NCBI GenBank assembly: GCA_016204995.1 | Contig: JACQJR010000002.1 | Location: 96,551 to 160,550 of the forward strand | DNA: 64,000 nt | Direction: 5' to 3' | DNA from: Candidatus Microgenomates bacterium | GTDB taxonomy: Bacteria; Patescibacteriota; Microgenomatia; UBA8517; JACQJR01 | Position numbers and translations under genes: made by a program | In this document: in pieces, positions 1 through 64,000 of the stretch | Layout of the letters: every line of letters begins with the position of its first letter | How positions within the stretch are numbered: the stretch's first letter is position 1 | The notes under the pieces: generated by a model | What the model was told of the DNA's origin: nothing | Databases searched by the model: none | What the model saw: only the letters and a program-made list of their open reading frames with translations

Positions 1-15
1 TGTATTGCACCGCTT

Positions 16-756
16 TCATAAATTCTCTTCAAACAGGTTAACAACACCCCATATTAGTATCATACCAGAAATTAAAATCAAAGTCTGTAGTGTCGCCATT
101 CTTTTCTTCTTCTCGTATTGAATCTCTGGAACTAAATCAGATAACGCGATGTACAAGAAAAATCCGGCAGTCAAAGACACCAAAATTGGGATATAGCCTT
201 CCAAGATATCACCTAAGATATAAGTAATAATGGCTCCCAGAAAGGATGCCGAAGCGCTCAATATATTAATCACTACCACCCGGAGGCGCGACAAGCCTTT
301 ATGTAACAGCAGGCCAAAATCTCCAATTTCTTGTGGCACTTCGTGAGCTAGTACTGCCAAGGCTGTCACCATTCCCAGAGTTGGTTGGGCCATAAAGGTG
401 GCGGCAATGACCACCCCATCCACAAAATTATGCATGGTGTCAGAAATGACGATTAAAGGCACAGTAGTCCTGGCTTCTCGGGTATGTTCATGATGCTTTT
501 CATGATGATGGAAACTATGAAGATAACGTTCAATTAGAAAGAAAAAAATAATGCCTCCCGCCGCCCAGGGAAAAAGAGCTGCCTCTGGCAGTAAATCAAA
601 AAAAGCTACCCCGATTAGGGTGCCGGCGGCAAAAGCAGCCAGATACGGAGAAACTTTGGAAATAAGTTTTTTGTTGGCTAAAAGAAGTAATCCACCGGTC
701 AAACCAGCTAGACTTCCTAAAAAAGTCAGTAGCAATATATTTATTAGCGTTGACAT
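16..756 (-). CDS. zupT: ZIP-family zinc/metal transporter (ZupT-like)
   Basis: Multi-TM protein with a histidine-rich loop (HSFHHHEKHHEH) and the HEVPQEIGDF motif typical of ZIP/ZupT. Confidence 0.7.
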   Translation of the reverse strand: MSTLINILLLTFLGSLAGLTGGLLLLANKKLISKVSPYLAAFAAGTLIGVAFFDLLPEAALFPWAAGGIIFFFLIERYLHSFHHHEKHHEHTREARTTVPLIVISDTMHNFVDGVVIAATFMAQPTLGMVTALAVLAHEVPQEIGDFGLLLHKGLSRLRVVVINILSASASFLGAIITYILGDILEGYIPILVSLTAGFFLYIALSDLVPEIQYEKKKRMATLQTLILISGMILIWGVVNLFEENL

Positions 757-817
757 AGAAGTTTGAGAAATTATAGCAAATTGACTTTTATGTTTTAAGT
801 ACCCTACAGTTAAATTA

Positions 818-1882
818 GTGGATAAACTAATTAAAAAAGCCCACCAAATTCATTTAAGATATGTCCTGGATTCTTCGCCCGGAATACGAAGAAGCCGGGT
901 AGGCCTGCCTGCTGGCGCAGACAAGCCTGCGCAGGCAGGTCAAAGTTTTAAGTATTTTGACCCAAATGGAGTCACTATTCATAATCAGAATACGCTAAGT
1001 AGAATTAAAGGTTTGGCTATTCCTCCAGCCTGGAAAGACGTTTGGATTTCTCCGTTGGAACAGGGCCACCTGCAAGCTACCGGTTTTGATAAAAAGGGGC
1101 GTAAGCAATATATTTATCACGCCGACTGGCGCACTCTTTGTGAGGAAGATAAATTTGATAGCTTAATTGATTTTGCCGCACTTTTACCGCAACTTCGCAG
1201 TCGGGTTAACAACCTCTTAAGGACTAGTACTTTAAGTAAAGAAAAGGTTCTGGCCGCGATCGTTTGGCTACTGGAACATACTTTTATTAGAGTTGGTAAT
1301 GATGAATATGCCCGAGAAAATCAGTCCTTTGGCTTGACCACTTTAAGAGACAGACATGTTAGTATCCGCGGCTCAAATATTAAATTTGAATTTATGGGTA
1401 AAAGCGGCGTGTTTCATTTAGTTAAAATTTCCCATCCGACAGTGGCCAGAACCATCAAAGAGTGCAGTGAATTGCCAGGCTATGAACTTTTCAAATGCGT
1501 TGACGAAGACGGCGTTAAACATATCATTGATTCCAGCGATGTAAATAATTTTTTGCAGGAAATTACCGGTTGTGAAATTAGCGCCAAAGATTTCCGCACT
1601 TGGGGCGGGACAGTGCTCGCCGCTAGTAATTTAAATTCTCTGGGGTATTTTGAAGATCGTGAAACAGAAGAAAAAAATATTAGTCTGGTGGTTAAAGAAG
1701 TGGCTAAACATTTAAGAAATACCCCCAAAGTCTGCCGTAAATATTATATTCACCCAACTGTAATAACGACTTATTCTCAAAAGATTTTAGTGCCCCATTT
1801 CCAAAATAAATCTGCTAAAAAATTAGACTTTATGTCAAAGGATGAATATAAAGTCTTGACTCTACTTCAAAAATACTCCTAA
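818..1882 (+). CDS. DNA topoisomerase IB (poxvirus/bacterial type)
   Basis: N-terminal LRYV..PGIRR motif and overall similarity to bacterial TopIB. A 15-aa in-frame palindromic insert (PAGADKPAQAGQ) lies near the N-terminus. Confidence 0.7.
   Translation: MDKLIKKAHQIHLRYVLDSSPGIRRSRVGLPAGADKPAQAGQSFKYFDPNGVTIHNQNTLSRIKGLAIPPAWKDVWISPLEQGHLQATGFDKKGRKQYIYHADWRTLCEEDKFDSLIDFAALLPQLRSRVNNLLRTSTLSKEKVLAAIVWLLEHTFIRVGNDEYARENQSFGLTTLRDRHVSIRGSNIKFEFMGKSGVFHLVKISHPTVARTIKECSELPGYELFKCVDEDGVKHIIDSSDVNNFLQEITGCEISAKDFRTWGGTVLAASNLNSLGYFEDRETEEKNISLVVKEVAKHLRNTPKVCRKYYIHPTVITTYSQKILVPHFQNKSAKKLDFMSKDEYKVLTLLQKYS
904..939. repeat. in-frame palindromic element (extended copy) inside topoisomerase IB
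   Basis: CCTGCCTGCtggcgcagacaaGCCTGCGCAGGCAGG. Encodes LPAGADKPAQAGQ. Confidence 0.6.
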
Positions 1883-3405
1883 TTTATCTTTTCAATTTGC
1901 AGTCTTTTTTCTATTTTAATTTTACCTATTTTTGTTTCTTCCAAAAGTTTAGTTTTAGCAGTGACTTTGGCAAACCACTTTTCTTGCCTTTGCACATCAT
2001 TATTATCCTCTATGATTAAAAACCTAAATTTGTCGCAGCCTAAATGCGGCTCGCTATAAAATTCGGCCCCCGGAACATAGGTATATTTAGAGGTAATTGG
2101 GTAAGGAAAATTTTGATATTCGCAAGGCACAAAACCATATTTAGATCGGCCGTACCACCAAAATAAATATTGATAAGGATAATCTTTGTCAGAATCGGCG
2201 AGAAAATTATAGTTATTAAATCCGTCGCCTTCCCGATTTTCATAGATCCAATCTAAAGCTTTTAATTGATTGACAAGCAGACTAGGATTATCACTTATCT
2301 GTAAATCCCCCTGATAACGATTTTGAAAAAATGTAAGCTGCGATAAAAAAACGATTGTTAGTATCACAACCGCCAATTTTTTAGAGAAACTAGTCACCAT
2401 CAATATTAGAGAAATAAAAAGTAGTGGCGCGAGATATATGGTGTGCCAATCCCGCCAACCTTTGTTGGTGGCGAAAAATAAATACGATATTCCTAAAAGC
2501 GTCAGCACTAACATGACAAAATTTCTTTTAAAACCATTCCTTTCCGCTAGTAAAAATTTAATGGCCACGCCGATAACTATTATTAAACTGGCAAACAAAC
2601 TTTGCGGCGTCACACTCTGTTTGAGAATATTGACAAAATTAATCAAGGTAGCAGCAAAACTGGTGCCGGAAAAAATACCCACATTGCTGCTGCCTATGCT
2701 TTTAAAGCCTACTGTCAAAAATTGCCGACCTATTTCTAAAAGAAATATGACAGGGACCAAGGTAAAAATAGCAAATTCTCTCTTAGCTAGCTTTCCCTTT
2801 ACCACCGACCATAATCCTACCGCTAAGTAAAAAATAAATAAGGCGGCGGCACCAGCTAGATCCAGATTAAAAGCCAAAATTATCGGTAAAGTCGCCCAAT
2901 AAAAATATTTCTTTTGACCTGCCAAAAAACTACATAATAATAGAATTTCCGTGAAGGCCAAGAATACTAAAGGAAAAGGGTTAAAAGCGTAGCGGGAAGT
3001 TTCATAAAATGGCCAAAATATTTGCAAAGCCGCGCCAGTTAAAAGAGCCATATTCAAAGACACTCTTTTTGATAACTGCCAAATTACTACCGCCGTCGTG
3101 GCCAGTGATAACATTATTAATATAAAGACTCCGCCAAAAGGGTGACCGTTAAATAATTTGTAGCCGATAGATATGAAATAGTACCAACCAGGGCCGGCAA
3201 AAATTCCCGGAATACTTGTTTCCGGACCTTTGGTAAGAATTTGCCCCCGCCACCAGAATTCTCTAGCGTTGACTGCATCCTCGCCTTGATCAGTGGTAAA
3301 GAAAAAGTTGTTATTTTGCGTAGGCATTAAACGAATTATGAAGGCAAAAATTAAAATTAAAGCGCAAAATATCCAGAAGAACCTTTTAGGCATATTAGAT
3401 GTCAT
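1879..3405 (-). CDS. polytopic membrane protein, GT-C glycosyltransferase-like (PMT/ArnT-like)
   Basis: About 12 predicted TM segments and an aromatic-rich periplasmic C-terminal domain. Assigned from general architecture only. Confidence 0.35.
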   Translation of the reverse strand: MTSNMPKRFFWIFCALILIFAFIIRLMPTQNNNFFFTTDQGEDAVNAREFWWRGQILTKGPETSIPGIFAGPGWYYFISIGYKLFNGHPFGGVFILIMLSLATTAVVIWQLSKRVSLNMALLTGAALQIFWPFYETSRYAFNPFPLVFLAFTEILLLCSFLAGQKKYFYWATLPIILAFNLDLAGAAALFIFYLAVGLWSVVKGKLAKREFAIFTLVPVIFLLEIGRQFLTVGFKSIGSSNVGIFSGTSFAATLINFVNILKQSVTPQSLFASLIIVIGVAIKFLLAERNGFKRNFVMLVLTLLGISYLFFATNKGWRDWHTIYLAPLLFISLILMVTSFSKKLAVVILTIVFLSQLTFFQNRYQGDLQISDNPSLLVNQLKALDWIYENREGDGFNNYNFLADSDKDYPYQYLFWWYGRSKYGFVPCEYQNFPYPITSKYTYVPGAEFYSEPHLGCDKFRFLIIEDNNDVQRQEKWFAKVTAKTKLLEETKIGKIKIEKRLQIEKIN

Positions 3406-4043
3406 CTACTGCGCCGTTTATGCTTCGCAAATTCAATGATAGCCGGCAGAATAGAAATAAGAATGATGGTCATAATTACTAAACTAAAATTATGTTTGAC
3501 TAACGGCAGGTTTCCAAAAAAGAAACCAGCCCAAACAAATAAAGTCACCCACAATAATCCACCCGCGATGTTATAAGATAAAAATTTCCGGTAATCCATT
3601 TTTCCAACTCCAGCGACAAAGGGAGCAAAAGTTCTTACCACCGGAATAAACCTGGCAATAATGATAGCTTTGCCACCATATTTATCATAAAAATCTTGTG
3701 TTTTTTTCAAATATTCTTTTTTTAAAAACCGGCCGCTTCTTGATGAATAAGCTCTCTCTCCAATAAAATTACCTATCCAATAATTGACTGTATCCCCGCC
3801 CACTGCTGCCAAAACTAAAACCAACCAGACAATTACTGGATTAATAAAATCACCAGCTGCCAAAGCACCTGCCGCAAAAAGCAAAGAATCGCCTGGCAAA
3901 AAGGGGGTCACCACAAAACCGGTTTCCGCAAAAACAATTAGAAATAATATTAAATAAGTTAGTGCTCCAAAGGCATTAAAGATAATCACTAAATAATCAT
4001 CAACATGCAAAATAATTTCTATGGGGTTAAGCGGTAAATCCAT
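3402..4043 (-). CDS. DedA/SNARE-associated family membrane protein
   Basis: VTPFLPGDSLLFAAGALAAG motif and DedA topology. 4-nt overlap with the upstream gene. Confidence 0.7.
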   Translation of the reverse strand: MDLPLNPIEIILHVDDYLVIIFNAFGALTYLILFLIVFAETGFVVTPFLPGDSLLFAAGALAAGDFINPVIVWLVLVLAAVGGDTVNYWIGNFIGERAYSSRSGRFLKKEYLKKTQDFYDKYGGKAIIIARFIPVVRTFAPFVAGVGKMDYRKFLSYNIAGGLLWVTLFVWAGFFFGNLPLVKHNFSLVIMTIILISILPAIIEFAKHKRRSR

Positions 4044-4044
4044 A

Positions 4045-4644
4045 TTAGTATGAGATAATTTTTACTTTACCAGAATCAAATGTTACTTCATAGCCGCTTT
4101 CCGTTTTTAGCTGCACCCGATAAAGATTGGCTTTACCATCGGAACGCAACTTTAACAAATCCGACTCCAGGGTGGTAAAAGTTTGACTATTGGTAGACAT
4201 TACAGAGCTTTCTACAGGTTCATTGCGGGTGACATTAAATAACCTCACCCAGGCCCGGCCGTTGCCATCCTTGAGTTTGATGGTAGCATACCAACGAGTG
4301 TCCTTCACACTGCCATATTCGCGAGTATTGAGATAAAAATCGGTAATTGATAAATCCTCCCAATCCAGTTTGATAGAAGAACCGGCGCCGGAAATTGTCA
4401 CATAATTTACTTTGGTGGATGATGTTTTGGGTAATTCAACTGTCGGCTGGGCTGACAGAGTGGCAATGGCTCGCGAGACCGCTTCGGTAATTTTGTTGGC
4501 GCAATCTTCGCCGCAAGTCTCTATCGCTTTCTCCGTGTTGTTTTGCGCCAGCGGCACACCGGGAACTATGGTCCCTATCTTGGAGAATAACCAAAAACCA
4601 CCGATAGCTAAAATAAGAGTCAGCAGGAAAATTTTAATGATCAT
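4045..4644 (-). CDS. hypothetical secreted/membrane-anchored protein
   Basis: N-terminal TM/signal anchor. No recognisable domain. Confidence 0.4.
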   Translation of the reverse strand: MIIKIFLLTLILAIGGFWLFSKIGTIVPGVPLAQNNTEKAIETCGEDCANKITEAVSRAIATLSAQPTVELPKTSSTKVNYVTISGAGSSIKLDWEDLSITDFYLNTREYGSVKDTRWYATIKLKDGNGRAWVRLFNVTRNEPVESSVMSTNSQTFTTLESDLLKLRSDGKANLYRVQLKTESGYEVTFDSGKVKIISY

Positions 4645-6149
4645 ATGGCAGTCTTCTTTTTTAATTTTACCCTAGCTTTCCTAAGCCAAGATTTCTTAAT
4701 CTTATATCCATCCTGTTTGTCTTCTACCGCATAGCCCATCTGTTCTAACGCCTGGCGGATTTTATCTGACTCTTTCCACTTTCCTTCTTTCCTTAAGACC
4801 TCTCTTTTTTCCACCAATTCCGTAATTTCTACTGGTAATTCTAATGATTTACCTAAATATTTTTCTAATCCTAACCCTAGAATTTTATCCATCTTTAAAA
4901 TATCCTCCCCATTTCCTTTTTTCACCGCTTCCCAAAAAACGGCCATAGCTTGTGGCACTCCTAAGTCATTATTAAGAGCCTCCATAAATTTATCCATCAT
5001 TCCACTACCACTACTTTTTACATCTCTTACTGTTACTCTTAAATTATTTAATGCATTTTGAGCTGCTTGCAAACTATCCCAGGTAAAATTTAATTTATCC
5101 CGGTAGTGAGCAGTTAAAAATAAATAGCGCAAAGCCAAAGGGTCAAAACCACGTTGTTTAATATCTGCTAAAGTGTAGACATTACCCAAACTTTTACTCA
5201 TCTTTTGCCCATCAACTAAAACAAATTCATTATGTAACCAAAATTTGACAAATTCTTTCCCTGTTGCCGCTTCCGATTGGGCAATTTCGTTAGTGTGGTG
5301 TATTGGAATATGATCAATCCCGCCAGTATGGATATCTATAGTTCGACTTTGCTCACCACGAAAATTACCATTTTCGAATGCATCTCCTAAATATTTCATG
5401 GCCATGGCCGAGCATTCAATATGCCAACCCGGAAAACCATAAGTTTGTCTAAACTCTGTAGGAACCCTACTCCAATTCTCTCTTTTAACAAGCTGGCCCG
5501 CGAAAGGACCCTCAAACCACCAATTCATTTGTCGCATTGGCAAATCAATCTTTGCTGGCTCAAATTTCCACAGAGCAAAGTCAGTCGGATTTTTTTTACC
5601 TTCTACCATTTCTACCCTAACCCCAGGTTGAATACCATCCTTACCGCCGGCGAGTTGTCCGTAATTGGAAAACTGTGAAGTATCAAAATAAATTCCATAA
5701 TTAGTTTTATAAGTAAAGCCTTTTTCTTCCAATGTTTTAATTAATTGAATCATTTCTTGAATGTTATCCGTAGCCCGCACTAAAGTTGGCTGCTCAATAT
5801 TTAAAGCATCCAAGTCTGCTAAAAATTCAGCCGTATATTTTTTTGCAATCTCCCAGACTGAAATTCTTTCCTTATTTGCCTCATATTCCAACTTATCTTG
5901 TCCTAATCTTGGCTCTTCTCCTTCCTCAAATAAATGACCCACATCAGTAATGTTCATCACATTCATTACTTTATAACCATTAATCTCTAATGTTTTCCTT
6001 AAAATATCTACAAAAACATAAGCTCGCAGATTACCAATGTGAGGACTGGAGTAAACCGTCGGGCCACAGGAATAAATTCCTACTTTGCTATCTTCTAGCG
6101 TAACGAATTCCTCCAACTTCCTTGTTTTGGTATTATAGAGCCTTATCAT
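4641..6149 (-). CDS. cysS: cysteinyl-tRNA synthetase
   Basis: HIGN class I motif (PHIGNLRAY), KMSKS (KMSKSLGN), CysS zinc-site cysteines. Confidence 0.9.
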   Translation of the reverse strand: MIRLYNTKTRKLEEFVTLEDSKVGIYSCGPTVYSSPHIGNLRAYVFVDILRKTLEINGYKVMNVMNITDVGHLFEEGEEPRLGQDKLEYEANKERISVWEIAKKYTAEFLADLDALNIEQPTLVRATDNIQEMIQLIKTLEEKGFTYKTNYGIYFDTSQFSNYGQLAGGKDGIQPGVRVEMVEGKKNPTDFALWKFEPAKIDLPMRQMNWWFEGPFAGQLVKRENWSRVPTEFRQTYGFPGWHIECSAMAMKYLGDAFENGNFRGEQSRTIDIHTGGIDHIPIHHTNEIAQSEAATGKEFVKFWLHNEFVLVDGQKMSKSLGNVYTLADIKQRGFDPLALRYLFLTAHYRDKLNFTWDSLQAAQNALNNLRVTVRDVKSSGSGMMDKFMEALNNDLGVPQAMAVFWEAVKKGNGEDILKMDKILGLGLEKYLGKSLELPVEITELVEKREVLRKEGKWKESDKIRQALEQMGYAVEDKQDGYKIKKSWLRKARVKLKKKTAI

Positions 6150-6182
6150 AACTTCAAATTTCTAAATTCTAATATCTAATCT

Positions 6183-6608
6183 CTAAGCCGCTTTGGGCAT
6201 TCTGGTTTCCGTCCTTCTTTTCAGCCGGCCGGTGACGCGAGATAGAGTCTTTTGAAAAATTGATTCATTTTCTGCTTTTTCTTCTTGCTTTTTAACCTGC
6301 TCTTGCTGCTCTCCCTGCATTTTTTCTTGCGCCTCCTCTTGCACCTTGGCTTTCCTCAGTCGCACCATTTCATCCTCCAGCTCCCGATGATGAGCCGCTA
6401 AAATCTGTGTCTTTTTCCGTTCCTCAATGGGCGGTTTAACCGGAGTTGGCGTTGGCGTAGAGCTGGTCTGTTGACTAGTTGTTCCCATTGTTTCTAGCGG
6501 CGCCACCTGTTTAACACCTTCTTTGACTATTTCCAACGGCTCCTGCAGCATCTGTTTTACAACTCCTTTGGCTACTCCACCAGCTTGTTGTCCTGTTTGT
6601 TTAATCAT
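6183..6608 (-). CDS. hypothetical low-complexity (E/Q/K-rich) protein
   Basis: ORF with a coiled-coil-like charged composition. No domain recognised. Confidence 0.35.
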   Translation of the reverse strand: MIKQTGQQAGGVAKGVVKQMLQEPLEIVKEGVKQVAPLETMGTTSQQTSSTPTPTPVKPPIEERKKTQILAAHHRELEDEMVRLRKAKVQEEAQEKMQGEQQEQVKKQEEKAENESIFQKTLSRVTGRLKRRTETRMPKAA

Positions 6609-6615
6609 AAAATAT

Positions 6616-7224
6616 TTAGAATTCTCTTCTACCCTCTATGGCCTGATTAATTGTCGTTTCATCAGCATATTCAATATCTGCTCCAGTTGGTATCCCTACC
6701 CCAAGTCTAGTAACTTTGAGATTTGCGTTTTGAGATTTGAGTTGCTTACTAATATACATCGCTGTGGCTTCTCCTTCCATAGTTGGATTAGTGGCCAAAA
6801 TAATTTCTAGGCTCTCCGTATCCATATTTTTAACTCTTTTTAATAGTTCATTAACAAAAATTTCTTCCGGTCCGATATTTTCCAAAGGGTTAATTGCTCC
6901 ATGCAAAACATGATAAACCCCTTTATATTTACCAGATTTTTCAATAGCCAGCGTATCAAGAGGCTGTTCCACTACCATAATCATATTTTTATCTCGTCCT
7001 GGATCTATGCAAATACTGCAAGGGTCGGTTTCAGCCACATTTTTACAGACTGAACAAAGCACAGTTTCTTTTTTAAGAGAGATTAAATTAGTAGCGAAAA
7101 CCGCCAGTTCTTCTTCTGGCACATGGAGTAAATAAAAAGTTAATCTTTGAGCAGTTTTTGGTCCAATGCCTGGTAATTTCTCAAAAGATTCAATCAGCCG
7201 CTCAATAACTTTAGGTATTTGCAT
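6616..7224 (-). CDS. recR: recombination protein RecR
   Basis: N-terminal HhH (LPGIGPKTAQRL), C4 zinc finger (CSVCKN..CSIC), Toprim region. Confidence 0.9.
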   Translation of the reverse strand: MQIPKVIERLIESFEKLPGIGPKTAQRLTFYLLHVPEEELAVFATNLISLKKETVLCSVCKNVAETDPCSICIDPGRDKNMIMVVEQPLDTLAIEKSGKYKGVYHVLHGAINPLENIGPEEIFVNELLKRVKNMDTESLEIILATNPTMEGEATAMYISKQLKSQNANLKVTRLGVGIPTGADIEYADETTINQAIEGRREF

Positions 7225-7245
7225 ACCTTTCTAGTATACCAGAAA

Positions 7246-7524
7246 TTATCCACCTAGAAGCCCTGATAATCCGCCGCCCATTTCTTGAAGTTTTTTAGCG
7301 GCCACTTTTTGTGATTCTTTTAAGGCTTTATTAACTGCTTCCACGACATTTTTTTGTTCTTCCCCGTCAATCGTTAAACCTTGAATTTGCTGGTCACCGC
7401 GCATGACTACTTTAACATTGCGCTCCTCCACTGTAATGGTTTCTTGCTGCAAAACCTTTTGCATCTGCATGGCCTGATCCCGCAACTGCTTTAGTTTTTT
7501 GAGCTGTTGAAATTTGTCAAACAT
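7246..7524 (-). CDS. ybaB: nucleoid-associated protein YbaB/EbfC
   Basis: 92-aa protein with the YbaB-family pattern. Sits in the conserved dnaX-ybaB-recR arrangement. Confidence 0.8.
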   Translation of the reverse strand: MFDKFQQLKKLKQLRDQAMQMQKVLQQETITVEERNVKVVMRGDQQIQGLTIDGEEQKNVVEAVNKALKESQKVAAKKLQEMGGGLSGLLGG

Positions 7525-7594
7525 AAATTTAGGTTATTAGGTTACTGGGCTATTAGGCTCTTGGGCCTAATACTAATTATATCATAGTTGAAAA

Positions 7595-9109
7595 CTAATT
7601 AGGCAACTCATTTTTGAAAATATCTTCTGCCATTTTAACAATATCTTCCTCGCTCGCTGGCGCTACCACATTTTCTATACTTTCTTCCTGAACAATCACA
7701 GGCTTCTCGCCTAACAAGAAAATCACTTTAGCGATGTTATCATCTATAACTTGAGCAGCCATCTCCTCAATTATTCTCCTATTTCCATTCTCTTCCAATT
7801 TATCTTTATGAAAACGATAAAAAACAGAAATAGTTAAAGTTTCACCCTCTATACCAATAGGCTTGGCCGAATGCAAAAGAGCTGCTAAAGAATTATTTTT
7901 TAATTTAACTTTCGCCAATAATTCCTTCCACTGCCCATCCGTAACCTCAACCTTCTTCGAAGAAGTTGGACTAGTTGACGCCACCTCTTTCACCTTAGAA
8001 GTTGAGTGCGCCGATGAGTGAAAGTCTGAAGTGTCCGAGGCAGCTCCGAGAGACTGTGAGGATTTCCCATTTTCCCCCCCACACCACTCCACCACCGCCA
8101 GTTCCAACGGCAGTTCAGCAATCGGAGAAATACGCATTTGATCACAGGCAAGTATTAATAAGTTAATTAATTTATTAATTTCTCCAACATTTAATTTAAC
8201 ATCATCTTTAGCTTCTTTTACTTTTAAGGTACTTAGTAATATTTGATGTAATATTTCAATTAATTGAATGGTATATTGACGGATATTTACTCCTAAATTT
8301 ACGGCTTTCTCTATTTCTTCTAAAGATTTTCTGCTATTTTGATTAATTAAAAATGTCAGCAGCATATTGGGATCGGCTTTTGTTTGCAATAAAGTTGATT
8401 CCAGCTTTTCAATCGTGATCTTACCATCTTCTGCTAGTTGCTCCAGCATCTTAATTCCATCTCTAAAACTACCTTCTGCCGCTTCGGCAATCTTTTCTAA
8501 CACTCCTTTATCTACTTTTATTTTCTCTGCCGCCAACACTCGCGACAAAGAATGAATTAATTCTTCATGAGTTGCCTTACTAAATTGAATAATAGTCGTC
8601 CGAGAGCGAATAGTCTCTAAAATCTTAACAAGTTCTGTTGTAGCCAAAATAAATACCGCATGCGGAGGCGGTTCTTCTAAAGTTTTTAGTAAAGCATTGG
8701 AGGCTTCTGTGGTTAACATGTGTGCCTCATCAATAATGTAAACTTTTGTGTGTCCTGCTGGCGGCAATAATTTCACCGCCTCCCTAATTTCCCTAATATC
8801 TTCAATACCCCGGTGACTGGCTGCATCCATTTCTACCACGCTCATTGAAGAACCATTAGTAATTTCCTTACAATTTGTGCATTCGTTACATGGCTCACCA
8901 AGCTTATTCTTACCGATATATTTTTCGCAGTTTAAAATTTTAGCAATAATCCGGGCGGCAGAAGTTTTACCCGTTCCTTTCGGCCCGGCAAAAAGTATGG
9001 CATGAGGGAAAGAGCCGCGCTTGATAAAAGATAAAATTGCCTCTCGGACATACTCTTGATCAAGTTCGGCGGCCTTTTGGGGACGATACTTGACGTACCA
9101 ACTAGCCAT
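7595..9109 (-). CDS. dnaX: DNA polymerase III subunit gamma/tau
   Basis: AAA+ Walker A (GPKGTGKTS), clamp-loader zinc module (CNECTNC), DEAH box. Conserved dnaX-ybaB-recR order. Confidence 0.85.
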   Translation of the reverse strand: MASWYVKYRPQKAAELDQEYVREAILSFIKRGSFPHAILFAGPKGTGKTSAARIIAKILNCEKYIGKNKLGEPCNECTNCKEITNGSSMSVVEMDAASHRGIEDIREIREAVKLLPPAGHTKVYIIDEAHMLTTEASNALLKTLEEPPPHAVFILATTELVKILETIRSRTTIIQFSKATHEELIHSLSRVLAAEKIKVDKGVLEKIAEAAEGSFRDGIKMLEQLAEDGKITIEKLESTLLQTKADPNMLLTFLINQNSRKSLEEIEKAVNLGVNIRQYTIQLIEILHQILLSTLKVKEAKDDVKLNVGEINKLINLLILACDQMRISPIAELPLELAVVEWCGGENGKSSQSLGAASDTSDFHSSAHSTSKVKEVASTSPTSSKKVEVTDGQWKELLAKVKLKNNSLAALLHSAKPIGIEGETLTISVFYRFHKDKLEENGNRRIIEEMAAQVIDDNIAKVIFLLGEKPVIVQEESIENVVAPASEEDIVKMAEDIFKNELPN

Positions 9110-9293
9110 TATAAGTTCTTCTACGCCCTCGCCTTAAAGCTTTCTCCCGTTCGTATCTCTCACGGGAAGGTTTAGTATAACGCTCTCTTTTCTTCCACTC
9201 CAATAGTACTCCTGAATCTAAAACTCTTTTGCGAAATTTGGCAATCAGTTTATCATCTGATTCCCCTGGTTCTTTTTTGACAATTGTTGCCAT
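9102..9293 (-). CDS. rpsU: 30S ribosomal protein S21
   Basis: 63-aa basic protein. KFRKRV..GVLLEWKKRERYTKPSRERYEREKALRR matches the S21 family pattern. Confidence 0.6.
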   Translation of the reverse strand: MATIVKKEPGESDDKLIAKFRKRVLDSGVLLEWKKRERYTKPSRERYEREKALRRGRRRTYNG

Positions 9294-9316
9294 AAATATA
9301 AGTCACCTGCCTTTCT

Positions 9317-9676
9317 CTAATAATCATAATTTATTTTTAAATCTCCCCCTAATAAATGCCAATGTAAATGCTGCACATGCTGTAAACTGCCGCCGTTAAA
9401 ACTCATTCTATATTTATTCTCCACTCCTTTTTCTCTGATTAAGCTTTGGGCCACTCTAGTCATTTCTGAAATAATTGTTTGATGCTTCTCTTCTATTTCC
9501 AGAAAACTAGGAATGTGAACTTTCGGAATAATTAAAATATGTACCTGTGCAGCTGGCTTAGCATCCTCAAAAGCCATGACTCCTTCTGACTCGTAAAAAA
9601 AGGTGGCCGAAATTTGTTTAGCCCCAGGGGCCAAGCTTTGCTTATCCCTAATTTTACAAAAAACACACTCTTCCAC
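9317..9676 (-). CDS. HIT-family (histidine triad) hydrolase
   Basis: C-terminal HLHWHLLGG histidine triad motif. Confidence 0.8.
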   Translation of the reverse strand: MEECVFCKIRDKQSLAPGAKQISATFFYESEGVMAFEDAKPAAQVHILIIPKVHIPSFLEIEEKHQTIISEMTRVAQSLIREKGVENKYRMSFNGGSLQHVQHLHWHLLGGDLKINYDY

Positions 9677-9760
9677 GACTTAATAGTATATACCTTTAAA
9701 AAAAATCCGTCTAGGGGAAATTGGAGTAATGAAGCTAAATTGTGCTACAATACCCAATCC

Positions 9761-10699
9761 ATGAAAGAAATCCAACGAAAATTTTTAGGTGCTGGCCTCG
9801 GCTTTATTCTAACCTTAGCATGCTCTCCTCAAGCTTCTTCACAGATACCAGAACCTCACATTCATCCCTCCTCTACACCACTTCCCACAGCTACACCTGA
9901 AGTAATGACTGGCGAGCAACGAGAAACTTTAAATAAGATTGAACAAGAAGTTACTCGAATTGCCAGAACATTTGCGCCAAACTCTTTGGAACGGAATTTT
10001 TATCTGGAAGATGACATTAGTAAATTTAATTCCTTATTTAAAGAACCTATCTATTTCGGTCTCTTAAACTCCAAGTATGCTTATTTGAGTATTTATTTTA
10101 TTGATCTGGAATACAATGGCCAAAAACGCTTTCGCTTTCTTCCTAATAATGGTCAGCTGGCTAAAAATTACTCCACCATGGAAAGAATGGGCATGCAGAT
10201 AGATTTTTCTACTGACTGGTTAAATATTAAAAGCGATGAAGTCAAAGCGTTAATGTTGAAAAAAATCGCCTTGCAAATGGCACTTTATGACCCGGTATCA
10301 ATTTTGGCATTTAATACTTATAAATTAGAAGGTAAATTTGAGAAATTAAACCCCCAAATTACTGATTTAGAAATAGGCCATACGATAGTTAAAGAATTAT
10401 TTGAATCCCAACCATCGATTAAAAAACAATGGACTCATGCTGCTTATCTGCCCATCCTGTCTGGAGTAGGCCAACTTCTTCAACACCATGATCCAACAAT
10501 CCAACGGGAATTATCTTATGTGGGAATTATTTATCAGTTGGCTGCGGAAAGAAATATTCCGTTTGACTCCGTTCAATTTGGCACAATAGAATTTTTACAA
10601 ATGACTTTTGATCCTAAAGGAGAATGGTATAAGATAGTCTCTTCTCTTCCTGATGAACCCAACCCTGCTTCTCCGACCACACCTAAAAATATTTTTTAG
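9761..10699 (+). CDS. hypothetical lipoprotein
   Basis: Internal ATG at 9761 gives a signal peptide with a lipobox (LTLAC). An extended -10 (TGCTACAAT) lies just upstream. No domain recognised. Confidence 0.5.
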   Translation: MKEIQRKFLGAGLGFILTLACSPQASSQIPEPHIHPSSTPLPTATPEVMTGEQRETLNKIEQEVTRIARTFAPNSLERNFYLEDDISKFNSLFKEPIYFGLLNSKYAYLSIYFIDLEYNGQKRFRFLPNNGQLAKNYSTMERMGMQIDFSTDWLNIKSDEVKALMLKKIALQMALYDPVSILAFNTYKLEGKFEKLNPQITDLEIGHTIVKELFESQPSIKKQWTHAAYLPILSGVGQLLQHHDPTIQRELSYVGIIYQLAAERNIPFDSVQFGTIEFLQMTFDPKGEWYKIVSSLPDEPNPASPTTPKNIF

Positions 10700-11952
10700 A
10701 TTAATCTTTTAATTGCTTCCTCTATGCTAATTAATTCTGTTTTTTCTTCTCCCCGATTTTTCCACTCCACTTGATCACCCGTTTTAGCTGACACTACCAG
10801 TCTGACGGGAATGCCTATTAAATCACAATCGGCAAATTTTTCGCCGGCTGACACATCTTCTCTATCATCCCATAAAACTTCAATTCCCACCTCTCGCAAT
10901 TTTTCGTAAACTAGTTCTCCGGAAAGTTTTAAGTTTTGAGATGTAGTTTTGCCATTTGCCATTTGAGATTTGAGTTCTATAAGATTAACATCATAAGGAG
11001 CAACTGATTTAGGCCAGATAATTCCCTTGTCATCATTATGAACTTCTACGATTGTTCCCAGAAGTCTGCTAATGCCAATACCGTAGCAACCCATAATCAC
11101 GGATTTTTGACTACCATCTTTATCCTTAAAAGTTAAGCCAAAGGCATCAGAAAATTTAGTTTTCAAGGGAAAAATATTACCTACTTCAATAGTCTTAACT
11201 TTTTTTAATGGCCCATGGCCTAAATCACATTCTTTGCCTGCGGCAACCTCGGCAATTTCGGTATTTTGAGAAAAATCCCCACCTGCACAATAAATAATTT
11301 CATCTTCACCTGCTTCGGTAATAACTTGGTATTCATGGGAAAATTTACTAAAAGCACCGCCACTGGCTTCGGTTAATATGGCGTCTAGTCCACATCTGGT
11401 AAACACAGCGCTATATGCTTCCTTCATCCGCTCATAATATTTTTCAAAGTCCTCTTCAGTGGTATGAAAGCTATATAAATCTTTCATTAAAAATTCCCGG
11501 CCGCGCAAAATTCCACTTTTAGCCCGTGCTTCGTCGCGAAACTTATTTTGAATTTGGTAAAGATAAAGAGGCAAATCCTTGTAAGAACTGATAAATTGGC
11601 CAACCAATGGGACAACAACTTCTTCGTGGGTGGGTCCCAAAGCATATTCTGTTTCTTGACGACTCTTGACTTTAAAAAGTGCGTCAAAATTATTCCACCG
11701 GTCGGTTTTCTCCCAACTGGCTTTATTTTGCAAGGCACTTAACAAAATTTCCTGCCCGCCGGCTTTATTCATCTCGTCCCGAACAATGTTCGTAATTTTA
11801 TTAAGGACTTTAAGACCTAATGGCAAAAAATTATAAACTCCAGCTACTTCTTTACGGATAAATCCACCGCGGGTCAAAAGTTTGGCATTAACAGAAACTT
11901 CATCCTTGGGATCTTGTCTAATCGTTTTTCCAAAAAGCTGTGAATATCGCAT
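10696..11952 (-). CDS. proS: prolyl-tRNA synthetase (short form lacking editing domain)
   Basis: Class II aaRS motifs and a ProS-specific N-terminus (MRYSQLFGKTIR). Only 418 aa, so no INS editing domain. Confidence 0.85.
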   Translation of the reverse strand: MRYSQLFGKTIRQDPKDEVSVNAKLLTRGGFIRKEVAGVYNFLPLGLKVLNKITNIVRDEMNKAGGQEILLSALQNKASWEKTDRWNNFDALFKVKSRQETEYALGPTHEEVVVPLVGQFISSYKDLPLYLYQIQNKFRDEARAKSGILRGREFLMKDLYSFHTTEEDFEKYYERMKEAYSAVFTRCGLDAILTEASGGAFSKFSHEYQVITEAGEDEIIYCAGGDFSQNTEIAEVAAGKECDLGHGPLKKVKTIEVGNIFPLKTKFSDAFGLTFKDKDGSQKSVIMGCYGIGISRLLGTIVEVHNDDKGIIWPKSVAPYDVNLIELKSQMANGKTTSQNLKLSGELVYEKLREVGIEVLWDDREDVSAGEKFADCDLIGIPVRLVVSAKTGDQVEWKNRGEEKTELISIEEAIKRLI

Positions 11953-11963
11953 ATATATTTATA

Positions 11964-12269
11964 TTATATCTTCTTTTTAAAATAATTTTCTAATAATATA
12001 CCTATAATTAAAGCTAAAATTATAAATAAACTTGGTTTTAACAAATCTATATAATCACTAATTTTATTTGGAACATGACCATCGCTAAGTGCTGCTGTTA
12101 AAAATAATCCCAACCCCAGAAATAATAAAACAACGAGAGTTATCATAATTCTTCCAATTAAAGAATTTTTCAAAAGATAGCCTGCGAGAACAAAAAATAA
12201 AAATATTACTAGTAACCACATAAAATTAGTATAGTTTAGCACCCGGAAATGCTTCTTTGTCTGGAGCAA
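11964..12269 (-). CDS. small membrane protein
   Basis: Three predicted TM helices. No homology recognised. Confidence 0.4.
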   Translation of the reverse strand: MLQTKKHFRVLNYTNFMWLLVIFLFFVLAGYLLKNSLIGRIMITLVVLLFLGLGLFLTAALSDGHVPNKISDYIDLLKPSLFIILALIIGILLENYFKKKI

Positions 12270-12561
12270 GTAAAATACATTGTCCTTCTTCGTTGGAAAC
12301 GCCTAATGTTAGGAATTCTGATTCAAAGGGGCCAATTTTTTTAGGAGGCATATTTACTAAACCAAGAATTAATTTATCTTGCAGATCTTCTTTTGAGTAA
12401 AGATGAGTTGCTCCAACTGCGGATTTTTTAGTCCCTATTTCTTCTCCAAAATCAGCCGTAATTTTATAAAGTGGTTTATGCGCTTCCGGAAAATCTTCTA
12501 CCGAAACTATTCTGCCCACACGGATATCCAATTTTTGAAAGTCCTCAAATGCGGCTGTCAT
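12226..12561 (-). CDS. tRNA-binding domain protein (Trbp111/CsaA-like)
   Basis: OB-fold tRNA-binding motif (KLDIRVGRIVSVEDFPEA...LYKITADFG). Starting at the internal ATG gives 111 aa, the canonical Trbp111 size. Confidence 0.65.
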   Translation of the reverse strand: MTAAFEDFQKLDIRVGRIVSVEDFPEAHKPLYKITADFGEEIGTKKSAVGATHLYSKEDLQDKLILGLVNMPPKKIGPFESEFLTLGVSNEEGQCILLAPDKEAFPGAKLY

Positions 12562-12623
12562 TATATGCAAGTTTAACATTAACACTTTAATAAAACAATA
12601 AAGTGAAGCTAATAAAAAAGACG

Positions 12624-13004
12624 CTAAGAAGTTGATTCAATCTTAGTTATTCGCTGGCTGAATTTATCTATGGATTTTTCTATCCTGTCATGACTTAAAA
12701 TATGGATATCAGATTCCTCACGGATAGATTTCAACTCACCCATAATCGGATCTAACATGGTAATAAATTTATCTACCAGCTTATGAAATTGTTCACTCAT
12801 TTCGTCTTTTAAAAGAAGTATGTTTTCACCTAATCTTTTACTGTCATATTCCAATAACCCGATTCTGGCTTTAGATTCTTTTGCCTCAATTTTCCACAAG
12901 GAAGCTTCTCTTCTTAATTCTTTCATTTCACTTTGCAAAGGAATTAAAACCTGTTGGACATCTTTTTTAGTTAGTGATTTGACCACCTTTGGCATAATAA
13001 CCAC
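12624..13004 (-). CDS. hypothetical coiled-coil protein
   Basis: ORF with heptad-like charged repeats. Confidence 0.35.
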   Translation of the reverse strand: MVIMPKVVKSLTKKDVQQVLIPLQSEMKELRREASLWKIEAKESKARIGLLEYDSKRLGENILLLKDEMSEQFHKLVDKFITMLDPIMGELKSIREESDIHILSHDRIEKSIDKFSQRITKIESTS

Positions 13005-13053
13005 ATTTTTACAGCATTAAAAGAAGTTGTCAATTGATGTAAAAGATATCACT

Positions 13054-14124
13054 CTACTGACTGATTATTCTGCGGATATCATGAAAAGTAATCGCAATTA
13101 ATAAAGTAATTAACAAGGCAAAGCCGACCATATTGGCAATTCTTTCTACTTTGGGAATAATAGCTCTGGCCCGGCCGCGAAAAATGGCTTCTATCCCCAC
13201 AAACAATAAACGACCGCCATCAAGCGCTGGAAAGGGAATGATATTGAGAATGGCCAGATTAATTGACAATATACCGACAAAATGTAATAAAGCCAGCATT
13301 CCTTGTTGAGCCACGCTACCGGTTAGCTGAAAAATACCTACTGGACCGGCAATACCCGCAGGGACCGCTTGACGAAATACTAGGCTGGATACCATGGTGC
13401 CCAGTCCGACCAAAGTTTGTTGTCCCCATAACCACGCCTCTTTGACACCATAATAAGTACCTAAAAGAGGTCTTTGCCAAAGAGGAGGAATATATTGTTC
13501 TTGATCACTAATAGCTACACCGACTGGTCCCTCATCTTTAGGTGGGTTTTGCCGGGGGATAAGTTGTGAAGTTTTGATTTCCCCATCAGATTTTTTAATT
13601 TCTAAATTAACCGTCTTTCCTTTTTGGTTTTCAATTAATTGAATGAATTGTTTGCTGGAGGTAATTCTCTCACCATTTACTTGCAATACTATATCATTTG
13701 ATTGAATGCCACCTTGTTCAGCTGGGCTATTAGGCAAAACCCCCAGCACCCTGACTACCTCGGATTTTCGGGGAACGCCAGTAAAACTGTAAAGAATGGA
13801 AAAGGCCACAATGGCCAATAAAAAATTCATTACCACTCCGGCCACAATAATTGCTGCCCTATTTTTCTTAGGCTTAGCCGAGAAAGACCGACCGGCGTCT
13901 TTAGCAACTTTTTCTTCCTCGCCATATAATCTGACAAAACCGCCAAAAGGTAAAAGATTAAGAGAATAAATTGTCTCACCGTGTTTTAGAGAAATAATCT
14001 TAGGCGGAAAACCAAAACCAAATTCTTCTACTTTAACTCCGGATAATTTGGCCACAATAAAATGACCTAGTTCATGAATTAAGACTAGGAGGGAAAGAAT
14101 TAATAAAAAAATAATTAACGTCAT
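13054..14124 (-). CDS. rseP: RIP zinc metalloprotease RseP/site-2 protease with PDZ domain
   Basis: HExxH (HELGHFIVAK) in TM1, central PDZ, C-terminal LDGG motif. Confidence 0.8.
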   Translation of the reverse strand: MTLIIFLLILSLLVLIHELGHFIVAKLSGVKVEEFGFGFPPKIISLKHGETIYSLNLLPFGGFVRLYGEEEKVAKDAGRSFSAKPKKNRAAIIVAGVVMNFLLAIVAFSILYSFTGVPRKSEVVRVLGVLPNSPAEQGGIQSNDIVLQVNGERITSSKQFIQLIENQKGKTVNLEIKKSDGEIKTSQLIPRQNPPKDEGPVGVAISDQEQYIPPLWQRPLLGTYYGVKEAWLWGQQTLVGLGTMVSSLVFRQAVPAGIAGPVGIFQLTGSVAQQGMLALLHFVGILSINLAILNIIPFPALDGGRLLFVGIEAIFRGRARAIIPKVERIANMVGFALLITLLIAITFHDIRRIISQ

Positions 14125-14128
14125 AAAT

Positions 14129-14683
14129 TTAGACCTGCGTTAGCTCTGCTTCTTTTAATTTTCCTATCTCTTCAATTTTATTAACCATCTCATCAGTTAT
14201 TTTTTGCACTCTTTCTTCTCTTTGGAATTTTTCATCCTCACCAAATTCCTTTTTCTCAAATAGCTTGTGAACCTCTTCCATTGCCTCTTGTCGGACGCGA
14301 CGAATCATAATTTTACCATTTTCTAATTTTTGACTTAACAGCTTAACATAATTTCGCCTGTCTTCTGCCGTCAAAGACGGCAAGTTAATTCTAATTGCCT
14401 CACCATCAGCCATTGGCGTTAAACCAATATTGGCTGTTTCAATGGCCTTTTTAATTTCATAAGTAATTGATTTATCCCAGGGAGAAATAATTAAAGTCCG
14501 AGGATCAGGAGTGGCAATACTGGCTAGTTCCACAATTTTTAGTCTCGTTGTCCCACCGTAAGCGTCAACGATAATATCGGCAACTAAGGCTGGAGTGGCT
14601 CGACCGGTACGGATAGAGGAAACATCACTGCGTACCGCCGTAACAGCTTCTTCCATTTTAGCTCGTATACCATCCTCATTCAT
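14129..14683 (-). CDS. frr: ribosome recycling factor
   Basis: RRF family pattern (RINLPSLTAEDRRNYVK..RRVRQEAMEE). Start chosen at the internal Met that matches the family N-terminus. Confidence 0.85.
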   Translation of the reverse strand: MNEDGIRAKMEEAVTAVRSDVSSIRTGRATPALVADIIVDAYGGTTRLKIVELASIATPDPRTLIISPWDKSITYEIKKAIETANIGLTPMADGEAIRINLPSLTAEDRRNYVKLLSQKLENGKIMIRRVRQEAMEEVHKLFEKKEFGEDEKFQREERVQKITDEMVNKIEEIGKLKEAELTQV

Positions 14684-15185
14684 TGCCACCAAGTTCGAAC
14701 CGGACAAAGCGGACTATTTTAATATTTTCCCCGATTTTAGCAATGACATTAGTCACTAAATCTTTCACTTTTTGCGAAGAATCACGGATATAATCTTGTT
14801 TTTCCAGTTCCGAAATATCTTGAGGATCCATGGAAGCCACTTGCATCGCCAGTTCATGTGCTAAATTTTTAAAATCATCTGTTCTGGCCACAAAGTCAGT
14901 TTCGCAAGCCAGCTCCAGCATCGCACCCACTTTACCGCCGGTATGAATATAAGTATCTACCAGACCTGCCCCGACTGGCCGCTCGGATTTTTTCTCGGCA
15001 ATTTCCACACCGCGTTCTTTTAAAATATCCAGGGCTTTTTTCTCATCCCCGCCGGCTTTTTCTAAAGCCACCCGACACTCGCCGATAGAAACACCGGTCT
15101 TTTCGCGTAAATCTTTAATTTTTTGTAAATCAATTTTCATTTTCGGATTTCGTGCTTCGTGCTTCGGATTTTTGCCCTTGGGCAA
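14676..15185 (-). CDS. tsf: elongation factor Ts (short form)
   Basis: UBA-like N-terminus (IKDLREKTGVSIGECRVALEKAGGD). A TTG start with AGGAG at -7 would overlap the rpsB 3' end across a repeat tract. An alternative ATG lies at 15140. Confidence 0.7.
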   Translation of the reverse strand: MPKGKNPKHEARNPKMKIDLQKIKDLREKTGVSIGECRVALEKAGGDEKKALDILKERGVEIAEKKSERPVGAGLVDTYIHTGGKVGAMLELACETDFVARTDDFKNLAHELAMQVASMDPQDISELEKQDYIRDSSQKVKDLVTNVIAKIGENIKIVRFVRFELGGNE

Positions 15186-15924
15186 TCGCTTCTCCTAGTT
15201 TATTTATAATATATTCTACCGCCTTTATGGAATCATCATTCGCCGGAATTGGGAAATCTACTAAATTGGGATCGGCATTAGAGTCTACGATGGCTACAAT
15301 CGGCACATTGAGTCTTTTGGCTTCTAAAACTGCTGTCATTTCCCGATTAACATCTACAATAACTAAAATATCAGGTAGTTTGGTCAGACCAGCAATGCCG
15401 CCAAAAATTCTTTCCAGCTTACTAATCTCCCGATCCAGCAGTAACTGTTCGCGCTTCGTAAATTGCTTATACTCACCTGCTTCTCTCTCTGTTTTCATCT
15501 TGGCCAGCTTTTCCACACTCTTTTTGATATGATCCCAATTAGTGAATAAACCGCCAATCCAACGTTTTTCAATGTAGGGCATTCCCACCATACCAGAAAC
15601 TTTTTTGATAACTTCTTGAGCTTGAGGTTTAGTACCGACAAATAGAATAGTTTGTCCGAGGCTGGCTCTGTTTTTTAATTCGGCAAGAGCGGTAGTAAGT
15701 AAAGTATGAGTTTTTTCCAGATCAAAAATATGAATACCGTCTTGGATGCCAAATAAATAAGAAGCAATTTTAGGATTCCACCGATCCGCCCTGTGCCCAA
15801 AATGAGCGCCAACTTCCAACAGCTCTTCTAAAATCTGTGGAACAGCTGCGCTTTCAGCCTTCTTGGTACTAGTTTTTGCTTTTGCCACAAACATTATTCT
15901 AGCAGAAATCAGTTGTGAAGGCAA
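15130..15924 (-). CDS. rpsB: 30S ribosomal protein S2
   Basis: LLEVGAHFGHRADRWNPK S2 signature. About 30-aa N-terminal extension. rpsB-tsf-frr order conserved. Confidence 0.85.
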   Translation of the reverse strand: MPSQLISARIMFVAKAKTSTKKAESAAVPQILEELLEVGAHFGHRADRWNPKIASYLFGIQDGIHIFDLEKTHTLLTTALAELKNRASLGQTILFVGTKPQAQEVIKKVSGMVGMPYIEKRWIGGLFTNWDHIKKSVEKLAKMKTEREAGEYKQFTKREQLLLDREISKLERIFGGIAGLTKLPDILVIVDVNREMTAVLEAKRLNVPIVAIVDSNADPNLVDFPIPANDDSIKAVEYIINKLGEAIAQGQKSEARSTKSENEN

Positions 15925-15947
15925 TTAAATCGTGTATAATGTGACAA

Positions 15948-16664
15948 ATGCAGAAAAGATTTAATTTAGCCTTCTTAATTGGCCGCGGCTCCCGTTTGCC
16001 AAATATATTGGATAAAATTTTAACCCCTGATTCTCCGGTAGCAGTGACCGCAGTTATCAGCCATAGAAAACCAGCCGAAGGCGAAACAGATGTGATTGGT
16101 ATTACTGAAGCCAAAAGAAGAGATATAACGGCAGTCTATTTTAATCTAGTCCAAATGAACTTAGCCGACAAAAAAGCCTTCTTAGATCATAGCGATGGAC
16201 AATACCGGCCGAATTACATGAGAAACCTAGCCGCTTTTCTTTCCCAAAGTTATTACAAACCAGATTTAGTTTTTATGACCGGTTGGGATTTGGTGGTGGA
16301 TGACAATTTTATGTCCTTCTTTATGAAACAAAATATTCCCGTTTTAAATGTCCATCCACATCCCTTACCGGAAACGCCAGAGGAAACTATGGTGGCCCCG
16401 GATGGCACTTCAAATAAAGTCTTGCGTGGTACTGAAGTCTGGACCCAAGCCGTAGAAGAAAAACTCGGCTGGTCTGGCGTGACTATTCACCAAGTTATTC
16501 CAGGAATTTATGATGTGGGAAAAGTGGTGGCTTTGGAATGGGTTAAGATTGATCCGGCTGATACCAGCCAGACTTTAAGGCAAAAACTAAATGAGGTAGA
16601 AGATAAACTTGTGCCGGAAACTATCCTCAAAATCGCCCACGGAGAAATTAAATTAGCGGCTTAA
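15948..16664 (+). CDS. formyltransferase-family protein (PurN-like N-terminal domain)
   Basis: AFLIGRGSRLPNIL and VLNVHPHPLPE resemble the PurN/Fmt catalytic-core motifs (SG.GSNL, N.HPSLLP). Confidence 0.45.
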   Translation: MQKRFNLAFLIGRGSRLPNILDKILTPDSPVAVTAVISHRKPAEGETDVIGITEAKRRDITAVYFNLVQMNLADKKAFLDHSDGQYRPNYMRNLAAFLSQSYYKPDLVFMTGWDLVVDDNFMSFFMKQNIPVLNVHPHPLPETPEETMVAPDGTSNKVLRGTEVWTQAVEEKLGWSGVTIHQVIPGIYDVGKVVALEWVKIDPADTSQTLRQKLNEVEDKLVPETILKIAHGEIKLAA

Positions 16665-16781
16665 AAATAAAATTGAACCCACTTCCTTGCCTGCCTCAAA
16701 AGTGCCAATAATCACAGAAAGAACCAGGACTGTCACCAGAAGGACAAAAAAGAAATTCCTGGCCTCCATAAAACAATTATA

Positions 16782-17753
16782 CTACTTACTGGTATTATTA
16801 ATAATCTCCGCCCAGTTGCTAAGTTTGTCTAAAAACTCTTGAATTTCCCGACCAGGGGATAACCCTTGAGTTTCGGCAATTTCCATCACCCGCTTCCTGT
16901 CAAAATTAATACCATTCTCTTCAAACAGACGCAATAAAACTCTTGATTCCGAATTAGATAAAGTAGTTGACCCTAGCTCGTAATCCCTAAAAGCCTCCCA
17001 AGCCGGCGGCACTGTATCTTCCACAGTCTTAGCCATGATATCGGCATAAATTCTAATCTCGTATTGGGCATGCTCGTCCATTCTTAGTTTCAGAAAATGC
17101 AACAGATTATGTAAATCAATTTTCCAATACCATTGCGTGTAGTAGTTAAGAGTTAAGTCCATCCGGGCTAGTTCCCGCGCCAGCATTGGTTTATCAGGAT
17201 TAGCTGGTTTACCGCTGCCATCATCATTAAGCATGGATTCATAATGGTCGTAATTACGAAAAGCATCTGCAATTAATAATTGACGAATAGACTCTGCCTG
17301 TTGTGCGTCCAGAACTTCACCTCGACCTTGTCTATTAGTAGTAGATTGGGCCGCAAGTACCTCCGGCGTAGGTACATAAAATTCTTTATCCAAAATGGAG
17401 TAGCGGCCGGAATACTCATTAACATTAGCGGTTCTGTGTCTAATCCATTGCCTGGCCACAAAAATAGGCATTTTGGCATGGAATTTAAATTCCACCATTT
17501 CAAAAGGAGTGGTGTGTTGATGCCGCAAGAGATAACGAATTAATCCTCGGGTTTCTCGCACGTTTCTGGTACCGCTGCCATAAGAAACTCTGGCTGCTTG
17601 CTCAATAGCTTGATCATTACCCATGTAGTCCACCAAATAAATAAAGCCATGATCAAGTATGGGCACTACTTCACCTAACCATTTCTCTCCCCCTGGACTG
17701 GCGGGCCGCTTAGTTTGAGACTCCCACTGCGGTATTGAGCTTTCTATTGTCAT
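16782..17753 (-). CDS. thyX: flavin-dependent thymidylate synthase ThyX
   Basis: ThyX signature RHRTANVNEYSGRYS (RHR-x7-S). Confidence 0.85.
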   Translation of the reverse strand: MTIESSIPQWESQTKRPASPGGEKWLGEVVPILDHGFIYLVDYMGNDQAIEQAARVSYGSGTRNVRETRGLIRYLLRHQHTTPFEMVEFKFHAKMPIFVARQWIRHRTANVNEYSGRYSILDKEFYVPTPEVLAAQSTTNRQGRGEVLDAQQAESIRQLLIADAFRNYDHYESMLNDDGSGKPANPDKPMLARELARMDLTLNYYTQWYWKIDLHNLLHFLKLRMDEHAQYEIRIYADIMAKTVEDTVPPAWEAFRDYELGSTTLSNSESRVLLRLFEENGINFDRKRVMEIAETQGLSPGREIQEFLDKLSNWAEIINNTSK

Positions 17754-18382
17754 GATAGAATTCCTTTCTTTTGCAAAACTTTGATGATTTTTGCAAACAC
17801 TTCTTCTTCTGTTTTATTGCCATCAACTACTTCCATTTCCAATTCTTCTGCCATTTTTAAATACATCTCTCTTCTTTTAGTCTGGACTTCTAATTTATCT
17901 TTATCAAAATAATTTAATTCTTCTTTACCTACAACTCTACGGCTCATGCCAACTTCTGGATTAACATCAATTAAAATAATAATATCCGGATCCATCCACT
18001 TGTTATTCATATTCAAAACTAAATTTTCCAGATAAAGAATATCGTTCATCTCAATTCCGTGTTCGGATTGATAAATTCTGGTACCAACAAAGGAACGATC
18101 TTGAACTACCATTTTGCCTTCTACTAAAGACTTTTCTACCTCTTGTAAATTGACTCTTCTATCAAAATTAAATCCAATTAATTGCAGGATAGGGTCTTCT
18201 GCCCCTCGTGGACCTAAAATTAAATCCCGAATTGGCATTGTTTCAGGAATTCCTCCCGGTTCTTTAGTTTTAAACAACTCAAATCCTGCCTTGGTTAAAT
18301 AGTCGCACAATAATTCCACCTGGGTGCTTTTCCCTGCCCCATCATTACCTTCAAATACAATATATTTTCCTCGTTCTACCAT
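17750..18382 (-). CDS. tmk: thymidylate kinase
   Basis: P-loop GNDGAGKST, dTMP kinase fold. Overlaps thyX by 4 nt. Confidence 0.85.
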   Translation of the reverse strand: MVERGKYIVFEGNDGAGKSTQVELLCDYLTKAGFELFKTKEPGGIPETMPIRDLILGPRGAEDPILQLIGFNFDRRVNLQEVEKSLVEGKMVVQDRSFVGTRIYQSEHGIEMNDILYLENLVLNMNNKWMDPDIIILIDVNPEVGMSRRVVGKEELNYFDKDKLEVQTKRREMYLKMAEELEMEVVDGNKTEEEVFAKIIKVLQKKGILS

Positions 18383-18711
18383 TATCTATTATCTCCACTG
18401 CCCCTGATTTTCCCCCGTTCTTTACGGGAAGCCAATTTTTTCAAATTCTCCGCAGCGACTGATTCTAATGAAGCGCCAATTTCAGTGGTAATTTGCGACA
18501 AATACCATAAAACATCTCCTAATTCTTTGACAATTTCCTCTTTTGTTTCCCGATCTATTACCCCATTTTTATCCCGCAATACCTTCTTAATTTTTTCTGC
18601 CACTTCCCCTGATTCTCCAGCCAGTCCTAAAGTGGGATAAACAAAATTATCGTTGCATCCGGGGTAAAACGCGGTTTTTCTAGATTTCTGCTGATAATCC
18701 TTAAAAGTCAT
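18382..18711 (-). CDS. MazG-like nucleoside triphosphate pyrophosphohydrolase (small all-alpha type)
   Basis: EExxE-type motif (GLAGESGEVAEK..ELGDVLWYL) typical of the MazG/HisE superfamily. Confidence 0.6.
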   Translation of the reverse strand: MTFKDYQQKSRKTAFYPGCNDNFVYPTLGLAGESGEVAEKIKKVLRDKNGVIDRETKEEIVKELGDVLWYLSQITTEIGASLESVAAENLKKLASRKERGKIRGSGDNR

Positions 18712-18713
18712 TT

Positions 18714-19391
18714 TTAAATTTGGGCTTTAGTTTGATTAGCATACTTAACACCATTACGCTGGGCATAAACTTCCAGGGTCGGAGAACTCAAATGCAAAAA
18801 CACCATAGCACAAATAGCTTGACCATAATGAACTTCCAAAGGCACGCCGCCGCCGTTATGCAATTCCAGCATTGGTTTGCCATCCCAACCAGCGTCAAAA
18901 ATAGGAGCTCCTTCTACTTTTAAACCACTTCTAGCGGGCCTACTTTTACCTACTAATAAACCAATCATACAGTTGGGTAATTTAATCCGCTCCAGAGTGG
19001 TAGCCACTATCACCATGCCTGCCGGAATAATCAAACTTGAATGTTCCTGTATATCCATCTCATGGTAATATTCCCCTGGAACTGGCCTGCTTAAATCAAT
19101 GTGAGGCACTTTAGTGGGATCAATAAATTTAGCGCTATCACCCAACCGCAGATCAATTTTGCAAGTTCCTAAAATCACTTTACTTTCTAAGTCTGGCTCT
19201 GGAGTAATTAAAATTCTTTTTGCTATGACTAACCGTTTAATATCTGCATCTGATAAAACAGCCCCCCTCGGCACCTTGCAGTCTACACACCACAATTTTT
19301 CTTCTAGCTCTTTGTATTTTCTCTCTAAATCACTAAGTCTCTCTTCTGGACTTCTAAGATTAAATTCTCCTTGACTACCTCTTTCTTGCAT
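18714..19391 (-). CDS. dcd: dCTP deaminase (dUTPase superfamily) with N-terminal extension
   Basis: Dcd-like core. An extra ~35-aa N-terminus with a coiled coil and a CVDCKVP motif. Confidence 0.7.
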   Translation of the reverse strand: MQERGSQGEFNLRSPEERLSDLERKYKELEEKLWCVDCKVPRGAVLSDADIKRLVIAKRILITPEPDLESKVILGTCKIDLRLGDSAKFIDPTKVPHIDLSRPVPGEYYHEMDIQEHSSLIIPAGMVIVATTLERIKLPNCMIGLLVGKSRPARSGLKVEGAPIFDAGWDGKPMLELHNGGGVPLEVHYGQAICAMVFLHLSSPTLEVYAQRNGVKYANQTKAQI

Positions 19392-19447
19392 AACTCTTTT
19401 AATAACTCTTTTAAATTCTTATGTCAACCCTTCAATTACATTCAGGG

Positions 19448-21532
19448 CTAGGACGGAAGTTGCGGTTTTTTCCAGGAAGCGAACTTACAATTTGGATAGC
19501 GGGAACAGCCGAAAAATTTACGGTGTTTTTTAGTTAGTCTGACAATCACCTCACCCTTCTTACATTCCGGACAAGTCATACCAGCCTTTTCCACATATTG
19601 AGCTTTCCATTTACAATCTGGAAAACGGGAACAGGACAAAAATTTACCGAACCGGCCAATTCTAATCACCTGTTTCCCTATTTTACATTCGGGGCACATC
19701 TCACCGGTTTCCTGATTTTCAATCTTCACCCTTGCCGCTTTTTCCGATAATGCCAATTTTTTCTCAAACGGCTGCCAAAATTCGCGGATGACAGGCACCC
19801 ACTTTTCCTTACCATTAGCAATTTGATCTAAATTATCTTCCATCTTGGCTGTAAATTGATAATCAAAAACCTCGGGGAAATTTTTCAACAAGAAATCATT
19901 GGTCGCTATTCCCAAAGAGGTAGGTTTAAATTTACCCTCTACCTTTTCCACATATTGCCGGGTACTGATAGTAGAGATTGTAGGGGCGTAAGTAGAAGGC
20001 CTACCAATTCCTAATTTTTCCAGAGTTTTAATTAAAGAGGCCTCATTGTAGCGAGCCGGCGGCTCGGTAAATTTCTGCTGCGGTTCTATTTTAATTAATT
20101 GAAGCTGCTCGTTTTCTGCCACGTCAGGCAATTGTGGTTCTTCTTTTTCCATTCTGCCATAAACTTTTTTCCAACCATCAAACTTTCTCACTTGGCCTTT
20201 TGCTTGCAGTAAATAGATCTTAGATTTTAGAGCTTGGATATTAGATTGAGCGTTGACATTGATTGTCGTTTCGTCATAAATGGCATTATTCATTTGACAC
20301 GCCACAAATCGTTTCCAAATTAACTCATATAATTTTTCTCCATCATTTCCCAATTTGGCATTGGACATTGGTAATTGGCCATTGGAAATTCCAACTTCAG
20401 TTGGACGTATCGCTTCATGTGCCTCTTGAGCAACTTTACTGGTAACTTTATAAAAACGGAATTTTTCCGGCACATATTCCTTACCATATTTACTGGTGAT
20501 AAAATCACGGACTTTTTGCACTGCTTCCGGAGCCAGATGCGTAGAATCTGACCGGTGATAAGTAATTAAACCCTCTTCATATAATTTTTGAGCGATAGAC
20601 ATCGTTCGTTTGGCACTCCAAGAAAATAAACGGGCAGCGGCTTGGGTCATGGTAGAAGTAGTAAAAGGCGGGTAAGGATTTTTATGCACTTCCTTTTTCT
20701 CCACCGATTTAACTTGATAACTAGCTTTCTCTAAATCAGTTACTGCGACATCCGCCTGCTCTTTATTCTTAATCTCCGCTCTCTTATCATCAATTTGTAT
20801 TAGCTTAACCAAAAAGTCCGTCGCGGGTGACACGGGGAGGGGGTCCCCCAAGAAGGGGTCCCCTTGTGGGTTTTTTTGGGGGAAAACCCGGGGCAGGACC
20901 CGCAAGGACGATACTTCCGCTAAGATCTCCCAATATTCCTCCGGTTTAAAAGCCTCTATTTCCCGCTCCCGATCCACAATTAAGCGGACTGTTACGGATT
21001 GCACCCGACCGGCTGATAGACCCACTCTCACTTTTTTCCACAAAAGTGGTGATAATTTATAACCAACAATTCTATCCAGCACCCGCCGCGCTTGTTGAGC
21101 ATCTACCAAATCCATGTCCAAAGAACGCGGATGAGCAATGGCATTTTTAACTGCGCTTTCCGTAATCTCGTGGAATACAATTCTGTTCATTGGCTTATTG
21201 GTATTATTGGTATTTATTTCGCCAGAAACAAACTTGTTTATTTGTAGTATTTCGCCTACATGGTAGGCGATAGCTTCTCCTTCCCGATCAGGATCAGTCG
21301 CTAAATAAACATTTTTAGCCTTGGTTTTTAATTTTTTAATTTCATCTACGTTGGGTTTCTTACTAGGCATGGCTACATATTCCGGCTGAAAATCATGTTC
21401 CAAATCCACTCCAAATTTACTTTTAGGCAAATCCTCTACGTGACCGGCCGTTGCCCGGATAGCAAAATCGTCACCCAAAAAACGAGTCAAGGTACGAGCT
21501 TTGGTGGGCGATTCAACAATAATTAAGTCCAT
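19448..21532 (-). CDS. topA: DNA topoisomerase I with C-terminal zinc ribbons
   Basis: Toprim N-terminus (MDLIIVESPTKA), active-site region, C-terminal C4 zinc ribbons (CPECK..C). Carries a GC-rich in-frame insert at ~20818-20911. Confidence 0.9.
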   Translation of the reverse strand: MDLIIVESPTKARTLTRFLGDDFAIRATAGHVEDLPKSKFGVDLEHDFQPEYVAMPSKKPNVDEIKKLKTKAKNVYLATDPDREGEAIAYHVGEILQINKFVSGEINTNNTNKPMNRIVFHEITESAVKNAIAHPRSLDMDLVDAQQARRVLDRIVGYKLSPLLWKKVRVGLSAGRVQSVTVRLIVDREREIEAFKPEEYWEILAEVSSLRVLPRVFPQKNPQGDPFLGDPLPVSPATDFLVKLIQIDDKRAEIKNKEQADVAVTDLEKASYQVKSVEKKEVHKNPYPPFTTSTMTQAAARLFSWSAKRTMSIAQKLYEEGLITYHRSDSTHLAPEAVQKVRDFITSKYGKEYVPEKFRFYKVTSKVAQEAHEAIRPTEVGISNGQLPMSNAKLGNDGEKLYELIWKRFVACQMNNAIYDETTINVNAQSNIQALKSKIYLLQAKGQVRKFDGWKKVYGRMEKEEPQLPDVAENEQLQLIKIEPQQKFTEPPARYNEASLIKTLEKLGIGRPSTYAPTISTISTRQYVEKVEGKFKPTSLGIATNDFLLKNFPEVFDYQFTAKMEDNLDQIANGKEKWVPVIREFWQPFEKKLALSEKAARVKIENQETGEMCPECKIGKQVIRIGRFGKFLSCSRFPDCKWKAQYVEKAGMTCPECKKGEVIVRLTKKHRKFFGCSRYPNCKFASWKKPQLPS
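20818..20911. repeat. GC-rich low-complexity multi-palindromic in-frame insert in topA
   Basis: GGGGTCCCC x2, CCCC-aagaa-GGGG, TTTTTTTGGGGGAAAACCCGGGG. Roughly 70% GC versus a ~38% background. Encodes PRVFPQKNPQGDPFLGDPLPVSPATD and keeps the frame. Confidence 0.5.
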
Positions 21533-21537
21533 GATAA

Positions 21538-22359
21538 TTAATGGGGCGAAAGCAAAACGGAAACGCGCTCGTATCCTTCACTAGCTAAAATATTTAATAG
21601 TCTCCAGACATCGGCGGCTTGATGATGCTGTAAAAGTTTTTGACAAACCGTAATGCACATCATTGCTTCTCCGTAACTCATATTAGTAAATTCACGTTGC
21701 GGCACTCCCTGCAATTTGGCTATATCATTATAAAGCGCCGCCATCGCCTCTACAAACGGCTCAAATTTAATCCCTTTGGGCAAACAGTAAGCGCTAAAGG
21801 AATCTATGGCCGGATGGTTTTTACTCCTGATCACATCAGCAATATTTTCCAGCGTCACTATATCCAAACCCTCCCAGGATGGAATTTTTTCTTTTTTCAT
21901 CAAGGGGCTGATTTTATCCTTATTAAAAGTTAATAGAGGGCGCAGTGCTTGAGATATTTCATGATTTTCTCCCAATTCCTCAATAACCATCTTTTTGGAT
22001 TTCTCCCGACCTCCATTTTCCAAGCCGCCATTAAAGGGGGTTTTGGATAGCGCTGCCAGTTGCGCCAAGACTTCCTTTGAAGAATATACTCTGATTTTTA
22101 AATTGGTCATTCTTCCTTCTATCATTGCTCCCGTATTCAACCAACTTCTGGTTCTCTTCACCAATCTCTCTACGACATCTGGTCCTTCGTCTTGAAAAAT
22201 TGTTGCCGTGATAATCATTACCTCGGCAAATTGAAACTCATTTTGACCGGGAAATTGAGAAGTAATTACTTCATTACAATAATCTATAACTTGCAGTAGA
22301 TTATAACCGTCCCAATTTTCAGCAAGATTGGTTCTAGCCAGTGTTAAAGCTTCTACCAT
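21538..22359 (-). CDS. hypothetical protein
   Basis: 273-aa ORF packed between dprA and topA on the same strand with 5-nt and 3-nt spacers. No domain recognised. Confidence 0.4.
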   Translation of the reverse strand: MVEALTLARTNLAENWDGYNLLQVIDYCNEVITSQFPGQNEFQFAEVMIITATIFQDEGPDVVERLVKRTRSWLNTGAMIEGRMTNLKIRVYSSKEVLAQLAALSKTPFNGGLENGGREKSKKMVIEELGENHEISQALRPLLTFNKDKISPLMKKEKIPSWEGLDIVTLENIADVIRSKNHPAIDSFSAYCLPKGIKFEPFVEAMAALYNDIAKLQGVPQREFTNMSYGEAMMCITVCQKLLQHHQAADVWRLLNILASEGYERVSVLLSPH

Positions 22360-22362
22360 TTT

Positions 22363-22851
22363 TTACTTCTCCCTTTTGTCTATTTTTATCTTTTCTTTCC
22401 GGTTGACTATTTGATGAACAAAATCATAGTAATCTTCTTGTAAAGCCATTCTGGTTTCAGTCAAGTTTAACTGTCTGCCTTTTTTATCACTATACTTCCC
22501 CATACACTCCATAGCCAAAGTTAGGCGGCGGCGAAATTCGCCAAAAGTACAAGCTCCATATAAATCTATGTTAAAAGGAAAAGGGTTACCTTTTTTTCTA
22601 GCCTCAAAGTTACCCGTCCACTCATGGATTAGCATAACTTCTTCCACCAAACCATTAGGTGTGTTAATACCATAATTATCTAATTGTTGAGTATTAAATT
22701 CCGTCATCATGGTGAAAATCTTATTAAAGCGAATCATACTGTCCAGCGAACTAGCATAGCTGGCTAAATCGCCATGGATAATATTGGAAGCAACCCCCAC
22801 CCCTTCTTTCTCTTTATATTTTCTCGGCCTTTCAGTTATAGTAACCGGCAT
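22363..22851 (-). CDS. hypothetical protein
   Basis: About 160-aa ORF (start probably the Met at 22851, which avoids overlap with dprA). No domain recognised. Confidence 0.4.
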   Translation of the reverse strand: MPVTITERPRKYKEKEGVGVASNIIHGDLASYASSLDSMIRFNKIFTMMTEFNTQQLDNYGINTPNGLVEEVMLIHEWTGNFEARKKGNPFPFNIDLYGACTFGEFRRRLTLAMECMGKYSDKKGRQLNLTETRMALQEDYYDFVHQIVNRKEKIKIDKREK

Positions 22852-22864
22852 ATAGTAAATATTA

Positions 22865-23953
22865 CTATAGCATTTCAATTAATTGATAGATGTTGCCGCC
22901 GATATTTTTAACTATCCCTTTTAATTCCATCGTCGTTAAAGTGGATAACACTAAACCGTTTGCCATCTCTACATTACGCAAAATTTCATCAATATGCAAT
23001 GGCTCATTTTCCAAGAGATTAATTAATAGTTTTTCTTCTTCTGTTTCCAGGAGAATCTTTCTATTGGCAATATTGCGCGTCCTTTGTCCAACTTTTAATT
23101 CTTCCAAAATATCTTGAGCTTTGCTGACTAATTTTGCTCCATTTTTCAATAAAATATGGGGGGCGGCAGAATTAATAGAGGTAATCGGCCCGGGTACGGC
23201 AAATACATCTCTACCCTGGGCAGCGGCATGAGCGGCTGTGAGCAATGTCCCTGATTTCTCTGTTCCTTCAATTACTAATACTCCTAACGACATACCAGAA
23301 ATAATTCGGTTGCGATAAGGAAAATTAGCTGGTAACGCCGGATATCCTAATGGATATTCGGAGATAATCGCTCCTGATTTAATAATATTATCTGCTAATT
23401 TTTTATGAATAGGCGGATAAACTTGATCCAATCCTGTCCCCACCACGGCTAAAGTTCTCCCTCTTACATCTAAAGCCGCTTGATGAGCTACTCCGTCCAC
23501 TCCCAAAGCGAGTCCTGAAATAATGGTGACGCCACTTGCCGCCAGTTCTGAAGATAATTTATAGGCTGCTTCTCTGCCGTAATTAGTAATTTTTCTGGAA
23601 CCCACTACGGCGATACAAACTTCATCTTCTTGTTTGAATTCTCCTTTAATATAGAGAGCCATTGGCGCATCATCAATTTGGCTAAGTCTGGCAGGATATA
23701 ATTTATCGTTAATTGTTAAGACCTCAATTTTCTGCTGTTTCAATTGATTGAAATATTGCTCATTATTAAATTTATTTCTAAATTCGTCAAAAGAGGCGAC
23801 ATATTTTTCTTTTAAACCAAGCTCTAAAAGTTTTACCCGCGGAGCCTGCCAAACTTTACTGGCTTTACCAAAGTATTCCAACAGTAATTTAATTCTCGCC
23901 GGACCGAAGGTAATAAAAGCAGCCAGAGCAACTAAATATTGTTTTTCCGTCAT
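22865..23953 (-). CDS. dprA: DNA processing protein DprA/Smf
   Basis: Rossmann-like DprA core (AVVGSRKITNYGRE..GLALGVDGVAHQAAL) plus a C-terminal winged helix. Confidence 0.85.
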   Translation of the reverse strand: MTEKQYLVALAAFITFGPARIKLLLEYFGKASKVWQAPRVKLLELGLKEKYVASFDEFRNKFNNEQYFNQLKQQKIEVLTINDKLYPARLSQIDDAPMALYIKGEFKQEDEVCIAVVGSRKITNYGREAAYKLSSELAASGVTIISGLALGVDGVAHQAALDVRGRTLAVVGTGLDQVYPPIHKKLADNIIKSGAIISEYPLGYPALPANFPYRNRIISGMSLGVLVIEGTEKSGTLLTAAHAAAQGRDVFAVPGPITSINSAAPHILLKNGAKLVSKAQDILEELKVGQRTRNIANRKILLETEEEKLLINLLENEPLHIDEILRNVEMANGLVLSTLTTMELKGIVKNIGGNIYQLIEML

Positions 23954-23977
23954 TAATTTAATATACTCTAGCCCATA

Positions 23978-24382
23978 ATGGAAAGGAAAGGTGAATTCAA
24001 AGCTTGCCCTTATTGGCCCTGGTTCACTGAAAGACTAGACGGACTAGTTATGGCTTATTGTTCTAGCGAAGAATTAAGAAGACAAGAACGATATGACCAA
24101 TGCTGGGAAGGCCCGCCAAGAAGTAAAAGATGTCTATTTAAATATAATAAATTTCAGGCAGAAGAAATACCAGGCATTATTATTTGCAACATCGCCACCA
24201 GACAACATACAGATGAATTATTCCCCATCTATCCTGCATATATAAGTAGAGAGGTGTGGGGAAAATTAATTGATGAATTTCACGAATCTCCGCTAACAGA
24301 TCTGAATGAAATTGCTCTTAAAATAAAAGGTCGCTATTTAGAACTTCTCTATCCTAAAAAGACTCTTGACCTGGATAAATAA
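23978..24382 (+). CDS. hypothetical Cys-containing protein
   Basis: 134-aa ORF with 5 Cys and W-rich motifs. Divergent from dprA. No domain recognised. Confidence 0.35.
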   Translation: MERKGEFKACPYWPWFTERLDGLVMAYCSSEELRRQERYDQCWEGPPRSKRCLFKYNKFQAEEIPGIIICNIATRQHTDELFPIYPAYISREVWGKLIDEFHESPLTDLNEIALKIKGRYLELLYPKKTLDLDK

Positions 24383-24439
24383 GAAAATCTTGGCTTAAGA
24401 AAGTTCGGGGTTGACACCTCTATATAACTTCCTATAAAG

Positions 24440-24883
24440 TTGATTATGGAGCACCTCAACGGCCACCAAGAACACCCCCATTTTATTAATACTTTTAGAG
24501 AAATAAAAAGCATATTAACCGAGCTTTTGCCTAATGATAAAAAATCTTTTGGTAAAGTAGTTTTAAAAAGACAAATAGGTTTAACTATTTACGAAAAGGA
24601 GCTGCCGGAAGAAGTAGGTGTCGCAGCTACCAAGCTAAACCAAGACTTATTTCTTCTTCGCCTGACCGAGGCGCATCAAGGCGTTGCTACACCTATAAAT
24701 TTAATTTTATTTTATGTCACCCCAGATAATTTATTAACCGCTACCTATCTGGATCGGGAAGATAAATATCCACCAAAAAATATATTTAATGATTTTCCCA
24801 ACGCAATTTTTACTTTACAAATCCTTAGGGTTATCCAGCAAAAACAGATCAATTCGCAAAGTACGATTCTAATACCTGTTTAG
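24440..24883 (+). CDS. hypothetical protein
   Basis: 147-aa ORF. No domain recognised. Confidence 0.35.
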   Translation: MIMEHLNGHQEHPHFINTFREIKSILTELLPNDKKSFGKVVLKRQIGLTIYEKELPEEVGVAATKLNQDLFLLRLTEAHQGVATPINLILFYVTPDNLLTATYLDREDKYPPKNIFNDFPNAIFTLQILRVIQQKQINSQSTILIPV

Positions 24884-26474
24884 TTATCGGCGCGGCCACC
24901 GACGATCCCTCACCGCCTCCTTCCACAATAGAGGTGACTACAATTTCTGGATTTTCTGCTGGCGCGAATGATGTAAACCAAGCGTGAGCTTTCTTTTTAT
25001 CATCCCCGAATTCAGCCGTTCCGGTTTTGCAAGCCACCGGCACTTTGAAATTAAAAAATACTCCTGCAGTTCCCCCGGGACTGCAAGCCCCGATCATCCC
25101 CTGTCTAATAACCTCAATCGTCTTCTGTTTTAATCCAATATCCTCACATTGGAAATTGGAAAGAAGCGAAGCTTGGCCTTTCAGGCTTGGAAATTGGAAA
25201 TTCTGCAAATCATCTTGCTTCATTATATGAGGAATGCACTTTTTACCACCTGATGCTATTATCCCAGTCATTACTGCTATCTGTAAGGGAGTCGCGGCAA
25301 CATCTCCTTGCCCAATTGCCATATGATAAGTATTACCCAAAAACCAACGTTCGCCCCGATTTCTTTCTTTCCAATCCGGGGTGGGAATTATACCGGCGGT
25401 TTCTCCAGTAAGTTCAACATTAGTTTTGGCTCCTAGCCCAAATTTTTTGGCCCACTCGGCTAACTTTTCCACCCCCACCCATTCACCCACCTTATAAAAG
25501 AAAGTATCTGTGGAACGGGTAATGGCGCTGACTATGCCAATTTCTCCTTCGGTCCGGCCGTATTTAGTAAAATACCAGTTATTATATTTAAAAGTCCCCA
25601 CCTGAATAAAACCGTTATCGGTAAATTTAGTAGTTTCATCTACTTTACCTTCTTCCAATCCTGCTGCCGACACTACTATTTTAAAAGTAGAACCAGGCGG
25701 GTAACTTCCACCAATGGCCCGATTAAATAACGGCTGATCGGGGTTAGCAATTAAACTGGCATAATTTGTGGCAAAATTATTGGGGTCAAACGATGGATAA
25801 GAGACTAAAGCTAATATTTCACCAGTGCCAGGATTTAATGCCACTACCGCTCCCTTTCGTTCTCCTAGAGCCGCTGCCGCTGCCTGTTGTAAGAACAAAT
25901 CAATTGATAATTTAACATCTTGTCCTTTTTGGGCCTCGCGCCGGCCCAACACCCGTACTTTGTTGCCTCGGCTATCTACTTCAACCAGCTCTTCTCCATT
26001 TTTACCCCGCAATAAACAATCAAAGGCGCTTTCTGCTCCTATTCTGCCAATTTCATCACCGATTTGATAAACGCTATTCGGGCATTCCGATTGGCCTAAT
26101 TCTTCACGAGTTGCTTCCCCGACATAACCAACTAAATGTGCTGCAACTGTTGCGACCGGATAAGTCCTATCCCAAACCAAAATAGCTACATCATTCTCCG
26201 AATCTTTAATTTCTTGGCCATCTATTAATGAAGCTGCTTTACCCGCTTCAAAATGTAAAATTTTTTTTGTCTGGCTATTTTGAGCCAATGGCATTCCATT
26301 ACGATCCAAAATTAAACCCCTTGGAGCGTGAATAGGAATAGCCCTAATTCTATTATTACGAGCTAAAGTTTGATAATAACCACCCCTGATTAAAGAAACA
26401 TCAATTAAACGAGCCGCCAGCACTAAAAAAATAATTAACGTGGCAATGGTCAACAAGCTTTTTCTCCACTCCAT
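24849..26474 (-). CDS. penicillin-binding protein 2/FtsI-type transpeptidase
   Basis: N-terminal TM anchor, SxxK (STFK), SxN, KTGTA motifs. Confidence 0.85.
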   Translation of the reverse strand: MEWRKSLLTIATLIIFLVLAARLIDVSLIRGGYYQTLARNNRIRAIPIHAPRGLILDRNGMPLAQNSQTKKILHFEAGKAASLIDGQEIKDSENDVAILVWDRTYPVATVAAHLVGYVGEATREELGQSECPNSVYQIGDEIGRIGAESAFDCLLRGKNGEELVEVDSRGNKVRVLGRREAQKGQDVKLSIDLFLQQAAAAALGERKGAVVALNPGTGEILALVSYPSFDPNNFATNYASLIANPDQPLFNRAIGGSYPPGSTFKIVVSAAGLEEGKVDETTKFTDNGFIQVGTFKYNNWYFTKYGRTEGEIGIVSAITRSTDTFFYKVGEWVGVEKLAEWAKKFGLGAKTNVELTGETAGIIPTPDWKERNRGERWFLGNTYHMAIGQGDVAATPLQIAVMTGIIASGGKKCIPHIMKQDDLQNFQFPSLKGQASLLSNFQCEDIGLKQKTIEVIRQGMIGACSPGGTAGVFFNFKVPVACKTGTAEFGDDKKKAHAWFTSFAPAENPEIVVTSIVEGGGEGSSVAAPITKQVLESYFAN

Positions 26475-26509
26475 GGCTTAATTGTACATGACTCTACAAC
26501 TACTACTTC

Positions 26510-26632
26510 CGCCGATACTTACTTTTCGCCTTAGTAAATTCTTACTGCGGCTCAAGGAGCGTTATCATGGCGGGTGCGGGGCAACTATGAAACTAGTTGC
26601 CCCTTGACGACATTTTGGCTTTAGTCTATAAC
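26510..26632 (+). promoter_or_regulatory. Element X copy 1: structured leader repeat ending in a sigma70-like promoter (TTGACG-N17-TATAAC) upstream of pyrG
   Basis: Hairpin AGTAA-attc-TTACT, conserved GCGGCTCAAGGAG..ATGGCGGGT, hairpin GGGGCAACT..AGTTGCCCC, then -35 at 26604 and -10 at 26627. Near-identical inverted copy at 55595-55722. Confidence 0.5.
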
Positions 26633-26647
26633 AGATGAGGGCTTCAC

Positions 26648-28279
26648 ATGAAGTTCATTTTTGTAACTGGAGGAGTAATTTCTGGTATCGGCAAGGGCAT
26701 CGCCACTGCCACTCTTTCCCTTCTCTTAAAATCGCGGGGCTTAAAAGTTTCTCCTATTAAATTTGATCCATACTTAAATGTGGATGCCGGCACCATGAAC
26801 CCTACCGTCCATGGCGAAGTTTTCGTATTGGACGATGGCACGGAATGCGATCAAGATTTAGGACACTATGAAAGATTTTTAAATGAGTCATTAAGCAAAC
26901 AAAATTACGCCACCAACGGCCAGATTTATTTATCAGTCATTGAAAAAGAACGCGCTTTTGAATTTGAAGGAAAGTGCGTGGAAATTGTCCCTCATGTGCC
27001 GGAAGAAATTATTAGGAGAATCTTTGCGGCAGGTCGTTCCCGTAATGCCGATGTGGTGCTATGCGAAATTGGCGGCACAGTTGGTGAATATCAAAATGCC
27101 CTCTTTTTAGAAGCTAATCGGATGCTGAAACTAAAATATCCCAATGATGTCATCCACACCCATGTAACTTATTTACCAATTCCCGCCTCTATCGGCGAGA
27201 TGAAATCCAAACCGGCCCAACTGTCAGTCCGCTTGTTAAACAGTGTCGGCATCCAGCCGGATTTTATTTTGGCCAGGAGCGAGAAACCAATTGATCAAGT
27301 CCGTAAAGAAAAGTTGGCCATCGCCACCGGGGTAGTGCCGGAAAATATTATTTCAGCCCCCGATGTAGATTCAATTTATAAAGTACCGCTTAATTTTGAC
27401 AAAGAGGGACTCACCGACAAAATTTTAAAAAATCTTAAAATCCGGGCTCCTAAAAAGGATTTAGTAGAATGGCGGTCGTGGGTAGAAAAATCAACACAGG
27501 CCGTCCAAAAGGTTAAAATTGGCATTGTCGGCAAATATTTTGCAACCGGCGATTTCGTTTTAGCTGATTCTTACGTTTCAGTCATTGAAGCTATTAAACA
27601 CGCTGCAGGATTTTTAGGCGTCTCACCGCAGATTACCTGGATTGATTCGGCCGATATCACTAAAAATGGCACTGAAACTTTATCGGGCTTTGACGGTATT
27701 ATTGTCCCTGGAGGTTTTGGGGCGCGCGATATTGAAGGTAAAATTGGCACCATCAAATTTTGCCGGGAAAAGAAGGTGCCGTATTTAGGCTTATGTTTTG
27801 GCATGCAGCTGGCTTGCATAGAATATGCCCGGCATGTTTTGAAATTGACTGGCGCGAGTTCTACCGAGATTAATCCCAAAACAGTTTATCCTATTATTCA
27901 CATCATGCCGGATCAAAAGAAAAAATTACTGGCTCGGGAATATGGTGGAACAATGAGGCTGGGCAGTTGGCCTTGCAAAGTTAAAGCCGGAACGGCGACT
28001 TGGAATGCCTATAAAGATGCTAAATATAAACTGCCACTGATTAACGAACGCCACCGTCACCGCTATGAATTTAATAATGAATTTTTAGAAAAATTTCTCA
28101 CTAATGGTTTGACTGTTTCTGGAACCACGCCAGATGGAAAACTGGTAGAAATTATTGAACTAAAAAATCATCCCTTTTTCGTCGGCACTCAATTCCATCC
28201 CGAGCTGCGCTCCCGCCCCTTGGCTCCCCATCCCTTATTTACTTCCTTTATCCAAACCGCCAACAATTTACAAAAATAA
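26648..28279 (+). CDS. pyrG: CTP synthase
   Basis: N-terminal synthetase domain (GGVISGIGKGI) and C-terminal class I glutamine amidotransferase domain (GLCFGMQ, HPE). Confidence 0.9.
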   Translation: MKFIFVTGGVISGIGKGIATATLSLLLKSRGLKVSPIKFDPYLNVDAGTMNPTVHGEVFVLDDGTECDQDLGHYERFLNESLSKQNYATNGQIYLSVIEKERAFEFEGKCVEIVPHVPEEIIRRIFAAGRSRNADVVLCEIGGTVGEYQNALFLEANRMLKLKYPNDVIHTHVTYLPIPASIGEMKSKPAQLSVRLLNSVGIQPDFILARSEKPIDQVRKEKLAIATGVVPENIISAPDVDSIYKVPLNFDKEGLTDKILKNLKIRAPKKDLVEWRSWVEKSTQAVQKVKIGIVGKYFATGDFVLADSYVSVIEAIKHAAGFLGVSPQITWIDSADITKNGTETLSGFDGIIVPGGFGARDIEGKIGTIKFCREKKVPYLGLCFGMQLACIEYARHVLKLTGASSTEINPKTVYPIIHIMPDQKKKLLAREYGGTMRLGSWPCKVKAGTATWNAYKDAKYKLPLINERHRHRYEFNNEFLEKFLTNGLTVSGTTPDGKLVEIIELKNHPFFVGTQFHPELRSRPLAPHPLFTSFIQTANNLQK

Positions 28280-28340
28280 CCCTGTTTAATTGCTTAATAA
28301 ACTCAATTTTGCTATAATTACTCCGTTCATTTAAAAAATC

Positions 28341-29126
28341 ATGAGCGCAGAAGAAGAGACTGATCGTCAACAAGCCCAGGAACGACAGCTAACAGAAGTT
28401 TCTGCTTTACTGGAAGAAGCTGCCCGCCGCGGCGACTGGCTACCAATCTTTAAACCCTCCCCAGAAGAAGAAATTGATTACTCTGGCAAAGAAACGATTC
28501 TCACTGGTGCAACAAACATTCTGGAACCCCTCACTATCACCATAATCCATCAATATTCCGAAATGTCCAGGAATCATAGTGATCAAGTTTTACTTAAAAA
28601 TGGGGGCACTATCCAATTTGTACTACCTGCCGCAGAACCTCACTTTATAACTCTAGCACGCATGGATGGTAAAATAACAAAGCATAGTGCTATTTTACTT
28701 GGCGCCAGATTCATTACAGTACCTAATAATGTTCATTCTCTAAATTATGCTAAAGATGGGTTTATACCAAGCAGGTACCGAAGAACAGAAAGTTTTTCTC
28801 TTTGGAGGTCTTATACTATTAATTATGGCGAACCGACTGGTGCAGTAAATAGCATAGAGCTACAATTTGATCACTCCAACCGAATTATTAGAATTTTAGA
28901 TTATAAAACTAGCGTAAACATACAATTTGATTGGCAAAATAGAAATTTATCTTTAGATGATTCTAGTTTATTTTTAAGTAATGATGGCCTATTTAGAAAT
29001 AGGCTTGGAGAAATCCATTCTGTAGATTTGGGGCAAACACTTTTAACAATAATTAAAAAACTTCCCCTTGAACATTTTGTCAAAACTCCAGATGGAAAAT
29101 TTGAGCAATTAAATCCTAAACAGTAA
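28341..29126 (+). CDS. hypothetical protein
   Basis: 261-aa ORF downstream of pyrG. No domain recognised. Confidence 0.4.
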   Translation: MSAEEETDRQQAQERQLTEVSALLEEAARRGDWLPIFKPSPEEEIDYSGKETILTGATNILEPLTITIIHQYSEMSRNHSDQVLLKNGGTIQFVLPAAEPHFITLARMDGKITKHSAILLGARFITVPNNVHSLNYAKDGFIPSRYRRTESFSLWRSYTINYGEPTGAVNSIELQFDHSNRIIRILDYKTSVNIQFDWQNRNLSLDDSSLFLSNDGLFRNRLGEIHSVDLGQTLLTIIKKLPLEHFVKTPDGKFEQLNPKQ

Positions 29127-29792
29127 AACAATTTCACCCTTGATGGAAGGACGATTATTAAGATTAGCTAAAACTTCGCTAGCACTACCACGAATGTATT
29201 CTTCATGAATTTTAGTTAATTCACGGACTACAACACAGGCTACATCACCGAAAGTTTCTAAAATGAACTCTAAAGACTTAATTATTCTGTAAGGAGATTC
29301 ATAGACTATCACTGTAGTATCTTTAAGACCTTTTAATTGATTGAAATAGCGCGCCTTCCCTTTTTTAGGTACAAATCCCAAGAAAATAAATTTATCGGTT
29401 GGTAAACCTGAACCGACCAGAGCTGTTACAAAAGCCGCCGACCCCGGCAAAACTTCTACAGCAATATCATGCTCTATACATATTTTAATTAATTGAAAAC
29501 CTGGATCAGAAATTCCCGGCATGCCGGCATCGGTCACGAGTGCTACATCTTCATTTTGCAAATTAGCTAAAATCTGGGGGATTTTTTCTTGCTCGCGGGG
29601 GGCAAAATAGGAAATCAGCTGTTTCTCTTTAATCTGGAAATGGTCTAATAAAATTCTAGTGTGCCTGGTATCCTCGCAGGCAATTACATTAACAGATTTC
29701 AATATCTCAAGGCCACGCAAAGTAATATCGGACAAATTCCCGATTGGTGTTGGCACTACTAATAATTTACCCATACTATAAAGCGGTTTCAA
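29109..29792 (-). CDS. rsmI: 16S rRNA (cytidine1402-2'-O)-methyltransferase RsmI
   Basis: Tetrapyrrole-methylase fold with the RsmI N-terminus (VVPTPIGNLSDITLRGLEIL..IACEDTRHT). Confidence 0.8.
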   Translation of the reverse strand: MKPLYSMGKLLVVPTPIGNLSDITLRGLEILKSVNVIACEDTRHTRILLDHFQIKEKQLISYFAPREQEKIPQILANLQNEDVALVTDAGMPGISDPGFQLIKICIEHDIAVEVLPGSAAFVTALVGSGLPTDKFIFLGFVPKKGKARYFNQLKGLKDTTVIVYESPYRIIKSLEFILETFGDVACVVVRELTKIHEEYIRGSASEVLANLNNRPSIKGEIVLLFRI

Positions 29793-29858
29793 AACCCTTT
29801 ATATAAGCTGCCGTTAAGCCTCAAAACGAGGCCGTAGGCTAAAGTTTTGAAATAGCTT

Positions 29859-30923
29859 CTATCTACTTTTAGTTAAACGTACTTTAGAAAAAAGTTCTGC
29901 ATCTTCTAATAATCTACCACATCCTCTTACTACTGTGGTAAGAGGATCTTTGGCAATATTAACAGGCATTTTGATTGTTTCAGCAAACATTTTATCAATT
30001 CCGGTGGTTAGCGCGCCACCACCAGCTAAATAAATCCCCGACTCGGCTATATCGCTAATTAACTCCGGCGGCGTTTCTTCTAAAATTTCCACAACGTGCG
30101 CCATAATTTGCTGCAGAATCGGCAAAACCGCTTCTCTAACTTCTCCGCCGGAAATTCTAATGCTCCGGGGCAAACCGGTTTCTAAATCCCGCCCCCGCAC
30201 TACTGTTAATTTGTCGCGGCTTTCAGTAATAGCGCTTAAAGTTTCAATTTTTACTGTTTCGCAAGTTACCTCTCCCAATAGCAAAGAATATTTCAAACGA
30301 AAATAACTTTGGATTGCCTGATCCATCCTATCTCCAGCTATTCTCACTGATTTACCCAATACCAACCCACCAAGAGAAATTACCCCAATTTCGGTGGTAC
30401 CGGCGCCAATATCCACAATAAATGATCCGACTGAAGAAGTAATGGGCAATCCTGCTCCGATCGCCGCCGAGAGCGGCTCTTCTACTAAATATGCCTCGCG
30501 GGCGCCGGCTGCTAAAGCCGCTTCTGCCACTGCCCGCCTTTCTACTTCGGTTACCCCGCTGGGAATCCCTACCACTACTTTCGGTTTAGGAATTTTGGGG
30601 ATAACTGTCCCTGATTCATGTACTTTTTTAATAAAGTAAGTCAACATAGATACCGTGGCATCAAAATCGGCAATCACTCCTTCCCGCAACGGCCGAATTG
30701 CTTCAATATTAGGCGGAGTTTTACCCAGCATTCGCCGGGCCGCTACCCCGATTTCTAAGATATCTTTAGTTTTTTTATGGCGCGCTACGACCGATGGTTC
30801 CCGAATTACAATCCCCTTGCCACGCACCAACACCAAGGTGTTAGCCGTCCCTAAATCAATCCCTACATCATGGGAAATCATACCGAAAAGCCTATTTAAC
30901 ATGAGAATGAAATAGCATAACAC
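29859..30923 (-). CDS. mreB: rod shape-determining protein MreB
   Basis: Actin-fold motifs (DLGTANTLV, phosphate-binding loops). Confidence 0.9.
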   Translation of the reverse strand: MLCYFILMLNRLFGMISHDVGIDLGTANTLVLVRGKGIVIREPSVVARHKKTKDILEIGVAARRMLGKTPPNIEAIRPLREGVIADFDATVSMLTYFIKKVHESGTVIPKIPKPKVVVGIPSGVTEVERRAVAEAALAAGAREAYLVEEPLSAAIGAGLPITSSVGSFIVDIGAGTTEIGVISLGGLVLGKSVRIAGDRMDQAIQSYFRLKYSLLLGEVTCETVKIETLSAITESRDKLTVVRGRDLETGLPRSIRISGGEVREAVLPILQQIMAHVVEILEETPPELISDIAESGIYLAGGGALTTGIDKMFAETIKMPVNIAKDPLTTVVRGCGRLLEDAELFSKVRLTKSR

Positions 30924-30987
30924 AGACGAAAAAGAAATTGGAGAGTAAAAGTTGATTTATGGCTAAAATACGTATATAGTATTAACT

Positions 30988-31554
30988 ATGACCACAGAAA
31001 GGGCGCCGGAAAAAGAAACAAGAAGACACCCCCTTTTAATTCCTCATACCTCTACAACTGGCTTTATCAGGGCAGTTAAATTAATCCGTTCCCGCAATCT
31101 TACCCCTTCTTTATTAATTACCGAACAGCTTGATCCCTTTTATATTGAAGATACTTTGGCCGGACTGAATGTTTTGGGCCTGGTAGACGCCAGAGGTTAT
31201 CTGACTGCTGCCGGCAAAGCCATGCGTCAAAAAGATAATTTTAGACCGGTCTTAAAGCAAACGTTAACCAAACGTTTTGGCAGATTAATTACCATCATGG
31301 AAGAGCACGACGACCATCCTGTCCGGGCAGTCAGAACTTATTTAGTTATCAAAGGCGCTGACCATAAAGAAGCGGCCAAAACAGCTAATTTAATAAAAGC
31401 GTTATGGGATCTTGCTTCTCCTAAAAAAATAGACCTCTATTCCCTACCCCTACGATTAGATGTGTCTACTCAAGTATTAACCATGCCGGAAGGTAAACAA
31501 AGAAATCTTTTTCGCAAAATAAAACGAGCCATGGCCCGAGCCCAAAGAGAGTAA
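30988..31554 (+). CDS. hypothetical protein
   Basis: 188-aa ORF, somewhat GC-richer than its neighbours. No domain recognised. Confidence 0.35.
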   Translation: MTTERAPEKETRRHPLLIPHTSTTGFIRAVKLIRSRNLTPSLLITEQLDPFYIEDTLAGLNVLGLVDARGYLTAAGKAMRQKDNFRPVLKQTLTKRFGRLITIMEEHDDHPVRAVRTYLVIKGADHKEAAKTANLIKALWDLASPKKIDLYSLPLRLDVSTQVLTMPEGKQRNLFRKIKRAMARAQRE

Positions 31555-31573
31555 ATCGTGGTATGATAAGTTC

Positions 31574-33637
31574 ATGCCACAAAAACTAATTGCCTTTTTC
31601 TACTACGCTTTGTTTTTCTTTACTCCGCTTTTATTTAATAAAGCCAACTCCGAACTTTTTGAACTGCCAAAAATGTACTTTGTCTGGGTAATTACTATTA
31701 TCATTGTCAGCTTGTGGCTAGTTAGAATAATCGCCGAAAAGCGAGTTATTTTTCAGCGAACATTTTTAGATATTCCTCTAATTTTATATCTAATATTTCA
31801 ATTAATTAGCACCTACTTTTCAATTGATCAATACACTTCTATTTGGGGATATTATTCCAGACTTAACGGCGGATTGATATCAACTATTAGCTATTTACTA
31901 CTTTATTGGGCCTATATTTCAAATTTAACCACCCAAAATACCCTATCTGCTCTTAAATTCCTGTTAATTTCTGGTTTACTAGTAGCTTTATGGGGGATTC
32001 CTAGTCATTTTGGCTATGACCCGAATTGTGTTCTTTTTGGCTACAACCTAACCACCAATTGCTGGAGCACCCAATTTGTACCAACTGAACGCATCTTTTC
32101 CACTTTGGGTCAACCAAATTGGCTGGCCAACTGGCTCGTAGCGCTCATGCCATTAACTTGGGCCATGTTTTTCACCTCTAAGATCAAAAATCTAAAATCT
32201 AAAATCTTTTATCTATATTTAAGTCTTATCCTAATAATAGCTATCATCTTCACCAGAAGTTCCTCCGGTTTTCTGGGATTAGTGGTAGCATTAGTAGTTT
32301 TTACCACCCCGCAAATTCTACACTTATTCAAGAAGGGGAAATTTCTTGTTTGGTTAACAATCTTACCCATTTTAACTATGTCTATATTTTTTGTGCAAAA
32401 ATTACCCAAAGTTGTCAATGGACTAAAATCTTGTACAGAAATTTTGACTTCTGAAGGCGAGTCGCACATTAATAGTAATATTACTCCTTCTAGTGACATC
32501 CGCTGTATTGTCTGGAAGGGTGCTTTTGATATATGGCGGCATTATCCATTAATTGGTAGTGGGCCGGAAACTTTTGCTTATTCCTATTACCAATTCCGTC
32601 CGGCTATCCATAACTTAACCAGCGAATGGGACTTACTTTATAATAAAGCCCATAATGAGTATCTTAATTTCTTGGCTAATAGTGGCCTAGCTGGTTTAAC
32701 AACATATTTAATTTTAATTATTATGGCTTTTTGGCTATTAGGCTCCTCGGCTCTTAGGAAAAACCCAACAGCCCTGCCTGCGCAGGCAGGCCAACGGCCT
32801 AATGCCCTAATAGCCTGGGGTTTACTCGCTGGTTTTGCCAGCCTTCTCGTCACCAACTTTTTCGGCTTTTCCGTCGTTGCCACTCAACTGCAATTTTTCT
32901 TATATCCGGCAATGGTGATAGGGCCACTGGGCTCTTGGGACGCTAGGCAATCGGACAATCAAAGGCCTAACGCCCTTCAAGTCATTTTAATTTTTCTAGT
33001 ATTATTTATTACCATCTTTCTGTTAGTTAAAATCTATCATTATTACCAGGCCGATCTTCATTACAGCCGGGCCCAAACTTTAGAAGATAATCAACAATAT
33101 GTGGATTCATTATCCGAAATTAGAAAAAGTCTCAACCTGCGACCAAATGAGCCATTATATAAAAACGAATTATCAGTTATTCTTTCATCGCTATCATTCT
33201 TAACTGCCAAAACCGATAGTGATCTTAGCGCCCAAATGACCAATATTGCTATCACATCTTCCGATCAAGCGCTAGCAACTTCGCCCTACAATCTTAATTT
33301 TCTCAAAAGTCGGGCCAGTATGTTTATTAAACTCTCCCAGCCGCAAGAGGCGATCAAAACCTTAGAATATGCCCAAAAACTCGTCCCTACCGAGCCCAAG
33401 ATTGCTTATAATCTAGGTCTAACCTATATACAACTGGATCAAAATGATCAAGCCATTCAGGAGTTTAAAAAAGCTACTCAACTTCGCCCCTTATACCGCG
33501 ACGCCTGGTTAGCACTCGGACTGGCCCAGTGGCAAAAAGGTGATAAAACTACCGCCCGCCATACTTTAAATTACATTTTGCAAAATATTGACTCCCAAGA
33601 TAAAGAGGTTCTAGAACAGCTCAAAAAGTGGAAATAA
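31574..33637 (+). CDS. O-antigen ligase (Wzy_C)-like polytopic membrane protein with C-terminal TPR repeats
   Basis: Many TM helices, a large periplasmic loop, C-terminal TPR-like repeats. Contains the in-frame palindrome CCTGCCTGCGCAGGCAGG (LPAQAGQ) and 9-mer repeat inserts. Confidence 0.5.
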   Translation: MPQKLIAFFYYALFFFTPLLFNKANSELFELPKMYFVWVITIIIVSLWLVRIIAEKRVIFQRTFLDIPLILYLIFQLISTYFSIDQYTSIWGYYSRLNGGLISTISYLLLYWAYISNLTTQNTLSALKFLLISGLLVALWGIPSHFGYDPNCVLFGYNLTTNCWSTQFVPTERIFSTLGQPNWLANWLVALMPLTWAMFFTSKIKNLKSKIFYLYLSLILIIAIIFTRSSSGFLGLVVALVVFTTPQILHLFKKGKFLVWLTILPILTMSIFFVQKLPKVVNGLKSCTEILTSEGESHINSNITPSSDIRCIVWKGAFDIWRHYPLIGSGPETFAYSYYQFRPAIHNLTSEWDLLYNKAHNEYLNFLANSGLAGLTTYLILIIMAFWLLGSSALRKNPTALPAQAGQRPNALIAWGLLAGFASLLVTNFFGFSVVATQLQFFLYPAMVIGPLGSWDARQSDNQRPNALQVILIFLVLFITIFLLVKIYHYYQADLHYSRAQTLEDNQQYVDSLSEIRKSLNLRPNEPLYKNELSVILSSLSFLTAKTDSDLSAQMTNIAITSSDQALATSPYNLNFLKSRASMFIKLSQPQEAIKTLEYAQKLVPTEPKIAYNLGLTYIQLDQNDQAIQEFKKATQLRPLYRDAWLALGLAQWQKGDKTTARHTLNYILQNIDSQDKEVLEQLKKWK
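32772..32789. repeat. 18-nt perfect palindrome CCTGCCTGCGCAGGCAGG in-frame in the Wzy-like membrane protein
   Basis: Encodes ALPAQAGQ. Flanked by GGCCTAATGCCCTAATAGCC 9-mer repeats. Confidence 0.6.
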
Positions 33638-33843
33638 TGACAAAAACTTTCCGACCTGCGCTTCGCCGAAGACTCAGGCAAGGCGAGTCGCAAATAAAAT
33701 GTCAAGTCTAAATTAGCTTTTAGACTTAGTTGAATTGTCTTGGTCAAATTATACTACTAGAGGCTTAAGAAGCAAATTTTGCCAAGCCCGCCAAAAGCTA
33801 CGCATTTTTGCGGGTCCGCCATAATACGAAGTTTTAGGCGGAG

Positions 33844-33936
33844 AAAAGGCACCTTGGGGAGATATAAAAAATTTAAATCGCGTTTTGCGACAAATTTATA
33901 TATCACCTTACGGTGCCTTTAAGTATTCAGTTGTGG
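33844..33936 (+). repeat. Element Y copy A (structured repeat AAAAAGGCACC...AAATATCACC..GGTGCCTTT + TATTCAGTTGTGG)
   Basis: Outer stem GGCACC/GGTGCC encloses an internal AT-rich stem and a TCGC-gtttt-GCGA hairpin. About 85% identical to copy E at 58149. Confidence 0.6.
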
Positions 33937-33957
33937 AAAGGTTAGGAAATGGTAACC

Positions 33958-34341
33958 CTAGTTAATGTACGGCCCGAACAGGTCTTTGATTTCCGGAGGA
34001 AGCTCGCAATCGCGCCAGCTGATGATCTGAGGACCGTAAGCCCTATCATGTCCGCAAACAATCCTCTTAGCTCTGCATACTCCAGATTTTACTTCATCCG
34101 GATGACTCCGCCACGTGCGAATTTCCACGAAAACCTGGTCCTGCCACCTGACTCCTAGGTTATGACAAATGGCTCGGATGACACTTTCGGCGGCGTTGGT
34201 GGTATTGGGCGCCTTTCTGGGAGGTGTTAAACCAGTCAGGTAAATTTTATTACCCTCCCGGTAATATGCTGCCGTGCCTTTGCTGCCATGAGGACAGAGG
34301 TAATCTACCTCGGAAAGTTGCCGCAGCATTTGGCCGACCAT
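33958..34341 (-). CDS. N-acetylmuramoyl-L-alanine amidase-like (phage T7-lysozyme-like) fragment, GC-rich
   Basis: About 50% GC versus a ~38% background. Strong RBS GAGGAGG. C-terminal H..(8-9)..C spacing and SWRDCELP resemble the Amidase_2 zinc site, but the N-terminal His region is missing, so it is possibly truncated. Confidence 0.3.
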   Translation of the reverse strand: MVGQMLRQLSEVDYLCPHGSKGTAAYYREGNKIYLTGLTPPRKAPNTTNAAESVIRAICHNLGVRWQDQVFVEIRTWRSHPDEVKSGVCRAKRIVCGHDRAYGPQIISWRDCELPPEIKDLFGPYIN

Positions 34342-34583
34342 GGTTCCTCCTCGTTAGCCCACCAAAAGGGGCTAAAAAAATTTTGACCAGTTAATGTCGC
34401 CCCAGAGAAAGAGAACCGCAATCCCCACTACCGCCAGAAAAAACTCCTTCACCTGCCTTTTCCACAATCTGTTAAAGTGCGCTACTCTAAACAAAAAACA
34501 GGCTTGCCTCGCGCCTGCGTCTATTTATAGTGCTACTACAAGGTAATTGTATCAAAAGCAAAATCAAAAAACAATTTGGCAAA

Positions 34584-34638
34584 GAAAAAGGCACCCCCAA
34601 AATGATTTGCTAAAAGCAAAATCACCTCAAGGGTGCCT
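34584..34638 (+). repeat. Element Y copy B
   Basis: AAAAAGGCACC..TTTGCTaaaAGCAAA hairpin..AAAATCACC..GGTGCC. Lies 3' of minus-strand ORF 34693..35034. Confidence 0.5.
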
Positions 34639-34692
34639 AAATAAGTCCACCTGACGGGAAAAACGAGTCATGCGCGGCTCCTCCTTAGTTTT

Positions 34693-35034
34693 TCAACTCA
34701 ACTTCCGAAGCACCTCCAGTGGAACAGCCTCCTTGCTGCAAGGATACCAGTCAGCCACCCACGGGTATAGATCAAGCGGGGAGTATAACTCCAGGCTTAA
34801 CCTGTTTGCTGCCACTCGCTGTGGTGGTACCTGACCATAGCCAGGAGGAAAATCAACCTCAATAAAGGTTACTTCTCTCCAGTTGAGCTGGGCTACAGAG
34901 CAGATACCTAGGACAATACCCTCTTGGCTCTGGCCGTCACGATGACGAAAGAAAACCAGCTGGTCTGGCCAAATGGTGTACTTGACACCTGCCAGTGGAT
35001 CCCGCTCCGGTAGCGCACGACGACTCCTGGTCAT
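34693..35034 (-). CDS. hypothetical protein (GC-rich, likely foreign)
   Basis: 113-aa ORF with RBS GGAGGG. Higher GC than the host genes. Confidence 0.4.
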   Translation of the reverse strand: MTRSRRALPERDPLAGVKYTIWPDQLVFFRHRDGQSQEGIVLGICSVAQLNWREVTFIEVDFPPGYGQVPPQRVAANRLSLELYSPLDLYPWVADWYPCSKEAVPLEVLRKLS

Positions 35035-35181
35035 TTTTCCCTCCTTCAGGAAAAACTAAAATACTTTTCCGCCAAGTTAAAGAGCAAACAGACCCAAAAA
35101 GGCTTGCTTTGTTGCCTTCGGCTGTTCTTAATTCCTAACCCATAGTTTATCAAACTATAAGCCAAAAAGCAAATTGGCCAA

Positions 35182-35240
35182 GAAAAAGCGCCGGTTGGAT
35201 CAATCTTGCAGATTATGCAAAATATCACCTTCCGGCGCTG
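35182..35240 (+). repeat. Element Y copy G (compensatory variant GCGCCGG/CCGGCGC)
   Basis: Same architecture, but the outer stem changes from GGCACC/GGTGCC to GCGCCGG/CCGGCGC. Inner TTGCA-gatta-TGCAA hairpin and the AAAATATCACC motif are conserved. Confidence 0.5.
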
Positions 35241-35424
35241 TATCCTTGAGACTTAATTGTACGGTGGTAAAACGAGATGCTTCTCCCCCTCCAGTTTCCA
35301 TAGTATTTTGTGGTTCCTCTGGAGATTTGCTAATAGCAAAACCACCAACCAGTTAAGTCTAACTGCCATAACTCCTCCTTTTAATGTTTTCTGATTACCA
35401 CTTGAACTGCGGCCCAGAGAGGTG

Positions 35425-35610
35425 TTACCACCACGACAAAATACTGCCTAGCATAAACAAACCAGTTACCATGAGTAACCCGGACACGATCGCCCCAAGG
35501 GGCCCCCAATTTCGAAGAGCATCGACCAAAAGAAGACCTCCCAGTACCACTAAAACAATAGCCATAGCGGTTACTCCAAAGGGATTCATTTTCTGTTCCT
35601 TCCTGTACAA
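35425..35610 (-). CDS. small membrane protein (GC-rich)
   Basis: 61 aa with 2 TM helices. RBS AGGAAGG. Confidence 0.4.
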   Translation of the reverse strand: MYRKEQKMNPFGVTAMAIVLVVLGGLLLVDALRNWGPLGAIVSGLLMVTGLFMLGSILSWW

Positions 35611-35639
35611 CTAATGTTAAGGTACCGCCCTCCGTAACT

Positions 35640-35700
35640 TAGCTTTCACCTTACCTACTATTCGTAGCGCGACTCAAGCTGCGTTTGCTGACGGGCTATG
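35640..35700 (+). repeat. Element X copy 4 (degenerate) upstream of the DUF3800 gene
   Basis: CTAC-tattc-GTAG hairpin followed by GCGCGACTCAAGCTGCG. Aligns with the X consensus, but the hairpin arms are swapped. Confidence 0.35.
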
Positions 35701-35841
35701 CTTGTTTTAGACCCAAAGATAGATCGGCTTTTGACCTCCTTTAAACCTAAATTATGCTTAATTAGTATTGTACCACTTAACTATGAGATAAGCAAATTTG
35801 AAGTTATTGCAATAAGAGAATAAACGACAGTAAAATTAAAC

Positions 35842-36456
35842 ATGAAATTTGTTATTATTGATGAAAGTGGACGTTTATTTGACCCCAATGATAGATTTCT
35901 AATATTTGCAGCAGTTGTCACTGATACACTTGTTAACCTTGATAAAATCATACCTTCTGTTAAGAAAACACTACCCAGAAAGATAAAAATTGCAGAAATT
36001 AAATTCTCTAAAACTGGAGATAGAACCAGATTGAAAATACTTAAAGAAATTCACAGCAGGAAACTAAAACTATTTATTCTGGTAATTGATAAGGAAGGAC
36101 GAAAAATTAAAGATACTCCTGAAAATTATTCACTGTTAATAGCTACTCTGCTGAAGAAAATTATGAAGCGATACTCTACCACTTCACACATTTTAATAGA
36201 TAAACATTTCACTTGGGTGACTCAAAGAGAGAAATTCAATAAAAATATCCAGAAAATTTTGGCCCGTTCCTTATTTATTGAACATCTTGATAGCCAACAA
36301 AATACCATTGTTTCTTTGCCTGATTTCGTAGCAGGCGCAATCCGTGTTAGTTATACTAAAAACCAAAAATATTTCGCAGAAATAATAAATGATTTAATTG
36401 AAGAACAAATAGTTACAACCTGGAGGAAAATTAAACAAAAAATGGTAAAAGCTTAA
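35842..36456 (+). CDS. DUF3800-family protein
   Basis: N-terminal IIDESG motif and C-terminal SLPDFVAGAIR (DUF3800 'QLADFVAG' signature). AT-rich. Confidence 0.55.
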   Translation: MKFVIIDESGRLFDPNDRFLIFAAVVTDTLVNLDKIIPSVKKTLPRKIKIAEIKFSKTGDRTRLKILKEIHSRKLKLFILVIDKEGRKIKDTPENYSLLIATLLKKIMKRYSTTSHILIDKHFTWVTQREKFNKNIQKILARSLFIEHLDSQQNTIVSLPDFVAGAIRVSYTKNQKYFAEIINDLIEEQIVTTWRKIKQKMVKA

Positions 36457-36550
36457 AGGAGTCCTGAAAAACAGGCGTCCTGCTTTTACCTTAAATATAA
36501 TATACCATTTGTCAATAAGATTTGCAAGTAGGAAAAGCAAATTGGCCAAG

Positions 36551-36620
36551 AAAAAAGGCACCTTGGGGTAGATAAATTAGAGAATAAGTTATCTGTTCTC
36601 GGTTTTCAGTGTTCAGAATT
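36551..36620 (+). repeat. Element Y copy C (partial/degenerate)
   Basis: AAGCAAATTGGCCAAGAAAAAAGGCACCTTGGGGTAGAT 5' part matches copies A and E. The 3' half is degenerate (TTCAGTGTTCAG). Confidence 0.4.
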
Positions 36621-36655
36621 AGGTTTATCAGTAATCAGTTTACCAGTCAGTTATA

Positions 36656-37030
36656 CTAACTAAACTTTTTCCAAGTAGAGTGAAGCTTATTTAGCCTCCG
36701 GGAAAGTACCTTATATCTATCAATTAAGTCATCACAATCCTCTACTTTAATCCGAGTGAATGTTTTAGCTACGATTTTAATCTCCCGCAGATGGGTAATA
36801 ACTTCATCGGAAGAGCCAATGGCCATGGAAAGGAAGCGACAAAATTCGCGTGGAGAAGTTTTCTTACCGAATCCTTCGGCAATTTGAGGTGCAATCTTTT
36901 CCGCGGCTTCATTTAACTGATATCTCAATCTTTTGTAGATCGGTGGTAAGAGATTTGTTAAACTATAAACTGGATCAAGTAATTCTAAAGATAAATTGTA
37001 AACTTCCAAGTCTGTTACATCCTTAATCAT
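36656..37030 (-). CDS. four-helix-bundle protein (TIGR02436 / 23S rRNA intervening-sequence protein family)
   Basis: LEVYNLSLEL..LRYQLNEAAEKIAPQIAEGFGKKTSPREFCRFLSMAIGSSDEV matches the family pattern (QL.RAA.SI..NIAEG..R.S..EF..FL.IA.GS..E). 65 nt downstream of the ATPase, same strand. Confidence 0.65.
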   Translation of the reverse strand: MIKDVTDLEVYNLSLELLDPVYSLTNLLPPIYKRLRYQLNEAAEKIAPQIAEGFGKKTSPREFCRFLSMAIGSSDEVITHLREIKIVAKTFTRIKVEDCDDLIDRYKVLSRRLNKLHSTWKKFS

Positions 37031-37095
37031 ACTGATAAACAGAAAAACTGGTAAACTATTATCTGATAACTGACACCCGAAAACCGATCACTGAC

Positions 37096-39261
37096 TCATT
37101 CCTTTACCTTCCGGCCATAGCGTTCTCGAGATAAACGTTTGATCTTATCTTTATTCTCATTTTTCAGGCTCGGCAAGGGCAAAGTGTTGGCTGGGAAAGG
37201 CGAAGAGGTCATATTATCAATTGACAGCCGGGCAATAATTTCATATTTACCCAAAGCCACTAAATCATTTTCCGTATATAATTCGCCAAATTCTTTAGTC
37301 AAAATCCGGGCATCCGTCGCCCCTACCACGAATGATAAAAGCGTGCCGGCATTGCCAAAAATAGCCTTCTGAATCCCCTCTTCCAGTTGGCCAATATACT
37401 GATTGGCTAGGGTGAGCGACAGCCGATATTTGCGCGCTTCGGATAAGATTTTAATAAAGGAGCTTGTGGCAAAATTTTGAAATTCATCCACATAGAGGAA
37501 AAAATCCCGCCGTTCTTCTTCTTGAGTAAATGAACGGTTCATAGCGGCCAGCTGTAGTTGAGTAATAATCATCGCCCCCAGCAAAGAAGCATTATCCTCG
37601 CCCAATTTGCCCTGCGATAAGTTCAAAATTAAAATTTTACCTTCGTTCATAATCTGCTCAAGGTCAATCGTAGACTTGGGATTACCGACAATATTTCTGA
37701 TCATCTTGGAAGAAACGAACTGGCCAACCTTATTTTGAATTGGCGAAATGGCTTCAGTACGAAGGTTATCAGACATTCTTTCAAATTCCTTTTGCCAGAA
37801 GTTTTTCAAAACCGGGTCCTGCAAACGATCCACCACCCGCTCCCGGAAATTCCGGTCATTAAGCAAATTTAAAATATCCACTAAAGTACTACCTTCTACT
37901 TCCAAAAGGGTCAGAATGACATTGCGCAAAATATATTCCAGCCGTGGCCCCCAGCTCTCCCGATACAATTTGTAAAAAATGGAGATAATGCCCGAGGCCA
38001 CCAAATCTTTATGCTGGCGATTTTTAATTTCTAAAACGTTTAGAGAAAAAGGCCTTTCACTGTCAAAAGGTTCCAGATAAACTACGTCTGACACCCGCCG
38101 GGCCGGAATATAATCTAGAATGACCTCGGAGAGATCACCGTGCGGGTCAATAATGCCCACCCCTCGGCCCTTTCTAATATCATCAATCGCCATATTGGCA
38201 ATTAAAGTAGATTTGCCGGTGCCGGTTTTGCCGACAATATAGACGTGGCGGCGGCGATCAATTGTTTTGATACCAAAAATAGTTTCCTGATTTCTAAAGT
38301 TAGTCTTGGCAAAAAAGTTAACATCCTGCTTTTGCTCATCAGTCATAGCACTGGCTGCCGGCAAATTCTGCGGTGGCTCACCCAGTAAAGTCTTGCCCCA
38401 GGCAATATTTTTGATATTAGCCAGAAGTATGGCTGGCGGATGCCACAGACTGGCCAGTTCTTGGGCATTGAGAATTTGCTGCTGTCTTTCCAAGAAAGCC
38501 ACTTTTCGCTCGCGGATGCGAGCCAACAACCTGCCTTTGCGCAGTATTGGTCGCTTAAAAACTAACTGGTTGCCGCCGCCCAAAGAGAAACTGCCAAAAG
38601 TGCCGGCCAGATTTTGTAAAATTGGCTTGGTCGGCTGGCTATCAGAACCCGCCGCAATCCGAATCACCGCCCGCCCCCCTTGAAAAGAAGTTTTGCGTTC
38701 AATTAATATCCGCTGCGGATTTTGGCTGTAGCGATCAGAAGTCGGATCGTAAGTTTGGGTTTTAAGACTGGCCGTAGCTTTAGCTTGCCAGGGAAAAGTA
38801 GCCGGCGTCACAATAATTTGTACCATGATTTTAGTATCATTATCTTGCTTGGATAAAAAACCCAACAGTGAAGCCAAGGGGTCAACGTCGCGAAAATCCA
38901 AGTAGGTTTTAATCGGCAGATAGAAATAGGAGTTTAAGGCCAGCTCGCCTATTTCCAGATTTTTGGATTTCAAAACTTCAAAAAGGGGATCGGAGGTAGC
39001 GGCAATTTGAGCTTTGGGATAGGAAGAAGTGACTAAACTTTCCATGAAATTTTTGTGAGCATTAGTTGTAGTGACATAAAAATAAATAGTGGAATTAACG
39101 AGATAAATTTCAAAGCTAAAAGTTCCCTGCTTGGTAAACAGCCATTTCCAACCCGGCAAATACGGCCGCGATAAGACAGAGGCGAAGATTTGCGCGGCAC
39201 TTTCAGTAGGCGTCTCATCGTCTTTGGAAAGCTTAAGTTGAATATGGCTAAGCTGCGGCAT
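37096..39261 (-). CDS. FtsK/HerA/VirD4(T4CP)-superfamily P-loop ATPase, cytoplasmic (DUF87/type-IV-DNA-transfer-like)
   Basis: Walker A (GKTGTGKST), IIDPHGD motif, Walker B (FFLYVDEFQNF), arginine-finger/sensor region (ARKYRLSLTLANQ). About 330-aa N-terminal domain of unknown function. No TM segments. Confidence 0.55.
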   Translation of the reverse strand: MPQLSHIQLKLSKDDETPTESAAQIFASVLSRPYLPGWKWLFTKQGTFSFEIYLVNSTIYFYVTTTNAHKNFMESLVTSSYPKAQIAATSDPLFEVLKSKNLEIGELALNSYFYLPIKTYLDFRDVDPLASLLGFLSKQDNDTKIMVQIIVTPATFPWQAKATASLKTQTYDPTSDRYSQNPQRILIERKTSFQGGRAVIRIAAGSDSQPTKPILQNLAGTFGSFSLGGGNQLVFKRPILRKGRLLARIRERKVAFLERQQQILNAQELASLWHPPAILLANIKNIAWGKTLLGEPPQNLPAASAMTDEQKQDVNFFAKTNFRNQETIFGIKTIDRRRHVYIVGKTGTGKSTLIANMAIDDIRKGRGVGIIDPHGDLSEVILDYIPARRVSDVVYLEPFDSERPFSLNVLEIKNRQHKDLVASGIISIFYKLYRESWGPRLEYILRNVILTLLEVEGSTLVDILNLLNDRNFRERVVDRLQDPVLKNFWQKEFERMSDNLRTEAISPIQNKVGQFVSSKMIRNIVGNPKSTIDLEQIMNEGKILILNLSQGKLGEDNASLLGAMIITQLQLAAMNRSFTQEEERRDFFLYVDEFQNFATSSFIKILSEARKYRLSLTLANQYIGQLEEGIQKAIFGNAGTLLSFVVGATDARILTKEFGELYTENDLVALGKYEIIARLSIDNMTSSPFPANTLPLPSLKNENKDKIKRLSRERYGRKVKE

Positions 39262-39329
39262 TAACTACATTATATTACATTTTTAACAAGCTTGTCTCGC
39301 CGAAGTCCGGCGTAGACGGACGAAGGCGG

Positions 39330-39441
39330 AAAAAAAGGCACCCCGCGGGAAATATCTTGCGGTTAAGCAAAAATATCACCTTTGAGGTGCCTTGATACTA
39401 TTTTGAGCTTGCGAAAAACAAGCTTCGCTTATTCAGTTGTG
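39330..39441 (+). repeat. Element Y copy D
   Basis: AAAAAAAGGCACC...CTTGC-ggtta-GCAA...AAAATATCACC-tttga-GGTGCCTT, then an extra AGCTTG/CAAGCT hairpin, then TATTCAGTTGTG. Lies 3' of minus ORF 39429..39647. Confidence 0.5.
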
Positions 39442-39647
39442 ATGGAAGATTGTATCTCCCTTATCTTTTTGTCCAGCCGACTAAGACAGTCATTGGGCTT
39501 CTCGAGAGGGCATTCGCCGTAAAGGTGGTTCACCCACTCCATGTCATCCCGATCCTTCAACGAGATTACACTTACCTCCTTGACTGCGTAACCAGCAATC
39601 TCATCGACCTCCTTTTCTGTCAGACAAGCCTCAACTACCGAAGCCAT
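39429..39647 (-). CDS. hypothetical small acidic protein (GC-rich)
   Basis: 72 aa, RBS GGGAGGG. Confidence 0.35.
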   Translation of the reverse strand: MASVVEACLTEKEVDEIAGYAVKEVSVISLKDRDDMEWVNHLYGECPLEKPNDCLSRLDKKIREIQSSITTE

Positions 39648-39685
39648 AATTCCCTCCCTTACGAATACACCGAAACCTTTTCCTA

Positions 39686-39898
39686 CTAGGAACTACTCAC
39701 CAGCAACTTCTCTGCCGCAACTTTCTCCTTATTAGATTTCTGTAGGGCGGCAAATAGGAAGCTGAACGGAGTATGCCGCAGATACACGTAGTATTGGGCC
39801 GTATCCATGTCTTCAGTGAGGCCCCATTCGGTCCTCAACAGATGCTGCATGGCTGCCTGACAGCGGGGTTGATGCGAACAATACCAGTACACGTTCAA
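39686..39898 (-). CDS. hypothetical small protein (GC-rich)
   Basis: 70-aa ORF, TTG start with an adjacent AAAGGAGG. The start is uncertain. Confidence 0.25.
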   Translation of the reverse strand: MNVYWYCSHQPRCQAAMQHLLRTEWGLTEDMDTAQYYVYLRHTPFSFLFAALQKSNKEKVAAEKLLVSSS

Positions 39899-40149
39899 CC
39901 TCCTTTTCGACCAGATAAAGCCTTAGGGCATATTTACCCCGAACTCCTCCTAATCAGGCTTGCGGCTCGCTTGGTGAGCTGGAAAAACGTGATGGCCAGT
40001 ACCGCAATGACAAATATCACCGTCAGTATCGCTATGGACAGGATCACCAGGACCACGAAGAGGAAACCCATCTCCATGTTCAATATCAAATCCTCCAGCA
40101 TTTTTCTCCTTACAACTGAAATGTCAACGTGCCTTTGACCTACCTAATC

Positions 40150-40230
40150 TTACCTTTCGTCTTAGTAGATTTCTACTGCGACTCAAGGAGTGATTTATGG
40201 CGGGTCTGCATCACAAATTGCGATGCAATT
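40150..40230 (+). repeat. Element X copy 3 upstream of def
   Basis: AGTAG-attt-CTACT hairpin (compensatory relative to copy 1), GCGACTCAAGGAG..ATGGCGGGT, then a hairpin GCATC..GATGC with different sequence but the same structure. Confidence 0.45.
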
Positions 40231-40365
40231 TATTCTTTGAAAAAGCGCTTTTAAGACTTGCTTATTGCCCTAAGCCTCTTTTCCCAAGTTATGCTATTAT
40301 ATTACAAACTATGGGATTATTCAAAAAATTAGCAATTAGCAAGCAAAATTGGTAAAATACATGCT

Positions 40366-40959
40366 ATGAGTGTCCAGAAAATTTTGACAGTGCAGAATCC
40401 GGTTTTGCGGACATCGGCTAAAAAAGTCACCCAATTTGATAAACGAATTGAACGGTTAATCACTGATTTAATTGATACTTTAAAAGTGCAAAAAGACCCC
40501 ATCGGAGTCGGTCTTGCTGCTCCTCAAATTGGCAAGTCCATAAGACTTTTTGTCGCTAAATTGGGTAAGGATATTATTCCCTTTATAAATCCGGAAATTA
40601 CTTGGAAATCTGAAAACACTAACGACCCAAAACCAACTAAACGTTTTCCTAAGAGCCTAGAAGCCCAAGAGCCCATAAGCCCCGAATACATCATGGAAGG
40701 ATGTCTGTCTCTTCCCCATTTTTACGGCCCAGTCCAGCGGGCCCACCAAGTCACAGTTCGTTATCAGACTCCAAAATTGGAAATTGGAAATTGGAAATTG
40801 GAAATTACGACGAAGTCGTTTAGTGGGCTGGCCGCGCAAATTATTCAACACGAAACAGACCATTTAAACGGCACATTATTTATTGATAATTTACTTCATC
40901 AAAAGCGTAAACTTTATAAATGGGAAGGCAAAGAATGGGAAGAAGTGGAATTACCGTAG
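40366..40959 (+). CDS. def: peptide deformylase
   Basis: Motifs GVGLAAPQIG, EGCLS, HETDHLNG. Contains in-frame repeat-derived inserts (KSLEAQEPISP, and a (GGAAATT)n tract encoding KLEIGNWKLEI). Confidence 0.85.
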   Translation: MSVQKILTVQNPVLRTSAKKVTQFDKRIERLITDLIDTLKVQKDPIGVGLAAPQIGKSIRLFVAKLGKDIIPFINPEITWKSENTNDPKPTKRFPKSLEAQEPISPEYIMEGCLSLPHFYGPVQRAHQVTVRYQTPKLEIGNWKLEITTKSFSGLAAQIIQHETDHLNGTLFIDNLLHQKRKLYKWEGKEWEEVELP

Positions 40960-41004
40960 GCAATTCAGGGCGTTAGGACATTAGGTATTTAGGCTCTTAG
41001 GCAT

Positions 41005-41367
41005 ATGAGCGATTTTACCAAATTAAAAATATGGCAGAAATCTCACGAATTATCATTGGAGGTTTATCATCTTACTGCAAAACTACCTAAAGAAGAAACT
41101 TTCGGCTTAATGTCACAGTTACGCCGAGCAGCAGTATCAGTAGAATCTAATATTGCCGAGGGCGAATCAAGATTTAGTAGTAAGGATAAACTAAATTTCT
41201 TTATCCAAAGTCGCGCATCTATCGGCGAGGTCCAGACACAATTACTTTTAGTAGCTGATTTATATCAGCAATTAAAGAGTAAAGCTTTACAATTAAAAGA
41301 AGAATATACTAATCTTTATAAACAAATAAATAGTCTTGTTTCTTATAGAAGAAAAAACGATTTATGA
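41005..41367 (+). CDS. four-helix-bundle protein (23S rRNA IVS protein family)
   Basis: KLKIWQKSHELSLEVYHLT..QLRRAAVSVESNIAEGESRFS family pattern. Inserted between def and fmt. Confidence 0.65.
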   Translation: MSDFTKLKIWQKSHELSLEVYHLTAKLPKEETFGLMSQLRRAAVSVESNIAEGESRFSSKDKLNFFIQSRASIGEVQTQLLLVADLYQQLKSKALQLKEEYTNLYKQINSLVSYRRKNDL

Positions 41368-42431
41368 ACCCTAACAGCCCAAGAGCCCTGCCTGCGCAGG
41401 CAGGCCAACAGCCCAAGAGCCCTCCTCTCGTTTTTTTCAGCACACCAGACTATGTGCTGCCAGTATTGGAACAGCTAAAAAATGCCGGTTATGAAATTGC
41501 AGCTATTGTTTCCCAGCCACCCAAACCAGTTGGCAGGAAACAAATTTTAACACCAACTCCTACTGCTGTTTGGGCTAGCCAAAATAACATCCCCAATCTT
41601 GATGCTTCACCTAAAACTTTAATTGAACCTTTACAAAAAATTGGCGCGACCATTGCCATTCTGGCTTCCTACGGCCGGATTATTCCGCAGGCAATTATTG
41701 ATGTTTTTCCACAAGGCATCTTAAATATTCACCCCTCACTTTTACCAAAATTTCGCGGTGCTTTACCGGTAGAAGGAGCATTGGTAGCAGGCGAAAGCGA
41801 AACCGGCGTGACTATTATCAAATTGGATGCCGAAATGGATCATGGTCCCATTGTTTCTCAAATTACCGAAAAAATTAATAAGGATGACACTAAAATTACT
41901 TTAAGAAAAAGATTATTTGAAAAAGGGGCCGCTGAATTAATTAAAGTCTTACCAGACTACTTAGCTGGCAAAATCGCACTGCAAGAACAAGATCACACTC
42001 AAGCTACTTATACCACTTTGATGAAAAAAGAATACGGCTTTATCCCGCCGCAATATTTGGAAGCTGCATTTAAAGGTGAGACTTTAGAGGAAAAATGGCC
42101 CATCCCATTCATAAAAGACTTTTCCCTAGTACCTAGTGCCTATTCCCTTCACAATTTTATCCGTGCTATTAACCCCTGGCCCGGAGCATACACTGAAGTA
42201 ATACTACCAATAAATACCAATACTACCAATAAGCAAAGCTTGGCCCTTCGGGCTAATTACCAATCAACTAAAAAAAGATTAAAAATTCTGAAATCTCACT
42301 TAGAAAACCTAGTAGCCCAAGAGCCTAATGCCCCAACAGTCCACTTAGTGCCTGACTTGGTCCAATTAGAAGGCAAAAATCCCGTTTCTTGGCAACAATT
42401 TAAACAAGGCTACCCCAACTTCACTTTCTAA
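41364..42431 (+). CDS. fmt: methionyl-tRNA formyltransferase
   Basis: Formyltransferase core (NIHPSLLPKFRGALPV) and a C-terminal Fmt domain. The N-terminal extension contains the CCTGCCTGCGCAGGCAGG palindrome (ALPAQAGQ). ATGA overlap with the upstream gene. Confidence 0.85.
   Translation: MNPNSPRALPAQAGQQPKSPPLVFFSTPDYVLPVLEQLKNAGYEIAAIVSQPPKPVGRKQILTPTPTAVWASQNNIPNLDASPKTLIEPLQKIGATIAILASYGRIIPQAIIDVFPQGILNIHPSLLPKFRGALPVEGALVAGESETGVTIIKLDAEMDHGPIVSQITEKINKDDTKITLRKRLFEKGAAELIKVLPDYLAGKIALQEQDHTQATYTTLMKKEYGFIPPQYLEAAFKGETLEEKWPIPFIKDFSLVPSAYSLHNFIRAINPWPGAYTEVILPINTNTTNKQSLALRANYQSTKKRLKILKSHLENLVAQEPNAPTVHLVPDLVQLEGKNPVSWQQFKQGYPNFTF
41387..41404. repeat. 18-nt perfect palindrome CCTGCCTGCGCAGGCAGG in-frame at the fmt N-terminus
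   Basis: Encodes ALPAQAGQ. Flanked by CAGCCCAAGAGCCC repeats. Confidence 0.6.
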
Positions 42432-42451
42432 TTTCTGATATTATTATCTTT

Positions 42452-43378
42452 ATGACTCTAAGACAAAAAGGAATTTTAGCTTTATTAATTGCGGTCATAT
42501 TATGGGGACCGGCGCCGGTGGTGACCAAACTGGCCTTACAAGAAATTCCTCAATTTTCCCTGACCTTTTTACGCTTTGCTATCGCCACTCCAATTATCTT
42601 TTTGTTATTTTTCAGGCAAAAAAATCGTCAAATTAAAAAAAGCGACTTCTTATTATTTTTTATCGCTGGCATTGTCGGCTCGGTAATTAATTCTCTCTTT
42701 TTCTTTTACGGCATCCAGATTACTTCAGCTACCGCCAGCCAAGCTATTTTTACTGCAACACCCGTTATTACTGCCCTCTTGGCTCACTTTTTCCTAAATG
42801 AAAAAATTAAATCTCTGCAGTGGATCGGAGTTTTGGTGGGCTTAACCGGCGCTACTTTGGTGGCTGTTAAAGGATATTTTGAAAATGGCAAAGTAACCGA
42901 TAACAGTATGCTGGGAAATTTTTTAATATTTTTGGCAGCTATCAGCTGGGTGATTTATATTTTAATTTCTAAAAAATTATCCGCCCGCTATTCGCCGACC
43001 ACCATTACCGCCGTCTCTTTTTTAATCGGCCTGGCGGCTTTTATCCCTTTTGCCATATGGGAAAATATGGTCAGTAGCGCCTGGATCGGCCAGCTGGGTT
43101 TCAAGGGTATCTTTGGAGCAGTTTATCAGGGAATTTTTGCCTCCGTTTTGGCAGTTCTGGCCTATCAGACAGGCTTGAAATTAACCAGCGCTTTTGCCGC
43201 CGGCGTCATTCTTTATCTTAATCCAATTATTACCACCCTAGTGGCCGTACCAGTTTTGGGAGAAAAAATTACTGTGTTGTTTTTAATAGGCAGTATTCTC
43301 ATCCTTCTTGGCTCCTTCATTTCCACCCAACTGGAAATGGTCAAAAACCACGTCAGAAAAAGAATTTTTAGGCAGTAA
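42452..43378 (+). CDS. EamA/DMT-family transporter
   Basis: 10 TM helices, two EamA repeats. Confidence 0.7.
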   Translation: MTLRQKGILALLIAVILWGPAPVVTKLALQEIPQFSLTFLRFAIATPIIFLLFFRQKNRQIKKSDFLLFFIAGIVGSVINSLFFFYGIQITSATASQAIFTATPVITALLAHFFLNEKIKSLQWIGVLVGLTGATLVAVKGYFENGKVTDNSMLGNFLIFLAAISWVIYILISKKLSARYSPTTITAVSFLIGLAAFIPFAIWENMVSSAWIGQLGFKGIFGAVYQGIFASVLAVLAYQTGLKLTSAFAAGVILYLNPIITTLVAVPVLGEKITVLFLIGSILILLGSFISTQLEMVKNHVRKRIFRQ

Positions 43379-43592
43379 CTGGAACTTGGGGAGTTTGTTT
43401 GGAACCAGCATTTTTCTTCATTCTTTTCAAACACTTGGTACAAATTTTGATTTGTACCTTTTTACCATCTAAGACAATTTTTTTCCAATGCAGATTAGGT
43501 AGAAAAACCCGTCTAGTGTGTACGCCGGAATGCGAAACATTCCGCCCCACCACTTTACCTTTACCGCAAATAGCACAACGCATTCCAGACAT
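43368..43592 (-). CDS. rpmB: 50S ribosomal protein L28
   Basis: CAICGKGKVVGRNVSHSGVHTRRVFLPNL matches the L28 signature (RRF.PNL). Confidence 0.75.
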   Translation of the reverse strand: MSGMRCAICGKGKVVGRNVSHSGVHTRRVFLPNLHWKKIVLDGKKVQIKICTKCLKRMKKNAGSKQTPQVPVTA

Positions 43593-43767
43593 ATACTGGA
43601 AATTATACTGAAAAATAAGTTAAAATACAAGAAGAATTAACCTAATTGCTCTAACGCGAAGCGCCAAGTTTTGCTTAATTAACCTAATTCCTAAATAAAT
43701 CCTAATGACTAAATTGGGAAATTTCCTAATCTTGGGATTTAATTAGGTTAATTAGAAATTTAAAACT

Positions 43768-44385
43768 ATGTTCGGCGCACTAGAACCAACCCAGTTGATT
43801 ATTTTTATCTTGGCGTTACTTTCCGCCATCACTATTCATGAATTTTCTCACGCATTAATGGCTGACAAATTAGGCGATCCCACACCGCGTCTACAGGGCC
43901 GCTTAACCTTAAATCCCCTGGCCCATCTTGACCCCCTGGGTACCATCCTATTATTTTTAGTTCATTTTGGCTGGGGCAAACCGGTGCAGTTTGATCCTTA
44001 TAATTTGGCAAATCCGAGGCGCGACGCCGCCATTATTTCATTTGCCGGCCCGGCCAGTAATTTAATTTTGGCCGCCATTTTGGCACTTATTGCCCGCACC
44101 AATCCTCAAGCTTTACTGATACTGGTACCTTTTATCCAGCTTAATGTGGTGCTGGCAATTTTTAATTTAATTCCCATTCATCCTCTGGACGGCGGAAAAG
44201 TTTTAGTGGGATTGCTTGATCCGAAAACAGCCAGCGAAGTTGACAGATTTATGAGCCACTACGGCCTGATCATTTTGTTAATTCTAATCTTTCCTCTTTT
44301 TGGTGCACCTTTAATCTCTAGTATTTTATCGCCCATTCTTAACCTCATTCTTAATATTCTTCTACCCACCACACCTTTGATTTAA
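43768..44385 (+). CDS. M50-family (site-2 protease-like) membrane metalloprotease, small form
   Basis: HEFSHAL (HExxH) in TM1, polytopic, C-terminal LDGG-like motif (HPLDGGKV). Confidence 0.65.
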   Translation: MFGALEPTQLIIFILALLSAITIHEFSHALMADKLGDPTPRLQGRLTLNPLAHLDPLGTILLFLVHFGWGKPVQFDPYNLANPRRDAAIISFAGPASNLILAAILALIARTNPQALLILVPFIQLNVVLAIFNLIPIHPLDGGKVLVGLLDPKTASEVDRFMSHYGLIILLILIFPLFGAPLISSILSPILNLILNILLPTTPLI

Positions 44386-44417
44386 TCACCTGTGATGCCC
44401 TTTGATATCTTGACTCG

Positions 44418-44446
44418 CGCACTAAATTTTTATAAAATAACTTATC
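44418..44446 (+). promoter_or_regulatory. sigma70-like promoter (TTGACT-N17-TAAAAT) for the leader/ncRNA + tRNA operon
   Basis: Canonical hexamers with 17-nt spacing directly upstream of the structured leader and the tRNA-Thr/Tyr/Thr genes. Confidence 0.45.
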
Positions 44447-44655
44447 CCTGCCAAAGGGAGAAGCAAGGACCTTTTCCTTACCAAACACTTTTTCGGGAGA
44501 ACGAAGTTCGGCTTAGCCTCGGCTAAGAAGACAGTTCACCCACCTTTCTCTAACAAGGGAAAGAGCCTCATGCGCTACCCCAGGCAGGGATTTTATTACC
44601 CCACTAGTTTCCCAATCTACCACTTTTCTGATATAATTTCCCTTGAAGCTGGAAA

Positions 44656-44727
44656 GCCCTTCTAGCTCAATGGCAGAGCGACGGTTTTGTAAACCGCTGA
44701 CCGCAGTTCGATTCTGCGGAAGGGCTC
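44656..44727 (+). tRNA. tRNA-Thr (anticodon UGU)
   Basis: Cloverleaf folded by hand. 7-bp acceptor GCCCTTC/GAAGGGC, D-arm GCTC..GAGC, anticodon loop TTTGTAA, T-arm CGCAG-TTCGATT-CTGCG. One A-C mismatch at the top of the anticodon stem. Confidence 0.6.
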
Positions 44728-44730
44728 CGG

Positions 44731-44813
44731 GCCGTGGTGGCGGAGTGGGCAATCGCACCAGACTGTAAATCTGGCGCCGCAAGGCTGCGTAGGTTCGAAT
44801 CCTACCCACGGCA
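44731..44813 (+). tRNA. tRNA-Tyr (anticodon GUA), long variable arm
   Basis: Acceptor GCCGTGG/CCACGGC, anticodon stem CCAGA/TCTGG with loop CTGTAAA, long variable arm, T-arm GTAGG-TTCGAAT-CCTAC. Confidence 0.7.
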
Positions 44814-44897
44814 CTTAAATAGTGATGGGTTATGGGTTGTGAGTTATGGTTATGGACAAATATTCCGAACTCATCACTTTGAACCCATAACTATCTG

Positions 44898-44969
44898 GCC
44901 TAGGTGGCTCAGTGGTAGAGCACGTTCTTGGTAAGAACGGGGTCGCGGGTTCGATTCCCGCTCTAGGCT
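44898..44969 (+). tRNA. tRNA-Thr (anticodon GGU)
   Basis: Acceptor GCCTAGG/TCTAGGC (one G-U), D-arm GCTC-AGTGGTA-GAGC, anticodon stem CGTTC/GAACG with loop TTGGTAA, T-arm GCGGG-TTCGATT-CCCGC. Confidence 0.7.
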
Positions 44970-44993
44970 CATAATATAATGATGAGTTGAAGG

Positions 44994-45365
44994 TTGGGGG
45001 TTATGAGCGAGAATAATGGATTTAGATTTGAAGAATTACAAGTTTACCAAAGAGCTTTAAATTTTGCGAATGAAGTTTATGAAATCAGCAACCAATGGCC
45101 CAGAGAACATGTTTTTTCTTTAACAGATCAATTAAGAAGAGCATCACTCTCTGTAGCCTTAAATATTGCTGAAGGAGCAAGTAGAACTAAATTAGAATTT
45201 AAAAGATTTATAACTATTAGTAGGGGTTCCTGTCATGAATGCATCCCTATTATAGAAATAGCTTTTAGGCAAAAATTAATTGATATAAAAAGAAAGGAGG
45301 TATGGTTAAACGAGGTTACAACATTATCTAAAATGTTAAGTAAACTTAAGAGTTCAATAGTTTAA
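44994..45365 (+). CDS. four-helix-bundle protein (23S rRNA IVS protein family)
   Basis: ELQVYQRALNFANEVYEIS..QLRRASLSVALNIAEGASR family pattern. Inserted between tRNA-Thr and rpmG, flanked by 9-mer tandem repeats. Confidence 0.65.
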   Translation: MGVMSENNGFRFEELQVYQRALNFANEVYEISNQWPREHVFSLTDQLRRASLSVALNIAEGASRTKLEFKRFITISRGSCHECIPIIEIAFRQKLIDIKRKEVWLNEVTTLSKMLSKLKSSIV

Positions 45366-45399
45366 ATCATAACTATGAACTCTAAACTCATAACTAACT

Positions 45400-45573
45400 A
45401 TGGCTAAAAAGGGAGCAAGACAATTAATCGCCTGGGTGTGTTCCGTTTGTAAATCGCAAAATTATATTAGCGAAAAAAATAAAACCAATACACCAGATAA
45501 AATGAAAATAAATAAATTTTGTAAAAAATGCCGCAAACACACCGAGCATCGCGAAAGCGATAAATTAGACTAA
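45400..45573 (+). CDS. rpmG: 50S ribosomal protein L33 (zinc-ribbon type)
   Basis: 57-aa ORF not in the provided track: MAKKGARQLIAWVCSVCKSQNYISEKNKTNTPDKMKINKFCKKCRKHTEHRE. Matches L33 C4-type (C..C..NYI..KNK...P....KFC..C.KHT.H.E). Conserved position just before tRNA-Trp-secE-nusG. Confidence 0.7.
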   Translation: MAKKGARQLIAWVCSVCKSQNYISEKNKTNTPDKMKINKFCKKCRKHTEHRESDKLD

Positions 45574-45580
45574 GAAGTTT

Positions 45581-45652
45581 TAGGGGTGTGGTGAAATGGT
45601 ATCACAGCAGTCTCCAAAACTGCTTTTTCAGGTTCGAATCCTGACACCCCTG
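45581..45652 (+). tRNA. tRNA-Trp (anticodon CCA)
   Basis: Acceptor AGGGGTG/CACCCCT, D-arm GTGA-AATGGTA-TCAC, anticodon stem GCAGT/ACTGC with loop CTCCAAA, T-arm TCAGG-TTCGAAT-CCTGA. Confidence 0.7.
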
Positions 45653-45780
45653 CTACGTTCAGCTCGCTATTAACATGGCTCTTGAACGTAGTAAACCACA
45701 ATTTTATCTGTTATTTGAGGATCTATTTGAAATATTGCGAGCATGAACCGTAGCCTGCTACAAATCAGCTCATTTCATTC

Positions 45781-46059
45781 GTGATTGTAGCGAGCTATAC
45801 TTATTTCGTATACTACTTTTACATTCTCCGCAGCCTTAAAAATGGAAAGTTATACCTCGGTCAAACTTCCGACCTAAAAGCAAGAGTTAAATCCCACAAT
45901 AATGGAGAAAATAAAGCAACAAAACCAAATATCCCTTATGAACTTATCTTTTATTCTGCTTTCAAAGATGAAAAGGATGCAATTAATTGCGAAAAATATT
46001 TTAAGACAACAGCAGGCTGGAAAAGAATTCATAAAATGCTTGAGAACATAATAAAATAA
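45781..46059 (+). CDS. GIY-YIG nuclease-domain protein (small, stand-alone)
   Basis: YFYILRS..GKLYLGQTSDLKARVKSHNNG..E.Y.K matches the GIY-YIG (YxY..G.YIG.T.DL..R...H) pattern. The N-terminal ~10 codons of the ORF may not be translated. Confidence 0.55.
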   Translation: MIVASYTYFVYYFYILRSLKNGKLYLGQTSDLKARVKSHNNGENKATKPNIPYELIFYSAFKDEKDAINCEKYFKTTAGWKRIHKMLENIIK

Positions 46060-46127
46060 TACCTTCCAATGCGCTCTCTATTTGCTATAATCAGCTTTAT
46101 GGAAGAACAAAATCAACTAATCAACCA

Positions 46128-46610
46128 ATGAATGATAATCTTCACGAGGTAGCTATTACTGCGATCATCATTAAGGAGAATAAATATTTAATCATTAGAA
46201 GATCGCCTACTAAAAAGCGTTTTCCGGGCATGTGGACAGTGCCGGGCGGCAAACTGGAAACTACAGATTATCTTAATCTTCCAAAAGACACTAAAGATTA
46301 CTGGTACAATGTTTTAGAAAAAACCTTGGCCAGAGAAGTTAAGGAAGAAGTCGGCATAGAAATTAAAAATGTGGAATATTTAACCAGCCTTGCGACAGTT
46401 CATCCGGACGGCGCGCCATCACTCGTCATCTCCTGCACTGCCGAATATCAAGCCGGGGAAATTCAGCTACAAGCTGAAGAAGTAGATGAATTTGCCTGGG
46501 TCACACTTACCGAAGCCCAAAGTTACAACTTAATTGACGGTATTTTGGATGAGTTGGTTATGGCCGAGCAAAAACTCCACGGTCTTAAATCTGAATGGAA
46601 ACGCCATTGA
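46128..46610 (+). CDS. NUDIX hydrolase
   Basis: Nudix box GGKLETTDY..TLAREVKEEVGIE. Confidence 0.75.
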   Translation: MNDNLHEVAITAIIIKENKYLIIRRSPTKKRFPGMWTVPGGKLETTDYLNLPKDTKDYWYNVLEKTLAREVKEEVGIEIKNVEYLTSLATVHPDGAPSLVISCTAEYQAGEIQLQAEEVDEFAWVTLTEAQSYNLIDGILDELVMAEQKLHGLKSEWKRH

Positions 46611-46641
46611 CATCTTTTTAAACTTCGCCTATATTTTTACA

Positions 46642-47256
46642 ATGACCGAAAGAGTCAGTCGCGAGCGACGATATAATCCTCGTCAGGCGTCCGAAAAATT
46701 AATCCAGTGCATGCGCAGAATTCCCATCAATACCTTTGATGAAGATTATGAAGATGAATATGGTAATGAATCACCAGTCGGCGCTTTACAAAAAATAGAT
46801 GCAGAATCAAGAATAACCACCGACATCGAAATAGAAGAAAGAACTGTATCTCGCAGAACTAAATCTGAACATAAAGATAAATTACTGATAAAAGTGGCAG
46901 AAGTTATTGATGTGGCGCCGATAACTTCCAGTTGTAAAAAGGCTATTAAAAGAGGTTTTGCCGATTTATATATCGCTGGAATTGATGAAGATAGAGAAAC
47001 TGTAGATGAAATTCCGGACGAATTCTATTATTTCACCCTCTTAACAGGTCTTAAAGAAAACGGTTCTTTTGAAATATTTTTTGATCATACTGGTCAGCAA
47101 GAAGTCAAGGCTTATCGGATGTATCTGGGAGATTATTTACATAAAACAGTGATGGAGCCCAATGCAGATTACCGCAAAGAAATAAAATTCTTACAAAAAT
47201 GGCGTCGGCAATATATTGACCGTTACCACCGGCCACCTCTTCCCTTTGCAATGTAA
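46642..47256 (+). CDS. hypothetical protein
   Basis: Start moved to the internal ATG after the NUDIX stop. About 204 aa. No domain recognised. Confidence 0.4.
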   Translation: MTERVSRERRYNPRQASEKLIQCMRRIPINTFDEDYEDEYGNESPVGALQKIDAESRITTDIEIEERTVSRRTKSEHKDKLLIKVAEVIDVAPITSSCKKAIKRGFADLYIAGIDEDRETVDEIPDEFYYFTLLTGLKENGSFEIFFDHTGQQEVKAYRMYLGDYLHKTVMEPNADYRKEIKFLQKWRRQYIDRYHRPPLPFAM

Positions 47257-47373
47257 TCTTCCTTTAACTGTATGTTCCCGTAAATATCCGCTATCGACTT
47301 CTTTCTAAATGAGTATTTAGAAACATTCAACTCAACCCCGATTGAATCGGTCCCGATTAGATCGGGATCAGGG

Positions 47374-47403
47374 TTGACATGAACAATATCGATTTGGTAT
47401 GTT
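47374..47403 (+). promoter_or_regulatory. sigma70-like promoter (TTGACA-N18-TATGTT) preceded by two tandem palindromes
   Basis: CCGATTGAATCGG and CCCGATTAGATCGGG lie immediately upstream of the -35. Drives gene 47412..47843. Confidence 0.4.
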
Positions 47404-47411
47404 AATTAACG

Positions 47412-47843
47412 ATGCCCTCAAACGCCTTACCATTTTTGCTTCAAGTTAAGCACTATCCCAAGAAAACTAAAATCCTGCTACGTCTTTTTGGCCAAAAATT
47501 TTATACCAGCGAAGTGCCGATTTTGCCGGAAATTCTGAAAAACACCTTACCTACTATTTTTAAGGCTCAATGTTTCAACGAACAAAAACTACCCTTCCAT
47601 AAGGAAGTGCAAAATACCGAGCTGGGTCATCTCTTTGAGCATATCCTACTGGAGTATCTTTGTGATTTAAAATTCAGTAAAGGCAAAGATTATGTTTCTT
47701 TTTCCGGCCATACTGACTGGAATTGGCAACGCGATCCCCGCGGCACCTTTCATATCACGGTCAGTAGCAGGGCGCACGAAGCCGATTTATTTCAAACCGC
47801 TCTTTCTAAAAGCACCCTGCTATTTAACCGACTGCTCGCTTAA
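47412..47843 (+). CDS. hypothetical protein (HxxEH motif)
   Basis: 143-aa ORF with a HLFEHILLEY motif. No domain confidently recognised. Confidence 0.4.
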   Translation: MPSNALPFLLQVKHYPKKTKILLRLFGQKFYTSEVPILPEILKNTLPTIFKAQCFNEQKLPFHKEVQNTELGHLFEHILLEYLCDLKFSKGKDYVSFSGHTDWNWQRDPRGTFHITVSSRAHEADLFQTALSKSTLLFNRLLA

Positions 47844-47998
47844 TACTCTTCCTCCTCGCCCCAACGATTCATTAAATCGCGAAAGCTAGACTTTGATCGT
47901 TGGCCACGGGAAGCTTTGCCACCTTTTCTAGCAATCGCCCGCCTCTTCTCTTTGGACATCGCCGCAAAACCGCGTCTGCTTTTAACTATGGTCGCCAT
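47840..47998 (-). CDS. KGG-repeat small stress-protein-like (YciG/con-10 type)
   Basis: 52-aa ORF not in the track: MATIVKSRRGFAAMSKEKRRAIARKGGKASRGQRSKSSFRDLMNRWGEEEEY. Has the GFAAM...RKGGKAS motif of KGG stress-induced proteins. Its stop overlaps the stop of the converging gene. Confidence 0.45.
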   Translation of the reverse strand: MATIVKSRRGFAAMSKEKRRAIARKGGKASRGQRSKSSFRDLMNRWGEEEEY

Positions 47999-48159
47999 AT
48001 TTATTCTCACCTCCTCTCATAGTTTCCACAGTACCAACCATAGTTAAGAATTAAACTAATGGTTAGTAATGTTTAAGTAAGAGTTTCTGTGGTGTAAGTC
48101 CTTTGTCGTTTAAAAGAACAACTTGCCCGCTAAAAACTAATCTGTGTTATACTTTCTAG

Positions 48160-48720
48160 ATGAAGATTAAAGATTTTCGTGAGCGACCGCTCCTATTCAT
48201 TGATTTAGAAATGTCCGGCCTTAATCCTTTGATCCATGAAATTTTAGAAGTTGGGGTATTAGTAGTAGATGGCAAGACTTTGGGAATAAAAGCCGAGTAT
48301 GAAGCCAAAGTCAAACCAGAACATATTGAAACTGCCGATCCGCTGGCCCTGCGTATCAATGGCTATAAAACAGAAAACTGGAAAGACGCTAAACCATTAA
48401 AAAAAATTTTAGAAGATTTAAATAAACTGGCCCCCGAGGGCATGATTGTTGGTTTTAACGTCGTCTTTGACTCCATGTTTTTAGATTTGGGATTTCGTAA
48501 ATTTAATATCAAGCCCAACTTTGATTACCATATTTTAGATGTCTTAAGTTTGGCCTGGGCTTATGTTTTACCTGACAGTAACGTCCACGAAGTAAAACTA
48601 TCAACTCTTTGTAAACATTTTGGCATTGAGCGAAAAGAAAAACACCGGGCGTTGGCAGATATTAAGGCGACATACGAGCTTTTTACAAAGCTCATGGGCA
48701 TTAGGCAATTGGGTAATTAG
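48160..48720 (+). CDS. DEDDh 3'-5' exonuclease (DnaQ/epsilon-like)
   Basis: Exo I (LFIDLEMSGLNP..EILEVG), Exo II, Exo III (HRALADIKATYELF). Confidence 0.75.
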   Translation: MKIKDFRERPLLFIDLEMSGLNPLIHEILEVGVLVVDGKTLGIKAEYEAKVKPEHIETADPLALRINGYKTENWKDAKPLKKILEDLNKLAPEGMIVGFNVVFDSMFLDLGFRKFNIKPNFDYHILDVLSLAWAYVLPDSNVHEVKLSTLCKHFGIERKEKHRALADIKATYELFTKLMGIRQLGN

Positions 48721-48982
48721 GCTATTAGGTTTTCTGACCTAGGAGCCAAAGAGCCTAACGCCCTAAAAGCCTATTACTCCAGCTTTCTACAAATTCTTTC
48801 CGATCGCAAATAAAACAAATAAAATGTCAAGTTTCAGGTGTCCTACCTAAACCACCTCTAAGGTGATTAATCCTTGACACCTATTTAACCAAAGAAAAAA
48901 GCGCTCTTGGTATAAAACCCATCATTAAAAAATGATGTCCGATTACTCGGCAAGAGCGCTTACTAATTTAGTTGCGAGATTG

Positions 48983-49171
48983 TTACCTCCTTACAGAATG
49001 GCGATGACGCCGGATTTTTACAATTTGATCCGCTGCCAATATCAGGAAAAGCAGGAAAACCACAAACCAGCCGGTCACTATTGGGTTTGTTAGAAAGAAA
49101 ACTGTCCCCACCATTGCAGTTCCCACTACCCAAGTAGCAACCCAAATCAGGATGACTGATCTAAGTGACAT
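48983..49171 (-). CDS. small membrane protein
   Basis: 62 aa, 2 TM helices. Paired with the next small membrane ORF. Confidence 0.3.
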   Translation of the reverse strand: MSLRSVILIWVATWVVGTAMVGTVFFLTNPIVTGWFVVFLLFLILAADQIVKIRRHRHSVRR

Positions 49172-49181
49172 TTCTTCCTCC

Positions 49182-49436
49182 TTATTTCTTTCCTTTGGGT
49201 GGTCTAAGCAACCATTCTCTTTGCCTAATTGCTACGCCGGTGGCAAGTAGCACAATCGCTAGCATCAATAACCAAGGAACTGAATCGCTTGTCAATACGC
49301 GCGGTAGCACTATAACGGAGACGAGAATCGCGATGGCAAAAATTGCCCGCCACATTTTATTTCTCCCTTCAATTTTCTTCGCAACTAATTTTTTAAAGAG
49401 CCAACATCTCAAATTAAGTCCAGCTTTTAGACTCAC
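49182..49436 (-). CDS. small membrane protein
   Basis: 84 aa, 2 TM helices. Confidence 0.3.
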   Translation of the reverse strand: MSLKAGLNLRCWLFKKLVAKKIEGRNKMWRAIFAIAILVSVIVLPRVLTSDSVPWLLMLAIVLLATGVAIRQREWLLRPPKGKK

Positions 49437-49482
49437 ATGAGTTGTCAGGACAATTATAGCACCGCCGCTTTTGAAAACAAAT

Positions 49483-50352
49483 TTACTTGGAGATAGTTTC
49501 TATTAAAAACTTTTTGAAGGGAGCGCCTAAATCTTCTCTATCTAAAGCAAATTCTACCGTAGCTTTTAAGTAATTCAAGGGGTCGCCTGTCGTCAGCCAT
49601 TGCCCTTCTACCTTAGCCGCCAAGACGCGCCCTCTTTTGGCAAAAGCAGAAATGGCATCAGCTACCCACAGCTCATTATTTTTACCCAGTTTTTTGGGAT
49701 TTAAATACTTAAAAATTTTCTTGTTTAATATGTAGCGGCCAAATACAGCTAGATTGGAGGGCGCCTTCCCTATCTCAGGTTTTTCCACCACCGATTCTAC
49801 CACCATTTCGCTACCTTCCTTCAATTTAAGAATGCCATATCTATCAACTTCACTAGGAGTTACCTCTTGGCACCCAACCACCCAAGCCGGCGTTTTCTTC
49901 CAAATATTAATTAATTGCTTCGTAGCAGGAATTTCGCTTTTAACCAAATCGTCACCAAACATATAGACAAACGGCTCACCATTATTGATTAAATCGCGAG
50001 CCACGAGTAATGGACTAGCATTGCCATAGGGATAATTTTTGGTCTGGCGTAAGTAAACAAAATTGGCCAGCTTGGTAATTCTTCTCACTTCTTCCAGCAT
50101 TTTTTTCTTGCCGGCTACTTCCAGCATTAACTCAAGTTCCACGTTAGAATCAAAATGATCGGCTACGGCATGTGATCCGGCCCTCGTCACAATAATAATA
50201 TCGCGGATGCCGGAGTCAACCGCCTCCTCTACTAAATATTGAATGATAGGCTTATCAATTAAGGGAAGCATTTCTTTGGGTTGAACTTTAGTGGCTGGGA
50301 GAAATCTGGTTCCGTAGCCGGCGGCCGCAATAATCGCCTTCTTAATGCGCAT
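49483..50352 (-). CDS. galU: UTP--glucose-1-phosphate uridylyltransferase
   Basis: N-terminus KAIIAAAGYGTRFLPATK..KEMLP typical of GalU. Confidence 0.85.
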   Translation of the reverse strand: MRIKKAIIAAAGYGTRFLPATKVQPKEMLPLIDKPIIQYLVEEAVDSGIRDIIIVTRAGSHAVADHFDSNVELELMLEVAGKKKMLEEVRRITKLANFVYLRQTKNYPYGNASPLLVARDLINNGEPFVYMFGDDLVKSEIPATKQLINIWKKTPAWVVGCQEVTPSEVDRYGILKLKEGSEMVVESVVEKPEIGKAPSNLAVFGRYILNKKIFKYLNPKKLGKNNELWVADAISAFAKRGRVLAAKVEGQWLTTGDPLNYLKATVEFALDREDLGAPFKKFLIETISK

Positions 50353-50417
50353 ACCTTAAATAGGGTATCACTCTTTTCTCTTGCGGGCAAGCATGATTTT
50401 GTGCTACAATTACTCTC

Positions 50418-50603
50418 GTGCAACAAGTTGTATTGTTTGCCCGCGGAGTTCGGGAGGAATTTAATAAAATCACCTGGCCCACCAGAGCTGAAGCAATCAG
50501 ATTATCGGTAATTGTGATTGTCATTTCTCTGGCAGTCGGCGCTTTAGTCGGTGGTCTTGATTTCGTCTTTACGAACTTCGTCAACGCCCTAATAAAAAAA
50601 TGA
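50418..50603 (+). CDS. secE: preprotein translocase subunit SecE
   Basis: EEFNKITWPTRAEAIRLS followed by a single TM helix. GTG start very close to an extended -10 (TTGTGCTACAAT), so possibly leaderless. Confidence 0.75.
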   Translation: MQQVVLFARGVREEFNKITWPTRAEAIRLSVIVIVISLAVGALVGGLDFVFTNFVNALIKK

Positions 50604-51220
50604 TCATGAACGACGAACAAACTACTCAAATTCAAGAACGAGGTATGGGGGGTAAAAATTTGCCCGGCCGTGTTGTCATTAATGAAAATGCGCCAGCCAA
50701 TGCCGCCTGGTTTGTAGTGCACACTACCTCGGGACATGAGGCTCGCGTCAGCGAAACCCTACGCCAAAGGCTGGAAACCATGGATTTGACTGACCGCATT
50801 TTTGAAATTCTGATTCCCACCCAAGATCGAGTGGTGATTAAAACCGGCAAAAAGCAAACCATTAAGGAAAAGATTTTCCCCGGTTATTTATTGATTAAAA
50901 TGGTGATGGATGATAATGTCTGGTTGGCCATCCGCACCACTCCCGGCATCACTGGTTTTGTCGGCGCCGACACTAAACCTTTGCCGATCTCGGAAAAAGA
51001 GGTGGAAAACATTGAAAAATTCGTTTCGTCTCCGGCCCCGCGCTATAAAACCCGCTTTTCTACCGGCGAAGCAGTTAGAATTACTGACGGTCCATTCGCT
51101 GATTTTTTAGGATCTATTTCCGAAATTGATGAGGAAAAAGGCAAGGTCAAAGTGTTGGTTTCCATCTTCGGCCGCGAAACGCCAGTGGAGCTGGACTTTT
51201 TACAAATCGCTAAAGTTTAA
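50600..51220 (+). CDS. nusG: transcription termination/antitermination factor NusG
   Basis: NGN domain (AWFVVHTTSGHE) and KOW domain (GEAVRITDGPFADFLG). Confidence 0.9.
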   Translation: MIMNDEQTTQIQERGMGGKNLPGRVVINENAPANAAWFVVHTTSGHEARVSETLRQRLETMDLTDRIFEILIPTQDRVVIKTGKKQTIKEKIFPGYLLIKMVMDDNVWLAIRTTPGITGFVGADTKPLPISEKEVENIEKFVSSPAPRYKTRFSTGEAVRITDGPFADFLGSISEIDEEKGKVKVLVSIFGRETPVELDFLQIAKV

Positions 51221-51224
51221 AATT

Positions 51225-51458
51225 ATGGTAAAAGAAATCTTAATAAATCAGGGCGAAAGTTATTTCAGCAGAAGATCCAGTCAGATTACACTGTTTGAGA
51301 GTCATAACTTATTTGGCACACTCAAATTGGTGGTGGAACATCACAAAATTGTTAAAGGTCATAGTTCGGATGATCCCGCCGTTAAACGCTGGAGAGAGTT
51401 TCACTGGGATTACATTTCACCAGAAGTACCAGAACCAAAACACCGTAAAAGAGGATAA
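51225..51458 (+). CDS. possible small ORF in the nusG-rplK spacer
   Basis: 78 codons from ATG at 51225. No SD. Could be untranslated L11-leader sequence. Confidence 0.2.
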
Positions 51459-51463
51459 TAAAT

Positions 51464-51886
51464 ATGGCTAAAAAAGTTAAAGCAATTGTTAAAGTCAATT
51501 TACCGGCAGGAGCAGCCACACCGGCGCCGCCACTGGGTCCGGCTTTGGGTCAACACGGTGTGGCTATCATGGATTTTGTCCGGGAATATAATGACAAAAC
51601 AGCGGGTAATAAGGGTCAAATCATCCCGGCGGTGATTACTATCTATGAAGACAGAAGTTTCTCATTTGTGACTAAACTTCCCCCAGTATCTGAACTTATT
51701 AAAAAGGAATTAAATTTAGAAAAAGGGGCTGGCAATGTTGGCCGGGAAACCGTTGGCACTTTATCTTCCGCCCAGCTTACTCAAATTGCCGAAAGTAAAA
51801 TGGCCGATTTAAACAGCCGCGATTTGGAAGCGGCCAAGAAAATCGTGGCAGGTACTGCCAGAAGTATGGGAGTCAAAATTCAATAA
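51464..51886 (+). CDS. rplK: 50S ribosomal protein L11
   Basis: Canonical L11 N-terminus ([30 protein letters not shown]). Confidence 0.9.
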
Positions 51887-51887
51887 T

Positions 51888-52685
51888 ATGGGAAAAACTA
51901 AAACGGCTTTTATTGGCGAAACTTCCGCGGAAGAACAACAAAAGGAAGCTAAAATCCGCGCCAAAAAAATCGCCGCTAAAAAAGAAAAAGGCATTCGTGT
52001 TCCTGGTCTTAAAGGCGGAGAACGAGTGGTAGCAGTCGGTGGCGAAGTTATCTCGGCCAGTGAAACTACAGAAAATAAAACAGAAGATAAGGCTGTTAAA
52101 ATCCACAAACGCGGCAAAAAATATTTACAAAGCCGAATGTTAGTTGATCCCACTAAAACTTATCCGGTGAGAGACGCAGTAGAGCTGGCCCAAAAATCTT
52201 CCTACTCCAGATTTCCTGGCCAGTTAGAATTACACATGAACGTAGTCAAAAAGGGTCGTTATGAAATTAATTTACCACATTCAACAGGAACTACTAAAAA
52301 AGTGGAAATAGCAAATGATGAAACGATTGCTAAATTAGAAAAAGGTGTGGTTGATTTTGATGTCTTAATTTCTTCACCCACCTTTTTGCCAAAATTAGTA
52401 CCATTTGCCCGATTGCTTGGACCTAAAGGTCTAATGCCCAACCCTAAAAACGGCACTTTGACTGATAACACCCAAGCGGCGGCTGAAAAATTTTCCGGCA
52501 ATACCCTCATCCTTCAAACTGAAAAAGACGTGCCGGTTATTCATACGGTGGTTGGCAAAATTTCCGATGCCCCGAATGATTTATCCGATAACGTCAAAGC
52601 GGTCCTGGCTGGCCTTGGCGAACGCGCTATTCAGAAAGCAATTTTGAAAGCCACCATGGGTCCGGCTGTCAAAATAGCAATATGA
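51888..52685 (+). CDS. rplA: 50S ribosomal protein L1 (with ~35-aa basic N-terminal extension)
   Basis: L1 core from KRGKKYLQSRMLVD onward. Lys/Ala-rich extension at the N-terminus. Confidence 0.85.
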   Translation: MGKTKTAFIGETSAEEQQKEAKIRAKKIAAKKEKGIRVPGLKGGERVVAVGGEVISASETTENKTEDKAVKIHKRGKKYLQSRMLVDPTKTYPVRDAVELAQKSSYSRFPGQLELHMNVVKKGRYEINLPHSTGTTKKVEIANDETIAKLEKGVVDFDVLISSPTFLPKLVPFARLLGPKGLMPNPKNGTLTDNTQAAAEKFSGNTLILQTEKDVPVIHTVVGKISDAPNDLSDNVKAVLAGLGERAIQKAILKATMGPAVKIAI

Positions 52686-53887
52686 CTATCCGCGAACTAG
52701 AAAAAGTAGAAAATATTTTTGATAAAACCTCCCCCCTTGACCGCGTGGAAGTTGATGATATTCAGGGAATCTACATGCAGGAAATCAATGGACCGCTATT
52801 AACCGCCTCAGAAGAAAAAACCTTCGCTCAGGCCATGGAGAAGGGCAAAATTCTCGACCGCCTGGCGCTGACTCTAGAGAAAATCGCCGAAATGGATTCT
52901 ACTATGAAAATAGAAGCAGCGGACTTTGTAGTTAATAACGTCATAGACAGATTGCAAATTGGGCCTTTTGTAGAATTAATATATAAAGAAGAAACTGGCG
53001 AAGAAATTGAACAACAAGGTTATCAGCAGGTAGAGTCTTTAGAGATTATAGACCCGGCCGGACTTTGCTCTCAACTGGAACTGGCGAAAACTCAACAAGA
53101 ACTGGCCAGGAAGAAAATGATTGAATCCAACTTACGCCTGGTAGTTTCTGTGGCCGCCAGATATATGAACCGCGGCCTACCACTATCTGATCTGGAACAA
53201 GAAGGCAATATCGGCTTAATGACGGCTGTCGCAAGATTTGACTGGAAAAGAGGTTTTAAACTTTCCACTTATGCCACTTGGTGGATCAGGCAGGCGGTAA
53301 CCCGGGCTATTGCCGATTTTGGTCGAACTATCCGTCTACCAGTTCACATTATAGACGATATTTATAGATTGCAGAAAACCAAAAGTCTTTACGCCGAAGA
53401 AATGGGTAATGAACCAACCGATGAAGAGCTGGCCAATCTTTATATGACTGAATATAATAACAAGGAAATTAGTCTTCAAAAAATCCATGAACTAAAGGTC
53501 GCCCACGCCACTACCCAAATGGTCAGATTAGACTATCAAATTAATGATGAAGGTGAAACCAGGCTAGAGTTAATACCCGATAATCAAACGATATCAGTAG
53601 AAGATCAGGCCGAACAGAGCATCACCCGGACAGAGTTGGAAAATTTATTAAATTCTGTTCCCCATTTAACGGAAAGGGAGAAAAGGGTCGTAAAATTAAG
53701 GGTCGGTTGGGATGATGGAAAAGACTTAACATTAGAATCAATTGCCGACGAATATGGTGTCACCAGAGAAAGAATTAGGCAAATTGAGGCTAAAGCCCTC
53801 AGAAAAATCAGGTATTATATAAAATTGCATCATGATAGCGTCGCTCGCAATCAGTATTCATTCCATCATCTTATTAAATATGGTTGA
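52682..53887 (+). CDS. rpoD: RNA polymerase sigma factor, primary-like (RpoD/SigA family, short N-terminus)
   Basis: Regions 2.x (YATWWIRQAVTRAIAD), 3 and 4.2 (ESIADEYGVTRERIRQIEAKALRKIR). Confidence 0.8.
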   Translation: MTIRELEKVENIFDKTSPLDRVEVDDIQGIYMQEINGPLLTASEEKTFAQAMEKGKILDRLALTLEKIAEMDSTMKIEAADFVVNNVIDRLQIGPFVELIYKEETGEEIEQQGYQQVESLEIIDPAGLCSQLELAKTQQELARKKMIESNLRLVVSVAARYMNRGLPLSDLEQEGNIGLMTAVARFDWKRGFKLSTYATWWIRQAVTRAIADFGRTIRLPVHIIDDIYRLQKTKSLYAEEMGNEPTDEELANLYMTEYNNKEISLQKIHELKVAHATTQMVRLDYQINDEGETRLELIPDNQTISVEDQAEQSITRTELENLLNSVPHLTEREKRVVKLRVGWDDGKDLTLESIADEYGVTRERIRQIEAKALRKIRYYIKLHHDSVARNQYSFHHLIKYG

Positions 53888-54194
53888 ACAATCATCAAAT
53901 TTACCGGAAGTGGAAATCCATGGCGACCATCCGCATGGGTTGGAAGATAATACTTTGACCGGCGAGGTTCTAATTGACAACATACCTTACCCCAAAGATC
54001 TGGAAAAGGTAGCCCTCCAACATCTGGAAAATAACCCCGGGATAGTAGAACATATTGAAAAAACGGGCAAAGATGTTATTGCCCTCTCTGCTCCCCACGG
54101 CCGGATTTTGAGAATCGGTATCGGTATTGCCGCCACTGTTGTAACCGGCGCTATTGGCGCTATTGTCATTTACAAACACCGCCACCACGAATAG
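53880..54194 (+). CDS. hypothetical C-terminally anchored small protein
   Basis: Internal ATG after the rpoD stop. 104 aa with a C-terminal TM helix (GIGIAATVVTGAIGAIVIY). Confidence 0.3.
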   Translation: MVEQSSNLPEVEIHGDHPHGLEDNTLTGEVLIDNIPYPKDLEKVALQHLENNPGIVEHIEKTGKDVIALSAPHGRILRIGIGIAATVVTGAIGAIVIYKHRHHE

Positions 54195-54197
54195 ATT

Positions 54198-54587
54198 TTA
54201 CTTTAGCTCTACTTTCCCGCCGGCGGCTTCTAATTTTTCTTTTGCGCTATTTGCCTCTTCCATTTTAACGTTAGTTAAAATTTCTTTAGGGGTAGTATCA
54301 GTAATATCTTTAGCTTCTTTCAAACCTAGATCGGGTTTAATTTCCCGTAAAGCTTTAATAACAGCGATTTTATTAACCCCGCTATCAGTTAAAATTACCG
54401 TAGCTTGAGTCTTAGCTTCCTCTTTTTCACCTTCGGCCGACCCAGATTGAATCGGGGCGGGAGCTGCCGCCATTGGCATCGCACTAACGCCTAATTTTTC
54501 CTGCAATTTAGTCACCAGTTCTGACAATTCTAAAACTGATAACTCGCCTACTTGATTAACTAATTCATCAACTTTAACTTTAGCCAT
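54198..54587 (-). CDS. rplL: 50S ribosomal protein L7/L12
   Basis: N-terminal dimerisation domain, Ala-rich hinge, C-terminal domain (VKAIKALREI..GLKEAKD). Confidence 0.9.
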   Translation of the reverse strand: MAKVKVDELVNQVGELSVLELSELVTKLQEKLGVSAMPMAAAPAPIQSGSAEGEKEEAKTQATVILTDSGVNKIAVIKALREIKPDLGLKEAKDITDTTPKEILTNVKMEEANSAKEKLEAAGGKVELK

Positions 54588-54679
54588 TTAATTCTTCACC
54601 ACCTTTCATAATAAATTCGAAATCACAAATCCGAAATACTAAATAAATTCAAAAGTTTTGAATTTTGAAAATTCAAATT

Positions 54680-55219
54680 TTAGGATTGTTTCGAATTTAG
54701 TGCTTCGGATTTCGTGCTTAAGATATAAACTAATTTAGACATATTTGCCTGTAATGTACCAGTTAACTGGTACATTGGCGCGTTTAATACCCCCAGCAGT
54801 TGTCCAAATAAAACTTCGCGGCCCGGCAAACGCGATAATTTCAGAAGTGCTGCCGCGTCCTGAACCGTGCCGGAAATAATTCCTGCCTTGAGAGCTAGTA
54901 ATTCAAATTCTTTGATAAATTTACCCAAAACTTGAATTGGTGCCAGCTCATCTTGCTGGGCAATTACTATCGCAGTCTGACCAGTTAAAGACGAAACAAT
55001 ATTATCTGATAATTCTTTTAAATTAGAAGCTACCAGCGATCTTTTCAGAAGAGTATTTTTAGCCACCAGCATTTTACTGCCAGCCTCGCGCAACCGGCGG
55101 CGTAAAGTCTCCTGCTCACTAACTTTCAAGCCAGTTAAATTTACCAAAACGAGCGATTTAGCGTCATTAATTTTGGCTGTTAAGTCGTTTACAAAAATGA
55201 TTTTTTCTGGTTTTTTCAT
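54680..55219 (-). CDS. rplJ: 50S ribosomal protein L10
   Basis: L10 family pattern. Immediately upstream of rplL on the same strand. Confidence 0.85.
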   Translation of the reverse strand: MKKPEKIIFVNDLTAKINDAKSLVLVNLTGLKVSEQETLRRRLREAGSKMLVAKNTLLKRSLVASNLKELSDNIVSSLTGQTAIVIAQQDELAPIQVLGKFIKEFELLALKAGIISGTVQDAAALLKLSRLPGREVLFGQLLGVLNAPMYQLTGTLQANMSKLVYILSTKSEALNSKQS

Positions 55220-55246
55220 GGTTCGGCAAGCTCACCACAGTACATT

Positions 55247-55270
55247 AAAAAAGCGCTCCACCGAGCGCTC
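55247..55270 (-). terminator. rho-independent terminator/attenuator in the rplJ leader
   Basis: Minus-strand AGCGCTC-GGTG-GAGCGCT hairpin followed by TTTTTT, about 28 nt upstream of the rplJ ATG. Confidence 0.45.
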
Positions 55271-55445
55271 AAAGATCTAAATTCTAATATCTAAAATCTA
55301 GATGAGGTGCCTCGGTGAGATTTATTACGTTCATGTAACTGAACGTAACTCACTGTCTTAAGCTTTCATTTATTTTAACACACAAAGGCCCCTGTTGCAA
55401 GTTGCACACAAGGGCCGCCGAGAAGTCAAGTCCGGCGAAGCCGGG

Positions 55446-55553
55446 CTATTCCTCCTCCTCTTCCTCATCCTTTTTCTCTTCTTCCTCCTCCTCTTCCTCT
55501 TCATCCTCATCTTCATCATCAGCTAATTTCATTACGACATCATCTTGCATCAT
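55446..55553 (-). CDS. possible acidic leader micro-ORF (35 aa: MMQDDVVMKLADDEDEDEEEEEEEEEKKDEEEEEE)
   Basis: Not in the track. Strong SD AGGAGGTG 7 nt upstream. Directly downstream of the Element X copy 2 promoter, upstream of the structured rplJ leader. Confidence 0.3.
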   Translation of the reverse strand: MMQDDVVMKLADDEDEDEEEEEEEEEKKDEEEEEE

Positions 55554-55594
55554 TTTCTTCTCACCTCCTTTATAAACTTGACCACAGCCAAGTG

Positions 55595-55722
55595 GGACAC
55601 AGTATAAAAATGAGCCTCTCGTCTGTCAAGGGGCAACTGTGCAAGCAGTTGTCCCGCACCCGCCATGATAACGCTCCTTGAGCCGCAGTAAGAATTTACT
55701 AAGGCGAAAAGTAAGTATCGGC
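55595..55722 (-). promoter_or_regulatory. Element X copy 2 (inverted) with sigma70-like promoter (TTGACA-N17-TATACT) reading toward rplJ
   Basis: The reverse complement is near-identical to copy 1 over ~100 nt, including the GGGGCAACT..AGTTGCCCC hairpin and the CTCAAGGAGCGTTATCATGGCGGGTGCGGG segment. Confidence 0.5.
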
Positions 55723-55849
55723 AGGAAGAGAGCAAAAATTTCCCACTTGACAGAGTTACGACTTATTTGATACCTTCTTGTACAGTCTTTCCGCCTTTTC
55801 CGGCGAAGCCGGATTCGGCGAGACAAGTCCCGCCCACTAGAAAGTCATA

Positions 55850-56062
55850 ATGTCGCCCGCCAGAAAAATTAAACTTGACGATTTGCCAGATTTATTAACA
55901 GTTCGCGAAGTCTCCGAAGTTTTGCGCGTTTCTCCACTCACGATTAAACGCTGGGGCAAGCGTGGTAAACTTCCACCCATTAGAATTAACAGCCGCGGCG
56001 ATCGCCGCTATAAAAAAGAACAAGTATTGTGGTTATTGGGAATCACGGCAAAGACAGAATAG
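55850..56062 (+). CDS. excisionase/AlpA-family helix-turn-helix DNA-binding protein
   Basis: LLTVREVSEVLRVSPLTIKRWGKRGKLPPIRINSRGDRRYKKEQV matches the HTH_17/Xis pattern. Confidence 0.55.
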   Translation: MSPARKIKLDDLPDLLTVREVSEVLRVSPLTIKRWGKRGKLPPIRINSRGDRRYKKEQVLWLLGITAKTE

Positions 56063-56064
56063 CA

Positions 56065-56145
56065 AAAGGCTCCTTGGCTCTTAGGCTACTAGGCTCTTTG
56101 GTAAAATTCTTCCTAATGACCTAATAGCCCAATGCCCCAAAAGCC
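56065..56145. repeat. tandem degenerate 9-11-mer repeats (GGCTCTTAGGC / GCCTAATAGCC family)
   Basis: GGCTCCTTGGCTCTTAGGCTACTAGGCTCTTTGG...CCTAATGACCTAATAGCCCAATGCCCCAAAAGCC. The same family occurs at 7528-7575, 32735-32765, 40963-41002, 44822-44892, 48698-48775 and in-frame in def, fmt and the Wzy-like gene. Confidence 0.5.
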
Positions 56146-56148
56146 TCA

Positions 56149-57429
56149 TTATGCCACTCTTTCCTTCAAAGCTTCATATGACTTCACTAAATAGTCTTCT
56201 GCCTTTTTAGCTAATACTTCTTTTCTCTTACCGGTGGCTAAATCCGCTTGTTTTTGCTGCTCTTGGGCAAGCACTCGCAAATAAGCAATTTTGTTGGCTT
56301 GAAAAATGGGAATACGGAACAGTTCGGCATAAAGCTCGCGGGTGACATTTTGCAATTCCACATTCTCTGATCTCTTACTATCACTTCTTTTCAAATATTC
56401 AATTTCCAGACTGGCTACCAAACGCGGCTCAAAAGCCAGTTTGACATTTTTGCGCATTAAACTATAAAAGCTAGTTAAAATTCTTTTTGTCCCTTGCCAA
56501 TTTCCTTCGGTCTCACCGGTCGTAATGGCTTTAACAAACATCTCTGCCGCTTCCTTAGCAATTAATAAAGAGGTACCAAATTGAGCTTTAAGGTAACTCA
56601 CAAAAGCCTTCTTAAAAGCGCCTTCCTCTTTAAACTTCCTGGCTCGCCACCAATCCAGTTCCAGTTTAGCAATTAGTTTCGGCTCAAAATCAAATTTGCG
56701 CACACTATCGCCTGCCCCAAAACGGCGGCGGCGGCGGGAATAATCAAGCAAAGCTTCGCGAAACTTGGCCCGGTCAAAATCCGGCAGTAAACATTCATCC
56801 CACCAAATTTCGGCATAATTTGTTTGCCAGGGCATAAAACCGGATAATCTTTCTTCACCGGAAGTTCTGATTAATAAATCAATGTAGGGATAGGGTTGGT
56901 CATTAGTGTCCAAATATGAGGCAAATAATTTTTCGTCTATGGCCTCGACTGGAATTTTATCATCCACGATTTTGCGAGTGACCCGGACAATTTCATCATG
57001 CCCTCCATAATCAATGGCTAAATTAAAAACGTAAGATTTATTATTTCTGGTATCATTTTCTGCTTGCCGAAGTTTTCTAGCCAAACTTTCCGGCAACCTA
57101 TCTTTACGGCCCAAATGAATAATGCGCACATCATCTTTTTTAGCTTCACTGATATGTTGATCAAGAGCTTTTTCAATAATTTTTAAAATGCCGCCGGCTT
57201 CTTTTTCACCCCTTGACCAATTCTCGGTAGAAAAAACCCAGACGGTAAAAGTATGGATGCCAAAATCTCGGCAGGCGCGGGCTATTTCGCCAATCGCTTC
57301 TCCGCCTTGTTCATGGCCTTTATGGATTGGTAAACCGCGAGCCCGCGCCCAACGACGGTTGCCGTCGCAAATTAAAGCGACGTGGTGAGGTACTACAATA
57401 TCTGAAGGCAAGGACAAGTCTGGCGGCAT
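56149..57429 (-). CDS. uppS: undecaprenyl-diphosphate synthase fused to a ~185-aa C-terminal repeat domain
   Basis: N-terminal cis-prenyltransferase core (HVALICDGNRRWA, FSTENWSR). C-terminal extension with two FEP(K/R)L(I/V)A.LE(L/I) repeats and no TM. Confidence 0.8.
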   Translation of the reverse strand: MPPDLSLPSDIVVPHHVALICDGNRRWARARGLPIHKGHEQGGEAIGEIARACRDFGIHTFTVWVFSTENWSRGEKEAGGILKIIEKALDQHISEAKKDDVRIIHLGRKDRLPESLARKLRQAENDTRNNKSYVFNLAIDYGGHDEIVRVTRKIVDDKIPVEAIDEKLFASYLDTNDQPYPYIDLLIRTSGEERLSGFMPWQTNYAEIWWDECLLPDFDRAKFREALLDYSRRRRRFGAGDSVRKFDFEPKLIAKLELDWWRARKFKEEGAFKKAFVSYLKAQFGTSLLIAKEAAEMFVKAITTGETEGNWQGTKRILTSFYSLMRKNVKLAFEPRLVASLEIEYLKRSDSKRSENVELQNVTRELYAELFRIPIFQANKIAYLRVLAQEQQKQADLATGKRKEVLAKKAEDYLVKSYEALKERVA

Positions 57430-57561
57430 TTTCCTATTGTAGACTATCGGTCAACCTCTGTCAAAAATTGAATCAATCTTTTAGATCCATTTGGATTGTT
57501 CTGTGAAGATTATATCACCAGAAGTTTAAAAAGCAAATCAAATTTTTAATTTTCCATTTAT

Positions 57562-57595
57562 TGACACTTTGTTTCCGATCGGAAAGAAAGTGTCA
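57562..57595 (+). promoter_or_regulatory. 34-nt near-perfect palindromic operator TGACACTTTGTTTCCGATCGGAAAGAAAGTGTCA
   Basis: One mismatch between the arms. Lies between the PaaX-like stop and the uppS promoter region (extended -10 TGATATAAT on the minus strand). A half-site CGATCGGAAAGAAAATGTCA recurs at 58127-58146. Confidence 0.5.
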
Positions 57596-58111
57596 TCACT
57601 CCCTCTCTGCTACTAAGACTTGCACCCACTCCTCAACTTCCAATTCCTTCACAAATTCTCTTAATGGCTTTTCAATATTTCTTTTAGTCGCCCAAACACT
57701 CTTTTGCCAGCAGACAAAACCCCAAGTTTTTAGTCGCCATCTTAATATATTTCGCACTCTCTTTTTATCCTCTGGTATATCAAAAATAACTACTCGCCAT
57801 CTACCATCCCAGTTAGATTTCTCATCCTTTAGAAAACGAGTTAATTTTCTACCATCTTTTGTTAGTTTTAAAATGATTTTTTCTGCTCTCTTACTTTCTT
57901 GCGCTATTAAACCCCTTTGCCGCAATCTCCGAATGGCATGACTTAAGGCTGTATCGCTAATTGGTCGGGGGTAATTGCCATAAACATCATAAATCCATCT
58001 TCTTAAATCAACAGAAGAATTTACTACTAGTTCTCCACCCTCTACTGCTTTTTCTAAAACAAGTAATAGAAGATTGGGAATTGAAACTGTTTCCTTTTTA
58101 TTACTAGCCAC
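57596..58111 (-). CDS. PaaX-like winged-helix transcriptional regulator
   Basis: N-terminal wHTH and C-terminal WDGRWRVVIFDIPE...FVCWQKSVW PaaX-family motif. Start moved to GTG 58111, because a TTGACA-N17-CATAAT promoter lies inside the longer ORF, so the transcript is probably leaderless. Confidence 0.5.
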   Translation of the reverse strand: MASNKKETVSIPNLLLLVLEKAVEGGELVVNSSVDLRRWIYDVYGNYPRPISDTALSHAIRRLRQRGLIAQESKRAEKIILKLTKDGRKLTRFLKDEKSNWDGRWRVVIFDIPEDKKRVRNILRWRLKTWGFVCWQKSVWATKRNIEKPLREFVKELEVEEWVQVLVAERE

Positions 58112-58118
58112 TTGACAA

Positions 58119-58147
58119 ATTATGTGCGATCGGAAAGAAAATGTCAA
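58119..58147 (-). promoter_or_regulatory. sigma70-like promoter (TTGACA-N17-CATAAT) of the PaaX-like gene, overlapped by an operator half-site
   Basis: The -35 is embedded in the CGATCGGAAAGAAAATGTCA half-site, which suggests autoregulation. Confidence 0.4.
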
Positions 58148-58148
58148 G

Positions 58149-58250
58149 AAAAAAGGCACCTTGGGGTAGATATAAAAAATTTAAATCGCGGTTATGTGAC
58201 CAATTTATATATCACCTTTAGGTGCCTTTAAGAACATATTCAGTTGTGGG
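58149..58250 (+). repeat. Element Y copy E
   Basis: Near-identical to copy A. Lies 3' of minus-strand gene 58269..58667. Confidence 0.6.
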
Positions 58251-58268
58251 AAATTTGGGTATTGGTTA

Positions 58269-58667
58269 TTACCGCCAGCGGTTATATCTCCATCGAGGAT
58301 CATACACCCTCAAAAGGGAGGCTACGTAAAAGGTCAATATCCAACCACCGAGACCAGTTGCTACTTGTAGCCAGCTGTTTTTGACTTGCAGAGCCGCAAA
58401 GGTAGATAGTAAAAACATCGCCATGACTATTATAAGCTTTCCTACATTCATCCACTCCCCTTTGCTTCCAACTGGAACCTGCAAATCCTGTTTCTTAAAG
58501 CTAATCCTCTTCTGGCAATCTTCGCAGATGGCGATGTGAACAGTTTGATCTGCTAGATCAAAACGCCGGGCCAGGTCAATGGCAACAGCCGAAGATTCCA
58601 GCAATGCTCGGGCACGCTCCTCCACTGCCTCATCTGCCAGATGATAAACAACAGTCCTATCCGTCAT
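58269..58667 (-). CDS. membrane protein with HxxxCxxC (ZAS-like) motif, GC-rich
   Basis: HIAICEDC fits the zinc anti-sigma H-x3-C-x2-C pattern. Two C-terminal TM helices. RBS AAAGGAG. GC-rich relative to its neighbours. Confidence 0.35.
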   Translation of the reverse strand: MTDRTVVYHLADEAVEERARALLESSAVAIDLARRFDLADQTVHIAICEDCQKRISFKKQDLQVPVGSKGEWMNVGKLIIVMAMFLLSTFAALQVKNSWLQVATGLGGWILTFYVASLLRVYDPRWRYNRWR

Positions 58668-58869
58668 GACTTTCTCCTTTGCCCTGACTTTGCTCTGACA
58701 TCCATTGAGCTACAGACCGGCGATCGCCGCACTGCAAACAGACAATGTCCACGCCCAAACCGTCATCCTCTTCAAAAAGATCGCCGCCGCATTTCTTACA
58801 TTCCCTTAACGACCGTAATCGTTGATCACTATTTTCATTATCTAGATTTCGCCCAAGCACTTCAGACAT
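58657..58869 (-). CDS. zinc-ribbon small protein, GC-rich
   Basis: CKKCGG...CLQCGD two CxxC pairs. Start set at the internal Met with a strong AGGAGG. Confidence 0.4.
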   Translation of the reverse strand: MSEVLGRNLDNENSDQRLRSLRECKKCGGDLFEEDDGLGVDIVCLQCGDRRSVAQWMSEQSQGKGESHDG

Positions 58870-59050
58870 GTCGCCCTCCTTAATTTCCACTAACTGAATG
58901 TTAACGTGCGTTTTGAGTCACAAAGACTAGATACGCGCAAAATGTATCTACCTATGACACAACAAGGCAATTATATACCCATCCAACCTTATTTCCAATA
59001 AATGGGTATATACGAGTACTTTTAGTTAAAAACTAAAATAAGACGATATA

Positions 59051-60091
59051 CTACTTCTCGCGCTCCACAATATAATCAGCCAAACTTTCTAAAATTTCCT
59101 GATAATTTTTATCGCTTGTTAAATGAGGAATTTGTTGTTTACTTTGCGCAACCAATTCTTGGGCCATCTTGACCGCGTAATCCAGAGCAGCTGTTTCCCT
59201 GATGATATCCCGCACTTCTTCCACTTCTTCTAATGTAATGTTCTCATTCCCCCACATTTTTTGTAAAAAATTTTTTTGTTTGGCATTACCCTTCTTTAAT
59301 GCCTCAAGATACAATAAAGTATTTTTGCCTTCTTTAATATCCGAATCAACTGATTTACCTAAAGTTTTTTCGTTGCCAAAAATTCCTAAAATGTCATCCT
59401 GAATTTGATAAGCAATTCCTAACGGCAGAGCAAATTTATCAATTATTTTTAAACTATTTGCGTGAGCCCCGGCGGCCAACGCCCCGTATGTCAGCGGTCC
59501 GATAAAAGTATAATAAGCAGTTTTTAATTTATTAACAGTTAAAATTTGTTGTTCGCTAATCTGTGTTTGGTAAGCCATTTCTACATCTAATGCTTCTCCA
59601 TAAACTGTATTAAGAACTATTTGTAAAATTTCCTGCACTACTTTCTGTAAAATTAGTGGCGGCAAATCTGCGGACAGACAAAGTTTAATCGCCTCATAAA
59701 GTCCAAAGTCACCAGCCAAAATGGCCATACTTTCGCCATAATGAGCAGTTTTATTTTGGGCATATTTAACATGAATGGTAGGTTTGCCATGTCTCATATC
59801 TCCTTTATCAATAATATCGTCATGAATTAATAATGATCCATGAATCATTTCTACCGCCGCGGCAATGGGTAAAATTTTTACTCTATCTTTGCCGCCCCAT
59901 ATTTCATAACCCAATTTGACAAGCCCCGCCCTTAATCTCTTGCCGCCGCCTAAAAAGGCAGTAAAATCTGAGATTAAATCGGCTGCAATTGGAGCTTCTT
60001 TCTTTGCCTGTCCCTGGCATTTTCCCAAATATGAAGCCAGGTATTCATTAACTTGACCCGCCCAATCTGAAAAATATGGCTTGAAGTGCAT
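59051..60091 (-). CDS. polyprenyl diphosphate synthase (trans-IPPS, IspA/IspB family)
   Basis: FARM LIHDDIID and SARM IQDDILG motifs. Confidence 0.85.
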   Translation of the reverse strand: MHFKPYFSDWAGQVNEYLASYLGKCQGQAKKEAPIAADLISDFTAFLGGGKRLRAGLVKLGYEIWGGKDRVKILPIAAAVEMIHGSLLIHDDIIDKGDMRHGKPTIHVKYAQNKTAHYGESMAILAGDFGLYEAIKLCLSADLPPLILQKVVQEILQIVLNTVYGEALDVEMAYQTQISEQQILTVNKLKTAYYTFIGPLTYGALAAGAHANSLKIIDKFALPLGIAYQIQDDILGIFGNEKTLGKSVDSDIKEGKNTLLYLEALKKGNAKQKNFLQKMWGNENITLEEVEEVRDIIRETAALDYAVKMAQELVAQSKQQIPHLTSDKNYQEILESLADYIVEREK

Positions 60092-60106
60092 TTTGCCAAT
60101 TATACA

Positions 60107-60886
60107 CTAGCTGACTAATTTTTCTACAAAATCTCCCACAACATAGGCAATTAACGCAGCTCCTGATCCGACTAAGAGCATTTCCATGCCGCCCCGAAAC
60201 CAACCCACGGCCGTAATCAGCGACCGCAACGACCCCACTATAAATAGTGTCGCCGCCCCGACAATCATGGAAAACATAAATTTATCAGTAATAGCTGGAG
60301 TTAGATATGAAAAAAGCGGAATAAAACCGGCCACAAAAAAGGCCGCGAAAGTGGCCAGAGCATGCTTTTTGGGATCGTCATTGGCATCCTCAATAATACC
60401 CAGCTCGTCCCGCATCATTGTCTCTACCCAAATTTGGCGATCCCCGGTAATAATTTTAACCGCCCTCTCCAAATCCTTTCCCACAAATCCCTTTTTACGA
60501 TAAATTTCCCGTATCTCATCAATTTCCAACTCTGGTAAATGATCAATTTCCCAATTTTCTTTTTGGCGCTGGGCTTTGGCATAAGCTTTTTCCGATCTGG
60601 CCCCCAAAAAATTTCCCGCCCCCATGGAAACGCCATCGGCAAAAATATTAGCCAAACCTAAAATTACCACTATGGAAGGAACCAGGCTGGCGCCGGTCGC
60701 CCCGGCCACTACGGCAAAAGTGGTCACAATACCGTCGCTGGCTCCATAAACAAAATCACCGATATAGCGGCCGGCGGCATGACGATGGAACATTTGCTCT
60801 TCGCGTTGATATTCGGGATTGGTGACCAAATATTCTTTTTTCCGTCTTAGAGCCAGTTGCAAAATATTTTCAATCTTTTGATTCAT
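60107..60886 (-). CDS. VIT1/CCC1-family iron/manganese transporter
   Basis: GASDGIVTTFAVVAG motif and VIT topology. Confidence 0.7.
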   Translation of the reverse strand: MNQKIENILQLALRRKKEYLVTNPEYQREEQMFHRHAAGRYIGDFVYGASDGIVTTFAVVAGATGASLVPSIVVILGLANIFADGVSMGAGNFLGARSEKAYAKAQRQKENWEIDHLPELEIDEIREIYRKKGFVGKDLERAVKIITGDRQIWVETMMRDELGIIEDANDDPKKHALATFAAFFVAGFIPLFSYLTPAITDKFMFSMIVGAATLFIVGSLRSLITAVGWFRGGMEMLLVGSGAALIAYVVGDFVEKLVS

Positions 60887-60971
60887 GACGAAGTCAATCC
60901 TCCCACTTAATAAGCAAAAACAGTCTGGGCCGGATAAATTCTATCTACCACCTGGAGTAATTTAGCAAGCA

Positions 60972-61253
60972 TTATTTGGTTCCTTCTTCCACTCCTTCCA
61001 TCTGCCTAACCAATTGATCGGCTTGTTGCTTATTTTTTAAAGCTTCTCCGGTGAGTTTGGCTGGGCTGATAGCAGTTTCGGCTTCTTCGCCTGCCCGCCG
61101 CTCTCGGGCCAGTTGTTTAGCTTGGGTGGCGTAAGAGACAGCTTTGAGTCGCCGATCCTTAATAATCTTGATAATTTCTGCTGGAGTTATTGGCTGATCC
61201 GGATTTTGATCCATATTATAAAATAGTTTAAACTTTGCTTTGGTTAATTTCAA
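60972..61253 (-). CDS. hypothetical protein
   Basis: 93-aa ORF downstream of tgt. No TM, not YajC-like. Confidence 0.3.
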   Translation of the reverse strand: MKLTKAKFKLFYNMDQNPDQPITPAEIIKIIKDRRLKAVSYATQAKQLARERRAGEEAETAISPAKLTGEALKNKQQADQLVRQMEGVEEGTK

Positions 61254-61284
61254 GCCCAGTTCATGTAAACTAAACGGGGCAAGT

Positions 61285-62529
61285 CTATTTTAGCCATCTT
61301 CCTTTAAGTTTTGCGTATTGGCCGTCGTTAATGGCTGTTCTTACTTTTTCCATCAGCTTAGTAAAAAAATAAACGTTATGATACGTGGCTAGTCGGTAAG
61401 CTAATAGTTCGCGGGTGCGAAAAAGATGATTGATATAGGCTCGAGTATAATTCTCACAGACCATACAAGCGCAATTTTTGTCTAAAGCCAGACTAGAACT
61501 TGCCCATTGGCCTTTGGTGATATTAAAGCGAAAACGGTTTTTCAGATTACCTATTGGCGGCGAAACAAAAATCTCACCCATCCTTGCCAGTCGCGTTGGT
61601 ATTACACAATCAAAGGTATCAATACCTAAACTTATGATATTTAAGATATCATCAATTTCACCTACTCCCAACATATGACGTGGCTTTTGCGGATCACTAT
61701 TAGTAGTAGTTAGCTCTACTATCTCATACATATTTTGCTTGTCTTGATGTGCTCCGCCTAGAGCCACGACAGAAAAATTTTGATCTACAAATTTGATGGA
61801 TTCCAGCCTTAAATCGGTAAACCGGCCGCCGTGCGTTACTCCATATAACAACTGGTCTTTTTTATGATGGGCTTTTTTAGACCTGGCCAGCCAGCGATTA
61901 GTCCTTTCAAGCGATTTTTTAGTTTCTTCATAATTGGCCCTTGGCGACTCTAAATCGTCAAAGCCCACTATTAGGTCCGCCCCTAAATCTTCTTGAATTT
62001 TAATAGAACTTTCAGGCGTAAGCGAAGTTAACTTGCCGTCAAATGGAGAACGGAAAACTACGCCGCGATCATTTATTTTAATTACCATTGGCGCTATATC
62101 CCCGCCTCGACTTGCCGTCTTCGGCGAGGCGGGTCGCTCTCGTGGACCATCTTTTCGTCCAGAGGACGATCGGCCTTTGGCCGACAAAAGCTTAACATCG
62201 CCGCCGATGCCTAAAGAAAAAACCTGAAATCCGCCGCTATCTGTCATAGTCGGCCTGCCTGCGCAGGCAGGTCCATTCCAAGCCATAAATTTAGCCAAGC
62301 CGCCTTGTTTTTTAATGATCTCCTCGCCCGGGCGAAGGTGCAGATGATAGGTGTTAGCCAGGACTGCTTCTACTCCGATCTCATTTAAATCTTGACTGTC
62401 CAAAGCCTTGACTGTGGCCATGGTGCCAACCGGCAAAAAGGCCGGAGTATGAATTATGCCATGGCTAGTTTTAATTTCACCAGTACGAGCTGTACCTTTA
62501 CTGCGTTTTAAAATTTTGAAAGTTGCCAT
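61285..62529 (-). CDS. tgt: queuine tRNA-ribosyltransferase with in-frame GC-rich inserts
   Basis: LPVGTMATVK, DSGGFQ, zinc site (C.C..C). The palindrome CCTGCCTGCGCAGGCAGG sits just before DSGGFQ, and a ~100-nt GC-rich multi-palindromic insert encodes GRSSSGRKDGPRERPASPKTASRGGD. Confidence 0.85.
   Translation of the reverse strand: MATFKILKRSKGTARTGEIKTSHGIIHTPAFLPVGTMATVKALDSQDLNEIGVEAVLANTYHLHLRPGEEIIKKQGGLAKFMAWNGPACAGRPTMTDSGGFQVFSLGIGGDVKLLSAKGRSSSGRKDGPRERPASPKTASRGGDIAPMVIKINDRGVVFRSPFDGKLTSLTPESSIKIQEDLGADLIVGFDDLESPRANYEETKKSLERTNRWLARSKKAHHKKDQLLYGVTHGGRFTDLRLESIKFVDQNFSVVALGGAHQDKQNMYEIVELTTTNSDPQKPRHMLGVGEIDDILNIISLGIDTFDCVIPTRLARMGEIFVSPPIGNLKNRFRFNITKGQWASSSLALDKNCACMVCENYTRAYINHLFRTRELLAYRLATYHNVYFFTKLMEKVRTAINDGQYAKLKGRWLK
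62254..62271. repeat. 18-nt perfect palindrome CCTGCCTGCGCAGGCAGG in-frame in tgt
   Basis: Read on the minus strand it encodes GPACAGR, immediately N-terminal to the catalytic DSGGFQ. Confidence 0.6.
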
Positions 62530-63280
62530 TGTTTTTGGCTAAATTATTAGCCTCCAAGAGGTCCTCTTGCGTGTTCACCCCTACCCATTCGTGGCGTTTG
62601 TCTAACATAAAAGTGGAAATTTTGGCTTCATTTTTAACACCAATTCCAACTAAATCAGTCAAATAATACTCTCCTGTCGAACTTTTCTTTATACTATTAA
62701 TATACCTTTTGAGATAGTAGTATCTAAAAATATAACAGCCGTCATTAACCTCATTAATTAATTTTTGCTCGCTTGTCGCCGCTTTATCTTCTATAATTGC
62801 CATCACTTCGCCTCCCTCATTACGGAGAATTCTACCCAAACCAATTGGATTATCTACTTTAAGAGTCACAAAAGTTAAATCACTATTAATTGAGGTATGT
62901 AAATTTAAAACTGCCTTAATCGTCTCTGGACTGTAAAAAGCCGAGTCATCACCATTTAAAACTAAAACATCAGTCGTATCATCGGCCACCTTTTTTAGTC
63001 CACATCTCACTGCATGACCTGTTCCTAAAGGTTCAGGCTGACTAGCAAAATGAATTTTGGAGGCAATTTGCAACTGTCTAGCAATATCTTTGACTGCCTT
63101 TTTGACTATATCTTTCTGGTATCCAACAATAACTTGTATATCATCTATCGGTAACTGTGATAACAATTTAAGGGAGTAATAAATCATTGGCTTATCTTTA
63201 ATTTCATGGAGCACTTTTGGTAAATCCGATTGCATTCTTTTACCCATGCCGCCCGCCAAAATCATCCCTACCAGTTTCAT
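62498..63280 (-). CDS. sugar-phosphate nucleotidyltransferase (GlmU N-terminal-domain-like)
   Basis: LAGGMGKRMQSDLPKVLH motif. Start set at MKLVGMILAGG. Only the uridyltransferase domain is present. Confidence 0.65.
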   Translation of the reverse strand: MKLVGMILAGGMGKRMQSDLPKVLHEIKDKPMIYYSLKLLSQLPIDDIQVIVGYQKDIVKKAVKDIARQLQIASKIHFASQPEPLGTGHAVRCGLKKVADDTTDVLVLNGDDSAFYSPETIKAVLNLHTSINSDLTFVTLKVDNPIGLGRILRNEGGEVMAIIEDKAATSEQKLINEVNDGCYIFRYYYLKRYINSIKKSSTGEYYLTDLVGIGVKNEAKISTFMLDKRHEWVGVNTQEDLLEANNLAKNNGNFQNFKTQ

Positions 63281-63300
63281 AAGCCTTATTGTAGCTAAGA

Positions 63301-63395
63301 AAAAAGGCACCGTCCAGAGATAAAATTGCTTATAAAGCAAAATATCACCTTTTGGTGCCTTTGCGACCCATATTCGGTTGTGTATTCAGTTGTAA
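63301..63395 (+). repeat. Element Y copy F
   Basis: AAAAAAGGCACC..TTGCTT-ata-AAGCAA..AAAATATCACC-tttt-GGTGCCTTT, then ATATTCGGTTGTG and TATTCAGTTGT tails. A GC-rich minus-strand micro-ORF follows. Confidence 0.5.
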
Positions 63396-64000
63396 AGAAA
63401 CTAGTCTCGCTGTTTAGCAGGCCATTCACCTTGCAAGGCCACTTCAAACCTCCTTGAATTACCACCAGATGCCAGTGATGTAATTGACCACCCACAGCTC
63501 GCCGCCAAGAAGTAGCAATGCGGCCCCAAAAATAAGAGCACTCCTCATATTCCTTCCTCTAAATCTGAATTTTTTCCAAAAAGTACGCAACAGCTAATGT
63601 TGCTCTCTTTGCGGAAACTACAACCGAATTTTCAAGGTGCTCCATTCAGTTTTACTGGATTGTCGCGAGACTTGCTTTTTGTCTTTAACCTCCACTAAAA
63701 CTACTCTCTTTGAATTACTAAAGGATATGCAAAAATCATTTTTGTGAGATACATTTTACTATATTTACCATTAATTTACAACTATAAGATAAGGTTTTGA
63801 CTATGGAAGATAGATTATCCATCTACAATCAATCTCTAGTCACAACTGCCCAGATAAATTTCAGAAGAGATAGTTGGCGCCCAATTCTCCATGGTTCTAA
63901 AATTAACCTAAATAGCCATTCTAAACCTAAATTACGCAGCCACAGCGGGGCACGGGGTACGCGGCCGGCTAGATAATCAAAGCTACCGCCAACCACCATT

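Follow-up and report, generated by a model that had tools for sequence, protein, structure and literature searches.

An identical 18-bp palindrome lies in frame within unrelated genes of CPR bacteria: a candidate micro-insertion

How does one and the same GC-rich palindrome come to lie, in frame, within four unrelated genes of an ultra-small CPR bacterium? The question arises on a 64-kb stretch of DNA, the whole of which is called the window below; it had been suspected to be CPR-like and indeed belongs to a Candidatus Microgenomates MAG. The sequence CCTGCCTGCGCAGGCAGG is an 18-bp perfect palindrome with three exact copies in the window, against 0.00 expected from 100 dinucleotide-preserving shuffles. 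A fourth site carries a 36-nt derivative composed of CCTGCCTGC + TGGCGCAGACAAGCCTGC + GCAGGCAGG, whose 3' part (922-939) shares 16 of 18 positions with the 18-mer. Within the 64-kb window this is the only GC-rich hairpin that recurs. The host genes, the copies and a direct repeat that brackets one of them are located as follows.

818-1882, plus strand: host gene for a bacterial topoisomerase IB (Pfam Topoisom_I/Top1B_N_bact; PDB 2f4q; 100% match to an NCBI Microgenomates protein)
904-939, unstranded: 36-nt palindrome derivative (CCTGCCTGC-18 nt-GCAGGCAGG) in the topoisomerase IB gene (alignments, RNA fold, AF2)
31574-33637, plus strand: host gene for a Wzy_C and TPR membrane protein, O-antigen-ligase-like (Pfam; homologs)
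32773-32790, unstranded: exact 18-bp palindrome in the Wzy_C/TPR gene, read as LPAQAG (exact match)
41364-42431, plus strand: host gene fmt, methionyl-tRNA formyltransferase (Pfam Formyl_trans_N/C; PDB)
41387-41404, unstranded: exact 18-bp palindrome in the fmt N-terminal extension, read as LPAQAG (exact match)
41373-41389 and 41407-41423 (span 41373-41423), plus strand: 17-nt direct repeat AACAGCCCAAGAGCCCT bracketing the fmt copy
61285-62529, minus strand: host gene tgt, tRNA-guanine transglycosylase (Pfam TGT; PDB; homologs)
62254-62271, unstranded: exact 18-bp palindrome in tgt, read as PACAGR (exact match)

All four copies lie in frame within long ORFs with Pfam matches, and translation of the host genes yields LPAQAGQ or PAQAGQ in three of them and PACAGR in tgt. 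The original prediction of a palindrome that recurs in four genes, preserves the reading frame each time and adds these peptides is thus borne out, as is the longer derivative that it placed in the topoisomerase IB gene. Three of its positions (904, 41387 and 62254) are right, and the fourth, given as 32772, is one base off and should read 32773. An exact-protein look-up returned no record for the Fmt protein or for the product of the ORF at 62498-63340.

Compared with their homologs, the copies present themselves as insertions. The tgt insert comprises exactly six codons between WNG and PTMTDSGG; 37 of 44 aligned homologs have no insert at this site, and alignment with PDB 2ash leaves a clean 6-residue gap. 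The topoisomerase IB derivative, whose RNA folds at -28.5 kcal/mol, interrupts a Gly codon (GGT) and contributes 12 residues (GLPAGADKPAQA/G) at a site where 46 of 49 homologs have none. The fmt copy is part of a 19-aa N-terminal extension that is missing from nearly all best hits, with query residue 22 aligning with residues 2-5 of nearly all best hits and with residues 5-7 of PDB Fmt chains. The AACAGCCCAAGAGCCCT repeats on its two sides are translated in different frames (NSPRA vs QPKSP) and probably reflect a local context of short-period repeats, not a duplication of the target site. As most tgt, topoisomerase IB and fmt homologs are without the segment, the uninterrupted host proteins claimed at the outset hold up, and a peptide common to all orthologs is ruled out.

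The placements, by the same comparisons, are independent, affecting unrelated genes as well as different positions of homologous genes. Among Wzy-like homologs the window copy sits at aa 401, in a variable-length loop flanked by conserved hydrophobic segments (40 homologs), while P0258 (L150) has the exact 18-mer at aa 327, P0244 (L149) an extended palindrome of 36 nt at aa 332 and P0245 (L151) a variant at aa 477. AF2 models, which covered topoisomerase IB and tgt, place both inserts in loops. The topoisomerase IB insert is predicted as coil between E23-27 and E44-47, with residues 31-40 forming the lowest-confidence block of the whole protein (pLDDT 65), and the tgt insert (residues 87-92) as coil of reduced pLDDT between H78-81 and E94-96. 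For these two modelled inserts the proposed loop location is supported, in the form of low-confidence coil.

The mode of insertion is visible at tRNA-Gln genes. In five loci (L027, L037, L042, L038 and L109) an intact tRNA-Gln neighbours a partial copy, the difference being exactly the 18-mer, with the insertion point ..TCG|TCTAATGG.. and without duplication. Judged from such filled and empty pairs, insertion is clean, i.e., 18 bp are added and no target sequence is duplicated; we rejected target-site duplication at these pairs and at the tgt site. We also rejected functional tRNAs carrying an insert, as the tRNA-like contexts accompany an intact tRNA-Gln and are themselves partial or pseudo copies. 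Direct repeats that flank the fmt copy and those in L080, L007 and L091 vary in length, and in L007 and L080 they are tandem repeats of the host region. Copies can be nested, as in L096, where the 18-mer lies within another mini-insert (PHFAK|ASRG); loop variants share identical arms around different loops, and 7 of 104 copies interrupt heptamer arrays in phase, compared with 0.2% of controls. The collections hold no close relatives that could provide empty-site alleles, since the nearest homologs are only 60-71% identical in protein.

The 18-mer extends far beyond the window. A collection scan for exact matches, with one genome per species, recovered at least 124 copies in at least 119 loci. 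Among the matches listed, 70 loci are named CPR/Patescibacteria by record title and represent many classes, with a median GC of about 0.40 for the CPR loci, and flanking sequence is unrelated from locus to locus. Five loci carry two copies 0.6-5 kb apart, the other listed loci being singletons. Among the matches listed, longer repeats of Bacteroidota and other phyla also include the 18-mer as a module, and it occurs in the isolate genomes of Litoribacter ruber and Rosettibacter primus. The scope of the original prediction, which concerned a CPR-like genome, was accordingly too narrow. One-mismatch variants number five against 124 exact copies in 872 kb of listed loci, and given this scarcity the copies look young or constrained. 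A viral vector was considered and rejected: 25 viral-contig matches are uninformative, as nearly every one comes from a contig with a GC content of 50% or more, in which the motif either has a higher chance expectation or belongs to a larger GC-rich repeat. Among the papers searched, none mentions the 18-mer or LPAQAG, and none describes CPR palindromic elements.

Among the matches listed, 44 of 74 CPR copies lie inside a clear ORF. Nineteen of 20 sampled host ORFs have Pfam domains, mostly of housekeeping enzymes, including TopA, PolA, GyrB, several aminoacyl-tRNA synthetases and a Mur ligase. The length of the 18-mer is divisible by three and no frame contains a stop, so that a copy within a gene would be translated as six extra residues. 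The original prediction called for the frame of each copy to be counted, and the bias is strong: among the matches listed, CPR ORFs read the insert as LPAQAG in 36 cases, as PACAGR in eight and as CLRRQ in none (chi-square p=2.6e-11). The effective consensus is purine-18mer-pyrimidine. This flank preference is present in 35 non-coding copies too and hence does not by itself explain the frame bias, and the frame statistics suggest that the insert is translated.

We propose, with about even confidence for and against, that CCTGCCTGCGCAGGCAGG represents a micro-insertion, non-autonomous and hairpin-forming, whose copies undergo translation and selective filtering. Copies would enter new chromosomal sites as clean 18-bp additions without target-site duplication, probably transferred as a snap-back hairpin by a trans-acting enzyme or a replication or repair step unlinked to the copies. 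Those within genes would be read as six additional residues, and purifying selection would retain only those copies whose site is a permissive loop or terminus and whose frame can be tolerated, favouring LPAQAG, tolerating PACAGR and eliminating the Cys/Arg-rich CLRRQ. Copies may also lengthen or vary, which would yield 36-nt forms and loop variants. Mobility, selfishness, the hairpin intermediate and the trans-acting factor are what we infer, and the labels selfish and mobile in the original prediction should be taken in this sense, as no mobilising enzyme was found: Pfam searches detected no transposase, RAYT, HUH enzyme or nuclease among 73 window ORFs and no enrichment of transposases or nucleases among the 150 ORFs that lie no more than 1.2 kb from CPR copies in the listed loci, where GIY-YIG or HNH ORFs occurred only in three of the five tRNA-Gln loci. 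A longer parent element with these termini was likewise not seen in the window or in about 1 Mb of loci.

It is unlikely that the 18-mer is a host-selected functional DNA or RNA signal, such as a recognition site for DNA binding or DNA uptake, chromosome organisation or self-marking, with coding-region copies located at positions that the protein can accommodate. Dependence on DNA uptake is assumed for CPR bacteria, the window encodes DprA, and perfect conservation over many CPR classes with few degenerate copies (among the matches listed) would suit a signal, with which the absence of a linked mobilising gene is compatible. The frame bias and loop placement would, by analogy, resemble those of uptake signal sequences in the coding regions of Pasteurellaceae and Neisseria. 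Known uptake sequences, however, are shorter, non-palindromic and far denser, whereas the 18-mer is sparse and uneven (about one per 16 kb in the window, mostly one per 8-kb locus elsewhere), does not keep to any particular position with respect to genes, operons or GC skew, arises as whole 18-bp insertions and not by point substitution of existing codons, and is shared with the longer repeats of Bacteroidota and other phyla. There may also be no element at all. Slippage of CCTG/CAGG tetranucleotides followed by snap-back (template-switch) synthesis could perfect quasi-palindromes, leaving GC-rich filler that is kept in AT-rich genomes. The arms consist of (CCTG)2 and (CAGG)2, the topoisomerase IB derivative is interpretable as a pair of copies whose register is shifted by +4/-4, the extended palindrome of L149 has longer CCTG-like arms, variants combine common arms with differing loops, and some copies lie in heptamer arrays, which are slippage-prone DNA. 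We nevertheless consider this improbable, given more than 120 copies with identical centre and length and no CCTG seed at the empty sites (tRNA-Gln, tgt and topoisomerase IB homologs). The chance expectation of the 18-mer, calculated from composition, is about 1e-12 per site at about 40% GC, so that dozens of lineages could hardly have created it convergently unless pre-existing copies acted as templates.

The perfect palindrome could equally be described as two 9-bp inverted termini abutted, and the 904-939 copy and several variants retain both halves around an unrelated 4-30 nt, as would be expected if a larger transposon with terminal inverted repeats CCTGCCTGC...GCAGGCAGG had left excision footprints or internally deleted remnants. 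This we regard as quite improbable: identical length would be needed in more than 120 cases, target-site duplications are absent, neither the window nor about 1 Mb of loci showed a pair of half-sites around a gene-sized segment, and the ORFs searched (73 in the window, 150 near CPR copies) revealed no transposase nearby. Least probable is an artefact of sequencing, assembly or adapters, or an ancestral peptide segment. Most of the data are MAGs, and a Logan contig from the same population breaks off at position 930 of the window, close to where the 904-939 derivative has its palindromic centre, which shows that assemblers are sensitive to the sequence. The same contig, however, matches window positions 31-930 with zero mismatches, including the first 27 nt of the derivative, and an artefact would not be expected to produce the 36:8:0 frame bias, purine|pyrimidine flanks and host frames uninterrupted on both sides, nor to recur in assemblies of many laboratories and in the Litoribacter ruber and Rosettibacter primus isolates. 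The assembly artefact that the original prediction named as its possible undoing is thereby largely refuted, while the homolog alignments of tgt, topoisomerase IB and fmt rule out an ancestral segment.

For the micro-insertion that we favour, identity of the sequence across very deeply diverged lineages is hard to reconcile with a neutral parasite and calls for horizontal spread or else a conserved enzyme that recognises the sequence. It is tempting to go further and propose that the 18-mer is a currently active element, the smallest known mobile one, common to the whole CPR/Patescibacteria and a few other lineages, moved as a hairpin by a conserved trans-acting enzyme and remodelling loops of essential proteins across the superphylum. 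We hold this broader proposal to be doubtful, and its variant, in which the 18-mer is a CPR-wide DNA recognition tag, to be less likely still. We know of no experimentally supported precedent for an 18-bp mobile unit. If it is truly mobile or templated, the lower size limit of mobile DNA would be 18 bp, and an insertion mechanism conserved across CPR bacteria would be indicated. These organisms are not culturable alone, and their genome dynamics are poorly known. The inserts would then account for some of the puzzling additional loops of CPR housekeeping proteins and could serve as markers for recent insertions, population structure and horizontal exchange in CPR metagenomes. In practice they also perturb alignments, homology models and, as contigs can break near the palindrome, assembly graphs.

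Several known systems resemble the 18-mer in part. HIP1 and DNA uptake sequences are 8-12 bp long, occur about once per kb, accumulate by substitution and have reading-frame preferences. HIP1 (GCGATCGC) of cyanobacteria is a short over-represented motif that is tolerated in coding regions (PMC5861425). In contrast to these dense motifs built by substitution, the 18-mer comes as whole insertions at low density; an uptake signal at about one per kb is far from the one per 16 kb of the window. The mobile GC clusters and byp elements of yeast mitochondria are also GC-rich and palindromic, reside in AT-rich compact genomes and partly in protein-coding genes, but are organellar and 30-60 nt long, and byps are skipped by the ribosome, whereas for the 18-mer the frame bias and a length that is a multiple of three point to ordinary translation. 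MITEs would leave a fixed-length target-site duplication, which the tRNA-Gln pairs and tgt lack, and would derive from a parent IS, for which the window and about 1 Mb of loci offered no half-site pair around a gene-sized segment. REPs and REPINs are short, GC-rich, non-autonomous palindromes in many copies, mobilised by RAYT (IS200/IS605-like Y1 transposases); REPs are imperfect and extragenic, frequently form REPIN pairs and are accompanied by a RAYT gene (PMC3116915). They have in common with the 18-mer the GC-rich palindrome, a likely hairpin DNA substrate and the lack of target-site duplication. Yet all four window copies and 44 of 74 listed CPR copies are in ORFs, singletons and five two-copy loci with 0.6-5 kb spacing take the place of inverted doublets at fixed spacing, and no RAYT (Y1_Tnp) was detected in the neighbourhoods covered (73 window ORFs and 150 ORFs near 75 CPR copies).

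The small dispersed repeats (SDR) of Nostocaceae are reportedly 21-27 nt long, mainly intergenic and proposed to be mobile without a known enzyme; some are said to form hairpins, to show nested insertions and to associate with short tandem (heptameric) repeats. Copies of the 18-mer are analogous in being identical and, in some cases, nested or within heptamer arrays but, unlike the SDR as reported, are shorter, perfectly palindromic, largely intragenic, frame-biased and superphylum-wide, with another sequence and in another phylum. Rickettsia palindromic elements (RPE; Ogata et al. 2000, as summarised in PMC10969869) are described there as palindromes of about 100-150 bp in ten families, restricted to Rickettsia, and situated in frame within unrelated housekeeping ORFs of a genome that has undergone reduction, where the extra peptide suits both the fold and the function of the protein. 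The 18-mer shares with them hairpin palindromes in frame in unrelated housekeeping ORFs at structurally permissive sites and no linked transposase. It differs in size, with 18 (36) bp and 6 (12) aa against about 100-150 bp and a conserved peptide of 30-50 aa, and in taxon, being identical across many CPR classes whereas RPE are confined to Rickettsia; 18 nt are also too short for detectable homology. The RPE-like behaviour described in the original prediction thus stands, whereas membership among the RPE does not. The best reading is that the 18-mer works like RPE or the SDR of Nostoc and belongs to neither family.

The window holds three exact copies of the 18-bp perfect palindrome CCTGCCTGCGCAGGCAGG (the 18-mer), located at 32773, 41387 and 62254, whereas dinucleotide-preserving shuffles predict 0.00. 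A mismatch-tolerant search of the window added one site, 922-939, which belongs to a 36-nt derivative at 904-939, in which 18 other bases separate the left half CCTGCCTGC from the right half GCAGGCAGG. The positions in the original prediction were correct except for a one-base slip (32772, which should be 32773). Window GC content is ~40%, and no recurrent GC-rich hairpin other than the 18-mer was found in it. All four copies lie within long ORFs with strong Pfam matches:

818-1882, plus strand, bacterial topoisomerase IB, host of the 36-nt derivative
31574-33637, plus strand, Wzy_C/TPR membrane protein (Wzy-like), host of an exact 18-mer
41364-42431, plus strand, methionyl-tRNA formyltransferase (fmt), host of an exact 18-mer
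61285-62529, minus strand, tRNA-guanine transglycosylase (tgt), host of an exact 18-mer

The encoded peptides are LPAQAGQ in the Wzy-like protein and Fmt, GLPAGADKPAQAGQ in topoisomerase IB and PACAGR in Tgt. As RNA, the 18-mer folds into a modest hairpin of -11 kcal/mol; the 36-nt form, folded together with its flanks, reaches -28.5 kcal/mol.

Homolog alignments place these peptides as additions to conserved proteins. In Tgt, 37 of 44 aligned homologs read W-x-G-PTMTDSGG uninterrupted at the point where the window protein has six additional residues; against the solved T. maritima enzyme (2ash) the alignment gap is clean and exactly six residues long, and the tgt site is a pure 18-bp addition. 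Residues between PGIRR and the xxGxxFKY motif are absent from 46 of 49 topoisomerase IB homologs, whereas the window protein has 12 more, and in the DNA a GGT glycine codon is divided between G and T by 36 nt. For Fmt, residue 22 of the query pairs with residues 2-5 in nearly all best matches among 1.84 billion representatives searched, and with residues 5-7 in Fmt chains of known structure. Residues 9-14, encoded by the palindrome, thus belong to an N-terminal extension of 19 residues that is private to this protein. Reading of the sequence revealed no alternative in-frame start codon between the fmt palindrome and the conserved LVFFSTPDY segment. The Wzy-like copy is located in a loop of widely varying length (40 homologs). 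The outcome that would have refuted the original prediction, relatives encoding the same peptide from unrelated DNA, is not what the alignments show. AlphaFold2 models built with homolog alignments, both of high overall confidence (mean pLDDT 85 and 91), predict the Tgt insert as coil between helix 78-81 and strand 94-96 and the topoisomerase insert as a turn joining strands 23-27 and 44-47, both with locally lowered pLDDT.

The same host proteins have been hit repeatedly. Wzy-like homologs from other Microgenomates carry insertions at positions other than residue 401 of the window protein, namely an exact 18-mer at residue 327 (P0258/L150), a 36-nt extended palindrome (9 + 18 + 9) at residue 332 (P0244/L149), and the variant CCTGCCTCGCCGGCAGGCAGG, within a (CAAACTC)n array, at residue 477 (P0245/L151). 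As judged from homolog sequences, the same turn of topoisomerase IB is hit independently: homolog P0165 has CCTGCCGGCAGGCAGG at that turn, and P0122 has a different 30-nt insert three codons upstream that begins with GCCTGCCT, with another small hairpin after it. The Tgt site is a hot spot for further GC-rich mini-inserts, including a 63-nt hairpin in homolog P0028 and a recurrent GPHFAKASRGK insert in four others (P0011 (L148), P0030, P0038 and P0041; DNA about CCCCACTTCGCYAAGGCTTCGMGGGG). In locus L096 (7651 region) of an unrelated Patescibacteria MAG, the 18-mer is nested exactly centrally in PHFAK/ASRG, in a protein with glutamate-dehydrogenase-like motifs by eye. The GPHFAKASRG insert in both settings suggests that several families of in-frame mini-inserts exist in the Patescibacteria (CPR). 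Other loci contain hairpins with identical arms and different loops. Elsewhere in the window Tgt, residues 105-144 (62098-62217) form a second insert of ~40 residues (GDVKLLSAKGRSSSGRKDGPRERPASPKTASRGGDIAPM), which is hypervariable in length among Microgenomates homologs, has pLDDT <50 and is encoded by GC-rich DNA with the small inverted repeats tcgtccagaggacga and tcggcctttggccga.

The window itself lies on a contig of a Candidatus Microgenomates bacterium (100% hits P0001, P0121 and P0241). When one genome per GTDB species was scanned, the exact 18-mer turned up at no fewer than 119 loci, in at least 124 copies. Among the loci listed, at least 70 are CPR by record title and span many classes, including WWE3, Microgenomates, Gottesman-, Woese-, Shapiro- and Beckwithbacteria, Dojkabacteria and Saccharibacteria, and, within Paceibacterota/Parcubacteria, Nomura-, Kaiser-, Yonath-, Zambryski-, Wildermuth-, Uhr-, Magasanik- and Staskawiczbacteria. 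At least eight more are unclassified 'bacterium', and the remainder come from Bacteroidota, gammaproteobacterial MAGs, Terriglobia and a few genomes of high GC content in which the 18-mer could plausibly arise by chance. With uniform base composition, chance would yield ~9 sites across the entire 596-Gb collection; at 40% GC we calculate a per-site probability of ~1e-12 (14 G/C and 4 A/T), which is so low that the CPR copies are not due to chance. Because flanks are unrelated between loci, the same 18 bp were placed independently. Near-variants are rare, with 5 one-mismatch versus 124 exact copies in 872 kb of listed loci; the fairer comparison, of unselected second copies only, gives five loci with a second exact copy and five with a one-mismatch copy. 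In several non-CPR genomes the 18-mer is one module of a longer multi-copy repeat with conserved flanks (Saprospiraceae MAG, L004:153 and L043:3050; Bacteroidota MAG, L104:4898 and L111:5424; Sphingobacteriales MAG, L012, L033, L071, L076, L082 and L101), and the palindrome thus also exists outside CPR as a composite-repeat module. Scanned viral contigs gave no lead on a vector.

Because it is a perfect palindrome, the 18-mer can be read in only three distinct frames, all of them free of stops. Among the CPR loci listed, 44 of 74 copies fall within an unambiguous ORF, and these use the LPAQAG frame 36 times, PACAGR 8 times and CLRRQ never (chi-square p=2.6e-11); the 3:1:0 distribution in the window is consistent with this pattern. 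The sole flank signal is a purine directly 5' and a pyrimidine directly 3' of the palindrome (read outward, 78% of 208 flanks begin with a pyrimidine). As it is also present in the 35 copies without a spanning ORF (purine at -1 in 29, pyrimidine at +1 in 23), this preference belongs to the element or to the way it inserts and is not a coding constraint. Given general codon composition, the purine/pyrimidine preference alone should yield many CLRRQ-frame copies and would not favour LPAQAG; selection acting on the peptide is therefore the best explanation of the frame bias. Copies read as LPAQAG are mostly preceded by D, G or N, residues typical of turns. The 20 sampled CPR host ORFs encode for the most part housekeeping enzymes, including TopA, PolA, GatB, GyrB, ArgRS, CysRS, PheRS-beta, class II aminoacyl-tRNA synthetases, Mur ligase, Ddl and an RNase J-like beta-CASP nuclease.

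Five Parcubacteria-type loci offer a filled/empty pair within one locus, each combining an intact tRNA-Gln with a 5' fragment or pseudo-copy whose D arm contains the 18-mer (L027:1660-2120, L109:370-800, L037:3470-4030, L042:300-500 and L038:6500-6930). The difference is exactly the 18-mer, between ...TCG and TCTAATGG..., and no target duplication was found at any of the five. Three of them have a nuclease-type ORF between fragment and tRNA, an intact-looking 84-aa GIY-YIG ORF in L027 and L109 and an HNH-motif ORF in L037. The fragments of L037 and L042 mismatch the acceptor stem of the resident tRNA, and fragment and palindrome may therefore travel together as a mobile cassette, which we offer as a lead and not as a mechanism. 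Direct repeats flanking other copies were considered and rejected as target duplications: the 17-nt repeat in fmt because its two copies use different frames, the 14-nt repeat in L080 because the palindrome sits mid-array in (ATTTTCA)4, and the ~17-nt repeat in L007 because the unit is present three times.

A subset of copies breaks heptanucleotide tandem arrays in phase (L080, L151, L001, L054, L066 and L113); period-7 continuity across the palindrome occurs in 7 of 104 copies versus 0.2% of 5,820 control positions (Fisher p=1.8e-8). Period-7 arrays are abundant in the window itself (6149-6186, 6715-6743, 20214-20246, 20355-20390, 32177-32207, 40774-40806, 44825-44855 and 55275-55300). Several are inside conserved genes (def, topA, Wzy-like), and total length is divisible by three for 40774-40806 in def and for 20214-20246 and 20355-20390 in topA. 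Other window repeats were recorded alongside. The motif GCCCAAGAGCC, often followed by ...TAATGCCC, has six copies on both strands (7556, 32929, 40663, 41377, 41411 and 42315), within def, the fmt N-terminus (twice), the fmt C-terminal domain and the Wzy-like gene, and may likewise be a short motif that was inserted or arose by slippage. A(5-6)GGCACC is repeated at 33844, 34585, 36552, 39332, 58150 and 63301, three copies extending as TTGGGG(T)AGATA(T)AAA; its positions and surroundings suggest an intergenic location, and it could be a promoter, terminator or small-RNA-associated element. An AT-rich palindromic 14-mer occurs at least six times on the plus strand (TTTCAATTAATTGA at 8254, 13629 and 22873; TTTAATTAATTGAA at 5736, 20090 and 29484), in a region with genes on the minus strand.

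We propose, with about even confidence for and against, that the 18-mer is a non-autonomous micro-insertion that would spread as a clean 18-bp unit, be translated where it enters a gene and survive only where the protein tolerates it. Its identity across very deep lineages demands either conserved recognition machinery or horizontal spread, and is the main fact that this proposal leaves unexplained. That the 18-mer is a DNA signal under selection, for example for uptake or binding, is an unlikely alternative, and we regard repeated generation by CCTG/CAGG slippage and snap-back synthesis as doubtful to the same degree. That the copies are transposon footprints is improbable. An artefact or ancestral segment is hardly credible: an artefact conflicts with the reading-frame bias, the purine/pyrimidine flank preference and the continuity of host reading frames on either side of the insert, and the 18-mer is present in many laboratories' data and in isolate genomes. 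Moreover, a Logan contig (L152, SRR12113383), presumably from the same population, matches window 31-930 over 900 nt with zero mismatches. It stops at position 930, near the palindromic centre (GCCTGC/GCAGGC) of the 904-939 derivative; such palindromes may break de Bruijn assemblies, so that host genes would be under-reported.

What might mobilise the 18-mer was sought in the window and in the listed loci. Besides the usual CPR core functions, the window codes for DprA, a small GIY-YIG protein and three 23S_rRNA_IVP proteins, with no transposase among its genes. In a set of 150 ORFs lying up to 1.2 kb from CPR copies, each Pfam family occurred at most three times, the 25 most frequent families included neither transposase nor homing nuclease, and no half-site pair bounding a gene-sized segment was found in the window or the loci. 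The 23S_rRNA_IVP genes (four-helix-bundle, Avd-like) are:

36656-37030, minus strand
41005-41367, plus strand, between def and fmt
44994-45365, plus strand

The second overlaps the fmt start codon (ATGA) and adjoins the repeat-rich fmt N-terminal extension. The GIY-YIG nuclease gene (45781-46059, plus strand) is free-standing, encodes 92 aa and lies directly downstream of tRNA-Trp (45582-45653), which resembles the GIY-YIG/tRNA-Gln arrangement of other CPR loci.

A literature search found neither the 18-mer nor its peptide string in any paper searched, and no paper on CPR palindromic elements. Like Rickettsia palindromic elements (PMC10969869), the 18-mer sits in frame, is tolerated in loops and has no transposase linked to it; it departs from the size and taxon that define those elements. 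REP/REPIN identity was rejected, since copies are intragenic and singleton and no RAYT was seen in the window or near CPR copies, as was MITE identity, with neither target duplication nor parent element seen in the window and loci. Unlike HIP1 and uptake sequences, the 18-mer has a different mode of origin. The very small dispersed repeats that Elhai reportedly described in Nostoc in 2008 resemble the 18-mer in size class, nesting and heptamer context; the 18-mer has another sequence, occurs in another phylum and is largely intragenic.

Follow-up and report, generated by a model that had tools for sequence, protein, structure and literature searches.

The short tandem repeats of the analysed window, a stretch of 64,000 nucleotides, are probably the arms of stem-loop cassettes of the intervening-sequence (IVS) type and of derivatives that lack the ORF or one arm. 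In its full form, a cassette consists of a four-helix-bundle (4HB) gene of about 120 aa (PF05635/TIGR02436, encoding the 'S23p' protein originally discovered in 23S rRNA intervening sequences) between two arrays in inverted orientation, each made of degenerate tandem units of 7 or 8 nt. The window contains three such full cassettes, in addition to at least eight hairpins without an ORF and several solo arms. The arms and the gene form one heritable unit, which is found in differing genomic contexts. The observation made in a first-pass annotation is partly confirmed and its interpretation is partly supported: the repeats are real and non-random, yet they were mis-described.

Inspection of the sequence revealed degenerate short tandem arrays at all ten sites named in that annotation, and their abundance is above chance (64 TRF rows in the window vs 14.5 in Markov-1 shuffles). 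A position-weighted scan gave 13 three-unit TTAGGCNN arrays, where 0.3 were expected. Units are 8 nt long in the main family, YTRGGCTN (for example TTAGGCTC), and 7 nt long in the remaining families. For the GGCTCTTAGGC family, the TRF period was 8/16 and the logo from 61 units reads T-T-A/G-G-G-C-T-N, also 8 nt. TRF rows exceeded the shuffles at period 7 (14 vs 2.1) and period 8 (8 vs 1.75), and periods 14 and 16 were in excess as well. The unit had wrongly been described as a 9-11-mer. Period 9 is mildly enriched (8 vs 1.8), and no enrichment was seen at periods 10 (2 vs 2.85) and 11 (4 vs 2.45). It had been correctly stated that the arrays differ from CRISPR and that the 7-mer tracts are related phenomena. 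GGCTCTTAGGC and GCCTAATAGCC had been taken as two variants. They are actually reverse complements of each other, and their inverted pairing produces hairpins. The unit family at sites 44822 and 45360 is a separate one, GTTATGRG / CYCATAAC. The units of one array are about 70-75% identical.

The arrays occur mainly in inverted pairs that fold as imperfect hairpins. Three inverted pairs bracket intact PF05635/TIGR02436 genes (41005-41367, 44994-45365 and 36656-37030), and the other arrays form hairpins without an ORF, or stand as solo arms, within operon spacers, at gene ends and in variable protein loops. This architecture and its statistical excess are shown by the data. The inverted pairing and the genes within three pairs had been overlooked. 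The parts of the cassettes, with a hairpin neighbouring cassette 2, are:

40965..41004, + strand: left arm of cassette 1, located after the def stop and ahead of the 4HB-1 start; five octamers, TCAGGGCG TTAGGACA TTAGGTAT TTAGGCTC TTAGGCAT
41005..41367, + strand: 4HB-1 (PF05635 23S_rRNA_IVP / TIGR02436), inserted between def and fmt
41367..41424, + strand: right arm of cassette 1; GCCTAA-type octamers with a nested 18-bp palindrome at 41387-41404
44815..44897, no strand assigned: ORF-less hairpin of the ATGGGTT family between tRNA-Tyr and tRNA-Thr; fold z -4.4
44975..45002, + strand: left arm of cassette 2; units GATGAGTT GAAGGTT GGGGGTTATGAG
44994..45365, + strand: 4HB-2, a PF05635 gene downstream of tRNA-Thr(ggt)
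45366..45400, + strand: right arm of cassette 2, previously listed as site 45360; CATAACT ATGAACT CTAAACT CATAACT AAC
36590..36655, - strand: downstream arm of cassette 3
36656..37030, - strand: 4HB-3, a PF05635 gene adjoining a TrwB-like coupling-protein gene
37031..37095, - strand: upstream arm of cassette 3; heptamers of GTCAGTN / ATCGGTT type on the sense (-) strand

4HB-1 matched Pfam (E 3.4e-31), TIGR02436 (E 2.8e-31) and the PDB entry 2GSC, XCC0516 (E 6e-16). The Pfam E values of 4HB-2 and 4HB-3 were 9.4e-31 and 2.5e-15, respectively, and both matched TIGR02436. The ATG at 45003 is the likely start of 4HB-2. When whole cassettes were folded as RNA, the paired arms built a terminal stem that closed the ORF in cassette 1 (z -2.6), in cassette 2 (z -2.0) and, with a long stem, in cassette 3 (z -3.4). 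Translation of the right arm of cassette 1 gives fmt 18 additional N-terminal residues, which are missing from the fmt of the relatives L085-L088. The same arm has a 51-nt stretch in common with the ORF-less Wzy element (alignment score 72, compared with at most 38 for shuffles). The 4HB-3 protein is 76% identical to its homologue in the relative L004. DNA identity between cassette 3 and L004 was 31% in the left flank, 63% in the left arm, 69% in the ORF, 51% in the right arm and 35% in the right flank, and this profile marks the boundaries of the cassette as a unit. A target-site duplication was absent at this sole mapped boundary pair.

Further elements, with no strand assigned, lie in spacers or at gene ends:

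7529..7577: ORF-less octamer hairpin in the dnaX-ybaB spacer; fold z -2.9
15146..15175: solo heptamer array, TTCGGAT TTCGTGC TTCGTGC TTCGGAT, at the rpsB-tsf junction
43636..43760: CCTAAT / ATTAGG element without an ORF, in the spacer between rpmB and the M50 peptidase gene
48693..48782: octamer hairpin at the 3' end of an RNase T-like exonuclease gene, whose last 8 codons and TAG stop come from the array; fold z -2.4
54600..54720: heptamer hairpin of the TTCGGAT / TTCGTGC family in the rplJ-rplL spacer; fold z -3.8
56065..56148: octamer hairpin separating two convergent genes, an HTH ORF (end at 56062) and a UppS-like gene (stop at 56149-56151); minus-strand fold -38.9 kcal/mol, z -5.0

Others, likewise without strand, are located inside ORFs:

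25146..25203: two ATTGGAA arrays around octamer-type units GCTTGGCC TTTCAGGC, inside the PBP2 gene
32714..32818: ORF-less element in the Wzy/TPR gene, consisting of left arm, palindrome (32773-32790) and right arm; wholly translated
32911..32977: second array pair in Wzy
40645..40684: solo arm in def, encoding PKSLEAQEPISP in a loop of variable length across the clade
40774..40806: GGAAATT x4.7 in def, encoding KLEIGNWKLEI
42305..42344: solo octamer arm in fmt, encoding VAQEPNAP

The arrays inside ORFs are translated, as the first-pass annotation had claimed. The encoded peptides align with variable loops of the relatives' proteins, and the only usable start codon of fmt is an ATG upstream of the array. 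On the other hand, a 9-nt periodicity does not explain the tolerance in frame. The period is 8 or 7, and therefore consecutive units are in different reading frames; no reading frame of a perfect TTAGGCTC array or of its complement is free of stops. The copies borne by ORFs are stop-free variants within length-variable loops. They probably persist because of this placement and the loss of stop-forming units. The RNA folds of the in-ORF pairs were no better than those of shuffles (z -0.9 for 32714..32818 and z -0.6).

The repeats also occur beyond the window, and the relatives L001, L004 and L085-L088 are rich in such arrays. L001 has an array at the same Wzy loop as 32911..32977, AACCTAAT x4.8 at the fmt position of 42305..42344 and a hairpin at the same place as 48693..48782 in the exonuclease gene. 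In def, L085 carries AAGCTAA x4.6 in the loop of 40645..40684, and the position of 40774..40806 is occupied by GAAAATG x4.9 in L088 and by AACCTAAT x2.5 in L001. These orthologous positions are shared by genomes with 53-60% identity in their def, Wzy and fmt proteins, and two 99.94%-identical assemblies showed no copy-number change over 20.6 kb. The arrays are therefore more likely to be old, persistent elements, and the active short-repeat expansion proposed earlier is not borne out. The def-fmt junction holds a full cassette in the window, an ORF-less hairpin in L001 and nothing in L004 and L085-L088, where def and fmt abut or overlap. The situation is reversed in the rpmB-M50 spacer, where the full cassette (a 4HB gene with heptamer arms) is that of L001 and an ORF-less hairpin is present in the window. 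The PF05635 genes of L001 and L004 are likewise bracketed by inverted arrays. The sites are thus long-lived, while 4HB occupancy and unit sequence turn over.

A survey was carried out with 74 PF05635 loci from Acidobacteriota, Bacteroidota, Cyanobacteria, Planctomycetota, CPR and others, drawn from the best 80 matches to one subfamily and mostly from Acidobacteriota. The same gene-plus-repeat arrangement is present in many bacterial phyla. At 45 of the 74 loci the flanks were more complementary than 99% of the shifted controls, and significant arm complementarity was absent at the other 29. The arrays of L063 and L077 are direct, not inverted, and the cyanobacterial loci L014 and L018 are flanked by TTAGTTA-type arrays. 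Period-7 arrays were present in 47 of 148 flanks (31.8%), compared with 2.3% of shifted windows and 6.0% of other-ORF flanks in the same loci. The corresponding values for period 8 were 6.8%, 0.5% and 1.4%, and other periods were near zero in the surveyed flanks. For 54 of 56 loci, the nearest-neighbour protein belongs to a locus of equal period. Among the ten period-8 loci, nine are paired in this way with a neighbour of period 8 (permutation p < 2e-4), and some of these pairs cross phyla. The period, 7 or 8, follows the phylogeny of the PF05635 protein and is a trait of the cassette lineage. Arm duplex energies gave no strand bias (sense vs antisense, 38 vs 39 loci); therefore, there is no indication of selection on RNA rather than DNA. 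We found no paper giving a general link of the PF05635 gene family to heptamer or octamer arrays.

Judging from the IVSs of Coxiella, Leptospira and Salmonella, the arms would pair in the transcript as a long imperfect stem that is cut by RNase III. Since the Coxiella 23S rRNA IVS has the same layout and is excised by RNase III, such excision would, by analogy, be the most likely mechanism here. The cut would free the cassette from its host RNA, such as the def-fmt mRNA, a tRNA precursor or the rplJL mRNA, and insertion would thereby be tolerated even in essential operons. Several arrays of the window are solo, and stem formation is impossible for them. The tandem 7-8-nt structure may originate and be renewed by slippage together with arm-to-arm correction, with a bound protein possibly setting the register.

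It is quite improbable that active replication slippage by itself keeps making and expanding repeats genome-wide, with tolerance in ORFs arising from a unit length that is a multiple of three. Short tandem arrays are indeed about 4-fold over-represented, the 40774-40806 heptamer is perfect over 4.7 copies, Coxiella strains differ in heptamer copy number (PMC4990558) and, in work that PMC4692102 cites, heptamer excess is ascribed to polymerase slippage. However, the period is 8 or 7 rather than 9-11, the arrays are degenerate, and the orthologous sites and the unchanged near-identical assemblies speak against ongoing expansion; slippage alone also leaves the inverted pairing and the tie to one gene family unexplained. 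An artefact of assembly or polishing is hardly credible. The window derives from a metagenome-assembled genome, but the same architecture recurs in independent assemblies and many phyla, array-containing ORFs remain open, and the array-coded segments align with relatives.

The ORF-less elements could instead be MITE-like non-autonomous transposons, with the arrays as terminal inverted repeats and a putative transposase acting in trans. Inverted termini, small size, forms with and without the ORF, varied contexts of the cassette unit, the sequence common to the Wzy element and the cassette-1 arm and the differing site occupancy among relatives would fit. We consider this unlikely, because arm sequences vary between copies even in one genome and offer no conserved terminus for transposase recognition. 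Moreover, near-identical copies, target-site duplications (at the one mapped boundary pair) and a recombinase were not found for these elements, no transposase/RAYT domain was present among the 33 window ORFs scanned with Pfam, and the fold of the 4HB protein is that of neither a nuclease nor a recombinase. Finally, the arrays may be candidate protein-binding platforms for regulation or nucleoid/RNA organisation, each 7-8-nt unit being occupied by a single subunit of a nucleic-acid binder that is oligomeric or cooperative (either the pentameric 4HB protein or an OB-fold / cold-shock protein), with hairpins being secondary. Conservation of the period but not of the sequence is consistent with this, and period tracking 4HB phylogeny is expected under protein-array co-evolution. 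Furthermore, the distant homologue Avd and its reverse transcriptase jointly bind nucleic acid (PMC10053308), and CspB binds to heptamer repeats, one protein on each unit, as discussed in PMC4679880. We regard this as rather unlikely. 4HB genes are far fewer than ORF-less arrays, joint inheritance of arms and gene could by itself make period and phylogeny co-vary, and unit sequences are unrelated between cassettes, so that binding would have to be non-specific or fast-evolving.

Among known systems, Avd of diversity-generating retroelements has a distantly related four-helix-bundle fold. Its matches to the window 4HB proteins (E 2e-4 and 5e-7) score far below the curated Avd cut-off of 80 bits, and, unlike in Avd systems, no reverse transcriptase or template/variable repeat pair lies near the window 4HB genes. 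REP/BIME, MITEs and Rickettsia palindromic elements are small palindromes in operon spacers and gene ends, and the Rickettsia elements also occur in frame in ORFs and are translated. Their sequence is conserved per genome, and REP and MITEs have a cognate transposase. In contrast, the window elements share period and symmetry, not sequence. Cyanobacterial STRR and Beggiatoaceae TAACTGA are tandem heptamers of patchy phyletic spread, mostly intergenic and often just before start codons (PMC4679880). They have been described chiefly as direct repeats of one dominant sequence, with no inverted pairing or enclosed gene noted. The Xanthomonas GGGAATC and Nostoc GGGGAYT heptamers are abundant and mostly intergenic, and keep their positions between species while length and sequence vary (Rehm et al. 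2015, PMC4692102). In Xanthomonas, 70-75 convergent inverted pairs are potential stem-loops, and a GGGAATC x4 array overlaps the start codon of XCC0516, the crystallised PF05635 member (supplementary table, PMC4692102). These repeats were studied as G-quadruplex formers and the gene-family link was not drawn (PMC4692102). One unit dominates each of those genomes, whereas the window has several unit families, with the octamer as the main one, and many in-ORF copies.

The closest layout is that of the S23p 23S rRNA IVSs of Coxiella burnetii and Leptospira, which share the PF05635 ORF within stem-forming terminal inverted repeats and the tandem heptamers 5' of the ORF; RNase III cleavage in the stem is a feature of the IVS and would apply here by analogy. 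The Coxiella IVS has an S23p ORF, 3-4 tandem GACAGAT heptamers on the 5' side and a 28-bp terminal stem, and is cleaved by RNase III at the first repeat (PMC4990558). 23S_rRNA_IVP ORFs have also been reported from CPR 16S and 23S insertions (PMC11270868). Unlike the rRNA IVSs, the window cassettes lie outside rRNA, either in the def-fmt operon or adjoining tRNA genes or a conjugation-type gene. Their arms are long arrays of degenerate 7-8-mers, accompanied by many ORF-less or solo derivatives, some of which are translated.

The short tandem repeats of the window are the arms and relics of cassettes of the intervening sequence (IVS) type, which carry a gene for a four-helix-bundle (4HB) protein between two inverted arrays of degenerate units. 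The observation of the arrays in the first-pass annotation was real but mis-measured, and its interpretation was right only in part. When the sequence was read, a degenerate array was present at every position reported to have one (7528, 32735, 32930, 40963, 41370, 42320, 44822, 45360, 48698, and 56065). The gene names def, fmt, Wzy_C+TPR protein, PBP2, rpsB, tsf, rplJ, and rplL were borne out by Pfam, which also gave dnaX, ybaB, an RNase T-like exonuclease, and an UppS-like gene. A cyanobacterial source was rejected, since the window has just two HIP1 sites and its def matches a Candidatus Microgenomates protein with full identity. Tandem Repeats Finder (TRF) returned 64 rows in this DNA (G + C ~40%) compared with 14.5 in Markov-1 shuffles. 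The over-represented periods were 7 (14 vs 2.1) and 8 (8 vs 1.75), together with 14 and 16, and the excess at period 9 was mild (8 vs 1.8). The proposed unit of 9–11 nt was not supported, since periods 10 and 11 were at expectation and the main family is an octamer. The logo of this “GGCTCTTAGGC / GCCTAATAGCC” family, built from 61 units, is T45 T53 A36/G18 G59 G59 C39 T36 N, and a position-weighted scan found 13 three-unit arrays where 0.3 were expected. The two quoted motifs are reverse complements of each other. The position-weighted scan was needed because strict self-similarity misses the TTAGGC family with its unit-to-unit identity of ~70–75%. Maximum-order Markov k-mer enrichment in the window was uninformative for units so degenerate.

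Most sites combine a TTAGGC-type array with a GCCTAA-type array that begins 0–30 nt after it. Therefore, the element is an imperfect hairpin. The intergenic hairpins showed folding z values from –2.0 to –5.0, and the two array pairs inside the Wzy ORF reached just –0.9 and –0.6. The same architecture with another unit (GTTATGRG) was found at 44822 and 45360, and a third unit family, TTCGGAT/TTCGTGC, occurs in the rplJ-rplL spacer and at the rpsB-tsf junction. The hairpin at 56065–56148 adjoins a pair of convergent genes at their stop codons. A promoter/terminator scan showed no excess, and the hairpins were not classed as terminators.

Three inverted pairs each enclose an intact gene of ~120 aa for a PF05635 / TIGR02436 “four helix bundle protein”, the S23p protein known from intervening sequences in 23S rRNA. 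The genes are as follows.

41005–41367: 4HB-1, four-helix-bundle gene of cassette 1 (Pfam E 3e-31, TIGR02436)
44994–45365: 4HB-2, four-helix-bundle gene of cassette 2 (Pfam E 9e-31, TIGR02436)
36656–37030, minus strand: 4HB-3, four-helix-bundle gene of cassette 3 (Pfam E 2.5e-15, TIGR02436)

The protein is homologous to the crystallised XCC0516 (PDB 2GSC), which 4HB-1 matched with an E value of 6e-16. One cassette lies at the def-fmt junction, one follows tRNA-Thr, and one neighbours a TrwB-like gene. In the RNA folds of the whole cassettes, the arrays make a terminal stem closing the ORF (z –2.6, –3.4, and –2.0). The Rfam matches in the window were tRNAs only, and PADLOC matched no defence system there. 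A scan of viral contigs with its chosen patterns found no relatives. In two loci of relatives, L001 and L004, the PF05635 genes are also bracketed by arrays, with different heptamer units.

The arms and the 4HB gene move together as a unit. 4HB-3 is 76% identical to a homologue in L004 that stands in a different neighbourhood. Their DNA identity is 31% in the left flank, 63% in the left arm, 69% in the ORF, 51% in the right arm, and 35% in the right flank. This profile indicated that the homology begins and ends at the outer array edges; no target-site duplication was visible at these mapped boundaries. The sites themselves persist, and their content changes. In five relatives (L004 and L085–L088), def and fmt overlap or abut, which is likely the ancestral state, and the same junction carries a full cassette in the window and an ORF-less heptamer hairpin in L001. 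In the rpmB-M50 peptidase spacer, an ORF-less CCTAAT/ATTAGG element of the window corresponds to a 4HB gene with arms in L001. The relatives have arrays at the same sites in def (two loops), a fmt loop, a Wzy loop, and the 3' end of the exonuclease. The def, Wzy, and fmt proteins of these genomes are just 53–60% identical to those of the window, whose def has its nearest relatives at ~60% identity. Over 20.6 kb, no difference in array length was found between L001 and L002, which come from 99.94% identical assemblies. The shared sites, the turnover, and the stability between L001 and L002 argue against the currently active expansion that had been suggested, and favour old elements kept or renewed in place.

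The tolerance of arrays inside ORFs had been attributed to a 9-nt, three-codon period. However, the unit period is 8 or 7, so that successive units change frame, and every frame of a perfect TTAGGCTC array contains a stop, as does every frame of its complement. Therefore, the three-codon explanation fails. The ORF-borne arrays occupy loops of variable length among relatives and lean to TTGGG/CCCAA variants over TTAGG/CCTAA. Stop-forming (TAG/TAA) units account for 39% in ORF-borne and 64% in intergenic arrays, which is a trend only (p = 0.075). The right arm of cassette 1 is certainly translated, because the ATG at 41364, overlapping the stop of 4HB-1, is the only plausible fmt start. The array-coded fmt extension consists of 18 residues and is missing from L085–L088. 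In the exonuclease, the last eight codons and the TAG stop come from an array. The GGAAATT tract in def is not a conserved coding segment but an array, which the relatives share at the orthologous site with drifted units. A separate 14-aa insertion in fmt (NTNTTNKQSLALRANYQS, window 42200–42270), not present in six relatives, is coded by a true period-9 array (AATACTACC x3.4) and then octamer-like units. It is the sole clear 9-mer array linked to an insertion.

The association was surveyed with one genome per species. The locus search was seeded with a two-sequence alignment, an alignment of five 4HB proteins being too divergent, and returned 80 PF05635 loci, 74 of them scorable. Most are from Acidobacteriota, and the others are from Bacteroidota, Cyanobacteria, Planctomycetota, CPR, and further groups. 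Complementarity between the left and right flanks exceeded the 99th percentile of shifted controls at 45 of the 74 loci. Period-7 arrays appeared in 31.8% of PF05635 flanks compared with 2.3% of shifted windows and 6.0% of other-ORF flanks in the same loci; the values for period 8 were 6.8, 0.5, and 1.4%. Periods 5, 6, and 9–11 were nearly absent from PF05635 flanks. The units are unrelated from locus to locus (e.g. GGAAACA, CTCTTAG, TTAGTTA, GTACGTT, and AGGGAGT). The period is inherited along with the 4HB protein: it equals that of the nearest-neighbour protein at 54 of 56 loci, and 9 of the 10 period-8 loci group together (permutation p < 2e-4), some with neighbours from different phyla. 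The closest relatives of 4HB-1 (L005–L007) all have octamer arms, as in the window. The architecture is not uniform. The gene of L005 is located within one hairpin arm, and in L063 and L077 (both at 1380–1960, with AAACAAAT and CCTTGAAA, respectively) octamer arrays of the same orientation, not inverted, flank the PF05635 gene on both sides. There, the gene seems to interrupt a single unbroken tandem array and not to occupy a hairpin loop.

In the mechanism that we propose, the elements of the window would be cassettes of the IVS kind residing outside rRNA. By analogy, the array stem could be a substrate of RNase III, and its cutting would free the host transcript from the cassette, so that insertions into essential operons would be tolerable. 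The duplexes of sense and antisense arms were compared for RNA-level selection and showed no asymmetry, the energies being dominated by background. Slippage with arm-to-arm correction and a protein bound in the register of the units are both candidate origins of the 7/8-nt periodicity. The tracking of the 4HB phylogeny by the period is suggestive of in-register protein binding; simple co-inheritance of arms and gene could also explain it.

Several other features were observed in the window. An 18-bp palindrome, CCTGCCTGCGCAGGCAGG, occurs at 922–939, 32773–32790, 41387–41404, and 62254–62271 (three exact copies and one with 2 mismatches; 0.02 expected). All copies are inside ORFs and code for ..LPAQAG... 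Octamer arrays enclose two of them but not the other two, and the palindrome thus seems to be a small dispersed element of its own. Similar hairpins of ~75 nt, AAAGGCACC...GGTGCCTT, each then followed by TATTCAGTTGTG, are found at 33845–33935 and 39335–39445 (also 63371–63393). As direct repeats, they bracket an island of ~5.6 kb with small ORFs, DUF3800, 4HB-3, and a TrwB-like type IV coupling protein, which is missing between Wzy and def in L001. The island could have integrated as one element with the hairpins as att-like ends; alternatively, the hairpins may be a repeated structured RNA. At 57557–58159, a PaaX_M/Cas2-like + HTH gene (57596–58159, minus strand) is placed between 39-nt inverted repeats, each holding an 18-bp palindrome (TGACACTTTGTTTCCGAT/ATCGGAAAGAAAGTGTCA); this gene family adjoins the TrwB-like gene in L085. 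A free-standing GIY-YIG domain ORF (92 aa, 45781–46059), just 3' of tRNA-Trp and cassette 2, is possibly a homing-endonuclease-like gene in the tRNA cluster. The UppS-like protein (56149–57429) has 426 aa, with the prenyltransferase domain at residues 20–238 only and no Pfam match in its C-terminal ~190 residues. A TCC/TCT-rich low-complexity tract (55450–55521, ~70 nt, period 3/6/21) lies upstream of rplJ, where the region has no convincing ORF.

The excess of heptamer repeats in bacteria has been known since the cyanobacterial STRR, and we know of no accepted origin or function for it. Likewise, the large PF05635 “23S rRNA IVS protein” family has a solved structure and, to our knowledge, no known function. 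The typical nesting of the gene in inverted 7/8-nt arrays joins the two puzzles and offers a testable model in which RNase III processes the cassettes and the protein possibly binds the arrays. One element type would explain the low-complexity inserts of CPR bacteria in essential proteins (def, fmt, PBP2, and Wzy), the fmt start supplied by a cassette arm, and the structured spacers in ribosomal-protein and tRNA operons. Such arrays can also mislead the prediction of CRISPRs and gene starts. The family and the bacterial heptamers may also fit a wider and perhaps new generalisation, which is tentative and which we consider rather doubtful as a whole: PF05635 genes with inverted 7/8-nt arrays would form a widespread cross-phylum cassette class, of which the rRNA IVS would be only the first-noticed special case; the heptamer excess (STRR, GGGAATC, TAACTGA, and the window arrays) would largely be cassette arms or relics; and the 4HB protein would be coupled to the arrays by binding, generating, or maintaining them, with one unit per subunit. 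No paper stating a general association of PF05635 with heptamer arrays was found in a literature search that left most subscription journals outside, and novelty is not proven. The STRR and TAACTGA heptamers of Cyanobacteria, Beggiatoaceae, and Bacteroidetes were described with no explanation (PMC4679880), and the 23S_rRNA_IVP family was twice reported as “CRISPR-associated” (PMC3936711, PMC10910872). In the supplement of Rehm et al. 2015, repeat #15 (GGGAATCGGGAGTGGAGAATCGGGAATC) of X. campestris ATCC 33913, with four units at 622956–622983, overlaps the start codon of XCC0516 (PMC4692102). The overlap passes without comment by the authors (PMC4692102).

The arrays and their genes were also compared with other known systems. 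A CRISPR array has direct repeats of ~23–50 nt and unique spacers of similar length, whereas the window arrays are 7–8-nt units set head to tail with spacers absent, as the first-pass annotation had recognised. Contingency-locus repeats, which underlie phase variation, are near-perfect and vary in copy number among close strains, shifting frame or promoter spacing. They were rejected because the arrays are degenerate, their copy number is equal in L001 and L002, and orthologous sites are conserved, although the sample is small. A MITE would have near-identical copies with conserved terminal inverted repeats, target-site duplications, and an autonomous partner coding for a transposase. Here, the arm sequences differ between copies, just one pair shares 51 nt, and the mapped boundary has no duplication, so this candidate is unlikely. 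No transposase domain was found among the 33 window ORFs scanned with Pfam. The DGR accessory protein Avd would score above the NF033474 cut-off of 80 bits and have an adjacent reverse transcriptase with template/variable repeats. It was dismissed, as the scores were 21.7 and 30.1 bits and the neighbouring genes showed no RT domain.

In Xanthomonas, GGGAATC heptamers are arranged as inverted pairs, and different species keep them in the same positions (PMC4692102). Convergent pairs on opposite strands, with positions kept between relatives, were likewise found in the window, but its main family has 8-nt units instead of 7-nt units. An IVS of the S23p type shares with the window cassettes the PF05635/TIGR02436 protein and an ORF enclosed by stem-forming terminal inverted repeats. 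It sits in a helix of 23S (or 16S) rRNA, whereas the window cassettes are outside rRNA. 23S_rRNA_IVP ORFs are also present in rRNA insertions of CPR bacteria (PMC11270868). The closest characterised system is the IVS of Coxiella burnetii. It has an S23p ORF with three to four tandem GACAGAT heptamers 5' of it in strain-variable number, and a 28-bp terminal stem, and RNase III cuts at the first repeat (PMC4990558). Compared with the known IVS, the window cassettes are new in their non-rRNA location, in being octamer-based, and in being partly translated.

Follow-up and report, generated by a model that had tools for sequence, protein, structure and literature searches.

Described systems of palindromic DNA within genes

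The closest described systems are the Rickettsia palindromic elements (RPEs) and the intragenic REPs. As summarised in PMC10969869 and PMC3733652, the RPE families (RPE-1 to RPE-10; Ogata et al. 2000, 2002) are dispersed, with 44 copies counted for R. conorii in the first report. RPEs, like intragenic REPs, code for 20-30 residues, and replication or repair genes are frequent hosts (PMC3733652, PMC10969869); the intragenic REPs are tagged with GTAG or CGTC (Di Nocera et al. 2013, PMC3733652). MITEs, and palindrome-associated elements derived from IS200/IS605, can also create in-frame fusions (PMC10969869).

Two GC-rich blocks, one in topA and one in tgt, were analysed in a stretch of 64,000 nucleotides (the window). 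By analogy, they appear RPE-like as hairpin-forming inserts of ~100-150 nt, in frame and stop-free, in housekeeping genes of a host-dependent bacterium with a reduced genome; they would likewise be translated into additional surface segments that the fold is judged to accommodate, and insertions at orthologous sites are common to different species. Hairpin formation was supported by z = -4.0 to -4.3 for tgt and by z = -2.4 plus a covarying stem for topA, both blocks interrupt functional ORFs with neither frameshift nor stop, and in the predicted structures both lie at fold-compatible surface positions. However, RPEs are dispersed, whereas no second copy was found here in the 64-kb window and ~124 kb of insert-bearing genomes, and the topA module occupies one site. 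The host phylum, Patescibacteria, and the strong GC-richness of the blocks relative to the genome are further differences, and the likeness drawn here is one of architecture.

The GC clusters of yeast mitochondrial DNA, including the in-frame copies in var1, are short GC-rich palindromes in an AT-rich genome whose presence is polymorphic; they are organellar and occur in many dispersed copies of defined classes. The blocks seem analogous to them as short GC-rich palindromic units lying in frame in protein genes.

With the intragenic REPs the blocks share small GC-rich stem-loops, single or grouped, within genes, the tgt block being a cluster of such hairpins. Nevertheless, they have no unpaired GTAG or CGTC tag (the CGTC in the 3' motif of three of the six topA inserts is part of a stem), they are not high-copy, and no RAYT gene is present among the 70 ORFs of the window. 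A REP or BIME is a single stem-loop of 20-40 bp with an unpaired tag; the topA module is a multi-hairpin unit of 90-117 nt with one long-range closing stem, and the mini-hairpins of tgt measure 15 nt and are untagged. The resemblance to MITEs is that of short, structured, non-coding DNA, but terminal inverted repeats of 15-30 bp, a target-site duplication, a parent IS or transposase and a family of copies were not found in the DNA searched.

Two GC-rich blocks in frame within topA and tgt

The preliminary description had presented both blocks as extra, in-frame, hairpin-forming and compositionally aberrant segments that encode loops within intact essential genes, and all of this was borne out. 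Their limits were shifted, from 20818-20911 to 20816-20911 in topA and from 62098-62200 to 62089-62184 in tgt. The features of topA were the following:

19448..21532, reverse strand: topA, type IA DNA topoisomerase, 694 aa, intact (ORF and translation)
20816..20911, reverse strand: GC-rich block of topA, 32 codons, residues 208-239, SSLRVLPRVFPQKNPQGDPFLGDPLPVSPATD (refined limits)
20828..20896, reverse strand: 23 codons without counterpart in the nearest ortholog, P0002 / L001 (codon-level alignment)
20898..20909, reverse strand: closing stem, 5' arm, GUCCUUGCGGGU in mRNA sense (MFE and centroid folds; six-sequence consensus with compensatory changes)
20816..20828, reverse strand: closing stem, 3' arm, ACCCGCGACGGAC (folding; six-sequence consensus stem)
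20892..20901, reverse strand: 5' DNA motif of the topA-insert family, GGGTCCTGCC (GGTCCTG.C invariant in six assemblies)
20825..20831, reverse strand: 3' DNA motif of the topA-insert family, GTCACCC (CACCC invariant in six assemblies)
20839..20863: two small palindromes, GGGGGTCCCCC (20839-20849) and GGGGTCCCC (20855-20863), with AAGAA between them, encoding GDP..GDP
20845-20858: CCCCCAAGAAGGGG in the topA block
20871..20893: T7G5A4C3G4 homopolymer runs, whose sense strand forms a GGGUUUU..AAAACCC hairpin

The topA product matched at 100% an NCBI 'type I DNA topoisomerase' of a 'Candidatus Microgenomates bacterium' and contained the Toprim, Topoisom_bac and Zn-ribbon domains (PF01751, PF01131, PF01396). 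Its block, in frame and free of stops, had been given as ~70% GC in a gene of ~38% GC; the strong GC-richness was confirmed (0.667), but the background of the gene was 41-42% (0.41 in the remainder). GC3 reached 0.81 in the block against 0.37 in the remainder of the gene, and its codons (CCC six times, CGG twice) were atypical for a genome of 40% GC. Only 0.005% of the 96-nt segments of the 64-kb window (mean 0.404, sd 0.071) were as GC-rich as the topA block and 0.1% as GC-rich as the tgt block, and the sole stretch comparable to the two in GC at this segment length was a tRNA cluster.

When folded and compared with dinucleotide shuffles, the topA insert gave z = -2.4 for sense RNA (6/200) and z = -2.1 for DNA (4/200). 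The block is only moderately more structured than its composition predicts, and the multi-palindromic look attributed to it is partly due to low-complexity G/C runs.

The features of tgt were the following:

61285..62529, reverse strand: tgt, tRNA-guanine transglycosylase, 414 aa, PF01702, intact (ORF and translation)
62089..62184, reverse strand: GC-rich block of tgt, 32 codons, residues 116-147, SAKGRSSSGRKDGPRERPASPKTASRGGDIAP (refined limits)
62101..62133: 33-nt hairpin CCCGCCTCG-N15-CGAGGCGGG with an inner GCCG/CGGC stem (0 expected by chance; folds)
62155..62184: two tandem 15-nt mini-hairpins, TCGTCC-AGA-GGACGA and TCGGCC-TTT-GGCCGA, encoding SAKGR|SSSGR

The tgt product, too, matched at 100% a protein of a 'Candidatus Microgenomates bacterium', and the block was again in frame and stop-free, with a GC of 0.635 against 0.42 in the gene. 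By codon position, the difference was 0.72 versus 0.44 in GC12 and 0.47 versus 0.38 in GC3; the GC excess thus lies mostly in positions 1-2, which makes this block less clearly 'foreign'. The stems of the two mini-hairpins, of which TCGGCCTTTGGCCGA occupies 62170-62184 and GGAC..GTCC is also present, are one compensatory change apart, and these were the only such 15-nt units in 1.37 Mb of DNA searched. The insert fold gave z = -4.0 to -4.3 (0/200 shuffles), and the structure of the tgt block thus clearly exceeds what its composition would give.

Homologous inserts in the topA genes of relatives

GC-rich inserts of 90-117 nt were found in the same TopA loop in five other assemblies (L203, L204, L209, L210 and L211), each from a different sample, and a sixth relative, P0094, carried a 33-nt version as a clean GC-rich insertion within the ancestral KSQK|TKNK loop. 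The GC of the inserts was 0.66-0.70 against 0.39-0.43, and their GC3 was 0.64-0.81 against 0.34-0.42 for the genes, being high in all six lineages. The window insert and that of L209 shared 61% identity, where the null was 46% (z = 5.3, 0/300), and L209 kept one small-palindrome unit of the topA block (GGGGACCCC). The window insert was at most 61% identical to any other, with flanks ~63% identical, so cross-assembly chimerism of the topA block is implausible. The insert changes at about the same slow pace as the whole gene (0.61 vs 0.63), third positions changing faster (0.41).

The ends of the topA insert were conserved as DNA (GGGTCCTGYC ... CGYCACCC). The 5' motif was read in frame 2 in four sequences, in frame 0 in L203 and in both frames in L211, whose insert contained a 19-nt internal duplication of this motif; the 3' motif was read in the window in a frame different from that of the other five. 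Together with the GC3 contrast, this places the topA anomaly at the nucleotide rather than the protein level. The interior differed widely between inserts, in sequence as in length (33-117 nt). All six inserts were multiples of three with no in-frame stop, the other frames often containing stops, and four of them had the in-frame peptide motif RVLP..SP..LP.S.HP in common.

The preliminary description had considered that orthologs might show a conserved native segment. Indeed, a related segment was present in 11 of the 120 TopA orthologs; however, these were spread over at least four separate clades and the closest relatives lacked it, the loop measuring 8-12 residues in 82/120. The window TopA clustered with the insert-less P0002 and P0003 (bootstrap 98/100), separately from the main insert-carrier clade (bootstrap 82/100). 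This distribution indicates an old or recurrent block and not a private recent acquisition, and from the ortholog comparison the block is probably an insertion instead of the ancestral state. It is a member of a family of GC-rich modules of 33-117 nt, specific to topA, that occurs in at least four Microgenomates TopA clades, at a single codon position in a domain II beta-hairpin. A recombination tract from the carrier clade was rejected, since the flanks of the window's topA match the insert-less L001 and not L209.

A covarying stem closes the topA insert

Across the six sequences, 88% of the cells of the 18 consensus pairs of the closing stem were paired, against 42-58% when the partner was slid. 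Double changes were observed in nine pairs, and the covariation score was 0.48, a value reached by 0/500 shuffles, compared to 0.09-0.19 for slid partners. On the sense strand, G-U pairs (6) outnumbered A-C pairs (2) in the consensus stem. The stability of the orthologous inserts did not exceed that expected from their composition (z = -0.2 to -1.0 against dinucleotide shuffles), so the structural case for the topA insert rests on the six-sequence covariation. The covariance models of Rfam 15 gave matches at chance level only (E >= 1.6).

Predicted structures and the tgt loop in relatives

Both inserts were predicted by AlphaFold2 as disordered loops in coil conformation, situated between confidently predicted elements. 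In TopA, the insert lies between predicted strands 199-209 and 239-247, with mean pLDDT of 48-60 in 10-residue blocks and 94-95 in the flanking blocks, and stands in place of residues 227-236 (10 residues) of E. coli TopA. In Tgt, pLDDT was below 50 over residues 98-145, the block means of the insert being mostly 30-35, and T. maritima Tgt, like E. coli TopA a homolog of solved structure, has 2 residues where the window Tgt has 43. The models suggest that the inserts occupy surface positions compatible with the fold. Y325 of TopA, presumably the catalytic Tyr, was invariant in the ortholog alignment, as were Cys353, Cys355, Cys358 and His384 of Tgt, which we take to be zinc-binding residues.

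No homolog of the tgt block was detected among 120 orthologs, so its history is inferred from its anatomy alone; a metagenome search with the Tgt alignment retrieved distant Tgt proteins only (37-43% identity). The loop ranged from 24 to 75 residues among orthologs, and in L206, L207 and L208 it contained unrelated hairpin inserts (z = -2.2 to -4.2). At a second Tgt hotspot, three distinct palindromes were spread over different lineages. The tgt block itself is a group of small GC-rich hairpins private to its lineage, arisen partly by tandem duplication of a 15-nt unit.

Searches for further copies and for a source

Exact and 3-mismatch searches of the block cores detected no second copy of either block in the 64-kb window (~6% of a roughly 1-Mb genome). 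The topA module was found nowhere else by blastn-short or by an nhmmer profile of the six inserts in 1.37 Mb, which includes the ~124 kb from insert-bearing genomes; a weak match in L006 corresponded to a conserved PilT coding motif. The motifs GGGTC..GACCC and GGGGWCCCC showed no enrichment across 0.8 Mb of low-GC loci. The termini of the module showed no inverted repeat beyond GGGT/ACCC plus lineage-specific extensions, no target-site duplication or flanking direct repeat was recognised around the insert, and the 70 window ORFs scanned contained no transposase, RAYT/Y1_Tnp or IS200/IS605 domain.

A viral source was also discarded: the termini pattern gave 75 IMG/VR matches, almost all of them high-GC phages (median GC 0.65), and these are attributed to chance since none matched the insert profile. 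Inteins and introns were rejected for the small size and the lack of catalytic features, and capture of an rRNA or tRNA fragment for the lack of an Rfam match. In the literature, no description of such in-frame palindromic inserts was found for CPR or Microgenomates.

Origin of the blocks

Our preferred reading, held with about as much confidence as doubt, is that both blocks descend from palindromic selfish DNA akin to RPEs or intragenic REPs and persist as relics that are translated and tolerated, selection having confined them to permissive loops. Palindromic DNA would enter a coding region or be duplicated locally within it, and purifying selection would keep only the stop-free copies of a multiple of three where the protein tolerates ~30 extra disordered residues, the ribosome reading through the insert. 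The topA module is conserved at the nucleic-acid level, with fixed pairing termini and a variable interior, and its stem would be kept by selection on mRNA or DNA structure or by arm-to-arm templated repair; the tgt loop collects unrelated hairpin inserts in relatives. That the DNA is 'foreign', as proposed earlier, is less clear for tgt, with its excess in positions 1-2, than for topA, with its GC3 of 0.81 against 0.37 and its frame-independent motifs. Weighing against this reading are the single copy of each block in the DNA searched, the missing terminal repeats and target duplication, the 70 ORFs without a transposase, the ordinary stability of the orthologous topA inserts and the tgt block with no homolog among 120 orthologs. 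The persistently high GC3 across lineages whose TopA proteins differ by ~40% is unlike a decaying neutral relic, which hints at function or at GC-biased maintenance.

Such a function could be that of a cis-acting structure, either a domain of the mRNA with a role in ribosome pausing or mRNA decay or a supercoiling-sensing DNA cruciform, kept by selection with the peptide as a by-product. The DNA motifs conserved across frames, the covarying stem with its excess of G-U pairs on the sense strand (6, against 2 A-C), the high GC3 in all six lineages, the slow change of the insert (0.61, against 0.63 for the gene and 0.41 for third positions) and the strict topA-specificity and single copy in the DNA searched all favour it. 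Nevertheless, a module found in 11/120 orthologs only and missing from the closest relatives is dispensable, its interior varies from 33 to 117 nt, the folding z-scores of the orthologs fall short of significance and no Rfam family matches, and we regard this origin as rather unlikely. Ordinary lineage-specific loop expansions (slippage, local duplication or template switching), with Pro/Gly/Ser/Arg-rich linkers kept or tolerated, are unlikely too, though several features of tgt agree with them: its excess in positions 1-2 (0.72 vs 0.44, with GC3 just 0.47), its tandem 15-nt duplication, its unique, single-copy block and the 24-75 residues of the loop among orthologs, to which the 19-nt duplication in L211 may be added. 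Under expansion, GC-richness would come from amino-acid composition, and the hairpins would be incidental or by-products of quasi-palindrome mutagenesis. It accounts poorly for the GC3 of 0.81 and the atypical codons (CCC x6, CGG x2) of topA, for related sequences at one site in separate clades with motifs conserved in different frames, and for a tgt fold whose stability goes far beyond what composition would give (z about -4).

The preliminary description had also allowed for a sequencing or assembly artefact in topA, and the homopolymer-run look of that block and the presence of the tgt block in one assembly only would agree with a chimeric join or a low-complexity misassembly. This option was overturned for topA by five other assemblies, each from a different sample, that carry homologous inserts at that very codon position; both blocks are moreover in frame, without stops and exactly within variable loops, which makes an artefact hardly credible. 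It is equally improbable, to a very high degree, that the inserts are left untranslated by ribosome bypass or by excision from the mRNA at the closing stem. A stem-closed GC-rich module in an AT-rich coding sequence does resemble bypass and intervening-sequence architectures, and precedents for bypassing exist in T4 gene 60 and the mitochondrial 'byp' elements. However, neither process would need the multiple-of-three length and open frame that the six topA inserts and the tgt block all have, and four of the topA inserts share an in-frame peptide motif (RVLP..SP..LP.S.HP).

A bolder proposal, which we consider improbable, is that the topA module is a non-coding GC-rich hairpin element with no ORF, which has colonised one topA codon position time and again across Microgenomates or is actively maintained there, either as a homing-like, site-specific element with no known enzyme or as a conserved regulatory RNA or DNA domain within a coding loop; the many different hairpin inserts in the loops of CPR housekeeping proteins would then represent an undescribed, CPR-wide process of palindrome insertion.

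If the relic reading is true, protein-coding palindromes are not a Rickettsia oddity: they would have a part in shaping essential enzymes in the Candidate Phyla Radiation too, a sizeable and little-understood share of bacterial diversity whose members have tiny genomes. The TopA loop module would offer an alignable example for gain versus loss, for selection on nucleic acid versus peptide and for the source of the DNA, across hundreds of metagenome-assembled genomes. For annotators, in-frame GC-rich islands in CPR genes are not necessarily misassemblies.

The 18-nt palindrome of tgt

The blocks had also been seen as larger relatives of the 18-nt palindrome, a copy of which lies in tgt, outside both blocks:

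62254..62271: 18-nt palindrome CCTGCCTGCGCAGGCAGG in tgt, encoding PACAGR, residues 87-92

Neither block contained a copy of it when up to 3 mismatches were allowed. The 18-mer occurs as a dispersed unit in multiple copies, whereas neither block has a second copy in the 1.37 Mb searched. A link of the 18-mer to PF05635 or GIY-YIG ORFs was rejected: only 9 of 119 loci carry one, 3 of them within 300 nt, so no systematic link exists. The palindrome corresponds to an exact 6-residue gap relative to T. maritima Tgt, and AlphaFold2 gave pLDDT < 50 over Tgt residues 86-91. The similarity of the blocks to the 18-mer was weakly supported, the part of the claim that stood being a CCTGCC/GGCAG stem in some of the topA-insert orthologs: the CCTGCC..GGCAG hairpin in the insert of L210 resembles the outer stem of the 18-mer, and decayed versions of it were observed in L209 and L204.

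GC-Rich Blocks in Intact topA and tgt Genes

Two GC-rich, hairpin-forming stretches lie in frame within two genes of the window:

19448–21532, minus strand, topA (694 aa, intact)
20816–20911, topA block (32 codons, residues 208–239)
61285–62529, minus strand, tgt (414 aa, intact)
62089–62184, tgt block (32 codons, residues 116–147)

All the features listed for these blocks in the preliminary description were found in the sequence. Their GC content was 0.667 (topA) and 0.635 (tgt), against a mean of 0.404 (sd 0.071) for a window of 40.4% GC; only 0.005% and 0.1% of the 96-nt windows, respectively, were equally GC-rich, the sole peer being a tRNA cluster. Against 200 dinucleotide-preserving shuffles, the tgt block was much more stably folded than expected from its composition (RNA, z = -4.0; DNA, z = -4.3; 0/200), and the topA block showed a moderate excess only (z = -2.4 as RNA, 6/200; -2.1 as DNA, 4/200).

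Both proteins were 100% identical to NCBI proteins assigned to "Candidatus Microgenomates bacterium", which places the window in a metagenome-assembled genome of the CPR/Patescibacteria, and the TopA tyrosine and the Tgt Cys/His positions, which we take to be the catalytic tyrosine and the zinc ligands, were invariant across the ortholog alignments. The topA insert takes the place of 10 residues of E. coli TopA (227–236), a β-hairpin of domain II. In T. maritima Tgt, 2 residues stood opposite 43 of the window protein, and an exact 6-residue gap opposite PACAGR. Both inserts were predicted as coil in the AlphaFold2 models (62 sequences for TopA and 26 for Tgt), with a block-mean pLDDT of 48–60 between strands at 94–95 in TopA, and values below 50 for Tgt residues 98–145 (block means over the insert mostly 30–35).

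The topA Insert Recurs in Orthologs

The corresponding loop, bounded by EEYWEI.. and F.V.L, was surveyed in the 120 best TopA orthologs. It had 8–12 residues in 82 of them and 22–39 residues in 11, and in these 11 the motifs RVLP/GVLS (start) and SRHP/VAHHP (end) recurred. The DNA of five carriers from five different samples (L203, L204, L209, L210, and L211) was examined, and all five contained a 90–117-nt insert at the identical codon position, with a GC of 0.66–0.70 against 0.39–0.43 for the genes and a GC3 of 0.64–0.73 against 0.34–0.42. Identity between the window and L209 inserts was 61% (null 46%, z = 5.3), which is close to the nucleotide identity of the whole gene (63%) and well above that of third positions (41%). 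A chimeric assembly is implausible, since the window copy was distinct from every other and had flanks of no more than about 63% identity. The sequencing or assembly artefact first considered for topA is thus contradicted by its counterparts in other samples; the block is real and is not private to the window genome.

The conservation of these inserts is at the nucleotide level. Two motifs were invariant in the six-insert alignment, GGTCCTG.C close to the 5′ end and CACCC close to the 3′ end. Four sequences read GGTCCTGYC as V-L-P/S and L203 reads it as G-P-A; L211 contained it twice, 19 nt apart, once per frame; the frame of CACCC in the window differed from that of the other five. The insert ends paired in a 5+8-bp closing stem (RNAalifold), whose outermost pair was CG, GC, or AU depending on the lineage and which was extended to about 12 bp in the window (GUCCUUGCGGGU / ACCCGCGACGGAC). 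Double changes affected 9 of the 18 consensus pairs, paired cells amounted to 88% (42–58% with the partner slid), and the covariation score was 0.48 (0.09–0.19 slid), a value reached by 0/500 shuffles, with the structure derived from the same six sequences that were scored. Given their composition, the orthologous inserts were not unusually stable (z = -0.2 to -1.0).

Gain or Inheritance of the topA Insert

In a neighbour-joining TopA tree built without the loop, the window protein grouped with the insert-less P0002 and P0003 (98/100 bootstraps), and a separate clade (82/100) comprised eight carriers and four insert-less members; 22-residue versions of the loop occurred in two further clades. 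This distribution calls for either repeated gains at a single site or numerous losses. In P0094 (locus L212), the 22-residue version was due to a clean 33-nt GC-rich insertion (..CACCGGGTCGGAGACCCTCAGGGGTCGGAG..), starting with the CGGGTC common to these inserts, between KSQK and TKNKGDE of an otherwise ancestral loop. The loop of the nearest relative (L001, the P0002 locus) was AT-rich and showed no remnant of the element, and no recombination tract wider than the window insert was seen, the flanks matching L001 and not L209. Separately, the ortholog P0053 carried a 24-residue insert (LPVDALPETAVSLQAGTRQALQAG) downstream of this loop, whose LQAG..LQAG resembles LPAQAGQ, the translation of an 18-nt palindrome found elsewhere in the window.

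When 1.37 Mb of DNA, including 64 kb of the window genome and about 60 kb from other carriers, was searched with a profile of the six inserts, the six topA copies were the only matches. No second copy of either block core was found within the window, no convincing match to the topA insert in IMG/VR, and no transposase, RAYT (Y1 transposase), or IS gene among the 70 window ORFs. As far as seen, with about 6% of the genome covered, the topA insert is not a dispersed repeat.

The tgt Block and Its Loop

The tgt block was unique among 120 orthologs. It consisted of a 33-nt hairpin (62101–62133) and then two mini-hairpins of 15 nt in tandem, TCGTCC-AGA-GGACGA and TCGGCC-TTT-GGCCGA, whose stems are one compensatory change apart and which encode SSSGR and SAKGR; this points to a local duplication of a five-codon hairpin unit. 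Both blocks had been regarded as foreign, which agrees with the GC3 of the topA block (0.81 against 0.37) and is less clear for tgt, because its GC excess fell chiefly on codon positions 1–2 (0.72 against 0.44; GC3 0.47 against 0.38). The Arg codon CGA occurred five times in it.

The Tgt loop was a hotspot, with 24–75 residues among the orthologs and at least four other insert families. Three of these inserts, examined as DNA, were long imperfect hairpins (L206, z = -2.2; L207, -2.3; L208, -2.5, with a 15-bp perfect outer stem), mutually unrelated at the DNA level and in two of three cases not GC-rich. A second Tgt site, between W-N-G and P-T-M-T-D-S-G-G, held the 18-nt palindrome in the window, an AT-rich 26-nt perfect hairpin in L208 (z = -4.2), and other short inserts (DGPHFAKASRGKP and similar) in other lineages.

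The L206 (10343–10483) and L207 (1831–1968) inserts, from a Levybacteria-like group, were hairpins of about 140 nt whose 5′ arm was rich in purines and 3′ arm in pyrimidines; they gave no blastn alignment, nor another copy across 11–21 kb of flanking DNA. The insert peptide of this group was common to P0238, P0138, and P0214, and shorter in P0131 and P0191.

Interpretation of the Blocks

Both blocks are real protein-coding palindromic inserts, a known kind of feature, of which no description for Patescibacteria (CPR) was found in the searched literature. The best-supported reading is that palindromic DNA was inserted into permissive loops of TopA and Tgt, where it would be tolerated and translated. 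Selection would act as the filter on the inserts: the lengths of all six topA inserts were multiples of three, and these were open in the gene's frame only. An artefact and a lack of translation are unlikely, each being highly improbable. In function, the blocks are analogous to Rickettsia palindromic elements (RPEs) and intragenic REPs, small GC-rich stem-loops (PMC10969869, PMC3733652). Nevertheless, they were without tags, terminal inverted repeats, or target-site duplications and, unlike the multi-copy RPEs and REPs, had no second copy in the portion of the genome covered; their membership of these families is not established, and the single-copy result weighs most heavily against reading them as mobile elements.

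Recurrence at the same site in separate clades and long retention of the GC-rich ends and closing stem, two unusual properties of the topA insert, make a functional nucleic-acid element a rival, which we consider rather unlikely beside the filtered, tolerated insertions. In the case of tgt, slippage or duplication in place competes seriously with this reading, although a minority possibility overall.

The 18-nt Palindrome and Other Hairpins

The 18-nt palindrome (CCTGCCTGCGCAGGCAGG) had been proposed as a relative of both blocks, a kinship weakly suggested by the CCTGCC..GGCAG hairpin that some of the topA-insert orthologs carry at their 5′ end. It was located in the window as follows:

922–939, two mismatches
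32773–32790, exact
41387–41404, exact
62254–62271, exact

At least 119 stretches from GTDB genomes contained an exact copy (L004–L122), the listed loci being mostly from Patescibacteria of many classes, with some Bacteroidota and others. The palindrome stood as a discrete unit between flanks that were unrelated and for the most part low in GC, and its sequence was not mentioned in the searched literature. Its IMG/VR matches were mostly in high-GC phages and are probably due to chance.

In five CPR genomes, the palindrome occupied one position in a truncated duplicate of the 5′ part of tRNA-Gln (..GCCGGGTCG, palindrome, TCTAATGGTAGGAC..; L030 at 1735, L040 at 3540, L045 at 372, L041 at 6792, and L112 at 727). 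The duplicate lay 40–400 nt from the intact tRNA-Gln, with a small ORF in between that had an HNH-like ending by eye in L040 (CANCHRIRT), was GIY-YIG-like in L030 (phmmer match), and was similar by eye only in L112, which suggests a link with homing-endonuclease insertions.

Within the window, two partial copies were compounded at 860–946 (GGCCTGCCTGCTGGCGCAGACAAGCCTGCGCAGGCAGG, encoding GLPAGADKPAQAGQ), near the N-terminus of a Top1B-family protein (ORF 818–1882, bacterial topoisomerase IB). The 41387 copy lay 20 nt past the stop codon of the gene at 41005–41367, which belongs to PF05635 ("23S rRNA intervening sequence protein"), and within the called N-terminal extension of fmt; hence, this copy may be intergenic and the start of fmt wrongly placed. 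Three PF05635 genes (36656–37030, 41005–41367, and 44994–45365) lay within 10 kb together with a GIY-YIG gene (45781–46059); such genes had no general association with the palindrome, being present at 9 of the 119 listed loci. At 32741–32844, in a Wzy_C/TPR protein (ORF 31574–33637), a repeated QRPNAL-coding segment (CAACGGCCTAATGCCCTAA) adjoined the palindrome. Since the 32773 and 41387 copies had flanks in common (..GCC[CTGCCTGCGCAGGCAGG]CCAAC.GCC..), the repeated unit may there exceed 18 nt.

Additionally, five GC-rich hairpins of 15 nt, with a perfect 6-bp stem and a 3-nt loop, were detected in the window, at 14367, 20052 (topA), 55799, 57353, and 62170, against 0.2 expected from mononucleotide shuffles; that at 20052 simply encodes the conserved TopA motif EPPAR. 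A GC-rich segment (0.625) with two hairpins (GGCCCCTGT..ACAAGGGCC and CCGGCGAAGCCGG) was located at 55387–55467, outside all listed ORFs of at least 90 aa and between 54680–55219 (ribosomal protein L10) and 56149–57429, and could represent a terminator or a leader.
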